From a virus (lineage: Duplodnaviria > Heunggongvirae > Uroviricota > Caudoviricetes): 26,407 bases of DNA. The notes under the pieces are model-generated. The model was not told where the DNA came from, did no database searches, and saw only the letters and a list, made by a program, of their open reading frames with translations. A program made the translations under genes and the position numbers. The stretch spans positions 64,001 through 90,407 of IMG/VR virus record IMGVR_UViG_3300022660_000062. One strand, written 5' to 3'. Shown here piece by piece: positions 1 through 26,407 of this stretch (positions within the stretch are counted from its first letter, which is position 1; each line of letters opens with the position of its first letter).

Positions 1-159
1 AAAACTGAAGAGTCTGTTACAGGAGAGTGGATCCGATGCAATGGACCAACATATTCGTACTTTCGATGTTCAATCTGCAATGATTGGCAGATGACACAGT
101 TGCCTCGGTGTATGAAATGTATGACAAAGATGCGAAATATAACGGAGTTTGAACTATGA
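1..159 (+). CDS. Partial (5'-truncated) small Zn-ribbon phage protein
   Basis: Frame 1 is open from base 1: KTEESVTGEWIRCNGPTYSYFRCSICNDWQMTQLPRCMKCMTKMRNITEFEL*. It has CxxC...CxxC and the GxWI...KM pattern of small Firmicutes phage proteins. Its TGA overlaps the next ATG (ATGA, 156-159). Not in the ORF track. Confidence 0.7.
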   Translation, partial: KTEESVTGEWIRCNGPTYSYFRCSICNDWQMTQLPRCMKCMTKMRNITEFEL

Positions 160-773
160 TCAAGATAAGCACACGACTTGAAAAGATCAGCAAGTTCCTT
201 GCACTTATTCTGAGACATAAGCCCGATGCAGCTGGCATAACGCTTGATAAACATGGGTGGGCGGATGTCAACGAACTCGTTCGAGGAATTCGAAGCACAA
301 AAGATCCGACATTCACACACGACGATTTGACACTCATTGTTGTCACTGACTCAAAAGGAAGATACTCCTTTGATGAGTCTGGAAAACGGATAAGAGCGAA
401 TCAAGGGCATTCAGTTGAAGTTGATGTTGAGTTAGAAGAGATTGAACCTCCGACATTATTGTATCATGGAACAGCCACAAAGTACATTGACTCCATTGAA
501 GCTGAAGGCATCGTCTCAAAATCTAGACTGTATGTACATCTTTCGGAAACAGTTAGTACTGCAACTGAAGTTGGTAAACGGCACGGCAAGCCTGTAGTTT
601 ACACAATCCACGCAAAAAAGATGTTTGATCATGGTTACAAGTTCTATAAGTCTGTCAATGGTGTGTGGCTAACAGAAACAGTACCTACTGAATATTTTGG
701 ATACAAAATCTTTGATTGGACAGGTGTTGAGGAAACAGATGAGATATACAACAAAAATCAGACTTCCAGTTGA
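156..773 (+). CDS. kptA: RNA 2'-phosphotransferase, Tpt1/KptA family
   Basis: Family motifs LRH, GW, KGRY, IRANQGHS, LYHGT, RLYVHLS, RHGKP and NGVWL in the expected order; 205 aa. Confidence 0.95.
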   Translation: MIKISTRLEKISKFLALILRHKPDAAGITLDKHGWADVNELVRGIRSTKDPTFTHDDLTLIVVTDSKGRYSFDESGKRIRANQGHSVEVDVELEEIEPPTLLYHGTATKYIDSIEAEGIVSKSRLYVHLSETVSTATEVGKRHGKPVVYTIHAKKMFDHGYKFYKSVNGVWLTETVPTEYFGYKIFDWTGVEETDEIYNKNQTSS

Positions 774-990
774 AAAAAGCAACTTTCATTCCTACACGCT
801 GAGCCACAATGTTGTTCAACAACTACTTGAAATGCTGAGCAAAGAATCAAACATCGTTTCAGTTGAGTGGGAAAACGGTGATTGTATAGCTACAGTTGAG
901 ATACTGAGTCCTGTCACTCTTGAGCCAACTTATAGCTCTTTAGAACTATTTGTAAGGGATATTATCAACCAGAATTCTGGTAAAAACTGA
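739..990 (+). CDS. Hypothetical protein (83 aa)
   Basis: ORF track starts at 697, but GAGGA precedes ATG 739. It overlaps the end of kptA and is followed by a terminator-like hairpin. Confidence 0.6.
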   Translation: MRYTTKIRLPVEKSNFHSYTLSHNVVQQLLEMLSKESNIVSVEWENGDCIATVEILSPVTLEPTYSSLELFVRDIINQNSGKN

Positions 991-1075
991 TACCTTGCTT
1001 ATAGCACATTATCCTAACTAATATAAATTATATATTGAATATTGCTCCTTGCACAACTTAAAGCACAAGGTAACA

Positions 1076-1100
1076 AAGAGGTAGTTAACAGCTACCTCTT
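1076..1100 (+). terminator. Probable intrinsic terminator
   Basis: AAGAGGTAG (1076-1084) / CTACCTCTT (1092-1100), 9-bp stem followed by ATTTTAT. Confidence 0.7.
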
Positions 1101-1109
1101 ATTTTATAG

Positions 1110-1138
1110 TTGAATGATTACAACTGTTATTTTATAAT
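1110..1138 (+). promoter_or_regulatory. sigma70/sigmaA-type promoter
   Basis: TTGAAT (1110-1115) - 17 nt - TATAAT (1133-1138), then AGGAGG (1154-1159) and ATG 1167. Confidence 0.75.
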
Positions 1139-1166
1139 ATCAGTATAAAGATCAGGAGGTAACTTT

Positions 1167-1808
1167 ATGAAGTGGAACGTTATGGTCTGTGTTTTTGTTG
1201 TGAAACACGAAGGATGGGATCCTACAGCTACAAACATTTCTGACATGCTGTATGACTATCCTGGAATCACCGATTCATGGTTCACCTCTAAGCAGTCTGT
1301 CGATGAAGTTCATGAATGTATGAACTTCACTGTTGTCGCAGATGAGATGCCGGTTGCTAAAAATCTGTTTGATGAGCTCAATCAACATTTCGATGTTAAT
1401 CAGCTCGAGATTACTCGTGAATGTTGGCACCTGAAACCGAACACACAGTTTCAGTGGACTAATCGAGGAGTCATTGTTTACTATGATGGTTCAGTGTATC
1501 ATGAGGACTTCTGGGAATTCCGCATCAAGGGCTGTTCTGTATTCAACATTCTGTATATTCCCTCTTACACAAAGGGCTGGACGAAGGGCAAACGGGAGAA
1601 AGCTTTCGGCTCTGCATTGTACTGTTGGGTAGGTCCTGCAGGTGGCAAAACTCCTTTAAGAGCACATTGCATTGATGACGCTCTGAAGGAATTTGAAGAG
1701 CTTTTTGAAAACATGACTCGTAACTCCATTCAGCAAACTGAAAGAAAACTTTCTGATCTAAAAACTGAGCTGGAAGATCTCACTAAGTGGAGAAGCAAGA
1801 AGGAGTGA
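1167..1808 (+). CDS. Hypothetical protein (213 aa) with C-terminal coiled coil
   Basis: Perfect AGGAGG RBS and upstream promoter; no recognisable family. Confidence 0.85.
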   Translation: MKWNVMVCVFVVKHEGWDPTATNISDMLYDYPGITDSWFTSKQSVDEVHECMNFTVVADEMPVAKNLFDELNQHFDVNQLEITRECWHLKPNTQFQWTNRGVIVYYDGSVYHEDFWEFRIKGCSVFNILYIPSYTKGWTKGKREKAFGSALYCWVGPAGGKTPLRAHCIDDALKEFEELFENMTRNSIQQTERKLSDLKTELEDLTKWRSKKE

Positions 1809-1811
1809 TTC

Positions 1812-2288
1812 TTGAAACGTAACAACTACATCAACTGGGATGAATACTTCATGGGGATTGCGCTCTTAGCTGCAAACAGAAGTAAAGATCCAAACACACA
1901 AGTAGGCGCATGTATTGTATCTACTGATAACATCATTCTATCAACTGGATACAACGGTATGCCGAAGGGCTGCTCAGATGATGACTTTCCTTGGTCTCGA
2001 GAGGGCACAGAAACAAAGTATCCTTATGTGGTACATGCTGAGCTGAACGCAATACTTAACTCGAATGGCAGAGACTTAACCAACAGTAGAATCTATGTTG
2101 CTCTCTTCCCTTGCAATGAATGTGCAAAAGCAATCATCCAGAGTGGCATAAAAGAGGTAATCTACCTATCCGATAAATATGCTGACACTCCTGCGACAAT
2201 CGCATCAAAGAGAATGCTAACATCTGCGGGTGTAACTTTCCGCCAGCTGGAATCAACTGTATCAAGTATAACTCTGAACTTCATGTAA
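1812..2288 (+). CDS. comEB: dCMP deaminase (ComEB/cytidine deaminase fold)
   Basis: WDEYFM, RSKDPNTQVGA, TGYNG, HAELNAI and PCNEC Zn-binding motifs; TTG start after AAGGAG. Confidence 0.95.
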   Translation: MKRNNYINWDEYFMGIALLAANRSKDPNTQVGACIVSTDNIILSTGYNGMPKGCSDDDFPWSREGTETKYPYVVHAELNAILNSNGRDLTNSRIYVALFPCNECAKAIIQSGIKEVIYLSDKYADTPATIASKRMLTSAGVTFRQLESTVSSITLNFM

Positions 2289-2291
2289 AAC

Positions 2292-2325
2292 AAAAGTGAG
2301 TGACAGTAGCTTGTCACTCACTTTT
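2292..2325. terminator. Intrinsic terminator, possibly bidirectional
   Basis: Perfect 14-bp inverted repeat AAAAGTGAGTGACA / TGTCACTCACTTTT with a 6-nt loop, directly after the deaminase stop. Confidence 0.85.
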
Positions 2326-2332
2326 CTAGTAG

Positions 2333-2361
2333 TTGATAAAACAATTTGAACATAATACAAT
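2333..2361 (+). promoter_or_regulatory. Possible sigmaA promoter
   Basis: TTGATA (2333-2338) - 17 nt - TACAAT (2356-2361). Confidence 0.5.
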
Positions 2362-2433
2362 ATTGAGGCTGAACTATCAGTAAATTGTATATGTTAATAT
2401 ATGTATGTGTATTTTTACAGATAAGAGGGATGA

Positions 2434-2796
2434 ATGAGTAACGCTGTAATTATTCGAGCTGAAAAGCGAACAAACTATTCTATCATGAATAATCAGATTG
2501 GACAGACTACAAATATTTCTTGTAGAGCTATTGGTCTTTATCATAAGTTAATGACGCTTCCGCCTCAATGGAACTATTCGATAAGTGGACTTGCTAAGAT
2601 TTGCAAAGAGAGTGAAGCTACTGTTCAATCAATGTTAAAAGAGTTACAAGAATTCGGATACATCGAAATCAACAAGAAGTACCCATCAAAAGAGACAGGT
2701 GGGCGTATTCAGTTCGAGTACATCATTCATGAAACTTCTATAGCGCCTGACAAGCTTGAGACATTTGTTGACTGGTCAAAGATAGCAAAAGACTGA
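2434..2796 (+). CDS. Winged-HTH protein resembling the N-terminus of Firmicutes phage replication initiators; short, possibly truncated
   Basis: Pattern RAEKRTNYSIMNN...RAIGLY..LMTLPPQWNYSISGLAKICKES...MLKELQEFGYI...EYIIHE; AGAGGGA RBS. Confidence 0.75.
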   Translation: MSNAVIIRAEKRTNYSIMNNQIGQTTNISCRAIGLYHKLMTLPPQWNYSISGLAKICKESEATVQSMLKELQEFGYIEINKKYPSKETGGRIQFEYIIHETSIAPDKLETFVDWSKIAKD

Positions 2797-2951
2797 AATA
2801 CAATCCCCCGAAAAACAATGGCTTGTATTACAACCGTTTGTATTTCTAGGGCAATATATTATATAATGATAAACTAAATAATATAAATATAATGTTATTA
2901 TTACATAATAACATTATAGAGAGGGATGAACCCTCTCGAGGAGATAACTGA

Positions 2952-3173
2952 ATGTTTGATAAAATTGTTGAATCAATGTTACAGTTTAGTAATACATTCT
3001 GGATGTTGCTCTGTGTTCTTATCTTTGCAATGACAGGTTCTTTTGAGGGTATGCTGATCAGTGGCGTGTTTGCTGTTGTAGTACTCATCATGGAGCTATT
3101 CAGTTGCATTCAGAGAGCAAAGAAAAATAAACGACGTAAGGAACGGACTCATGGAAATCAGAAAGTTACATGA
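2952..3173 (+). CDS. Small membrane protein (73 aa, two hydrophobic segments, basic tail)
   Basis: GAGGGAG RBS; hydrophobic FWMLLCVLIFAM and LISGVFAVVVLIMELF; overlaps the start of the 1629-aa gene. Confidence 0.7.
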   Translation: MFDKIVESMLQFSNTFWMLLCVLIFAMTGSFEGMLISGVFAVVVLIMELFSCIQRAKKNKRRKERTHGNQKVT

Positions 3174-6100
3174 ATCAGATGAGCTTCAAGATAGAGCTAA
3201 GAAACACAAGAAAAACAACAAAGGACTCAGTTTTTACTGTACTCTAAATCCGGATGCAGGAAATGTTGAGCATAATGTTGCAATGTTTAATCATATGAAT
3301 ACTCCAGCCGAAAGTCCTTCTGTTAATCCTTGTGGTCCGATGGCTGAAGCTATGAATACAGATGAGGTTTCACATCTATTCAAGTTGCATGTTGGAGATA
3401 TTGTTGAATATGAAGGTCAAGAGTTTACTGTTGACGCTATACGCAATGATCCTGATCATACAGAGCTTGTTCCTTCGATGCTGAAACTTGGAGATGACTG
3501 GGTTCCTGAAGAATGGGTTGCCCTGAATTTTGATCATAAACTAAGAGAGGATAATAGTAAGATGGATTCACAGATTGAATTGAATTACACCGATCTTGAA
3601 GTGACCATTGTTACAAGACCTCGCAGACCTTCCAGTTATCATTTTGAGTATGATCGAGATGAAGCACAGACAGTTGAAGAGACGATTGATTACGAGTTTG
3701 CTGTTCCGAGATCTGATATTGTGGATTTCATCTATGAAAACATGACTGAAAATGATTTTGCAGATATCGATACTGCAACTGAGGCTGAGGTACTTGAATT
3801 CATTAACAAGAATTTTGACACATTGTTTGCCAAATATGAGTCAATGATTTTGGACGCTTATAGAGATCGAGCAAGAGAAGACGCAGAGGAACATATGAAC
3901 GAATCATTAACAAATAAAGAGCTCGGTGAAGCTACTTGTGGCGTAGAGAAGTTTGTTTCATCACTCGGAAAAGATCTACATGAAGCTTTTTTGAGTAAGT
4001 TGATTGATAGTAATACTTCTGAAGAGCTTCTCAGATTAGAAGCTCTGTATGAGAAGTATGCTCGAGCACACGATGATATGCATACACAGAAGATTGTTGA
4101 AAAGGTTAGATCTGCAATTGCTTCATGCGCAGAAAATACTCAACCCTTAGCTGAGTCGGTGAATGAATACGTTATCATGGCAGTATGTAGCGATGGTAAA
4201 AAACAGTATTACAATGTTTCTTCAGCACCACACTGGGTAGCTAAAGCCAAGGATGCAACAATCTTTGATGACATGGACGAGGCAAGAGCTGTCTGGTTCA
4301 AGTTGGATAAGAAATCTTTCAAGAGAGTATTCATTCCTAACTACGATCATGAAAAAATGAACGAGGCTGTTGACATTGACAAACAGTATCAGCTTGACCT
4401 TCTGCTTGACCGCATCGAAGAAGTTATGGACTGGAAACTCAACAAGAAGTGTAAGACAAGAACTCTTGGCAATAATACTTATCGTGTTGTTCATACTTCT
4501 GGAAACACTTCAATGATTGTTAGATTTGATGTTTCCGACCCTGTCAAGCCACTCACTTTCATGATTGATAAGAAAGGTCCATTCACTGCAAAGAATGAGT
4601 CAGAAGCGGCTAATATCATCTTACGTGAGCTTCAGAACAAACACTCTGACTCATTTGATATGTTTAAGAATGAGGGTTTGAGTGATAGAATTCGTAAGAA
4701 CGACTTGAACTATGATGATGAGCTTGATGCTTATCTTGCATCTGAGGGTGATACAGAAGTGCAGTTCCAAGATCGTGAAACTCATACACATGAATTCCGC
4801 ACAAAGAAAAATCAGTGGGGAAGAAGTTATGTTGATGGGCAGTACAATACACAACCCAAAGTAGCTTCTCATACTTGGGGTCGTGTTTGGAAAGATGGTA
4901 AACTTGTAAAACAGTCTGAAGGTCCAAAGTATCAAGTAAGAGCTGATATTGCAAAATATCTTGATTCTGAAGGTAACTTGGATGAGTCTAAAATCCCTGA
5001 CAACTGGACTAAGTATCGTGGAGCTTGGATGTATCCAGTTTATGGTGGATGGGAAGCAAATCTTGATGGCTTACATTATGAAGCTGAAACTGAAGATGAA
5101 TTGAAGTTAAAGATTGATTCTGCAGTTCGTGATGGGTATACAAAGGATAACAAACTAGCACCGTTGTATCGAGATACACTACCAGCTTATGGTGGTATGC
5201 TCGATGAGGCTTGGAGTCCCGATTACATTGATTGCCCTGTTTGTGGCGATATTTCATTTGACGCAAAGAGGGGCAGATGCACTCAGTGTGCATATCGTGA
5301 ATCTGTTGAGGACGATACTGACGATTTAGAGCATCCTGATCAAGAGTTTGATTCTGCAAAGACCTCTATAAATTCTACTAAGTTACCTGCGGTTTACAGA
5401 ATGGTTAAGATTCCTCAAGGAACTACTGGTGTTGACTTCGGTGGTGGATCTTTTGATAATGCAGTAGAGCACATCCGTGATCTTGGAGCAACTCTATGCG
5501 TCTATGATCCTTATAATCGTTCCGCAGAGCATAATCGAGAAGTTATCAAGACATTGAAAGGTAACGGCGGTGCTGACTGGGCTATCAACTCAAATGTTTT
5601 GAACGTTATCAAGGAACCTGAAGCTCGTAAAGCTGTTTTACAGAATATTTCAAAGATTACAAAATCTGGCGCTCCTGTTTACATTACTGTCTACGAGGGT
5701 CGTGGAGATGGTAAAGAAGGAGCTACTAAGTCAGGTTATCAGTTGAATCGTAGAACTCAAGATTACCTTGCTGAAATTCAAGAAGTATTTCCTGATGCAG
5801 TACGTAAGGGTAAGTTGATTATTGCTCATAACGGCAGAGGACATGTTAACGAAAGTAACAATGCCTATAGTTACAAAGATTACACAATCATCGATGCTGG
5901 TTCTGGTTGGAAAGTTAAGGATGCTTCTCAGAAGTGGGTTGGCAACGAATTTGCAACCGATAGAGACGCAGAGGAGTTTGTTGACTCTCTGAATGAGTCC
6001 TTTTTGGACAGCGATGATAACTACGAGTATGTAGCTAGTAAGTCAGTACTTGATTCAGATGGTTTCTATACTGATTACACTTGGTACAAGAACATTGATG

Positions 6101-8040
6101 GTGTGAATGTATTCGTGTTTGGTGACAATGATATCTACAAGCCTGCTGATGGTTACATTGATCATGAAGAGGAAGATGATACCGCTGCTCAGGAATGGTT
6201 TGATTCTTACAACGGATTTGAAGAAGATATTGTTGACGAGAACTTAGATACAAGCAATGATGTCTTCTGTGTCGATGACCAGTTGGAATGGACTGACTTG
6301 TCTGGTGTGAAGTTCCGAGCACTTGTAACTGATGTCAATGATGATGTTGTAGTTCTCGATATGATGCCCGTAAGCGGAGCTCCTGTTACCAGAACTTTTG
6401 AGCTAACTTGTGACTCTAATGGCAAGGAATGTATCATTGTTGATATGGCCTCCGATAAGAGTGATGCTGTTTATGTTTATCCTCCATATGAAGATCTTGA
6501 AGAGAGCACTGCTTCAAACAAAGTAGTATATCCTAACGGTGAACCTGTTACAGATATTGATCTGAATCGTGCACTTGATTATATGTACGGTACTGATAGA
6601 AATCCTGAGTGGACATACACTGATGCAGAGATGCAGCGGGCAATTTACTACTGGATGGATAAGACTGATCCACATCCATCAGGAAAGTCTTACATGAGCT
6701 TACAAGAATCCTACAACATCAAGTTCTATCAAATTTTCCAAGCCCCATCTAAGCCTACAGAAAATGGTAAGATGATTGGCCAGAGAGATACTCTGAGTGC
6801 TGCCATTGACTTCGGAGAGGATCGTTGTGGTCCTGGAAAGTTCTTTATCAAGGGTGTTTGCGATGATGGCAAAACTAGATACGTAGATTTCTTTAGAAAA
6901 GCAAGGGGTTATGTTCCTTTTGCCAACTACAAAGATGACGTAACAGAATCTTTTGAAGATGATGGACCAGTTTATGTTGCATCTTCAGTTGAGAGTCTGA
7001 ACAACTACTGTGCTGGTTTAGGTGACGCTTGTAAAAGATTACGTGATGGAAACATGTGTTCTTATCGTGGTTATGAAGTAGAATTTGTCGATGGTGAGTA
7101 CAATGTGTTCTTGCTGGAATCAATGAACGAATCCTTTGATGACTATCATTATGCAGTTTACAACAATGATGCTCTTTTGAGAGACAAGCTCTGGAGTGTC
7201 TCTGACGCACTTGAGTTCATTCATGCAAATGGTGGCAACATTATCAAACTTTCAAAAGATGGTGTTGATACTGTTATCTGGAAAGATGGTAAGGCAGTTG
7301 GAAGCGGATTTATCGGTAAGGGCATAGATGCTGATGGAAACGATGTTCACTTTGAAGATGGTGAAGATGTTCCAACTCATGCAGCTCCAGAACCTTTCAA
7401 TCCTAGAAAGTGGTTGTACGGTGAGTCAAAAGAAAACCGACCTCTGTACATTATCAGAGACAGTCACGGAAATCAACTATCTGCTCCTAATCCTGACGAC
7501 GAAGAGCTGTGGGATAGAGTTGCTTCTATGGAAGCAAGAGGAAGACGTGGACTGTGTGTAGTTGCTTATACCGGCAAGAAAGAATCACTGAAAGAGTGGA
7601 ATGAATTCAGTGATGACGATGTTGAAGATGATTTGACTCATGCAGCTGTTTACGGCGGCGATAGCAAGTACTGCAAAGAATGCGGTGCTGTAAAGAAATA
7701 TGATGAGGACGGCTTTTCATATTGTCCTGAGTGCTGTGGTGAACTTGACGAGTCCTACTGGTACAATGATCCTGAACTTCGTCAGAAACAAGATCAGCTA
7801 ATTTCTGAATTAGAAGCTGATGGATTTGAAGAAACAGATGGTCAATCATATGGCACTAAGCATTGGACATTCTTCCGCAAGAGAGTTGATGGTAAGGGAG
7901 TCTGGAAAGCAATCTTTGTTGATACTGGATCAAAAGAAGCTGCAATAATTGATGTAACTTATGGTCAAGTTCGTGGTTATGAGCCACTTGATAGTTTCGA
8001 TGCTCTAAGAAGAGATCTTGGAAACAAGTTATTGCCATAA
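3151..8040 (+). CDS. Large acidic multi-module protein, putative capsid-internal polyprotein (SAM methyltransferase module, two Zn-ribbons)
   Basis: Uninterrupted 1629-aa ORF with AAGGA RBS. Recurrent [L/M/V]-X-E-[S/A] motifs; DFGGG/YDPY/NVLNVI methyltransferase motifs; CPVC-CTQC and CKEC-CPEC pairs. The CDS is certain; the function is inferred. Confidence 0.85.
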   Translation: MEIRKLHESDELQDRAKKHKKNNKGLSFYCTLNPDAGNVEHNVAMFNHMNTPAESPSVNPCGPMAEAMNTDEVSHLFKLHVGDIVEYEGQEFTVDAIRNDPDHTELVPSMLKLGDDWVPEEWVALNFDHKLREDNSKMDSQIELNYTDLEVTIVTRPRRPSSYHFEYDRDEAQTVEETIDYEFAVPRSDIVDFIYENMTENDFADIDTATEAEVLEFINKNFDTLFAKYESMILDAYRDRAREDAEEHMNESLTNKELGEATCGVEKFVSSLGKDLHEAFLSKLIDSNTSEELLRLEALYEKYARAHDDMHTQKIVEKVRSAIASCAENTQPLAESVNEYVIMAVCSDGKKQYYNVSSAPHWVAKAKDATIFDDMDEARAVWFKLDKKSFKRVFIPNYDHEKMNEAVDIDKQYQLDLLLDRIEEVMDWKLNKKCKTRTLGNNTYRVVHTSGNTSMIVRFDVSDPVKPLTFMIDKKGPFTAKNESEAANIILRELQNKHSDSFDMFKNEGLSDRIRKNDLNYDDELDAYLASEGDTEVQFQDRETHTHEFRTKKNQWGRSYVDGQYNTQPKVASHTWGRVWKDGKLVKQSEGPKYQVRADIAKYLDSEGNLDESKIPDNWTKYRGAWMYPVYGGWEANLDGLHYEAETEDELKLKIDSAVRDGYTKDNKLAPLYRDTLPAYGGMLDEAWSPDYIDCPVCGDISFDAKRGRCTQCAYRESVEDDTDDLEHPDQEFDSAKTSINSTKLPAVYRMVKIPQGTTGVDFGGGSFDNAVEHIRDLGATLCVYDPYNRSAEHNREVIKTLKGNGGADWAINSNVLNVIKEPEARKAVLQNISKITKSGAPVYITVYEGRGDGKEGATKSGYQLNRRTQDYLAEIQEVFPDAVRKGKLIIAHNGRGHVNESNNAYSYKDYTIIDAGSGWKVKDASQKWVGNEFATDRDAEEFVDSLNESFLDSDDNYEYVASKSVLDSDGFYTDYTWYKNIDGVNVFVFGDNDIYKPADGYIDHEEEDDTAAQEWFDSYNGFEEDIVDENLDTSNDVFCVDDQLEWTDLSGVKFRALVTDVNDDVVVLDMMPVSGAPVTRTFELTCDSNGKECIIVDMASDKSDAVYVYPPYEDLEESTASNKVVYPNGEPVTDIDLNRALDYMYGTDRNPEWTYTDAEMQRAIYYWMDKTDPHPSGKSYMSLQESYNIKFYQIFQAPSKPTENGKMIGQRDTLSAAIDFGEDRCGPGKFFIKGVCDDGKTRYVDFFRKARGYVPFANYKDDVTESFEDDGPVYVASSVESLNNYCAGLGDACKRLRDGNMCSYRGYEVEFVDGEYNVFLLESMNESFDDYHYAVYNNDALLRDKLWSVSDALEFIHANGGNIIKLSKDGVDTVIWKDGKAVGSGFIGKGIDADGNDVHFEDGEDVPTHAAPEPFNPRKWLYGESKENRPLYIIRDSHGNQLSAPNPDDEELWDRVASMEARGRRGLCVVAYTGKKESLKEWNEFSDDDVEDDLTHAAVYGGDSKYCKECGAVKKYDEDGFSYCPECCGELDESYWYNDPELRQKQDQLISELEADGFEETDGQSYGTKHWTFFRKRVDGKGVWKAIFVDTGSKEAAIIDVTYGQVRGYEPLDSFDALRRDLGNKLLP

Positions 8041-8056
8041 ATCTTAATATAGAATC

Positions 8057-8093
8057 TTGTAGCCGGTGCTGTTGATTTCAGCACCGGCTACAA
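8057..8093. terminator. Strong hairpin, probable terminator or RNA processing site
   Basis: Perfect 15-bp stem TTGTAGCCGGTGCTG / CAGCACCGGCTACAA, 7-nt loop; weak U-tract. Confidence 0.7.
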
Positions 8094-8135
8094 TTGTATA
8101 TCACTATGTACTATTATATGTGAAGGAGATATACA

Positions 8136-10958
8136 ATGGCATTTACTGCAAGTAAACTACTAGAAATTGCTATTGCCGAGCTTGGCTACAAAGAAAAAGC
8201 TTCTAACTTTCAGCTCGATGATAAAGAAGCCAATGCTGGTAGTGGCAACTGGACGAAATATGCTCGTGATCTTCACACCGCAGGATATTATCAAGCAGCT
8301 AAGAACGGTTATGCATGGTGTGACATGTTTGTTGACTGGTGCTTCTTACAGCTTGGTGGCAGCAAAGAAAAAGGCGAATGGCTCGAATGCCAAACAGGAC
8401 TTTATGGTGCAGGATGCGAATGGTCATCTAACTGTTATCGTTGGGCAGATCGTTGCGGAACTGAGCCGAAAGTCGGTGCACAAATCTTCTTTGCTAAAAA
8501 CGGTAAAGGATCTGAAGAGCATACAGGTATTGTAGAAAAGTTTGACAGTAACTATGTTTACACAATTGAGGGTAACGCAAGTAACATGGTAAAGCGTAAA
8601 ACATACGCTCGTAATTCTGATTACATCCTGTGTTATGGATATCCAAGATTTGATGAGACTACAAATGAGACGCAAGCAACAACTTCAACAATTGCTGCTG
8701 ATCATTTTGACAAAGGGGATGTCGTTAAGATTGTTTCTGGCGCTAACTGGTTAAGTGGATCTGCTGTTCCTACATGGGTGATCAAGAAGGAATGGATTAT
8801 TAAAGAAGTTTCTACTTCTGATGGTAGAGTTGTTGTCAATGAATCAGTTGATGGAGCAAACAAGATCAATAGTCCTATTCACTATTCTTCTCTAGTTCTT
8901 GTTAAGGCTGCTAATCCGAAAGAGGATAAAGTTGAAACAGAGCTGGACGGAGGAAACAAGGAAACTGAGGTTGCTCAAAGTAGTTTGAAGTATTCTACTG
9001 CAAATCCGCCGCTTGTTTGTATGCAGACTCAGAGCACTTGTTATAAGGGCACAACCGAAATGACTGTTCTTGGTGTGCTGTGGCATAGTACAGGTGCAAA
9101 CAACAAGACTATCAAGCGCTATGTTCAGCCTAGTGACAATGATCCAAACAAAGATGCTCTGCTTAAGTTAATCGGTAAGAATCAGTATAACAATGACTGG
9201 AACCATATTGACAGACAAGCTGGTTTGAATGCTTGGATTGGTACATTAGCTGATGGCACAGTTACGACCGTTCAGACAATGCCCTGGAACTTTAGACCTT
9301 GGGGCTGTGGAAGTGGTAAGAATGGTTCTTGTAACAGTGGCTGGATTCAGTTTGAGATCTGTGAGGATAACTTACAAGACGCTGACTATTTCAACAAGGC
9401 ATACACAGAAGCTTGCGAGCTAACTGCGTATCTTTGTAAGATGTTTAATCTTGATCCTCATGGAACCATTAACTATAATGGAGTTAAAGTTCCCGTTATC
9501 CTTTGTCATGCAGATTCTTATGATCTTGGTTTCGGATCAAATCATGGTGACATTGATCACTGGTTCCCGAAGCATGGTAAGTCAATGGTAACAGTAAGAA
9601 ATGATGTTGCAAAGTTACTCCAGAATTCAACACAAGCTGCTCCAGTAGAAGGTGTATACCAGAAGGGTGTTGCAACTCAGCTTTCTAAGAATTTCAAATC
9701 AACTGAATTTGATTGTCATGGAGATGGCTGTTGCACTACAACAGAAGTAGATCCAAAACTTGTTACTTATTTACAAACAATTCGTGATCATTTTGGCAAG
9801 GCTGTTAATATTAGCAGCGGATATAGATGTGCAACACACAACAAGAGTGTTGGAGGAGCTGTTGGTTCAAGACATACAAAAGGTCAAGCAGCTGATATCT
9901 ATATTAACGGTGTAACTCCTTTGGAGATTGCTCGTTACGCAGAACAACTTGGCATCTTAGGAATTGGTTTATATGAAACTGATGAAGATGGTCATTTTGT
10001 ACATGTTGACACAAGAGCGACAAAGTCATTCTGGTATGGACAAGCACAAGCTAAGAGAGATACATTCCAAGAGCCTGTTAAAATTGATATATCAAAAGTT
10101 AACACAGCAAAAGCTGATCCGAAGCATGTTTGGGACTTCTTGAAAGCAAAAGCATTGAATGATTTTGCAGTGGCTGGTTTGATGGGCAATTTGCTTGCTG
10201 AGTCAAACATGTTACCAATCAACTTGCAAAACACTTATGAGAAGAAGCTCGGTATGACAGACGCTGAGTATACAGCAGCAGTTGACCAGGGAATCTACAA
10301 AGATTTCGTCAAAGATAGCGCAGGCTATGGTCTAGCTCAGTGGACATACTACAGCCGTAAGGAAGACTTGTTGGAGTATGCTACTTCTCAGAAGAAATCA
10401 ATCGGTGATTTAGATATGCAGCTGGAATTCTTGTGGACTGAGCTTCAAAGATACAAGGCTGTTATGAAGCAGTTGAATGAAGCAACTTCAGTTAGGGAAG
10501 CTTCTGATGTAATTCTTCATGACTATGAAGCTCCTGCTGATCAAAGCGAGGCTGTTGAAATCAAGCGTGCTGAATTTGGACAGAAGTATTTTGATGACTA
10601 TGCCGTATGTATGCACAAGTCAACAGAAATTCAGAACCAGAAAGATGCAACTTGTACAGAAGCTGGATATACAGGTGATAAGGTATGCTCTGAATGTAAC
10701 TTTGTAGTAGAAGTGGGGTCACTTATTCCTCCTATTCAGCACAACTATAGCTTGACAGGAAAGCTTGAGCCTACAATTGAAACAGAAGGCTACACTGGAG
10801 ATCAAGTTTGTTCAAGATGCAATCATACAATCAAGGGAGAAGCAATCAAGAAGTTGAGTCCGATTGTTGTTACTCCTGAAGATGATGAGGTTAAGATTAC
10901 TATCAAGAAGAGCTGGATCCAGAAGTTGATTGAGTGGTTGCTCAGCTTGTTAAAATAA
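8136..10958 (+). CDS. Multi-catalytic peptidoglycan hydrolase 1: CHAP + SH3-like + amidase_2 + peptidase M15 + phage lysozyme-2 + Cys/His repeats
   Basis: CHAP: WCDMFVDW, HTGIV, TIEGN. Amidase: VLWHSTG, WIQFEICED, ILCH, NHGD. M15: SGYRC..HN..VGG...SRH..GQAADI, HVD. Lysozyme-2: AGLMGNLLAES, GYGLAQWT. AAGGAG RBS. Confidence 0.92.
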   Translation: MAFTASKLLEIAIAELGYKEKASNFQLDDKEANAGSGNWTKYARDLHTAGYYQAAKNGYAWCDMFVDWCFLQLGGSKEKGEWLECQTGLYGAGCEWSSNCYRWADRCGTEPKVGAQIFFAKNGKGSEEHTGIVEKFDSNYVYTIEGNASNMVKRKTYARNSDYILCYGYPRFDETTNETQATTSTIAADHFDKGDVVKIVSGANWLSGSAVPTWVIKKEWIIKEVSTSDGRVVVNESVDGANKINSPIHYSSLVLVKAANPKEDKVETELDGGNKETEVAQSSLKYSTANPPLVCMQTQSTCYKGTTEMTVLGVLWHSTGANNKTIKRYVQPSDNDPNKDALLKLIGKNQYNNDWNHIDRQAGLNAWIGTLADGTVTTVQTMPWNFRPWGCGSGKNGSCNSGWIQFEICEDNLQDADYFNKAYTEACELTAYLCKMFNLDPHGTINYNGVKVPVILCHADSYDLGFGSNHGDIDHWFPKHGKSMVTVRNDVAKLLQNSTQAAPVEGVYQKGVATQLSKNFKSTEFDCHGDGCCTTTEVDPKLVTYLQTIRDHFGKAVNISSGYRCATHNKSVGGAVGSRHTKGQAADIYINGVTPLEIARYAEQLGILGIGLYETDEDGHFVHVDTRATKSFWYGQAQAKRDTFQEPVKIDISKVNTAKADPKHVWDFLKAKALNDFAVAGLMGNLLAESNMLPINLQNTYEKKLGMTDAEYTAAVDQGIYKDFVKDSAGYGLAQWTYYSRKEDLLEYATSQKKSIGDLDMQLEFLWTELQRYKAVMKQLNEATSVREASDVILHDYEAPADQSEAVEIKRAEFGQKYFDDYAVCMHKSTEIQNQKDATCTEAGYTGDKVCSECNFVVEVGSLIPPIQHNYSLTGKLEPTIETEGYTGDQVCSRCNHTIKGEAIKKLSPIVVTPEDDEVKITIKKSWIQKLIEWLLSLLK

Positions 10959-10978
10959 CGGTTATTTCACATACAAAG

Positions 10979-11008
10979 AATGAGGTGCTATTCGCGTAGC
11001 ACCTCATT
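10979..11008 (+). terminator. Probable intrinsic terminator
   Basis: 12-bp stem AATGAGGTGCTA / TAGCACCTCATT, loop TTCGCG, followed by TCTT. Confidence 0.75.
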
Positions 11009-11058
11009 TCTTGTATATAAAGTATATAGATCAAACTTTGAGGAAGGATGTTGATAGT

Positions 11059-13569
11059 ATGGCGTTACGTTTGAATGTTGTTGCCATCGCTGATGGTGGT
11101 GGTAAGCCTGCCTCTCAGACCGAAGTTGTTCATTCCTATACAGTTGATGCTCTGCTTGCAATTGCTCTAGCAGAGAAGGGCTACAAAGAGAAGAGTAGTA
11201 ATTCAAGTTTAGATAGTAAGACAGCTAACGCAGGAAGTAACAACTACACAAAGTATGCAAGAGATCTTCATAATGCTGGTTATTACCAAGCAAGCAAGCA
11301 AGGATTTGCTTGGTGTGATATGTTCGTTGATTGGTGTTTCTATAAGCTTGTTTGTAATGTAACAGGTAAGACTGGAAAAGATGCTCGGTTGATAGCTAAC
11401 GAGTTGATCTGCGTGAATGAAAATCAACTATATGGAGCAGGATGTGCTGAGTCTCGTGGTTACTACAAGGAAAAAGGACGTTTAGGAAATCTACCAGTAA
11501 AGGGCGCTCAAATATTTTTCTGGGAAGCCGGTGAAGTTTCTCACACAGGTATTGTTACAGGATTTGATGCTAATCAAGTTTATACCATTGAGGGTAATAC
11601 AAATAATCAAGTTAATGAGCGAGCATACAAGCGGAATGATAGCAGTATTGTTGGCTATGGCTATCCGAAGTTAACAGGACTGAAAGTACCAACCGGATCT
11701 ACTGTTCCTCCTGACCCTCCAAGCTCTTATGGCGAGGATACCAGTACTGAAAATACAGACAGTTATAACGGTGGTAACAGTGTCGGCGGAAGCGGCTCAG
11801 TCATCTCCTATACATTTGATGGGCTGAAATATTCAGATGATAACCCACCCTTGTACTGCCCGCAAACTCAAAGCACTTGTTGGAGAGGCACCAGTAAGAA
11901 TATGACTATTCGCGGAGTGTTGTGGCACGATACTGGTGCTGGAAACCCTGAGATTCGTAGATATGTTCAACCCGATGACAATGCCAATGATCGAGAGTAC
12001 TGGATAAACCTACTTGGTAAGAATCAGTATAACAATGACTGGAATCATGCTGAACGACAAGCAGGAATGAATTGCTGGATAGGTAAACTAGCGGATGGAT
12101 CTGTTACAACTGTTCAGACAATGCCTTGGAATTATAAACCTTGGGGTTGTGGCGGCGCATGTAATGACGGCTGGATTCAGTTTGAAATCTGTGATGATGT
12201 TGACCACGGCGATGATCCCGACTACTTCCATGCTGCTTATGAAGAAGCTTGCCAGATAACGGCATACTTGTGTGCAAAGTTTAATCTAGACCCTCTTGGA
12301 ACTGTGGAGTTCAAAGGAAAACAAGTTCCTGTTATACTTGATCATCGAACTTCTTGTAAACTTGGACTCGGAAGTAACCACGGTGATGTTAGAGGTTGGT
12401 TCAAGAAATATGGTAAATATGCTGACGAAGATGGCATGCAGATTGTTCGTCAAGATGTTGCAGCACTTTTAAGTAAGGGCGGTAACTATATTCCAAATGT
12501 TAGGATTGACGATATTGTTACTGTTGATCCCGGAGCAACAGCAAAAGATGGTTCAGTTGCTGCGCCATGGATTACATCTAAGCGTTGGAAAGTTTCTAAT
12601 ACATCCTCAGAGGATGAGTATGCGATTCTTGGCCAGCGCGAGGATACCGCATCTGTTGTACTGAATAGGGCTTACAAGAAATCAAATCTGACTGTAGTTA
12701 CTGCTAATGGATCTGTAACTCCTTCTCCTAACACAGGCAACTTAACTAACAAAGAAAGAATTTGGAACATTCTTTCTAGCAAAGTTAAGGATAGTAATGG
12801 ACAAACAAACTATTTCGGAGTTGCTGGAATCATGGGTAACATGATGGCAGAGTCTGGTCTTAGACCAAACAATCTTCAGAATACATATGAAAAAAGTTTA
12901 GGTTACAGTGATGAAAGTTACACTGCTGCTGTTGATAACGGAACATATACAAACTTTGTACGAGACAGCGCAGGTTATGGACTAGTTCAGTGGACATACT
13001 GGTCTTTGAAGGAAGAACTACTTAAATACGCTCAAGAACATAACAAATCCATTGGTGATCTAGATATGCAAGTAACATTCTTGTGTCATCAGTTGTCAAC
13101 GGGATATACATCTGTTTGGAATACTTGTTGTAACGCTAAAACTGTTAAAGAAGCCTCTGATAAGATGCTACATGGTTTCGAACGACCTTACGGACATGAT
13201 GGCGTCAACAAAGAGTCACAAGAAAGTAAGAGAGCTCAGTTTGGTACTGATATTTACAACGAGCTAGTCAACGGTTGTTCTCATTCGGAAACAGTAACAC
13301 GAGATAATTGCGCTGCAACTTGTTCCTCTGATGGATACACAGGTGATGAGGTTTGTTCTTCCTGTGGCTTAACTGTTAGATTCGGTGACATTATTCCTGC
13401 AACTGGTCATAACTATCAGTATGGTGTATGTACTATTTGTGGGGCAACTCCAGAGCAAGATAATGGTGGAGGAGGATCTGTTCCAAACATCACAAATGGT
13501 ATTGTTACTCGAGATGATTTGATTCAGATTCTTTCTGTTTTGAAAGATATGCTAAGTAGAGAAAGTTGA
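11059..13569 (+). CDS. Multi-catalytic peptidoglycan hydrolase 2, paralogue of hydrolase 1: CHAP + amidase_2 + SH3-like + phage lysozyme-2 + Cys/His repeats
   Basis: WCDMFVDW/HTGIV/TIEGN; VLWHDTG/WIQFEICDD/ILDH/NHGD; AGIMGNMMAES/GYGLVQWT. Start moved from 11011 to ATG 11059, which follows AGGAAGGA. Confidence 0.92.
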   Translation: MALRLNVVAIADGGGKPASQTEVVHSYTVDALLAIALAEKGYKEKSSNSSLDSKTANAGSNNYTKYARDLHNAGYYQASKQGFAWCDMFVDWCFYKLVCNVTGKTGKDARLIANELICVNENQLYGAGCAESRGYYKEKGRLGNLPVKGAQIFFWEAGEVSHTGIVTGFDANQVYTIEGNTNNQVNERAYKRNDSSIVGYGYPKLTGLKVPTGSTVPPDPPSSYGEDTSTENTDSYNGGNSVGGSGSVISYTFDGLKYSDDNPPLYCPQTQSTCWRGTSKNMTIRGVLWHDTGAGNPEIRRYVQPDDNANDREYWINLLGKNQYNNDWNHAERQAGMNCWIGKLADGSVTTVQTMPWNYKPWGCGGACNDGWIQFEICDDVDHGDDPDYFHAAYEEACQITAYLCAKFNLDPLGTVEFKGKQVPVILDHRTSCKLGLGSNHGDVRGWFKKYGKYADEDGMQIVRQDVAALLSKGGNYIPNVRIDDIVTVDPGATAKDGSVAAPWITSKRWKVSNTSSEDEYAILGQREDTASVVLNRAYKKSNLTVVTANGSVTPSPNTGNLTNKERIWNILSSKVKDSNGQTNYFGVAGIMGNMMAESGLRPNNLQNTYEKSLGYSDESYTAAVDNGTYTNFVRDSAGYGLVQWTYWSLKEELLKYAQEHNKSIGDLDMQVTFLCHQLSTGYTSVWNTCCNAKTVKEASDKMLHGFERPYGHDGVNKESQESKRAQFGTDIYNELVNGCSHSETVTRDNCAATCSSDGYTGDEVCSSCGLTVRFGDIIPATGHNYQYGVCTICGATPEQDNGGGGSVPNITNGIVTRDDLIQILSVLKDMLSRES

Positions 13570-15515
13570 GTGATTGGATGGCTGAAGAAAGATTTGTATA
13601 CCAAGTAGGAGATCTAATTCAGATCGATCCTACAGCAACACGCATTGATGGATCCTCAATTGATGCTGACTTGAAGGGAAATAACTACAACTGGTTTGTT
13701 ACGGATGTTGATCCTACAAACTTTACTTTGACTCTCGGAGCATACAGAGCATTTGGATTGAGATATAGATGGAATCCTCCGATTGTAATTCATGAGGATT
13801 TTGTGTCTAAGATAGTTAAACTTGTTTGTAGACACGCAAACGCAGTTGTTGACTCAAAAGTTGAACCTACTTGCTTGGAAGATGGTCTAACTGAAGGCAG
13901 GCACTGTCCTGACTGTGGTGAAGTTCTTCTAGCACAGCATAAGATTCCTAAACTGGAACACGAATATGTGTACGATATGGATCAAGGTGTTAAAACTTGT
14001 ACAAAGTGTAAACATCAGATATTTGACTCAGAACGATCCATTGATCTTACAGGAGACGACATCAGAAAGATGATTCAGATAATTGAGGCTATGCTTTCAT
14101 ATGATTCATCTTCACCAGTTCCCCCTGAAGTTATTCCTGAGGTAGATCCTCCTGTGGAGCCAGTATTTAGTTCCGATATTACATTTACAAGCGAGTGGAA
14201 AACAGATCTGGATCTTCCTTACTTGTTTTATACTCCTTCAAGTGCAACAACCGACGGAACAACTCCGCTCATTGTTTGGCTACACGGTTCAGATGAGTGC
14301 GGTGCAAGCGAGAGCATATTCCGCGACAGAGGCTTGCCTGCTGTTTTGAAAAGCTGGTCATTGAAAGGTTTCAACGCATACATACTTTGCCCCAGACTTC
14401 CTGGAGGTATCAAATGGACTCAACGATCCGATTCTGTTTTCAGTATGATTTCTAACATTGTTAGTAAGTACAAAGTTGATACACGAAAGATCATACTTAT
14501 GGGCCACTCTCTTGGTGGTATTGGAACTGAGTACATTGCGTTCCAGAAACCTGGTTATTTCTCGTGTCAGATTATAATGAGCGGTTACAGTTCTGGAGTA
14601 GATCTATCTCAGTTAAAAGATCTACCAACAAGGGTGTATGCTGAAAATTCAGAGTATTCAGCTCATTACAACACACTGAAAAATACATTTGGGCAGGAGG
14701 CTTGTACGGTTCTCAACTGTGGTCATGGTGAAGTTCCTGGTAAGGCATTAACTATTGAAAAGTCAGACGCTGCCGGTGTATCTGATCTTCTGTACTGGGC
14801 AATCTCTCAAACAAATGAACAACTTGATGATACAGAGAGTGAGCCTAAATTACAAGTTCCCTTTACAACTGTTGTTACAGCTGATGGTGTAAATCTTAGA
14901 ACTGGACCTGGAACAGAGTATGACGTTGCGGATAGCAATAACAAGGCTTATGCTGGACAACAGCTGACTATAGTTGAAATTGTACAATCCGGTAATCATA
15001 ATTGGGGTAAGCTAGATCCGAATATCTGGAAAACCTCAAAGACAAGTAGTTGTATCGGAAAATCTGATCGCTGGATAGCACTAGAGTACACAACTGCTTT
15101 TAACTCGGAAACATTTAAGACTCCTACATGGATATATCCATTATCATATCAAAGGCTATCAAGCCCTTATGGTTATAGAATACATCCTATCAGTGGAGAA
15201 TGGAAAATGCACTGGGGTGTAGATCTTGGAGCATACTGGGGAACTCCGATATATGCAACAAAAGCAGGAACTGTTTCAACAGTGGCTTATCAAGAGGATG
15301 GGGCCGGAAATTATATCTGTATAAAACATGAAGATGGAACTCAGTCTGATTATTTCCATCTTGAAGAGCAACTTGTTTCTGTTGGTGACAAAGTTGAAGC
15401 CGGACAGCATATCGGTAGATGTGGCAGCACTGGCGGATCAACAGGCCCTCATTTGCATTTCCAGATATGGGAGAACGGCTCTAGACAAGATCCGGCAGAG
15501 TACATTGATTTCTAA
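13566..15515 (+). CDS. Multi-domain hydrolase 3: SH3-like + Cys/His repeats + alpha/beta-hydrolase esterase + SH3b + M23 peptidase
   Basis: PLIVWLHGS and GHSLGG nucleophile elbow; VNLRTGPGTEY (SH3b); HWGVDLG and HLHF (M23). TTG start overlaps the upstream TGA; the exact start is uncertain. Confidence 0.88.
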   Translation: MSDWMAEERFVYQVGDLIQIDPTATRIDGSSIDADLKGNNYNWFVTDVDPTNFTLTLGAYRAFGLRYRWNPPIVIHEDFVSKIVKLVCRHANAVVDSKVEPTCLEDGLTEGRHCPDCGEVLLAQHKIPKLEHEYVYDMDQGVKTCTKCKHQIFDSERSIDLTGDDIRKMIQIIEAMLSYDSSSPVPPEVIPEVDPPVEPVFSSDITFTSEWKTDLDLPYLFYTPSSATTDGTTPLIVWLHGSDECGASESIFRDRGLPAVLKSWSLKGFNAYILCPRLPGGIKWTQRSDSVFSMISNIVSKYKVDTRKIILMGHSLGGIGTEYIAFQKPGYFSCQIIMSGYSSGVDLSQLKDLPTRVYAENSEYSAHYNTLKNTFGQEACTVLNCGHGEVPGKALTIEKSDAAGVSDLLYWAISQTNEQLDDTESEPKLQVPFTTVVTADGVNLRTGPGTEYDVADSNNKAYAGQQLTIVEIVQSGNHNWGKLDPNIWKTSKTSSCIGKSDRWIALEYTTAFNSETFKTPTWIYPLSYQRLSSPYGYRIHPISGEWKMHWGVDLGAYWGTPIYATKAGTVSTVAYQEDGAGNYICIKHEDGTQSDYFHLEEQLVSVGDKVEAGQHIGRCGSTGGSTGPHLHFQIWENGSRQDPAEYIDF

Positions 15516-15572
15516 ACAAGGAGTCATGTATATAAGATAATACATCATGACGAAGGAAAGGTAGATATTTTT

Positions 15573-16181
15573 ATGGCTGAGTTCTGCAAGGACTGCTTCA
15601 AGAAGATTGAGTCATCTGTTAGTGAACAAGATCTCGTACTTAGTTCTGATGCAGAGTTATGTGAAGGCTGTGGTGAGATGAAGCCAGTCGTTCTTGAAGT
15701 AAAAACTTCCGAACCTTCAATGACTGTTGCAGAGTGTCAAGTAGAGACTCAAAAACACATTGAAATGGTTCGTAAATATATTAGATTCATGATTGATAAA
15801 ATTGAGATGCGCGGTGTAAAACATGATGCTTCAAAATTAGAATCTCCAGAGGTTGAACTATTCACACAGTTCACTCCTAAGCTTGCATCTACTACTTACG
15901 GTAGTGATGAATATAAAAGTTATCTTGAAGGCTTAAAACCTGCTCTTGATCATCACTATGCAAGTAACAGACATCATCCTGAGCACTTTGTTAACGGCGT
16001 TAACGACATGACTCTGATTGACATTATCGAGATGTTTTGTGATTGGAAAGCAAGTACTCACAGAATGAACGATGGAAATCTCTTAAAGAGCATTGATGTT
16101 AACACAGACAGATTTCACATCGAAGAGCAGCTAAAACAAATCTTTGTTAATACTGCTAGAATGATTGATGAGCATGAATAA
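15573..16181 (+). CDS. HD-like (DUF5662-type) protein with N-terminal CxxC...CxxC
   Basis: HIEMV, HDASKL, HHYASNRHHPEH and EMFCDW motifs; N-terminal CKDC and CEGC. Confidence 0.75.
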   Translation: MAEFCKDCFKKIESSVSEQDLVLSSDAELCEGCGEMKPVVLEVKTSEPSMTVAECQVETQKHIEMVRKYIRFMIDKIEMRGVKHDASKLESPEVELFTQFTPKLASTTYGSDEYKSYLEGLKPALDHHYASNRHHPEHFVNGVNDMTLIDIIEMFCDWKASTHRMNDGNLLKSIDVNTDRFHIEEQLKQIFVNTARMIDEHE

Positions 16182-16229
16182 CACATTCATGTATATACAA
16201 CTGTAATCTTACATAAAGGAGATATGTTT

Positions 16230-16547
16230 ATGAATTGGGAAATTCTACTAACTGTTCTTGCAAGTATTTGTACAGTTGTTGCTCTATTTATCAGCTACTA
16301 TTTCTACATCAAGAGAAAGATTGAGGCTGAAGTTCCTGGAGCGATCAACGGTGCAGAAGACACTGGCATGAGCGGTGCAGAAAAGTTTGAAGAGGCTGTA
16401 GATACAATCTACGCGCTTATTCCTGTTGCAGTAAGGCCTTTCATTACAAGAAGTCTTGTGGAAACACTTGTTCAAGAAGTGTTTGATAAGATGGAAGAAT
16501 ATGCAAGAAAGCAGCTTGACAAGGAAGCAGAGCCGACTGAAGCTTAA
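16230..16547 (+). CDS. Probable holin (LL-H-like, single N-terminal TM)
   Basis: N-terminal hydrophobic helix, then AINGAE...GAEKFEEAV...VETLVQE pattern; lies downstream of the lysins. AAAGGAGA RBS is 7 nt from ATG 16230 but only 1 nt from ATG 16224. Confidence 0.7.
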   Translation: MNWEILLTVLASICTVVALFISYYFYIKRKIEAEVPGAINGAEDTGMSGAEKFEEAVDTIYALIPVAVRPFITRSLVETLVQEVFDKMEEYARKQLDKEAEPTEA

Positions 16548-16561
16548 GTAATAGCATTTCA

Positions 16562-16598
16562 AATAAACTGCGTATGATGAGTTCATACGCAGTTTATT
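16562..16598. terminator. Intrinsic terminator, possibly bidirectional
   Basis: Perfect 16-bp stem AATAAACTGCGTATGA / TCATACGCAGTTTATT, 5-nt loop. Confidence 0.85.
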
Positions 16599-16607
16599 AG
16601 TTTACAC

Positions 16608-16636
16608 TTGACTTTCATGTATAAACATTATATAAT
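16608..16636 (+). promoter_or_regulatory. Near-consensus sigmaA promoter
   Basis: TTGACT (16608-16613) - 17 nt - TATAAT (16631-16636). Confidence 0.8.
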
Positions 16637-16707
16637 GTTTATGATAAATAAGCATTCGTCTAATAATTTCTAGAATTCAATATATAATAAGTATAGAGGA
16701 AGACTTA

Positions 16708-18006
16708 ATGAGAGAGCTAATCGTCGTAACATACAAGTTGCCTGCGGATCCTCTCACTCGTAAAATTTACGGTGATGACTTAGAGAACATGTATGATTGT
16801 ACAGCTTTCTGGAACGATGAATTATCCGCTCCAGAAATCAAAAAATTACAAAGAAAATATGATGAGGTTGAATCTTTTGTTTGCAACTTTGCTGCTTACA
16901 ATGACTGGGTGGATAATGAGGCTGCTTGGGCTGAGTTTGTGAAAACTGGAGCTTGTCCGTTGAAGCCAGTTGCGGAGTCAGTTGATGTTGGAACAGATTC
17001 CAGAACTATCAACATTGAATGCGCGGTTCGTATTCAGCGAGAAAATCCGGAAGCAACATTTGAGTACAATGTTGACATTGATGATGTAGGTCAGATTGTG
17101 TTCACGCCATATGACGCTGGAACAAGATTTTGTCATGAAGGTGAAGATGCTGTGGAGGGCGAGGATGTTAAGTTTGAGACTGTTCATTTAACAGCTCAGA
17201 TGATTTCAGATTGTGATAACTATGATTACTTTATGGGAACAGATGAGATTGGTCAATTTGTTATCACTCCGGATGTTCAGGATTCCTCTTTCTTAACTGT
17301 TTCAGTTGAAGATTCACTCAACCTTGTTACGGAAGGAGCTGATAGCATTGTTGTTGATCCTGATTACGTTCCTGAATTTGATATCGGAGATCGAGTTGTT
17401 GTTCACCTCAATGGAAATGATCGTCCTGGTGTGATCGTAGATTATGTAGATACTGATCCAATGGATGATGCTACTGGTGCTGATTCTGGTGAATTTGAAG
17501 CTTGGGTTGTTAGCTTTGACGACAGCACTCAAGAGATGATCGGAACATGTTATATGACACATGAGAATGAGATTGCAGAATGTGAGGAAACTGATTCTAT
17601 GAAAGTACTGAAAGAATCTAATAAGTATAGAGATTTTGATTGGAATGACGATCTTTATGCTGTTATCAAAAACGATGGAACCTATGCTGGAGTTCCTTGC
17701 CGTAGTTATGCGGAAGCTAGCCAGTTAGCATATCATCCTGGCTCAAAGATTTTCAAGCTTGTTCTAGAGGATGATGCTACTGAGGAACCACTGGAAGAGG
17801 ATCTTTCTGAGCTTGACCGTATGGATGTCGTTAACAAAGTTATGCGTGGTGAACTAAGTGTGTTCAGTGGAGACGGTGAGCCTGAAGAAAGTTACATTCC
17901 TATTCCAGAGTTGAATACCACTCACGGAAAGTTGGATTTTGAATACTATTATGACGAAGCAACAGGTGAAGTTATTTCTTATTCAAAACCAAGAAGAGAT
18001 TTCTAA
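16708..18006 (+). CDS. Acidic multi-module hypothetical protein (432 aa), putative head-internal protein
   Basis: GAGGA RBS; very Asp/Glu-rich; VAES, LKES and LEED motifs; SH3/Tudor-like segment FDIGDRVVV..RPGVIVD. Confidence 0.8.
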   Translation: MRELIVVTYKLPADPLTRKIYGDDLENMYDCTAFWNDELSAPEIKKLQRKYDEVESFVCNFAAYNDWVDNEAAWAEFVKTGACPLKPVAESVDVGTDSRTINIECAVRIQRENPEATFEYNVDIDDVGQIVFTPYDAGTRFCHEGEDAVEGEDVKFETVHLTAQMISDCDNYDYFMGTDEIGQFVITPDVQDSSFLTVSVEDSLNLVTEGADSIVVDPDYVPEFDIGDRVVVHLNGNDRPGVIVDYVDTDPMDDATGADSGEFEAWVVSFDDSTQEMIGTCYMTHENEIAECEETDSMKVLKESNKYRDFDWNDDLYAVIKNDGTYAGVPCRSYAEASQLAYHPGSKIFKLVLEDDATEEPLEEDLSELDRMDVVNKVMRGELSVFSGDGEPEESYIPIPELNTTHGKLDFEYYYDEATGEVISYSKPRRDF

Positions 18007-18299
18007 TGAGCATATACGATAACTTATTTACCATTGCGCCAAAACCACAGTTGCGATATAGTGTCATTCGTGAGGGTGAGGAAGAGTCAGGAGTTGACTG
18101 GTTAGTTCAGTTTGAACTAGAACCTTCCGAATTTGATGACTCTTTTGATTCAAACTATCGAGAAGAAATTGTCATCACAGCCGCAGACTTTGATACTGCT
18201 CACAAGTATGCACAACAGTACATTAGAACTATGCAGCTTAAATCTGAAACAAGCGATCAATGGAAGAACGCTGAGATTGTTTCAGTTGATAAAATCTAA
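18006..18299 (+). CDS. Hypothetical protein (97 aa)
   Basis: TAATG stop/start overlap with the upstream gene. Confidence 0.75.
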   Translation: MSIYDNLFTIAPKPQLRYSVIREGEEESGVDWLVQFELEPSEFDDSFDSNYREEIVITAADFDTAHKYAQQYIRTMQLKSETSDQWKNAEIVSVDKI

Positions 18300-18314
18300 C
18301 AGTTATTATATAAT
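18286..18314 (+). promoter_or_regulatory. sigmaA-type promoter
   Basis: TTGATA (18286-18291) - 17 nt - TATAAT (18309-18314), upstream of AAGGA and ATG 18336. Confidence 0.65.
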
Positions 18315-18335
18315 ATATGTATAAAAGGATAAGAC

Positions 18336-18836
18336 ATGAAGTTCAGTAAGTTGTTTCTTGATGAATCCTTGTTTGATAGTACATCAATGAAGTACGATGA
18401 TGATTTCAGTGAGGCTGAACTTCCTCCTGAGAGTTTGCAGGGACCGACCTCTGGGTCCGATTCTGGTGTAACAGATTTAGTCATAACTGCAATAAACGAC
18501 GAGTGGGAAGCAATTCGGACTTATAATTCTATCATCGAGACTTTGAAGTATGAAGCTCCTAACAATGAAGATTATGTAAGATTTATTCAGATTCTGAATG
18601 ATATCAATGCAGAAGAAAACAAACATGTGGGACAGCTTCAAGAAATTCTACAGAGATTATCACCAAACGCGAAATTCATCGACAAAGGACGTGATGAAGG
18701 AAGATCACAGTTTAATTTTGCGAACGGTTTGTTACAAGTTCAGGCCTGGGAGCCGAAACAAACAACTGCCACAGTAACTCCAGATGTTTCTGGTGAAGAT
18801 GTGTGCACATTAACTGACATTGATGACGATATGTGA
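18336..18836 (+). CDS. Ferritin-like (two-helix, EncFtn/rubrerythrin-like) protein with N-terminal LDES leader
   Basis: AINDEWEAIRTY...DINAEENKHVGQL matches the E..E..Y / EExxH diiron ligand pattern. Confidence 0.65.
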   Translation: MKFSKLFLDESLFDSTSMKYDDDFSEAELPPESLQGPTSGSDSGVTDLVITAINDEWEAIRTYNSIIETLKYEAPNNEDYVRFIQILNDINAEENKHVGQLQEILQRLSPNAKFIDKGRDEGRSQFNFANGLLQVQAWEPKQTTATVTPDVSGEDVCTLTDIDDDM

Positions 18837-18848
18837 GGATTGATACAT

Positions 18849-19862
18849 ATGGCAAAACGTAGATTAAAAAATGAATCAATTGATAATCTGCAGAGAGTTG
18901 TAGACGCAGAAGCTCCTGCAGTAGTTGGACAGATGGATGTTGTCATGGCAGACGCTGTTCAGGAGAGCGCTAAGAATGACGAACATGCAGAGGAAGTTGC
19001 TACTCAGCTGCAGAAGACTGCTGATGTAGTTATTCCTGAAGATCCGAAAGAGGAGAAACCTGCTGTTGATAACAAGTTTACAGCAAAGTTAGTTCTGGAT
19101 GAATCTCTGGAAGATTTCTCCCTTGTAACAGAGGATGCTACTCCTAAGGATGGTAGAGCAAGAAAAGTTTATGACGATGACGACGAAGATGAATATCTGG
19201 ATTACGATATGTTTGACTTCGTCTATGGTCTTGTAACAGACTGCTGGCCTAAGCCCTTGAACCCTCTTGGACACAAGATGCGTAAGTTCATGTACATTGG
19301 TTCTGATAAGTACATGGATTCTCCTGATGCGGACACTCGTGATTCTTCTGATGGTCATGCTCAGGTTGCAAGCTATGGCGACTCCATTGAAGTTTATTCC
19401 AACAATCCTGCAGACTTCAAAGACATTGAGGATGTCTGTAAGCTGTATAAGCTGAGCTACTCTGGTCCTCACCGCAGACGCAGCAAGAGTACTTACTGGG
19501 AGTATTCATTCCGTGTAAATGTTCCTTGTGTGAGCAGTGGTTATCCTTACATGGTTGAGGAGTACTTCGAGACTCTTGGAATGACTATGGAAGATGTGAT
19601 GCCTGCTGATTTCTGCAAACAGTATCGCAAGAGACAAGCAACAGTTGAGAAAGAAGCAAAGAAGTATATCAATCAGGCTGAAGTTGATAAGCTGATCGAT
19701 AAAGCAATCACTGCTGCAGCTCAGGACAACACTGAGCCCTTGGAAGCACATCTTAAGAGACTTTATGTAGATTTAGATGCCGCTGGTTTAACTTACCAGA
19801 AATCCAAAGTTAAGAAAACCTTCATGGACGCTTTTGATGATCCTGAGGAAGACGACGAATAA
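18849..19862 (+). CDS. Acidic hypothetical protein, possible prohead core or internal protein
   Basis: GAGGA RBS fits ATG 18849 rather than TTG 18840. N-terminus MAKRRLKNES; internal VQES and LDES; poly-acidic tracts. Confidence 0.75.
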   Translation: MAKRRLKNESIDNLQRVVDAEAPAVVGQMDVVMADAVQESAKNDEHAEEVATQLQKTADVVIPEDPKEEKPAVDNKFTAKLVLDESLEDFSLVTEDATPKDGRARKVYDDDDEDEYLDYDMFDFVYGLVTDCWPKPLNPLGHKMRKFMYIGSDKYMDSPDADTRDSSDGHAQVASYGDSIEVYSNNPADFKDIEDVCKLYKLSYSGPHRRRSKSTYWEYSFRVNVPCVSSGYPYMVEEYFETLGMTMEDVMPADFCKQYRKRQATVEKEAKKYINQAEVDKLIDKAITAAAQDNTEPLEAHLKRLYVDLDAAGLTYQKSKVKKTFMDAFDDPEEDDE

Positions 19863-19878
19863 TACTTACATAATGAAT

Positions 19879-19911
19879 AAAGCTCCGTCACGTAACCTGT
19901 GACGGAGCTTT
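19879..19911 (+). terminator. Intrinsic terminator
   Basis: 13-bp stem AAAGCTCCGTCAC / GTGACGGAGCTTT followed by TGTTGTT. Confidence 0.85.
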
Positions 19912-19979
19912 TGTTGTTAGAAAGATAACTGTTTAATCTTGTATATACATCTATAGTAAAACTATGAAGGAGACAAACT

Positions 19980-20660
19980 ATGGGAATGTTTACAAACTAT
20001 CAACAAGAGCTTGTTAAGGCATATCAGCCGAATAACTTGTCTCAATCCTTTCCCGCTCCTCTTACTGATAGTAGCTTGAATCCTCAGTCTGCAAGTAGAC
20101 CTTACGAACTCTACAATGCAAAGAATGAACTTGTTGGATATACTTGGCATTATGGAGAAACATTAAATCTCGATTTTGAGATTGAGGGTGGAATTACCGT
20201 TGAACCGGATGCTTTGATTCACACAGCTGAGAACGAGGATCCGAATAAGATACAGCTCATTGCAGATGTTGACACACGACTTTATAACATCACAGACCTA
20301 ACATCATGGACCTGTTTAGGAAAGATTCCTGATGACAATGGTGTTGTTAGATATGTTTGGGTGCAAGACTCAGAGTTTACATATCCAGAAACAGCTGAGG
20401 GTGTTGCTCTGAAGTATATGTACATGCCAACATCAAAATATCTGCAAGAAAAAACAGCTGTCGTCACACTATACAACTTCCGTATGGAGCCTGTTCATAC
20501 TTGGAGTGTTCCTGCAGCTAGAAATGTTAGATGTTTTATCAACAAAGAGCTGTCTGCAAAGTTAGTAAAGGGAACTTATAGATGCTCTGTTCTTGTTGAG
20601 GGAGATGGAGTTAACTTCATGGTGTTCAGTCCAACTGATTGTGAACTACTAGTTAAGTGA
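19980..20660 (+). CDS. Hypothetical protein, probably tail/baseplate-associated
   Basis: AAGGAG RBS; beta-rich; first gene of the tail-like operon; C-terminal LVKGTYRCSV resembles adaptor Ig-like folds. Confidence 0.75.
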   Translation: MGMFTNYQQELVKAYQPNNLSQSFPAPLTDSSLNPQSASRPYELYNAKNELVGYTWHYGETLNLDFEIEGGITVEPDALIHTAENEDPNKIQLIADVDTRLYNITDLTSWTCLGKIPDDNGVVRYVWVQDSEFTYPETAEGVALKYMYMPTSKYLQEKTAVVTLYNFRMEPVHTWSVPAARNVRCFINKELSAKLVKGTYRCSVLVEGDGVNFMVFSPTDCELLVK

Positions 20661-20670
20661 GGAGAACAAC

Positions 20671-20895
20671 ATGAATATTAAACTTAGAGCTAGATTAGCA
20701 GCTTATGCAAAAGTAGAAACATTACAGCCTAGTTCATCAACACCTGGTGTTGATGAAGGTTGTGATCTTATAACTGCAGGGCCAGTTCGTGGGGAGCGTA
20801 TTGACACATTGTTTTCAGCCAAACAGTCAGAAGAGCAAACATCACAGAAGGCTGCTGGCGCTGCAATTATTGACGCTCTATTTCAGAAGGGATAA
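20671..20895 (+). CDS. Hypothetical protein (74 aa)
   Basis: GAGGAG RBS; tightly packed between neighbours. Confidence 0.7.
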   Translation: MNIKLRARLAAYAKVETLQPSSSTPGVDEGCDLITAGPVRGERIDTLFSAKQSEEQTSQKAAGAAIIDALFQKG

Positions 20896-20898
20896 GTT

Positions 20899-21324
20899 AT
20901 GTTCAATATTGCATTCAATGGTATCATAACTGTTAACAGAGGAGACTCTTTTAGATTTCCATTAACTATCAATTTCGGAAGCTCCCTTGAGCCGAACACT
21001 TACGGCTTGAATGAACATGATAAAGTGTACTTTGCTGTTATGGAACCGAATCAGCCCTTTGAAACTGCTCTTATAAAGAAAGTTTTTGATAAGTCTCATG
21101 AAAAAACAGATAAGGACACAGGTGTCAGATATCTTGAGATCAGTTTCAAACCACAAGATACTGAATGTGTTCTTCCTGGAAAATATTACTATCAGATAAA
21201 ACTTCAAAGATTCCATAAGATGCTTGACTCTGAAGGCGAGCTTGTTCAGCCTGAACAGTGGGATCTTGTCAACTATGATGTTGACACTGTTATTGATAAG
21301 ACACAATTCTTTATTCTGGAGTGA
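20899..21324 (+). CDS. BppU N-terminal-like baseplate/tail-fibre adaptor
   Basis: ITVNRGDS...VYFAV...PQDT..LPGKYYYQIKL...DTVI...F.ILE pattern typical of BppU-like domains. Confidence 0.6.
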   Translation: MFNIAFNGIITVNRGDSFRFPLTINFGSSLEPNTYGLNEHDKVYFAVMEPNQPFETALIKKVFDKSHEKTDKDTGVRYLEISFKPQDTECVLPGKYYYQIKLQRFHKMLDSEGELVQPEQWDLVNYDVDTVIDKTQFFILE

Positions 21325-21330
21325 TGTATT

Positions 21331-22683
21331 ATGGCAACAAAAGGATTAGTTGGTGGTGTCAATACCACCTCAACAGTTGTTACGTCTTCAAGTAATACAT
21401 CAAGCACTAATCTACAAGGAACTGCGACTGGAACACAAGAGACAGTAACAGCATCTGTTGGAAGTAGTCAAGCATACAATGCTCGCATTCTCGCTAACTC
21501 AAACACTCCTGTGGAGTATGTTGGTGCTGAATCAGATTCTATGTACATAAATGTTGACAATTCTAACAGAACAATTAGTGGTGAAGTAAAATGGCGCAGC
21601 ATGATTGCCACTAGTGAGGAACAGGAAGATGCATATCATGCATATCCGGCTAACAAAGCTAGAATAAACTTTGCAGATTTATCCAAGTCTCTGTCAACAA
21701 TTCAGAGTACTGTCGGAGTGCTTGAAGACTCTTGCAAGAAGTCAACAACAAACATCAATAAGTATATTGATGATCTAGCAAAAATACAGAGTGCACTAAC
21801 TGATTGTCAGCAATTCTGTACAGCTTTGAAAGATAGTTTGGATGCTGAAGTTGCAGCTCGAGAGCTGGACCATGTTAAATTGAGAAAAACTGATGCTGAA
21901 AACTTCAACACACTTAAAACTGATTTCAGTACATTAACAACTCAAACTATTACTCGTATGGATGCTCAAGATGCAGAAATCAAGAGCATCAAGGATGCGG
22001 TTGCAAGCGAGGAATTCCGTGCAAAATATGAGGAAGGAAGAATTGAGGAGAGTCTTCAGGCAACAACTAGAATGCTTCTCGATACTTCTCGTAATCTTGG
22101 AACACTTGAATCACAAACTCAGGAGTTAACAAATAGATTTAACAGTTTAGAAACTTCTGAACAGCTAACAACCATTGCTGATCACACAGCTCAAATTGAA
22201 TCTCTAGATCAAGAAATGGAGAACTTAGACTTGAGATTGACCTCTCAAGTTAGTGAAGCAACGCGTGAAACTGCAAAACTAAGAGACATCGCGTACAAGC
22301 ATAGTGCAGATATTACCACTGTTACCGCGACAGTTAAACAAGCTGAAAATGATCTTGAGGATCTTTCACAGGCTCATGAAGTTCTTGAAACTGTTGTTGA
22401 TAACATGCACAGAACGCTTGAGGCAGATATTCAAGACAGAGAGAAACAGTACTTGCATCTGTCCACAAGAATTTCTGACGAAGGAACAATTCGAAGAGAG
22501 ACCGACACTTTCCATGAAGAAGAGCTTGCCAGATTAGAGCTTCGTATTTCAATGCTACAAAGTGAGCTTGTGCTGGTTATCCAAAATCTGGCAGACGAGT
22601 TGAGACTTCGTGACAGTGAGCTTGAATCGGGCATGAACAGTATTACATATGATTTTATTGATGCAGGTACTGCACCAATCTAA
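21331..22683 (+). CDS. Long coiled-coil protein, probable tail fibre or shaft component
   Basis: Ser/Thr-rich N-terminus, extended heptad-like helical region, E..AR motifs; located in the tail module. Confidence 0.7.
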   Translation: MATKGLVGGVNTTSTVVTSSSNTSSTNLQGTATGTQETVTASVGSSQAYNARILANSNTPVEYVGAESDSMYINVDNSNRTISGEVKWRSMIATSEEQEDAYHAYPANKARINFADLSKSLSTIQSTVGVLEDSCKKSTTNINKYIDDLAKIQSALTDCQQFCTALKDSLDAEVAARELDHVKLRKTDAENFNTLKTDFSTLTTQTITRMDAQDAEIKSIKDAVASEEFRAKYEEGRIEESLQATTRMLLDTSRNLGTLESQTQELTNRFNSLETSEQLTTIADHTAQIESLDQEMENLDLRLTSQVSEATRETAKLRDIAYKHSADITTVTATVKQAENDLEDLSQAHEVLETVVDNMHRTLEADIQDREKQYLHLSTRISDEGTIRRETDTFHEEELARLELRISMLQSELVLVIQNLADELRLRDSELESGMNSITYDFIDAGTAPI

Positions 22684-22697
22684 GGAGATAGCTAGTA

Positions 22698-24410
22698 ATG
22701 AGTGATAATCCTATTCTTCAAGAGCTAGAACAATATGTAGACTGGCTCAGCTTAGAATACTATGATAAACGCATCAAGGATTACATTGATGTTCGTTGTA
22801 CTGAGGATCTAAGAATTGGTGGTGAAGTTTCCGCTGCTTGGTTAAGTATTGCACCCGTTGCAGAAAATCAGAACAACCTTTACATTGTAAATGAAGCTTT
22901 TACAACTGGTGCAACATTCTCCGAGAGTAACATTGACTGTGACAAGGGCACAGTAGTTTACCTTGCAAGTACTGATGCAGGATTGAGATACAAACTTCTA
23001 GCAAGAGTCGTTCCGGAAGATAGTTCTCTAGCGGATTCAATCTTGCATGTTTCAGATTCTGTTGATAAGTTACGCAAGCGAGTTGAATTGCTAGAAATGG
23101 AGCAATCAAACTTCACTACTCAGTTATCAGAACTTGTTGATCAAGTTGAAGATCATGAGACTGAATCTAAATATCAGTTTGAAGCTGTAACGACTGCCAT
23201 TCAAGCAACAGTAAAGGATCTTGAGGAAGTTAATGAAGATATTGCAGATGTTAGAGATGATATCAAACATCTCTCTGACGATTTTCAAACAGTTAATCAC
23301 GATATCCACGATATCCTGCACAGTCACGAAACAAGATTAAATAGTTTTGAAAATTCTTTTGCTACAAAAGAATCGGTTGAGGATCTTGAAAAGAAAATTG
23401 ACTCAATTCCTCAAGTTAGTCTCGATGGTTATGCAACTGAACAGTATGTTAAGGATCAGATTGCCGGAATACAAGCTCCCGATATGAGCGGATATGCTAC
23501 TATTGCCGACATTGATGCAAAAGTTGCTGCTCTTGTTGATGGTGCTCCTTCGGCACTCAACACATTAGCCGAACTTGCTGAGGCTCTGAATGATCAGAAA
23601 GATGTTCTTGATACATTTGCAACAAAATCTGATCTTGCTCCTGTAGCTACATCGGGTAGTTACAAAGATCTAGTTGATACTCCTGAAATTCCATCAGTTG
23701 AGGGTCTTGCTTCAGAAATATATGTGCAAGAAGCAATCAAAGCTATCCCTTCTGTTGACTTGACTGGTTATGCAAAAGCAGAGGATATTCCCGATGTTAG
23801 CAAGTTTGTTACTGCTGAGGATCTTCCTGCAGTTCCAACAAAGGTTAGCGAGCTAGAAAATGACTCAGGTTACTTAACGGAACATCAAAGTTTGGATGGA
23901 TTAGCTACTGAAGAATTTGTACAACAGCAAATTGATGCTATTCCTGATGTTGATCTAAGTAACTATGCAAAGAAGAGCGATCTTCCTGACACAAGTAAAT
24001 TCTTAACTGAAGTTCCTCAGGAGTATATAACAGAGAGTGAGCTTGATGCAAAGGGTTATTTAACAGAGCATCAAAGTTTAGAAGGCTTAGCAACAGAAGA
24101 GTTCGTTCGTCAACAGATTGATGCGATTCCTGAAGTAGACACAAGTGAATTAGCATCAAAAGCTGACCTTGAGCTTAAAGCGGATAAAACTTATGTTGAT
24201 CAACAGTTAGATAATGTAACTGTTGACTTAACAGGTTATGCGACTGAGGATTTTGTTAGAACTGAGATTGCTAATGCTCAGCTCGGTGATGATGGTGAAA
24301 CAATCATTGATTTATCATACCTTGCAACAAAAACCGATCTTTCAAATGAAGTTGCAACATTGAACAGACGCATTGACGAATTAAAAGTTATTCAGTATGG
24401 AACATTCTAA
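22698..24410 (+). CDS. Tail-fibre-like protein with internal repeats
   Basis: LVDGAPSALNTLAELAEAL, LAPVATSGSYKDL, VPTKVSELENDSGYLTEHQSL and repeated DL.GYA/TE.FV units, all common in phage fibre proteins. Confidence 0.75.
   Translation: MSDNPILQELEQYVDWLSLEYYDKRIKDYIDVRCTEDLRIGGEVSAAWLSIAPVAENQNNLYIVNEAFTTGATFSESNIDCDKGTVVYLASTDAGLRYKLLARVVPEDSSLADSILHVSDSVDKLRKRVELLEMEQSNFTTQLSELVDQVEDHETESKYQFEAVTTAIQATVKDLEEVNEDIADVRDDIKHLSDDFQTVNHDIHDILHSHETRLNSFENSFATKESVEDLEKKIDSIPQVSLDGYATEQYVKDQIAGIQAPDMSGYATIADIDAKVAALVDGAPSALNTLAELAEALNDQKDVLDTFATKSDLAPVATSGSYKDLVDTPEIPSVEGLASEIYVQEAIKAIPSVDLTGYAKAEDIPDVSKFVTAEDLPAVPTKVSELENDSGYLTEHQSLDGLATEEFVQQQIDAIPDVDLSNYAKKSDLPDTSKFLTEVPQEYITESELDAKGYLTEHQSLEGLATEEFVRQQIDAIPEVDTSELASKADLELKADKTYVDQQLDNVTVDLTGYATEDFVRTEIANAQLGDDGETIIDLSYLATKTDLSNEVATLNRRIDELKVIQYGTF
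23868..24140 (+). repeat. Duplicated coding unit GYLTEHQSL[D/E]GLATEEFV.QQIDAIP[D/E]VD with 186-nt (62-aa) period
   Basis: Copies start at 23868 and 24054; near-identical protein with diverged synonymous sites. Confidence 0.85.
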
Positions 24411-24427
24411 GAAAGGAGGAACATGTA

Positions 24428-24826
24428 GTGCAATTTCAGATTAAGTATGGATTAAGAAGAAACATTGACAAGATTGCTGATGCAAACAAGATTGAAGGTT
24501 GTTGGTATATTTGTACTGATACATTTGAAGTCTTTGTGTGCTTGAATGGTAATCTTGAGCCAATCAAAGCTGCCTCCTCTTTTGACGATGATATTGTCGA
24601 CCTGAAAGCTCGTGTTCAAGCGTTGGAAGATGCTTCTGAGTCTGAGGTCAAAATAAATACAATCTTTGATCTTCCTGAACAAGGTCTTAGTAACATTGTA
24701 TATATTGTTGTTAAGGATAATGCTGCATACAGATGGAATGAAGACACAGGCAACTATGTATGCATCGGTAGAGACTGGATGGAAATCAATCGTATCAACG
24801 GTGGAGATGCAGCCTCTGTATTCTGA
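24428..24826 (+). CDS. Small tail-fibre-associated protein (GTG start)
   Basis: AGGAGG 8 nt upstream of GTG; LP..G..NIVYIV....AYRW...Y..IG...INGG motif common in fibre-associated proteins. Confidence 0.7.
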   Translation: MQFQIKYGLRRNIDKIADANKIEGCWYICTDTFEVFVCLNGNLEPIKAASSFDDDIVDLKARVQALEDASESEVKINTIFDLPEQGLSNIVYIVVKDNAAYRWNEDTGNYVCIGRDWMEINRINGGDAASVF

Positions 24827-24907
24827 TAACAACACATAGATAATCAAGTATTTACTTGCTGTGGATATTAGTTTGTAATTATAATTATGAAAGGTACATA
24901 ATCAGTT

Positions 24908-26044
24908 ATGGCAGAATTAAAAACTCAAATTCTAATCCGTAATGATTCCGCAGAAAACTGGACTACAAAGAATCCTGTTCTCGGTGTTGGTGAGTTTGGT
25001 GTCGAAGTTGGTGCTAATGATAACAAGCTGAAGATTGGTGATGGCCAAACAGCTTGGAACGCACTTCCTTATACCTACAACTTAACTGAACTTCAAAGAA
25101 TTGCATTGTTTGAGAATGACTTAACAATGACTATGCAGTTCGGTAAGTACACTCCTGATGCTAGCGGATCCGTTGTTGTTCCTGCAGCAGGCATGACTGC
25201 TGAGCAAGTTTTGCTCGGAGCATTTGCGGAAGCAAAAGATCCTACAGTTAATGATCCTACTCTGAGTTTAACAACTAGCGGTAATCAGTCAGGTGAGGTT
25301 GGTACAGCTTATGCTTTGCCACACGCTACAGCTTCTGTTACTACAGGTTCTTATGAATATGGTTCAAAAGATGCTTCTGATGTTAAGTACAGTGACACTG
25401 GCACAGGCATCACATTCACATCAATCAAAGTGTCTTGCGAGGATCCGGCTAAGGAAACTTCAAGCTCTAACTCCAATGCTAATCTGCAATTGAAGTTGAC
25501 AACAACTGAACTTCCTGACGCTAACAGAAAGTTTGAAACTACAGCAAAGACTATCAAGTTCAGTGCTGAGGCAACTCATCCTGCGTCTGCTCGCACACCT
25601 GTTAATAACTTGGGAACAAAGGTTGATGATCTCGCAATTGATGGTGAAACATTAACCGCAACTGCTTCTTTAACTATTACAGGCTATCGTTGCTGGTTTA
25701 CTTATGTTGGAGCTGACTGCACATCAACAGTTGACTCTGCATTCATCCGTAATAACGCAACTAATAAGGGCAATCATGTAAATGCAGGAAATGTTACTTT
25801 AACAGTTAGAGACGGTAATCTTGACAAGCGTGTGCTGATTGCAATTCCTGCAACAGGTAAGAACTTGACTAAGGTAATTGACGTTAAGGGTATGGGTCTT
25901 GACATCTTTGCTGGTGGTAAGTTTACTCACAAGGTTGTTTCTGTTGAAGGTGCTAATGGTTATAGTGCTATCAACTATGACGTTTGGGTGTACGAGAATG
26001 CAAATGGTTTTGCAGGAACTACACTTAACTGCACAATCGGTTAA
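24908..26044 (+). CDS. Tail protein with Mtd_N-like (major tropism determinant N-terminal) domain
   Basis: IRNDSAENWTTKNPVLGVGEFGVE...KLKIGDGQTAWNALPY is the Mtd_N/hyaluronidase-N signature; Thr/Ser-rich beta C-terminus. Confidence 0.75.
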   Translation: MAELKTQILIRNDSAENWTTKNPVLGVGEFGVEVGANDNKLKIGDGQTAWNALPYTYNLTELQRIALFENDLTMTMQFGKYTPDASGSVVVPAAGMTAEQVLLGAFAEAKDPTVNDPTLSLTTSGNQSGEVGTAYALPHATASVTTGSYEYGSKDASDVKYSDTGTGITFTSIKVSCEDPAKETSSSNSNANLQLKLTTTELPDANRKFETTAKTIKFSAEATHPASARTPVNNLGTKVDDLAIDGETLTATASLTITGYRCWFTYVGADCTSTVDSAFIRNNATNKGNHVNAGNVTLTVRDGNLDKRVLIAIPATGKNLTKVIDVKGMGLDIFAGGKFTHKVVSVEGANGYSAINYDVWVYENANGFAGTTLNCTIG

Positions 26045-26067
26045 TCAAGTGAGAGGAGAATAACATA

Positions 26068-26407
26068 ATGGCATACGAATATCAAGGTTTTGCCACACTT
26101 GGCGTTAACCTGAATCGTCAGAACTACGGTGCACTTGATATTTCTCAGGTGTTTACAAGCCTGAACGATTTGAAGTACTATGTAAGTAAGGGCGCATATA
26201 CAACAGACGTATCTACTTACTGGTACGAATCTGAAGATAAGAAAGTTGTTCCTTATCCTTATGCTGGTCAATATTTGGCCCTTGTCGATAATGACACTCG
26301 TAAGGTAACAGCTTATATTCTGGAAGAGAAAGCAGACGGCACATTTGACTACAAGGAAGTTGGCATCACTCCTATCGGTGATGATAAGCCTGTTGCAGTT
26401 GCTACCG
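26068..26407 (+). CDS. Partial (3'-truncated) tail-associated hypothetical protein
   Basis: GAGAGGAG RBS and ATG 26068; open to the window end (MAYEYQGFATLGVNLNRQNYGALDISQVF...PYAGQYLALV). Not in the ORF track. Confidence 0.8.
   Translation, partial: MAYEYQGFATLGVNLNRQNYGALDISQVFTSLNDLKYYVSKGAYTTDVSTYWYESEDKKVVPYPYAGQYLALVDNDTRKVTAYILEEKADGTFDYKEVGITPIGDDKPVAVAT

Follow-up and report, generated by a model that had tools for sequence, protein, structure and literature searches.

P0001, a protein of 1629 residues encoded at 3151..8040 (+) of the window (the whole stretch of 26,407 nucleotides analysed here), is probably a mosaic polyvalent head-cargo polyprotein that would be packed in the phage head, cut by a gp21-type protease at the joints between its modules and delivered with the DNA. 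Nearly every joint carries a T4-type capsid-protease signal, which suggests that the phage packs, cuts and delivers the chain in this way. A sequence-only reading had described the gene as an expandable cassette of small effectors, packaged as one chain, cut during head maturation and ejected into the host. Enrichment of the motif, its position in linkers, cassette exchange among homologues and the presence of a protease support this interpretation; from them we infer packaging, cleavage, ejection and counter-defence. Where computation could have contradicted it, the motif proved enriched, lay in linkers, and a prohead protease was present.

The protein belongs to an uncultured T4-like phage with a genome of ~223 kb. 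The window lies on a 90-kb contig that covers part of the genome. The same phage is represented by a contig of 222,986 bp, which matches the window at 99.99% identity over 11.5 kb and whose 2209-aa fibre protein recurs on a near-identical contig of 222,948 bp. Searches against GenBank phages with megablast and tblastn returned nothing useful, and the window's putative structural genes (432, 340 and 450 aa) had no PHROG, Pfam or PDB-sequence match. The P0001 gene follows early-type genes and is not part of the head-gene cluster. The IP and alt genes of T4 likewise lie outside the head-gene cluster. A shared late promoter was rejected, as a single T4 late-promoter box, TATAAATA, is present (at 2882), no more than chance would give. 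The window has an excess of the string TGTATAT (16 vs 4), though not immediately upstream of the P0001 gene.

All of the motifs first reported for the protein were found at their residues: LHES 8, MAEA 66, MNES 251, LGEA 260, LHEA 278, LAES 335 and MNEA 405 in the N-terminal third; LDES 612, LDEA 686, YRES 717, VNES 901, LNES 949 and LEES 1118 in the middle; LQES 1186, VTES 1266, LLES/MNES 1323/1327, YGES 1425 and LDES 1534 in the C-terminal part. The variants LRED 133, VDEN 1030 and KKESLKEW 1478-1482 are present as well, and one site, MDEA 377, had been overlooked. P0001 has 19 ES dipeptides, of which 12 carry L/M/V at P3, exactly as counted by hand. The pattern [LIVM].E[SA] occurs 18 times, against 3.4 +/- 1.8 expected from 2000 shuffles (z 8.1), and L.E[SA] 11 times against 1.1 expected. 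Against the 144 remaining ORFs of its 90-kb contig, P0001 has a density per 1000 residues of 11.0 vs 2.95 for [LIVM].E[SA] and 6.8 vs 0.40 for [LM][NDHQ]E[SA], so that the proposed enrichment over the proteome is 4-fold (broad motif) or 17-fold (narrow motif). When all 8000 'a.bc' patterns were scanned in P0001 without preselection, L.ES ranked first (8 vs 0.53, Bonferroni p 7e-4), and it is also the top pattern in the homologues P0002, P0005, P0006, P0007, P0015 and P0036. At the joints, P3, P1 and P1' are kept while P2 and the flanks vary from joint to joint. The codons for L/M/V, E and S/A differ freely across the 20 sites; selection therefore acts on the peptide, and a DNA-level recombination signal at the joints is ruled out by the same variation.

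The module map of P0001, together with one further protein of the window, is as follows (window coordinates; a slash marks the predicted cut).
3151..3174 (+): capsid-targeting-like leader of 8 aa, MEIRKLHE/S; Glu8 kept in 8/8 close homologues
3175..3348 (+): aa 9-66, basic, predicted disordered (RAKKHKKNNKG..., pLDDT <50), ends MAE/A
3349..3549 (+): aa 67-133, small beta domain, ends in the variant LRE/D; linker 126-139 of low pLDDT
3550..4155 (+): aa 134-335, beta sheet and helical bundle; LAES 335 in linker 330-347
4156..4365 (+): aa 336-405, low-confidence, with a conserved FDDMDEARAVWF helix, ends MNE/A; Glu405 kept in 8/8
4366..4986 (+): aa 406-612, two alpha/beta domains, ends LDE/S; 12-residue linker 607-618 centred on the motif
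4987..5208 (+): aa 613-686, small beta+alpha domain, ends LDE/A; linker 662-689
5209..5301 (+): aa 687-717, Zn-ribbon (CPVC...CTQC) with a weak Ribosomal_L37e Zn-ribbon match, ends YRE/S
5302..5853 (+): aa 718-901, predicted class I SAM methyltransferase fold (Foldseek), ends VNE/S; linker 896-902
5854..5997 (+): aa 902-949, ends LNE/S; linker 949-954 centred on the motif, Glu kept in 8/8
5998..6240 (+): aa 950-1030, acidic beta domain, ends in the variant VDE/N; linker 1025-1044
6241..6504 (+): aa 1031-1118, beta domain, ends LEE/S; linker 1110-1123, 59 block ends
6505..6708 (+): aa 1119-1186, helical, ends LQE/S; linker 1183-1188, 15 block ends
6709..6948 (+): aa 1187-1266, ends VTE/S; Glu kept in 7/7, 4 block ends at 1270
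6949..7131 (+): aa 1267-1327, ends in the double site LLE/S-MNE/S; the P0002-P0004 deletion begins here
7132..7425 (+): aa 1328-1425, ends YGE/S; linker 1410-1436, wholly missing in P0002-P0004
7426..7596 (+): aa 1426-1482, ends in the variant KKE/S-LKE/W; linker 1460-1505, 11 block ends at 1468-1492
7597..7752 (+): aa 1483-1534, Zn-ribbon (CKEC...CPECC), ends LDE/S; linker 1530-1537
7753..8037 (+): aa 1535-1629, C-terminal module, confident alpha+beta domain (pLDDT ~87) of a widespread mobile family
18336..18836 (+): likely fellow head-targeted protein of 166 aa; leader MKFSKLFLDE/S, of the same type as that of P0001

Two AlphaFold models cover P0001, built from thin alignments of 21 and 47 rows and with a mean pLDDT of 62-64. 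Domain boundaries had been expected to coincide with the motifs, and 17 of the 20 motif Glu indeed fall in low-confidence linkers (pLDDT<50), compared with 36% of all Glu (p 2.7e-6), with the qualification that low pLDDT can stem from thin alignments too, especially in 15-76, 354-407 and 1246-1351. For 11 of the 20, the linker is <30 residues long and often has the site at its centre (e.g. 607-618, 896-902, 949-954, 1183-1188 and 1530-1537). The brackets described around the methyltransferase (YRES and VNES, aa 718-901) and the Zn-ribbons (aa 687-717 and 1483-1534) were borne out. The models give ~17-19 separately folding segments. The modular chain proposed earlier is supported, with its ~20 mini-proteins as an upper bound. 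Sites 260 and 278 are unconserved positions within confidently predicted helices and are probably not joints. Like them, 377 and 251 probably fall inside helices, at positions with little conservation or within a conserved segment of a domain; site 251 shows a pLDDT dip and 2 breakpoints. Sites 260, 278, 377 and perhaps 251 are probably within domains, with MNES 251 a possible internal site of aa 134-335.

By its predicted structure, module 718-901 is a class I SAM-dependent methyltransferase fold: it matches many SAM-bound methyltransferases with a Foldseek probability of 1.0 and carries the glycine-rich motif I VDFGGGSFD, while its Pfam Methyltransf_23 score of 22-24 bits is below the cut-off of 27. 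Foldseek recognised no other fold in P0001 and returned nothing at E<=0.001 for the N-terminal half, and an ESM Atlas feature search with aa 134-335 and 406-612 gave no match. As only the methyltransferase has a recognised fold, the term effector is therefore an assumption. Some predicted products, such as the 31-aa Zn-ribbon and a 48-aa module, are very small and may not work alone. A classical polyprotein or MPTase model with an embedded peptidase was rejected, as Pfam, PHROGs and Foldseek found no peptidase in P0001.

Homologues in related phages exchange segments at the same points. Half of the recurrent BLAST block ends (50%) lie <=6 residues from a motif, compared with 15% at random (p<0.0002), and the expectation that modules would come and go at the motifs proved correct: they are gained, lost and split exactly there. 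P0002-P0004 align as blocks 1-1328 and 1425-1629, the exact module 1328-1425 being deleted, and inserts at 686, 717 and 1534 have the motif on both flanks. G003 has the module aa 9-66 as an 89-aa gene of its own, a 395-aa G006 protein contains it behind MGES|NEL, and a homologue of the acidic module aa 950-1030 sits within a 916-aa G006 protein. Module aa 67-133, with a breakpoint cluster at 132-141, is missing from P0015-P0020, and aa 1031-1118 from P0003, P0005, P0007 and P0008. P0008 has an insertion immediately after Glu405. Breakpoints fall at 606-617, the end of module aa 406-612; 12 block ends mark the end of aa 613-686, where ~85-aa inserts at 686 in P0003, P0007 and P0008 end IVxE/[AGS]W; 85 lie at 704-733, at the end of the first Zn-ribbon, with a ~190-aa insertion in P0006; and 61 lie at 1026-1052, at the end of aa 950-1030. 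At the second Zn-ribbon, P0003-P0005 insert two mini-modules, each bounded by x-x-E-S. Many phages have the conserved methyltransferase module, at 79-85% identity.

One contig of 178 kb has two genes, P0009 and P0022, in place of one, and the second half-gene opens MKFLKEE/SNAY where P0001 has the internal GHVNE/SNNAY, which shows, at the level of sequence, that an internal joint and a leader end are equivalent. On the same kind of evidence, the units that are insertable, deletable, permutable or splittable in related phages end at the joint. As the joint is the unit boundary for module exchange, the array can therefore be re-equipped with processing undisturbed.

The C-terminal module is widespread: 66 representative proteins carry one, at any position and in up to 13 copies. 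Among 38 distant carriers with no other relationship, 30 have [LIVMFY]-x-E immediately in front of the module, its first residue following the Glu, and in 4 proteins the module stands directly behind an 8-aa leader, MKFNKLNE or MKFKSLNE. Leaders of the type MKFNKLNE/T or MKFLKEE/S head other module-bearing proteins, and the G001 orthologue of the 166-aa protein starts MKFKKLSLDE/S. P0001 itself begins with a short leader ending hydrophobic-x-Glu. The T4 capsid-targeting sequence (CTS) is MKTYQEFIAE (PMC8442874), and a CTS of 10 aa is enough for T4 head targeting (PMC9026906, PMC8442874).

The gp21-like protease predicted for the genome was located. None was found in the 90-kb contig because that contig is a fragment; the 222,948-bp contig has the gene order TerL, Portal_T4, a 146-aa gene, Peptidase_S77 (P0247) and Gp23, which places P0247 beside T4-type portal and gp23-type capsid genes. 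P0247 scores 39.1 bits against Peptidase_S77 (cut-off 27) and had no match among PDB sequences. T4 gp21 cleaves after L/I-x-E (PMC9026906, PMC8442874), and the scaffold-like coiled-coil tail of P0247 carries VTES, VEES, LTES, LAES, VCES and IKES. In the capsid protein of a G001-type close relative, an invariant KFMNE/AF precedes by ~20 residues the block aligned with residue 31 of mature T4 gp23*, and two head proteins adjoining this capsid gene start MSFDYINE/A and MAYDIFDTYKKRL[TK]E/S. The motif was also expected at the phage's own capsid propeptide; it was found in the protease tail of this phage and at the capsid N-terminus (MNEAF) of relatives, where the capsid site was read. The relatives have TerL 50-65% identical, the G001 type being syntenic, and a metagenome scan for the phage's own capsid protein returned G001-type relatives.

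The alternative that survives best, although we consider it unlikely, is that the motif is a mere linker or cassette-boundary convention, its flanks inherited with the modules, and that P0001 acts, and is perhaps packaged, uncut, like N4 vRNAP or P1 DarB. Modules do bring the joint along into unrelated carriers, which common descent of the flanks could partly explain; some polyvalent proteins are delivered uncut, and packaging without cutting is known for large virion proteins, N4 vRNAP among them (PMC5512222). Against this, hydrophobic-x-Glu-Ser/Ala is atypical as a flexible linker, the peptide is kept while codons vary, and P3, P1 and P1' persist though P2 and flanks differ between joints. 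The same signal also appears at leader ends, in the protease/scaffold protein and at the capsid N-terminus, which flank inheritance alone does not predict.

Clearly less probable is that P0001 is cut by the prohead protease yet serves mainly as inner-body-like core, scaffold or filler, most fragments leaving the head at maturation rather than being delivered as effectors. T4 gp22, gp67 and gp68 are cut at many L/I-x-E sites and their peptides expelled (PMC9026906), many predicted products of P0001 are <10 kDa, and most modules have no recognisable enzymatic fold; set against these are the conserved SAM-methyltransferase fold and the Zn-ribbons, a fast module turnover that resembles arms-race cargo rather than scaffold, and the coiled-coil scaffold-like tail that P0247 already has of its own. 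We give still less weight to a cytoplasmic polyprotein processed by another host or phage protease independently of the capsid. The gene adjoins early-type genes, and with no embedded peptidase found, other proteases are possible elsewhere in the 223-kb genome; yet the motif fits the specificity of T4-family prohead proteases and the substrates of that protease in this clade, P0001 starts with a CTS-like leader, and the analysis turned up no further protease candidate. P0001 is acidic (E 8.4%, D 10.9%), but a signal due to chance, or to the composition of a Glu/Asp/Ser-rich protein, has a negligible probability, as 0 of 2000 composition-preserving shuffles reached the observed count, the scan survives Bonferroni correction, homologues show the signal independently, and its sites coincide with linkers and breakpoints.

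Under the preferred head-cargo reading, the 8-residue leader, built like the T4 CTS, would steer the chain (185 kDa) into the prohead core as it assembles, where a P0247-type Peptidase_S77 prohead protease would probably cleave behind the Glu of the [L/M/V]-x-E/[S/A] joints. Up to ~17-19 small proteins would be freed, remain with the DNA and pass into the host on infection; they would comprise a SAM methyltransferase, two Zn-ribbons, a strongly acidic domain and numerous folds of unknown function. More broadly, with a probability slightly short of even, hydrophobic-x-Glu followed by Ser/Thr/Ala may double as protease site and universal cargo-module boundary throughout a large clade of T4-like gut/environmental jumbo phages: any module placed after an MKFxKLxE leader as a gene of its own, or anywhere within a giant polyprotein, would still be released in the head, and protease specificity would act as a 'grammar' for the shuffling of effector cassettes.

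If the joints are cut, one gene would deliver about a dozen and a half small proteins via the existing capsid protease, and the cutting signal would double as a recombination-tolerant boundary for module swaps. The modules, mostly of unknown fold, would then be candidate early host take-over or anti-defence factors, and a simple sequence rule could predict virion-delivered proteins in uncultured T4-like jumbo phages. P0001 also suggests a natural multi-cargo form of the CTS packaging trick already used in engineering T4.

Like T4 IPI-III and Alt, P0001 has a short N-terminal leader ending hydrophobic-x-Glu (PMC9026906, PMC8442874), a cleavage signal that recurs in the phage's protease/scaffold protein and in the capsid protein of close relatives, and a gene outside the head cluster with fast turnover; like T4, the phage encodes a gp21-family (Peptidase_S77) protease beside T4-type portal and gp23-type capsid genes. 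Pfam and PHROG gave no sequence homology of P0001 to IPI-III or Alt. T4 cargo comes from separate small genes with one N-terminal cut (Alt at both ends), whereas P0001 strings ~17-19 modules into a single chain of 1629 aa, nearly all of its joints bear the signal, and Ser is preferred over Ala at P1'. T4 gp22, gp67 and gp68 are cut by gp21 into many pieces at L/I-x-E (PMC9026906), as proposed for P0001; they are small helical scaffold proteins, whereas P0001 is a chain of globular modules including an enzyme fold. In phiKZ and SPN3US, whose ejection proteins are packed in the head, gp21-related proteases (gp175/gp245; S/A/G-x-E or A-x-E) likewise make several post-Glu cuts per substrate (PMC10052503, PMC5694885). 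There, long N-terminal propeptides are degraded by the cuts and a single mature domain is left, whereas the P0001 sites separate many exchangeable folded modules.

The polyvalent proteins of Iyer, Burroughs, Anand, de Souza and Aravind (2017, PMC5512222) resemble P0001 as giant phage chains of many unrelated domains with rampant shuffling; they combine 2-15 or more disparate domains in phages and conjugative elements, are predicted to be delivered with the DNA, and have embedded zincin-like (MPTase) peptidases proposed to release the domains. P0001, unlike these, has no peptidase domain and instead carries sites for a trans-acting prohead-type protease at its joints, a feature that we did not find described in PMC5512222. 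The polyvalent hub domains (MPTase, ArdC, SNF2, DarB-type methylase) and LPDs were not detected in P0001, and its methyltransferase module is common to LPD11 (PF18824)-carrying proteins at 57-85% identity. P0001 would join two separately described ideas if the reading is true, uniting polyvalent proteins with T4 capsid targeting and gp21 processing, packaging and cleavage being the parts that we infer.

The window that contains the P0001 gene is the 26.4-kb end of an IMG/VR viral contig of 90.4 kb (CheckV completeness 41%). Tpt1/KptA, dCMP deaminase and HTH-protein genes lie upstream of it; downstream, three multi-domain peptidoglycan hydrolases are followed by tail-fibre-like genes. The features concerned are listed below in window coordinates unless stated, an arrow marking the predicted cut after Glu.

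2952-3173, + strand: 73-aa hydrophobic ORF, overlapping the start of the P0001 gene by 23 nt
3151-8040, + strand: P0001, a single ORF of 1629 aa
8136-15515, + strand: three consecutive large proteins of 940, 852 and 649 aa with stacked hydrolase domains
18336-18836, + strand: 166-aa gene with a leader of the type MKFSKLFLDE↓S
within 18336-19862, + strand: 340-aa gene with the leader-like N-terminus MIHMAKRRLKNE↓S and a conserved LDES at ~88-90
G001 (close relative contig), locus L007, 3709-4536, - strand: 275-aa gene with the leader MKVQKLSE↓S, an extra gene that is not in the window

Since a 64-aa ORF with 50% identity occupies the equivalent place in G001, the 73-aa ORF probably encodes a genuine small membrane protein whose translation is coupled to that of the polyprotein. 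The 940-, 852- and 649-aa proteins, whose arrangement is kept in relatives, together carry CHAP, Amidase_2, Peptidase_M15, Phage_lysozyme2, an alpha/beta-hydrolase-like segment and Peptidase_M23, and the MKxxKLxE leader is absent from all three. The heptamer TGTATAT, a candidate phage promoter element, occurs 16 times in the window versus 4.0 expected (e.g. at 2386, 8095, 15527, 16190, 19940 and 24697), often immediately 5' of genes; no copy is directly upstream of the polyprotein gene.

The sequence-only reading had described P0001 as punctuated by prohead-protease-type sites. Every motif that it listed was found at its residue, together with one more (MDEA 377), and its hand count of ES dipeptides was exact (19 in total, L/M/V standing at P3 in 12). 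[LIVM]-x-E-[SA] occurs 18 times versus 3.4 ± 1.8 expected (2000 shuffles; z 8.1), and L-x-E-[SA] 11 times versus 1.1. Per 1000 residues, the broad motif occurs 11.0 times in P0001 and 2.95 times in the remaining 144 ORFs of the contig, confirming the proposed enrichment over the proteome; for the narrower [LM][NDHQ]E[SA], the values are 6.8 and 0.40. When all 8000 'a.bc' patterns were scanned without bias, L.ES ranked first (8 versus 0.53; Bonferroni 7e-4), and it was also the top pattern in six homologues, each analysed separately. The enrichment is real and not compositional. Codons vary freely at the 20 motif sites, so the constraint acts on the peptide; a DNA-level recombination signal at the joints is thereby ruled out.

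Four independent lines concur in identifying the motifs as module joints. Residues 1-720 and 718-1629 were modelled with AlphaFold2 from the homologue alignments A2 and A3 (mean pLDDT 64 and 62), and the models depict a chain of small confident domains with low-confidence segments between them, as the modular reading had anticipated. The motif Glu falls in segments with pLDDT<50 at 17 of 20 sites, compared with 36% of all Glu (binomial p 2.7e-6), and in linkers of <30 residues at 11 of 20 (p 1e-4). Several linkers are centred on a site, namely 607-618 (E612), 896-902 (E901), 949-954 (E949), 1183-1188 (E1186) and 1530-1537 (E1534), and the variants LRED 133, VDEN 1030 and KKESLKEW 1478/1482 occupy linker positions in the models too. 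The claim that the motifs mark domain edges stood for most sites and probably fails for four: 251, 260 and 278 are within a helical bundle and 377 is within a predicted helix of a conserved segment, and they are probably not joints.

Homologues matching P0001 number 279 (895-2851 aa), and most align over only 10-20% of the length. The block ends of the BLAST alignments cluster; of the clusters observed three times or more, 50% are no further than 6 residues from a motif, compared with 15% for random site sets (p<0.0002). The predicted gain and loss of modules was borne out by exact indels at joints in homologues. Residues 1329-1424 are precisely missing from P0002-P0004, that is, between MNES 1327 and YGES 1425; P0003-P0005 carry two mini-modules inserted at E1534, each bounded by x-x-E-S; P0006 has a ~190-aa insertion at E717; and P0003, P0007 and P0008 have a ~85-aa insertion at E686 terminating in IVxE↓[AGS]W. 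At the joints, the P1 Glu is near-invariant while the flanks have diverged. A more distant phage with an S77 protease (G006) encodes mosaic proteins of 916 and 395 aa (L051, 29621-32920, and L053, 21384-24515), which reuse the acidic, beta and basic leader modules of P0001 and the mini-module of P0003-P0005, with x-E-S/A punctuation alike.

The N-terminus of P0001, MEIRKLHE↓S, resembles those of close homologues (MNVKRIQE↓A, MKVNKLNE↓S and MKINRLHE↓S). On one 178-kb contig, a P0001-type protein is divided into two genes (P0009 and P0022), the second of which starts MKFLKEE↓SNAY exactly at the position of the internal P0001 joint GHVNE↓SNNAY. Leader and internal joint are equivalent. Further genes of this phage and of G001 bear this type of leader, among them the 166-aa gene of the window and the 275-aa gene of G001. 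The design of the leader is like that of the T4 capsid-targeting sequence, ten residues (MKTYQEFIAE) that are removed by gp21 (PMC8442874, PMC9026906).

A search with the C-terminal module (1535-1629) against 1.84 billion representatives found it in 66 proteins, at any position and in up to 13 copies. The Glu of [LIVMFY]-x-E directly precedes its first residue in 30 of the 38 proteins examined. In four proteins the module is N-terminal and is preceded by the 8-residue leader MKFNKLNE or MKFKSLNE, while internal copies end ...LLP, followed by x-x-E-[SA/G/N/D]. The family (e.g. P0367 and P0381) reaches 13 repeats in one 727-aa protein and 6 in another, and also exists as stand-alone proteins of 75-98 aa.

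Peptidase_S77 has no match on the 90-kb contig, and a protease was located by following synteny outward to related contigs. G001 (57.8 kb) is collinear with the window and has a large terminase at its end. Relatives of this terminase, found on contigs of 130-161 kb of which one is complete and has terminal repeats, are followed in order by a T4-type portal, a small gene, a 507-522-aa protease and the capsid protein; contigs of 210-217 kb with the identical terminase carry Portal_T4, Peptidase_S77 and Gp23. As for the phage of the window itself, its 378-aa protein also occurs on a contig of 222,986 bp, which shares 99.99% identity with the window across 11,488 nt, and the 2209-aa fibre protein of that contig recurs on a 222,948-bp contig carrying TerL, Portal_T4 and a gene of 146 aa, along with P0247, a Peptidase_S77 protein of 523 aa, and a Gp23-family capsid protein of 419 aa. 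This chain links the window to the expected gp21-like protease gene. Residues 31-169 of P0247 match the Pfam S77 model at 39.1 bits, above the cut-off of 27, and ~340 residues of coiled coil come after them, so that the protease is fused to a scaffold-like tail. Such fusions (domain ~170 aa, tail ~340 aa with x-E-S sites) recur at L064 8396-9964 and L059 8233-9771, and in this clade no gene for a separate scaffold of the gp22 kind could be recognised between portal and capsid. On a 210-kb JGI contig, the protease domain contains an in-frame TGA (L060 14922-14924) where a sister contig has GGT (Gly); sequencing error, a defective variant and local recoding are the possible explanations.

T4 gp21 cleaves after L/I-x-E and cuts core proteins at numerous positions of this kind, and an Asp at P1 prevents processing in T4 (PMC9026906). 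Giant-phage relatives of gp21 likewise cleave after Glu (PMC10052503), the motif in phiKZ-like phages being S/A/G-x-E. Immediately after the protease domain, the P0247 tail has VTE↓S, then VEE↓S, LTE↓S, LAE↓S, VCE↓S and IKE↓S, a pattern shared by the proteases of relatives. A candidate for the expected capsid-propeptide site is present in the G001-type capsid protein of relatives, which begins MATKSLFE↓A and has KFMNE↓AF at Glu51, invariant versus a 64%-identical relative. The Pfam Gp23 model begins at residue 67, and in the alignment residue 72 corresponds to residue 31 of mature T4 gp23*, which places MNE↓A at about the T4 gp23 cut position. Two adjoining proteins of the head region begin MSFDYINE↓A and MAYDIFDTYKKRL[TK]E↓S. 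In G005 and G007 (L058 15612-16814; L057 10036-11982), the capsid gene is seemingly interrupted after ~65-89 codons; the gap in G005 holds a 301-aa, homing-endonuclease-like ORF with repeated NKG motifs, which probably starts MKVRKLKE↓S, a curious match to the cargo leader.

As the most likely mechanism, we propose that the leader would bring the 185-kDa P0001 chain to the prohead core, where the S77 protease would cut at exposed joints, and that the modules would remain in the head and be ejected along with the DNA. The protein-level evidence for this whole mechanism, whose steps we infer from sequence and models, is circumstantial but coherent, and we consider it reasonably probable. Pfam and PHROGs returned just two hits on P0001, a sub-threshold Methyltransf_23 match (754-852) and a Zn-ribbon-like stretch (692-717). 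The methyltransferase module is the only recognisable fold (Foldseek probability 1.0 to class I SAM methyltransferases) and recurs at 57-85% identity in numerous other proteins of polyvalent type, of which some carry LPD11.

An uncut multidomain protein, its joints being inherited linkers, is an unlikely reading that nonetheless deserves some weight. We give less credence to a core or filler protein that is cut up and then expelled in pieces, and less again to processing outside the head by another protease. Chance is negligible given the count of 18 versus 3.4 ± 1.8 and the rank of L.ES among 8000 patterns.

By analogy, P0001 with leader-targeted packaging would work like a merger of two described ideas, the polyvalent proteins (PMC5512222) and the CTS-tagged, gp21-processed internal proteins of T4. 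For the former, the release model of Iyer et al. is based on MPTase domains (PMC5512222), whereas P0001 is without any embedded peptidase; no mention of prohead-site joints was found in that paper. Literature text searches, incomplete in coverage and amounting to absence of evidence only, returned no description of such a motif-punctuated architecture. The T4 internal proteins, in turn, are encoded by single small genes, whereas P0001 is one chain with about 17-19 joints.

Follow-up and report, generated by a model that had tools for sequence, protein, structure and literature searches.

At one end of the genome of an uncultured gut phage lie three genes whose products begin with a short leader that closes on a Glu-Ser pair, and the question raised by this locus is whether these leaders are capsid targeting sequences like those of the T4 internal proteins. 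The window analysed here, 26,407 nucleotides (positions 64,001 to 90,407 of IMG/VR record IMGVR_UViG_3300022660_000062), is the terminal part of a genome of ~223 kb. Translation bore out the leader positions given in an earlier note on this DNA (MEIRKLHES at 3151, MKFSKLFLDES at 18336 and MAKRRLKNES at 18849), each of the three genes has a Shine-Dalgarno-like site upstream, and the proteins concerned, of 1629, 166 and 337 residues, are mutually unrelated, as had been claimed, with no BLAST match between them below E 0.1. Their acidity, which had also been pointed out, is real (pI 4.1-4.6) but no distinguishing mark, since nearly every protein of the window is acidic (pI 4.0-6.2). That the lysin and tail genes lack such a leader held true: E-S is absent from the first 12 residues of all lysin and tail-fibre-like genes in the window. 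At 15573, the DUF5662 protein carries K-K-I-E-S, spanning residues 10-14. A reading of the leaders as signal peptides or lipoprotein signals was rejected, their basic residues having no hydrophobic stretch behind them.

The gp21 protease of T4 recognises hydrophobic-x-Glu and cuts after the Glu. Cleavage C-terminal to Glu is common to gp21 and all its giant-phage homologues, and T4 head proteins carry N-terminal propeptides of 10-20 residues known as capsid targeting sequences; in IPIII, processing depends on residues 8 and 10 and targeting on residues 4 and 7 (PMC5694885; PMC9026906). In the T4 record, gp24 begins MAKINELLRE-S, gp22 MLKEQLIAE-A and gp67 MEGLIE-A, and gp23 has ..FLTE-A at residue 65. 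Of the leaders studied here, MEIRKLHE/S and MKFSKLFLDE/S (the slash marks the putative cut) end in hydrophobic-x-Glu followed by a small residue; MAKRRLKNE/S conforms only in part, having Lys at P3.

An enzyme that could act on such sites is encoded by the same phage. The JGI contig Ga0257077_10000181 is near-identical (6 mismatches in the 17,559 bases of its overlap with the window) and full-length, and profile searches recognised on it a Portal_T4 protein (E 2.5e-41), a Gp23 capsid protein (E 3.5e-33) and a prohead protease of the gp21 family (Peptidase_S77, PF03420; 39.2 bits against a cut-off of 27, E 7e-10), this T4-type head cluster lying 29 kb downstream. Over 117 residues the protease shares 34% identity with T4 gp21, the motifs GELGHP/GELNHP and GVSSRG falling in alignment, and a relative that is 92% complete (G002) has the same portal, protease and capsid set (Peptidase_S77 at 45.2 bits). 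The proposal of a T4-like head-packaging tag is supported in part, in that the phage encodes a gp21-family enzyme and the leaders, the third only partly, end in its motif. A GenBank phage collection of 50,697 records gave zero matches, whether searched with the DNA (distant mode) or with two of the leader proteins, so there is no cultured relative to compare; the family of uncultured phages of ~220 kb is nevertheless large, metagenomes having yielded more than 3,000 relatives of the capsid protein.

Each leader is conserved within its own protein family, and it is this family-level conservation that forms the real evidence for the leaders. In the acidic 166-aa protein (18336..18836, plus strand), the leader and its flank, MKFSKLFLDE/SLFDS (18336..18380, plus strand), are the best conserved of the N-terminal 40 residues among ~87 diverged homologues: M1 is kept in 98%, K2 and F3 in 89% each, L8 in 97%, E10 in 99%, S11 in 82% (the rest being mostly Ala), and L12 and F13 in 86%, and the segment that follows varies in length and sequence. 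Identity of the homologues to the query ranges from 37 to 98%, with the leader kept down to 37%, and across six loci its Lys, Phe, Leu, Glu and Ser codons show synonymous differences (Leu occurs as TTG, CTT and CTC). By these comparisons the leader is under selection at the level of the peptide. After M1, its most conserved residues are L8 and E10, the very positions that govern processing in T4 IPIII. The leader region is unstructured and of low confidence in the predicted model, and conservation is as strong in the residues behind the putative cut (S-L-F-D-D) as in those ahead of it, which fits an extended recognition site but also a binding motif that is never cut. Further conserved linear motifs of the family are Y-D-D-D-F and a C-terminal C-T-L-x-D-V-D-D-E-M.

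The 166-aa protein is probably an encapsulated-ferritin-like two-helix protein, an assignment with only moderate support. Its model contains a helical hairpin at residues 41-108 (pLDDT ~84-98), and profile searches of the PDB, with E-values of 0.03-0.3, matched best to EncFtn of P. furiosus (E 0.032) and EncC of M. xanthus, the alignment with EncFtn placing E-x6-Y and E-E-x-x-H in register. The family-invariant residues E56, Y63, E93, E94 and H97 align with the E..Y and E-E-x-x-H-V-G segments of EncFtn. Foldseek likewise filled its 37 top rows with encapsulated ferritins or their near relatives of the ferritin-like type, though with E 0.2-0.5 and probability 0.9-0.99, and the VIA-align Z of the model, ~9, is no better than that of many unrelated helical hairpins, so that the fold alone is insufficient for the assignment. 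A complex predicted between the protease domain and the 166-aa family's residues 1-45 scored 0.02 against a mark of 0.32, and was counted neither way.

Directly behind the 166-aa gene, in all relatives, is the gene of the acidic 337-aa protein (18849..19862, plus strand), for which Pfam and PHROG returned no family and fold searches (PDB Foldseek, AlphaFold clusters) no convincing match, leaving the fold unassigned. The start at 18849 is preferred to a TTG at 18840 because the homologues begin M-x-K-R-R, and the N-terminal MAKRRLKNE/S (18849..18878, plus strand) reads M-x-K-R-R-x-K-x-E-[S/A] in most of 89 homologues (E9 in 73, S/A10 in 84); remote homologues have no N-terminal leader and start M-A-I-E-N/K at or near the S/A position. 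Within the protein, KLVLDE/SLEDF (residues 80-90; 19086..19118, plus strand) forms a family-invariant core, with L83 and E85 in 89/89 homologues, D84 and D89 in 84 each, and S/A86 and F90 in 82 each. It sits in a linker of pLDDT <50 between the N-terminal helical part and the C-terminal domain and is the same motif, KLxLDE/S, as that at the N-terminus of the 166-aa family. The main cut in the 337-aa protein would more likely fall at this invariant internal site (residue 85), and the N-terminal KRR..E/S may be a second, weaker site.

The 1629-aa protein (3151..8040, plus strand) is a mosaic whose leader (3151..3177, plus strand; 8 residues plus the P1' Ser) reads M-[KE]-[IV]-x-[KR]-L-x-E in nine of nine close relatives, with Ser or Ala following in eight. 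Five further relatives begin M-N-E-L, Met replacing the P1' residue, and in G002 the leader module is internal, with F-N-E/S just before it. Along the protein there are 19 E-S dipeptides and 18 hydrophobic-x-E-[S/A] sites, against 4.2 such sites expected from shuffles (Poisson 5e-7). Four different stretches, distributed over three separate G002 genes, have counterparts among its modules; three of these begin at, or within ~8 residues behind, a hydrophobic-x-E/S in both proteins, and the fourth (residues 1185-1246 of the giant protein) lies behind an L-Q-E/S in the 1629-aa protein only. One junction, L-A-E/S (residues 333-336; 4147..4158, plus strand, as are those that follow), aligns with the N-terminal leader MKIRQLNE/S of a separate 588-aa G002 gene. 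Another, Y-R-E/S (5293..5304), whose P3 Tyr is outside the strict hydrophobic set, precedes a methyltransferase-like module, and V-N-E/S (5845..5856) lies behind that module, matches to which begin at query residues ~716-723 and stop at ~892-912 in the search of representative proteins. The module that follows L-N-E/S (residues 947-950; 5989..6000) matches residues 22-89 of G002 gene 199290, a stretch directly behind that gene's own L-L-K-E/S. The methyltransferase-like module (PF13489, 22.4 bits, below the cut-off of 27) is the sole enzymatic module recognised, the remaining modules having been assigned to no family, and it recurs at varied positions in 2,765 representative proteins. An N-terminal leader of the hydrophobic-x-E-[S/A] kind is present in 30 of 150 representative relatives of the 1629-aa protein; the median density of internal sites is 8.6 per 1000 residues in these and ~3 in the others (Mann-Whitney p 1e-12, a value inflated by relatedness). 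Modules shuffle between one giant gene and several small ones, a candidate protease site being kept at each boundary.

The motif, which is short, also occurs in proteins of the head region itself. The capsid protein has two sites in its propeptide, MATKSLFE/A and NRFMNE/A (F-M-N-E/A, residue 51), and its Gp23 domain begins at ~residue 67, after both; the coiled-coil tail of the protease has nine sites against 1.9 expected, the first directly behind the protease domain; and a 441-aa head-region protein has eight against 2.1. The leaders of the capsid protein and of the 441-aa protein (MSFDYINE/A) show that the description of these leaders as basic, made from the window, does not generalise. Of the Glu residues in seven head-region proteins 12.5% stand in the motif, compared with 4.7% for 56 early proteins (Fisher p 3e-6), and the odds ratio of the P3/P1' association is 4.0 against 1.2, for a head set whose choice was partly guided by the motif, the protease and the capsid protein being the sole members picked blind. 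The portal, terminase and most tail and fibre proteins have the motif at or below expectation, and two lysins and one fibre-like protein have it about twofold above. A virion location for the three leader proteins is not given by position alone, as their genes are 29 kb from the head cluster and beside lysin and fibre-like genes.

The regular expression that the earlier note had offered as a genome-wide list of cargo genes proved too loose for that use, matching 10 of 89 late-region ORFs and 10 of 266 others (Fisher p 0.012), and a loose version of the N-terminal motif matches ~4% of early genes. In the 90 kb record the same expression matched four of 118 ORFs against ~1.2 expected, an excess that is present but weak by itself; the fourth match, a doubtful and unsupported 53-aa ORF in a tRNA region (G000 19336, MALGFSDLLES), was discarded as a false positive. 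A stricter pattern, M-[KE]-[FIV]-x-[KRQ]-L, set post hoc after the data had been seen, occurs in six of the 355 ORFs of the phage fragment and G002 against ~0.25 expected, all six in the late region and from at least five unrelated families in two genomes; MAKRRLKNE/S (KRR..KNES) is outside it. The tag is common to proteins that are otherwise unrelated and whose mature parts diverge.

Such numbers bear on whether the leaders could have arisen by chance or translation bias, through the frequency of Met-Lys starts, early codons rich in A and the shortness of an E-S dipeptide. The four matches against 1.2, together with the frequency of Lys at position 2 (24% K or E), lend this some colour, but a leader conserved to 37% overall identity through synonymous codon drift, in alignments not dominated by near-identical sequences (37-98% identity to the query), an identical motif 80 residues inside the 337-aa family, and an enrichment limited to head-region proteins make it very improbable. 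Somewhat less remote, although still quite unlikely, is that K-L-x-L-D-E-S-[LI]-x-D-F is an interaction motif for the scaffold, the capsid interior or some host protein, and remains part of the mature product: it is conserved on both sides of the putative bond, from P3 to P5', and is located in disordered segments, as is typical of binding motifs. This would leave unexplained the enrichment of the core motif in the protease tail and at the junctions of the 1629-aa protein, as well as the homologous modules that start close behind hydrophobic-x-E-[S/A].

A more serious challenge, which we regard as a possibility of the minority sort, accepts the motifs as processing sites for the prohead protease and denies the N-terminal residues any address role; entry into the prohead would be by other contacts, for example the acidic D-D-D-F or C-terminal motifs, and the residues ahead of the site would merely be trimmed. 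The core motif does occur internally without the M-K-[FI]-x-K prefix, two families include leaderless homologues that start with Met at or near P1', and the 166-aa family has, in Y-D-D-D-F and C-T-L-x-D-V-D-D-E-M, other conserved motifs that might serve. What speaks for an address is that K2, F/I3, K5 and L6 are kept across at least five unrelated families and two genomes (six against 0.25), that a protease reading mainly P3 and P1 would have no need of them, and that the equivalent residues are targeting determinants in T4 (PMC9026906).

The reading that we prefer, at a probability of roughly 0.6, is the T4-like model as a whole, in which tags load proteins into the prohead and a gp21-type protease trims them. 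Because their leaders end in a site for the phage's own T4-type protease, the 1629-aa and 166-aa products, and less clearly the 337-aa product, would probably be loaded into the capsid and cleaved there. Late in infection, proteins would be made with a tag of 8-10 residues (consensus M-K-[F/I]-x-K-L-x(1-3)-E) and would enter the core of the assembling prohead, with K2, F/I3, K5 and L6, upstream of the cut, serving as the address in the manner of the T4 capsid targeting sequence. The gp21-family serine protease would cut behind the Glu of hydrophobic-x-Glu, ahead of Ser or Ala, and in so doing remove the tag, trim the capsid protein and degrade its own coiled-coil, scaffold-like tail, and it would probably also split the 1629-aa protein at module junctions. 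The products would sit in the head and reach the host with the DNA. In some relatives, as the leaderless homologues show, the tag can be done without.

The likeness to T4 extends to the capsid targeting sequences of IPI, IPII, IPIII and Alt and to gp24's 10-residue propeptide, which gp21 takes off in every case: a tag of 8-10 residues starts M-K or M-A-K, is hydrophobic at P3, ends in a P1 Glu with Ser or Ala next in line, and stands on unrelated proteins (PMC9026906; PMC5694885), and a gp20-type portal, gp21-type protease and gp23-type capsid protein are present in the same phage. There are differences, in that the tag here is M-K-F-x-K-L-x-L-D-E and that of T4, as quoted in the earlier note, M-K-T-Y-Q-E-F-I-A-E; Ser predominates at P1'; a coiled-coil tail of ~340 residues is fused onto the protease, whereas T4 has a separate gp22; and the putative cargo, as proposed from sequence, pairs a ferritin-like protein with a 1629-aa mosaic, in place of small basic internal proteins. 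In the giant phages phiKZ, 201phi2-1 and SPN3US, a gp21-related protease (gp175/gp245) likewise cleaves behind Glu, processing affects many inner-head or ejection proteins, frequently at more than one position, and paralogues have short conserved N-termini such as MANFVKSKLARE-S (PMC5694885); but their motif is S/A/G-x-E or A-x-E and their propeptides are mostly >100 residues, in contrast to the L/M/V/I-x-E/S or A and the 8-10 residue leaders of this lineage. The polyvalent proteins of phages and conjugative elements (Iyer et al. 2017, PMC5512222) are also very large, multi-module products of late genes for which packaging and delivery alongside the DNA are predicted, and have a methyltransferase-like module that shuffles between architectures; for these, processing by a built-in metallopeptidase domain was proposed, whereas here the junctions carry the motif of a separate prohead protease. 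Encapsulin cargo-loading peptides offer a further parallel, in that a short peptide at one terminus apparently directs a two-helix ferritin-like protein into an HK97-fold shell, but theirs sit at the C-terminus, stay attached and bind the shell protein, whereas the tag here is N-terminal and ends in a putative protease site, on a protein whose ferritin assignment is only moderately supported.

The principle of tagging is textbook T4 biology, and the feature is real and of a known kind; it is the putative cargo, an encapsulated-ferritin-like protein and a mosaic giant protein, that is unusual. A bolder version, which we hold only tentatively and think unlikely as a package, is that the gp21-type protease dices the 1629-aa protein into at least 15 small proteins inside the prohead, with junctions that double as leaders of separate genes in relatives, and that the same tag loads the homologue of encapsulated ferritin. 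If that were true, the phage head would be a natural counterpart of the encapsulin nanocompartment and the tag a portable, lineage-specific cargo grammar. A shortlist drawn from the tag and cut site would need the support of conservation, since the motif alone is insufficiently specific, but if the model is confirmed this grammar would yield a sequence-based shortlist of the proteins carried in the head and presumably delivered to the host, and the predicted cargo, with its ferritin-like protein, methyltransferase-like module and numerous small modules, would be unlike the small basic internal proteins of T4.

The three N-termini that caught the attention of the earlier note, MEIRKLHE/S on the 1629-aa protein (3151-8040, + strand), MKFSKLFLDE/S on the 166-aa protein (18336-18836, + strand) and MAKRRLKNE/S on the 337-aa protein (18849-19862, + strand), where the slash is the predicted cut after a P1 glutamate, matched the translation exactly, with a ribosome-binding site at each. 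No similarity was found among the three proteins, and the three-leader observation is real. That they are acidic was also correctly reported, but it is uninformative, because almost everything in the window is acidic. The N-terminal pattern proposed at the time was matched by 4 of 118 ORFs against about 1.2 expected, an excess that is unconvincing alone. The hope that such a tag could list the cargo of the phage did not hold up: a loose N-terminal pattern occurs in 10 of 89 late-region ORFs and also in 10 of 266 elsewhere, and being only about threefold commoner in the late region (p 0.012), it is not enough on its own to pick out cargo. A stricter form, M-[KE]-[FIV]-x-[KRQ]-L, set post hoc on data already seen, had six matches among the 355 ORFs of the window's own record and its relative IMGVR_UViG_3300032167_000020 (G002), against about 0.25 expected; all six were in the late region, each with a glutamate two to four residues on. 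The 337-aa leader does not fit it.

The window makes up the last 26.4 kb of an IMG/VR record that is 90.4 kb long and rated 41% complete, and no GenBank phage resembled it in DNA or protein searches. A 222,986-base JGI contig, Ga0257077_10000181, differs from it by 6 mismatches in 17,559 overlapping bases, and is therefore the same phage. The long ORFs of the window are all on the + strand, beginning with early-type genes (RNA 2'-phosphotransferase, dCMP deaminase), followed by the 1629-aa gene, three multi-domain wall hydrolases, a DUF5662 protein, a conserved block of four genes for acidic proteins of 432, 97, 166 and 337 aa (16708-19862, + strand) and, lastly, fibre-like genes. The order of the four-gene block is kept at locus L018, and that of its last three genes at locus L019; only its last two genes carry the motif K-L-x-L-D-E-S. 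Beyond the window end, after the fibre-like genes, the same phage encodes a 2209-aa leucine-rich-repeat protein (PF13306 LRR_5; L021 11234-17863).

At 29 kb downstream from the 337-aa gene, the JGI contig encodes a T4-type portal (PF07230, E 2.5e-41), a 524-aa protease (L024 5882-7456), a Gp23-type major capsid protein (E 3.5e-33) and a gp13-like adaptor. The protease begins with a Peptidase_S77 domain (39.2 bits, cut-off 27) and continues as a long coiled-coil tail, about 340 residues in length, in which cut motifs are frequent. It shares 34% identity with T4 gp21 across 117 residues, where its GELGHP and GVSSRG line up with GELNHP and GVSSRG of T4. As there is no separate gp22-like scaffold gene between the protease and capsid protein genes, this tail is probably the scaffold. 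The relative G002 (92% complete; its 337-aa protein homolog is 53% identical) shares this gene set, and its protease scored 45 bits for PF03420 by hmmscan despite a first-pass search of G002 with that profile giving no candidate, a route that can thus miss diverged phage proteases.

Cleavage by gp21 and its giant-phage homologs is always after glutamate, and the T4 internal proteins, Alt and gp24 have N-terminal propeptides of 10-20 residues, the capsid targeting sequences. Processing of IPIII depends on residues 8 and 10, and its targeting on residues 4 and 7 (PMC5694885; PMC9026906; PMC3012670). In the T4 record the same pattern is seen in gp24 (MAKINELLRE-S), gp22 (MLKEQLIAE-A), gp67 (MEGLIE-A) and gp23 (..FLTE-A, residue 65). 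In our phage, the capsid protein begins MATKSLFE/A and has NRFMNE/A at residue 51, upstream of the Gp23 domain, and the protease has nine hydrophobic-x-E-[S/A] sites (1.9 expected), the first directly behind the protease domain and the others along the coiled coil. A 441-aa head-region protein, MSFDYINE/A.., has eight sites (2.1 expected), and a 380-aa neighbor has K-K-R-L-N-E/S at residue 15. Site counts of the portal, terminase and most tail or fibre proteins are at or below expectation; those of two lysins and one fibre-like protein exceed it roughly twofold. Within seven head-region proteins, a set partly picked for carrying the motif and in which only the protease and capsid protein were chosen blind, 12.5% of glutamates fall within it, versus 4.7% in 56 early proteins (Fisher p 3e-6), and the odds ratio for pairing of a hydrophobic P3 with S/A at P1' is 4.0 versus 1.2. 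The T4 analogy drawn by the earlier note has a solid basis as regards the cut site, and as regards capsid targeting by the leader it is a reasonable proposal; the 337-aa protein is a weaker member of the set, its main site probably being internal.

Most of the 89 homologs of the 337-aa protein begin M-x-K-R-R-x-K-x-E-[S/A], and remote ones begin M-A-I-E-N/K, at or near the position following the leader glutamate. The internal motif K-L-x-L-D-E-S-[IL]-x-D-F (residues 80-90), the same as that at the N-terminus of the 166-aa family, is more informative than the leader: L83 and E85 are invariant in 89/89, and the model places it within a linker with pLDDT below 50. Fold searches found no recognizable fold for this protein.

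The 1629-aa protein has 18 hydrophobic-x-E-[S/A] sites versus 4.2 expected, and its segments match three different G002 genes. From residue 333 (L-A-E/S-V-N-E-Y..) it aligns with the extreme N-terminus of a 588-aa G002 gene product, MKIRQLNE/S-V-E-P-T..., the module behind L-N-E/S (949/950) matches that behind L-L-K-E/S at residue 17 of a 453-aa one, and the N-terminal module itself, which here comes behind MEIRKLHE/S, is internal in a 676-aa one, there behind F-N-E/S. A methyltransferase-like module (residues 718-901; window 5302-5853), below the Pfam cut-off for PF13489, is flanked by Y-R-E/S and V-N-E/S and recurs at varied positions in 2,765 representative metagenomic proteins. Where other lineages carry this module, [S/T]-[A/S]-E junctions flank it and the proteins differ at their N-termini, often starting with recurring leaders such as M-K-R-Y-I-K-S-S, M-K-I-x-K-x-S or M-S-x-I-N-I-R-E-S-L, a pattern that fits a lineage-specific protease grammar. 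Nine close relatives of the 1629-aa protein begin M-[KE]-[IV]-x-[KR]-L-x-E, with S/A next in eight, and five others begin M-N-E-L, with the Met at the P1' position. When the 150 best representatives are compared, the median density of internal motifs is 8.6 per 1000 residues in the 30 whose N-terminal leader carries hydrophobic-x-E-[S/A] and about 3 in the others; the p-value of this comparison is inflated by the mutual relatedness of these proteins. The protein can be likened to the polyvalent proteins of Iyer et al. (PMC5512222). Its best-conserved part is a 35-residue stretch (window 3244-3348; L-N-P-D-A-G-N-V-E-H-N-V-A-M-F-N .. G-P-M-A-E), which shares 77% identity with an internal segment of a G002 gene product; it contains P-A-E/S, and M-A-E/A comes directly behind it. 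Separately, G002 gene 199290 (199290-200651; L015/L016) has ..C-K-L-L-K-E/S-T-T-S, close to the T4 gp24 propeptide end ..E-L-L-R-E/S-T-T-T (L017), a resemblance that may have arisen by chance or may reflect a conserved recognition context.

The 166-aa protein has 96 homologs (lowest identity 36%), and in the 87 closest the first 15 residues read M-K-F-x-K-L-x-L-D-E-S-L-F-D-D (L8 97%, E10 99%, S11 82%, else mostly Ala), followed by a linker varying in length and sequence. Across six loci the leader codons vary synonymously (AAG/AAA, TTC/TTT, TTG/TTA/CTT/CTC, GAA/GAG, TCC/TCA/TCT), and selection is therefore on the peptide, not the RNA. Its model has a confident helical hairpin (residues 41-108) preceded by a disordered N-terminus. 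The best PDB profile matches were the Pyrococcus furiosus encapsulated ferritin domain (E 0.032) and Myxococcus xanthus EncC, in an alignment with encapsulated ferritins that pairs E..Y and E-E-x-x-H-V-G segments; E56, Y63, E93-E94 and H97 are invariant in the family. The first 37 Foldseek rows were encapsulated ferritins or close ferritin-like relatives, with weak E-values, and VIA-align did not separate ferritins from other helical hairpins. On balance, we put the chance that the protein is ferritin-like, resembling an encapsulated ferritin, at somewhat under two in three. A literature search turned up no account of an EncFtn homolog encoded by a phage. The putative cargo of this phage head is of interest.

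Follow-up and report, generated by a model that had tools for sequence, protein, structure and literature searches.

A conserved three-gene array of multicatalytic lysins, probably an endolysin cassette, in a lineage of large uncultured gut phages

Three adjacent genes in the same orientation (lys1, lys2, and lys3) together encode nine catalytic domains of six types in the window analyzed here, the whole 26,407-nt stretch at positions 64,001 to 90,407 of IMG/VR record IMGVR_UViG_3300022660_000062. The array is real and is the hallmark of a small phage lineage; it takes a familiar type of phage lysis enzyme to an extreme and does not amount to a new type. It probably serves as a polyvalent endolysin cassette, conserved in a lineage of large (estimated >200 kb) uncultured gut phages and accompanied by a Holin_LLH-like gene.

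Catalytic domains of the array

A recount of the domains (Pfam, with the esterase also identified by PDB matches and a structural model) returned the same nine domains of six types that the first-pass annotation had listed (Table 1). lys1 encodes CHAP, Amidase_2, M15, and phi29-gp13-type lysozyme domains; lys2 encodes CHAP, Amidase_2, and phi29-gp13-type lysozyme domains; and lys3 encodes an alpha/beta-hydrolase esterase and an M23 domain. Matches to CHAP, Amidase_2, Peptidase_M15_3, Phage_lysozyme2, and Peptidase_M23 all exceeded the curated Pfam gathering cut-offs, that of the lys1 CHAP domain only when the N-terminal 195 aa were scanned alone; a sequence search of the PDB with this CHAP domain found nothing meaningful. 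lys1 and lys2 are old paralogs, and each forms a clear orthologous group.

Table 1. Coordinates of the lysin array, its domains, and neighboring features in the window
Feature	Position (nt)	Strand	Position (aa)	Evidence or remark
73-aa protein, second holin-like candidate	2952..3173	+		Two membrane segments, highly basic C-terminal tail; 5' of polyprotein gene
15-bp terminator-like hairpin, then at once TTGTATAT promoter-like motif	8057..8101	+		41 nt 5' of lys1 start
lys1	8136..10958	+		940 aa
lys1 CHAP			1-178	Pfam, 48.8 bits (cut-off, 26)
lys1 SH3-like barrel			~190-240	Predicted
lys1 Amidase_2			~289-500	Pfam, 4e-9
lys1 Peptidase_M15_3			~510-642	Pfam, 2.8e-22
lys1 phi29-gp13-type lysozyme			~653-832	Pfam Phage_lysozyme2, 1.6e-27
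lys1 Cys/His zinc-ribbon repeats and C-terminal amphipathic helix			822-940	Helix predicted
14-bp terminator-like hairpin, then at once TTGTATATA	10978..11019	+		5' of lys2
lys2	11059..13569	+		836 aa; old paralog of lys1
lys2 CHAP			~28-210	Pfam, 5.3e-6
lys2 Amidase_2			~262-480	Pfam, 5.5e-11
lys2 SH3-like barrel			~492-545	Predicted
lys2 lysozyme			~561-745	Pfam Phage_lysozyme2, 9.5e-24
lys2 zinc-ribbon and helix tag			736-836	Helix predicted
lys3	13578..15515	+		645 aa from ATG 13578; 649 aa from TTG 13566
lys3 SH3-like barrel			N-terminus	Predicted
lys3 zinc-ribbon and helix tag	13812-14114	+	79-182	Helix predicted
lys3 CE1-like alpha/beta-hydrolase esterase	~14151-14849	+		Pfam, PDB matches, model
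lys3 SH3_3-like domain	~14829-15161	+		Weak Pfam match, 0.0039
lys3 Peptidase_M23			548-643 (TTG start, 649-aa numbering)	Pfam, 1.3e-30
DUF5662 gene	15573..16181	+		202 aa; between lys3 and small membrane-protein gene
107-aa protein, Holin_LLH-type holin candidate	16224..16547	+		One N-terminal membrane segment (aa ~5-28), charged helical tail

Every canonical catalytic residue was present in all nine domains, in agreement with the intact motifs noted earlier, and these residues were invariant or nearly so across homologs. They comprise C62, H129, and E145 (CHAP); H317, H458, H470, and D472, with E407 at the aligned position of PlyL E90, an Ala in entry 2ar3 (Amidase_2); H580, D587, and H623 (M15); E689, aligned to phi29 gp13 E45 (lysozyme); and H545, D549, H594, H625, and H627 (M23). 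Because each domain is homologous to a characterized hydrolase class and retains its catalytic residues, the joint attack on glycan, amide, and peptide bonds put forward in the first-pass annotation is plausible on the basis of sequence, and ester bonds may be added to the list. The reported lack of signal peptides also held: lys1, lys2, and lys3 all lack signal peptides, membrane segments, and hydrophobic segments. Searches of the 90-kb fragment, which represents 41% of the genome, for further common peptidoglycan-hydrolase families (including Phage_lysozyme, Amidase_3, and GH25) found none. The intact domains and residues, the lack of signal peptides, and the lack of other hydrolase families in this fragment all argue for an endolysin function, while the 41% coverage leaves room for a separate canonical endolysin elsewhere, which counts against it.

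The lys3 esterase scored barely above the cut-off of Pfam Esterase PF00756 (22.8 against 22.0) and matched PDB sequences 3doh (5e-11) and 3wyd (3e-10). Its predicted structure (pLDDT, 90.8) matched 3doh by Foldseek (1.8e-11), with EstA, PHB-depolymerase, acetylxylan esterase (5x6s), and feruloyl esterases as the closest structures. The alpha/beta fold and a triad of S311 (nucleophile motif GHSLGG, of the GxSxG form), E356 (conserved), and H383 place it among CE1-like carboxylesterases. The catalytic Ser and His were both present in 10 of 12 homologs and both gone in the other 2, and at least two lineages lack the pair; such joint retention or loss is expected of a working catalytic pair and counts for the endolysin reading. 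The substrate is most plausibly an ester decoration, an O-acetyl group on peptidoglycan or wall polysaccharide that would stand in the way of the lysozymes if left in place. A putative role as O-acetylpeptidoglycan esterase is suggested by the fusion to M23, by the structural neighbors (5x6s and the feruloyl esterases), and by an extra, second esterase of the SGNH type in the relative P0279.

Gene models and genomic neighborhood

The open reading frames were called at 8136-10958 (940 aa), 11011-13569, and 13566-15515. The start of lys2 is most likely ATG 11059 rather than the called TTG 11011, which lies within the TTGTATATA motif immediately 3' of the 14-bp hairpin; the 836 aa given in the first-pass annotation agrees with this start. 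For lys3, the earlier length of 649 aa corresponds to TTG 13566, but ATG 13578 (645 aa) fits the N-termini of relatives better. lys3 has no hairpin or promoter-like motif of its own and is therefore probably cotranscribed with lys2.

The description of a holin following the array stood in part. The 107-aa protein encoded 3' of lys3 had a weak PHROG holin match (6.5e-4) and language-model likeness to Holin_LLH clusters (Atlas score, 0.93), but the DUF5662 gene comes first, and matches of this protein and of the 73-aa membrane protein to Pfam holin families were noise only. The DUF5662 gene occupies the same place in the three relatives whose loci extend that far (L086, L092, and L093), and the same three encode a single-segment protein of 105 to 109 aa 3' of the array, which counts for an endolysin function; identity of the 107-aa protein in relatives was 81 to 88%. 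The 73-aa two-segment protein is also carried by L085 and L086. The membership of the holin candidate in no curated holin family and its separation from the lysins by the DUF5662 gene count against an endolysin function.

So does the setting of the array among virion genes: it begins immediately after a putative head-cargo (capsid-cargo) polyprotein gene and ends ~7 kb before tail-fiber-like genes. One or more of the three proteins may instead be virion hydrolases that breach the thick Gram-positive wall when infection begins, either as part of the tail or baseplate or after ejection from the head in which they were packed, a reading that is unlikely but the foremost of the alternatives. It would agree with the lysozyme domain, which is of the phi29 gp13 tail-knob type; large multidomain hydrolases, and this fold especially, are typical of virion-associated lysins. 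It would also agree with matches of the M23 domain to the M23 domains of large chains with virion-type names, "Gp16" (9m7n, 915 aa) and "Internal protein" (9k2v). Against it, the modules identified in lys1 to lys3 are all of hydrolase, SH3-like, or zinc-ribbon type, and no fusion to a structural protein or domain (tape measure, hub, beta-helix, tail tip, or internal core) was found; PHROG "tape measure" matches to the lysins span the lysozyme or M23 domain only. N-terminal leaders were found on the genes at 3151, 18336, and 18840, which are putative capsid cargo, but no T4-type capsid leader (hydrophobic-x-Glu site) was found on lys1, lys2, or lys3. The polyprotein has 14 sites of the form [LIVMFY]xES, whereas lys1, lys2, and lys3 have 2, 1, and 0. 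Of these three lysin sites, two are the catalytic motif of the lysozyme; the remaining one, VNES, lies at a joint and is not conserved in relatives. Processing of the lysins as a protease-cleaved polyprotein was rejected, since such sites are no denser than expected by chance and the sole joint site is unconserved. Also counting against placement on the virion are the SH3-like, wall-binding-type domains in each chain, the holin-like gene close by, and the occurrence of homologous modules in smaller phages as holin-adjacent endolysins.

Conservation among related phages

Relatives were obtained via exact-protein look-ups; no close relatives were found by IMG/VR searches with lys3 and the downstream 432-aa protein or by megablast against deposited phages. 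The three-gene array occurred at the same position in all four syntenic relatives recovered, with six to nine domains each, so it is routine in its lineage, an outcome that the first-pass annotation had named as refuting its interpretation. Across metagenomes, lysins that combine three catalytic families are widespread, in large phage contigs as well: at least three catalytic families were found in 118 of the 120 best-matching protein clusters, some of them on contigs of ~190 to 200 kb. In the literature, high catalytic-domain density is indeed rare, in line with the statement of the first-pass annotation that most phage endolysins have one or two catalytic domains: PMC13284279 names just a few multicatalytic gut lysins and PMC13379245 one lysin with three catalytic domains, these being the rare metagenomic lysins with three or four domains.

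Modules homologous to those of the array are adjacent to holins in smaller phages, which supports the endolysin reading. Two- or three-domain lysins immediately follow small multisegment holin-like ORFs on smaller contigs (L007, L015, L027, and L054), with one more small ORF in between on L012. Deposited relatives are annotated as endolysins, and one of them adjoins a holin.

Compared with the most distant relative, the window has ~80% identity for lys1, 47% for lys2, and 38% for lys3. The divergence of lys2 and lys3 is about as fast as that of tail-fiber-like genes (31 to 33%). Of the explanations offered in the first-pass annotation (an unusual host wall, a broad host range, or a split between virion-associated and lysis roles), the last may find one hint here, with lys1 conserved. 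The same divergence would also suit placement on the virion, possibly with lys1 as endolysin and the fast-evolving lys2-lys3 operon supplying virion enzymes, or with these roles exchanged.

It is improbable that the array is a largely redundant or decaying by-product of domain shuffling and duplication in which only some domains are active. Relatives do manage without several domains (array proteins of 719, 281, and 644 aa in L086; a lys1 of 434 aa in L093), the esterase loses its Ser and His in some lineages as described above, and in natural two-domain staphylococcal and streptococcal lysins one domain is often nearly silent. What speaks against decay is the full set of canonical catalytic residues in the window, the age and clear orthology of the paralogs lys1 and lys2, and the retention of the nine-domain version in the most divergent relative, L092, despite a lys3 identity of just 38%.

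A shared zinc-ribbon and helix tag

Two features recur in each array protein: a predicted SH3-like barrel, and a single Cys/His zinc-ribbon repeat with a predicted amphipathic helix after it. In a lysin of contig L006, the same SH3-like module forms a C-terminal triple repeat, the usual wall-binding position, which counts for an endolysin function. The zinc-ribbon and helix tag occurs exactly once per protein in all five genomes, whatever its position or the number of catalytic domains, and is present even on the 281-aa lysozyme-only version. It has eight invariant Cys/His positions, followed by a helix of ~15 residues with 3-4 hydrophobic spacing. It was absent from related lysins of 80 other viral contigs and, among the loci examined, was restricted to the array and its lineage. 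The zinc-ribbon repeat alone was found in ~25,600 representative Firmicute surface proteins, many with 10 to 50 copies, accompanied by SLH, cohesin/dockerin, and LRR domains, and no Pfam family exceeded its cut-off for this repeat in the scans run. The tag region had no Foldseek match in the PDB at E ≤ 0.001, and VIA-align of residues 1 to 85 returned generic SH3/Tudor/KOW barrels only (Z, ~6); in both comparisons, the zinc-ribbon part was barely covered.

The constancy of the tag on all array proteins and its restriction to this lineage among the loci examined could mean that it is a dedicated assembly or docking module, joining the hydrolases as a cellulosome-like "lysin complex" or fixing them to one partner (a virion or holin-like protein), with the conserved lys1 as core and the fast-evolving lys2 and lys3 as host-specific parts; this is a speculative and quite unlikely proposal. 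If the enzymes were on the virion, the tag would anchor all of them at the same docking site; a shared site of this kind predicts a common tag on proteins of variable content, as seen even for the lysozyme-only version. It is likewise doubtful that the three proteins work as one complex, delivering nine activities together through the tags (e.g., as a three-helix bundle) or a common partner, perhaps the 107-aa membrane protein through its cytoplasmic tail; such a complex would be compatible with either an endolysin or a virion function. The distribution and invariant positions of the tag fit this arrangement, and multimeric endolysins are known (CTP1L, PMC4777826; LysIME-EF1, PMC7098653; phi2638A isoforms, PMC12203907). 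The association of the tags is hypothetical, however, short amphipathic helices serve many possible roles, and the zinc-ribbon repeat is so common in Firmicute surface proteins that it may be a mere wall-binding or spacer module. Comodeling of the three tags (lys1 822-940, lys2 736-836, and lys3 79-182), run without controls, gave ipSAE values of 0.08 and 0.03 and a mark of 0.32, which speak neither for nor against association.

Proposed mechanism and relation to known systems

For the array as an endolysin cassette, the host would be a member of the Gram-positive Clostridia, probably in or near Oscillospiraceae. The lysins, lacking signal peptides, would build up in the cytoplasm until lesions formed by a small membrane protein (the 107-aa Holin_LLH-like protein, the 73-aa two-segment protein, or both) gave them a route to the wall, which would then be cut at many bond types at once. 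The two phi29-gp13-type lysozyme domains would cut glycan strands; the two Amidase_2 domains, the MurNAc-L-Ala amide; the two CHAP domains, the M15 domain, and the M23 domain, stem peptides and cross-links; and the CE1-like esterase would remove an ester decoration, likely O-acetyl groups. Wall targeting would be provided by the SH3-like barrel of each chain and by the zinc-ribbon repeat, presumably borrowed from Firmicute surface proteins.

Modular multicatalytic endolysins of Gram-positive phages include LysK (CHAP-Amidase_2-SH3b), lambdaSa2, and B30. The array resembles these in its CHAP, Amidase_2, Phage_lysozyme2, and M15 domains, its predicted SH3-type modules, its lack of signal peptides, and the proximity of homologous modules to holins in smaller phages. 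It differs in having four catalytic domains in one chain, in its three tandem genes conserved in a lineage with a jumbo-phage genome, and in its putative binding modules: instead of the classical C-terminal domain, there is a common tag and, for lys1 and lys2, an SH3-like barrel amid the catalytic domains. Both lysozyme domains, in lys1 and in lys2, are homologs of that in phi29 gp13, a tail-knob protein with lysozyme and M23 domains (PDB 3csq and 3csr), and keep its catalytic Glu; the array likewise includes an M23 domain. The two gp13 domains share one small virion protein; those of the array are in separate, much larger proteins with predicted binding modules, for which a virion location is hypothetical.

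Mycobacteriophages also encode a multigene lysis cassette, LysA, LysB, and holin, in which LysB is a cutinase-like esterase acting on mycolyl-arabinogalactan. The pairing of multidomain peptidoglycan hydrolases with an alpha/beta-hydrolase esterase for a nonpeptidoglycan ester would be similar, as an analogy of logic only. The array esterase, unlike LysB, is fused to M23 and lies structurally closest to EstA, PHB-depolymerase, and acetylxylan or feruloyl esterases, and a Clostridia host would not be expected to have a mycolic-acid layer; no LysB structure was among the best 50 fold matches of the esterase model, which is not evidence of absence. Engineered triple-acting staphylolytic fusions, made to slow resistance, also combine several bond specificities per polypeptide (PMC4848530), but they are artificial and have three activities, whereas the array is natural, with four, three, and two domains. 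PlyC, CTP1L (PMC4777826), and LysIME-EF1 (PMC7098653) provide precedents for multichain endolysin assemblies, such as the one hypothesized for the array, but these assemble by binding-domain copies or a dedicated subunit, to which the putative zinc-ribbon and helix module is unrelated.

Natural lysins with three or four catalytic domains have so far been described as isolated curiosities (PMC13284279 and PMC13379245), whereas here a set of up to nine is found across a lineage, and three-family lysins abound in metagenomes, large phage contigs among them. This suggests that massively redundant wall attack is routine for large phages of Gram-positive gut anaerobes. Judged from its domains, the array may offer a toolbox for Clostridia-type walls, including an esterase-M23 fusion that may strip wall acetylation, and an as yet undescribed module for targeting or assembly is indicated by the shared tag.

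Domain content of the array

Pfam and PHROG scans of the three adjacent cell wall hydrolase genes (lys1, lys2, and lys3; the array) identified CHAP, Amidase_2, Peptidase_M15_3, and Phage_lysozyme2 domains in lys1 (CHAP score, 48.8 bits, obtained by scanning the N terminus alone) and CHAP, Amidase_2, and Phage_lysozyme2 domains in lys2, matching the domain list of the first-pass annotation; lys3 encodes an alpha/beta-hydrolase esterase and a Peptidase_M23 domain. The lysozyme domain shares homology with the phi29 gp13 N-terminal domain, the gp13 catalytic Glu45 being aligned with lys1 E689, and Amidase_2 was aligned with PlyL, with lys1 E407 opposite PlyL E90 (Ala in entry 2ar3). The lys3 esterase scored barely above a Pfam cutoff; its sequence matched Thermotoga EstA (3doh, 5e-11) and LC-Est1C, and its predicted fold (pLDDT 90.8, pTM 0.90) was closest to structures of EstA, phospholipase/carboxylesterase, PHB depolymerases, and acetylxylan and feruloyl esterases. 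Canonical catalytic residues were all present in the array domains and were invariant or nearly so among homologues, and hydrophobic segments were found in none of the three proteins. The earlier observation of nine apparently intact catalytic domains of six types, without signal peptides, therefore stands.

Full-length lys3 homologues formed only 11 clusters, 2 of which had lost both the esterase Ser and His. With both residues lost in two or more lineages, this domain of lys3 has become a pseudoenzyme at least twice. Loss of the residues as a pair supports a functioning Ser/His catalytic pair in the remaining homologues, including that of the window. In the lys3-related proteins P0278 (L086:13111-15045) and P0276, the nucleophile Ser was lost (GHGSGG and GHALGG) and the catalytic His was replaced by Gln, and the M23 domain was intact despite these losses. 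One cluster has gained a second esterase, of the GDSL/SGNH type; in P0279 (844 aa) it is inserted after the alpha/beta-hydrolase and before the SH3/M23 parts, placing two esterases and one peptidase on a single chain.

Gene structure

The window is the terminal 26.4 kb of an IMG/VR virus record (90.4 kb; CheckV completeness, 41%), which puts the phage at well over 200 kb. Proteins identical to lys1 and lys3 are also encoded on a 254-kb contig. Genes of the region were all on the + strand, with a GC content of ~40%. The listed TTG start of lys2 falls within a TTGTATATA motif, immediately 3' of a 14-bp hairpin (10978-11009), and the true start is most likely ATG 11059 (836 aa). The N termini of relatives favor ATG 13578 as the lys3 start (645 aa).

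The motif TGTATAT[ACG] was located 40 to 48 nt 5' of six start codons (those of the HTH, lys1, lys2, DUF5662, 107-aa membrane protein, and 226-aa genes) and, before lys1 and lys2, immediately 3' of a strong 14- to 15-bp hairpin; the whole record had 23 copies on the + strand and 12 on the - strand. The hairpin and motif before lys1 and lys2 look like a terminator-promoter unit. Neither element precedes lys3; as this gene also abuts lys2, the two probably share a single transcript.

Features of the array and neighboring genes in the window
Feature	Position	Strand	Remark
TGTATAT motifs, further	2386, 15527, 16190, 19940
73-aa protein gene	2952-3173	+	two membrane segments, very basic C-terminal tail
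Hairpin and TTGTATATA unit before lys1	8057-8101	+	same unit type as before lys2
lys1 ORF	8136-10958	+	ORF listing
Tag in lys1	10599-10955	+
Hairpin and TTGTATATA unit before lys2	10978-11019	+
lys2 ORF as listed	11011-13569	+	ORF listing, TTG start
Tag in lys2	13264-13566	+
lys3 ORF as listed	13566-15515	+	ORF listing
Tag in lys3	13812-14114	+
DUF5662 gene	15573-16181	+	N-terminal CxxC...CxxC zinc ribbon, His-rich HH...RHHPEH stretch

A shared noncatalytic tag

Each array protein contained two noncatalytic modules, an SH3-like barrel and a Cys/His tag. The barrel, modeled at the lys3 N terminus, gave generic SH3/Tudor/KOW matches (Z ~6) and occurred as a triple C-terminal repeat in an Amidase_2-GH25 lysin of another phage. 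The tag, located at the C terminus of lys1 and lys2 and close to the N terminus of lys3, comprises a ~70-residue stretch in which eight Cys/His positions are invariant (repeat consensus, roughly C-x-H ... T-C-x3-G-x-T-x4-C-x2-C-G ... H ... C-x2-C), a linker, and a ~15-residue amphipathic helix. No Pfam family exceeded its cutoff on the Cys/His repeat, which gave only sub-cutoff zinc ribbon matches (e.g., DZR).

A tag profile search returned ~25,600 representative proteins, the best matches being giant Firmicute proteins with 10 to 54 repeat copies alongside SLH, cohesin/dockerin, BspA-LRR, Listeria-Bacteroides repeat, or pilin-type domains. The repeat, found so often and in such company, is a common extracellular module. 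The combination of repeat and helix was found only on the array proteins encoded by this phage and by its relatives, and not elsewhere in the 90-kb genome part or in 80 other viral loci. Strictly one tag per protein, regardless of catalytic content, suggests a common target or partner, and the tag may mediate multienzyme assembly or a shared docking site. Complex prediction of the three tags gave no verdict and counts neither for nor against association.

Conservation and divergence among relatives

Exact-protein lookups recovered four syntenic relatives (L085, L086, L092, and L093), from which a common gene order was pieced together, no one relative locus covering the whole span: Tpt1, dCMP deaminase, HTH, small membrane protein, polyprotein(s), and lysins, followed by DUF5662, a 105- to 109-aa single-segment protein, and further shared genes. 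The tag was kept in every version of the array.

Array proteins in the window and its syntenic relatives
Locus	lys1	lys2	lys3
Window	940 aa	836 aa	645 aa
L085	942 aa	825 aa	at least 565 aa
L092	953 aa	843 aa	665 aa
L093	434 aa (M15-lysozyme)	813 aa	639 aa
L086	719 aa (CHAP-M15-lysozyme)	281 aa (lysozyme only)	644 aa

lys1 and lys2 are old paralogues, with domains 48 to 62% identical, and fell into clear orthologue groups. L092 retained the complete domain set, although its lys3 was only 38% identical to that of the window. Between these two loci, lys1 (80%), DUF5662 (85%), and the 107-aa membrane protein (88%) were the slowly diverging set, versus lys2 (47%), lys3 (38%), and tail-fiber-like genes (31 to 33%). 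Divergence was thus uneven within the cassette, with lys2 and lys3, but not lys1, nearly as diverged as the tail-fiber-like genes.

The 73-aa protein, class II holin-like in shape, is encoded by a gene overlapping the 5' end of the 1629-aa polyprotein gene, with matching ORFs in L085 (54% identical) and L086 (64%). DUF5662, which may belong to the lysis module, separated the lysins from the holin-like gene in the three relatives whose loci extend there (85 to 89% identity).

Lysis or virion role

We consider it reasonably probable that the three genes form a lysis cassette, because the proteins have no signal peptides, SH3-type modules are present in each chain, homologous modules adjoin holins in smaller phages, the 73-aa two-segment protein with its basic tail is encoded upstream, and a search for other common hydrolase families in the 90-kb genome part found none. 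This reading is also favored by the conserved 107-aa single-segment protein nearby, which resembles Holin_LLH clusters (0.93) and had a weak PHROG match and no Pfam matches. That one or more array proteins act in the virion is unlikely. Counting against the lysis reading are the virion genes in the neighborhood, including tail-fiber-like genes at 22698-26044, the gp13-type lysozyme and M23 domains classic of virion lysins, and the rapid divergence of lys2 and of lys3, like that of host recognition proteins. Over half of the genome lies outside the sequence in hand, which also counts against the lysis reading.

Polyprotein-like processing of the lysins was considered and rejected, as site density was at chance level, the single site at a domain joint was not conserved, and the N-terminal leader was absent. 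Against 14 [LIVMFY]xES sites in the polyprotein, the lysins had 2, 1, and 0; two of these three are the lysozyme catalytic motif, and in relatives the other, VNES (lys1 residues 234 to 237), is VDKS or IDKS. Three genes (3151-8040, 18336-18836, and 18840-19862) open with a short basic leader that terminates in L-x-E-S (the three leaders being MEIRKLHES, MKFSKLFLDES, and MAKRRLKNES), which was not found on the lysins lying between leader genes.

Comparison with other lysins

A single lysin with three catalytic domains has been described in a prophage survey (PMC13379245). In a collection of 5.8 billion proteins, the 120 clusters that best matched lys1 included 118 with at least three catalytic families, most combining Amidase_2, M15, Phage_lysozyme2, and SH3_3 in 700 to 850 aa, and several were on 110- to 200-kb contigs. 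Genomic context was inspected for two multifamily lysins. L088 (10001-13771), an independent multilysin cassette, comes from an unrelated large phage whose genes include NAMPT, NAD synthase, PhoH, and GyrB; it encodes, in order, a 769-aa lysin of three catalytic domains, a 336-aa ELLD-SH3_3 lysin, and a 143-aa membrane protein. The other, a 696-aa Amidase_2-M15-lysozyme-SH3 lysin on a 133-kb contig (L090/L091), gives a correct translation only if TAG is decoded as Gln and belongs to a large stop-codon-recoded phage. On 50- to 60-kb viral contigs, CHAP, lysozyme, and Amidase_2 modules were shuffled into 350- to 760-aa proteins, directly after small multisegment holin-like ORFs in most loci inspected.

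All four syntenic relatives carry the three genes, so that such arrays are routine within the phage group, the outcome that the first-pass annotation had named as counting against its reading. Given this and the wide distribution of multifamily lysins, the array is routine for its lineage and the extreme of a widespread, barely described trend: a lineage-defining extreme of modular Gram-positive phage lysins and not a new kind of system. Its proteins share an undescribed tag and include an esterase-M23 fusion.
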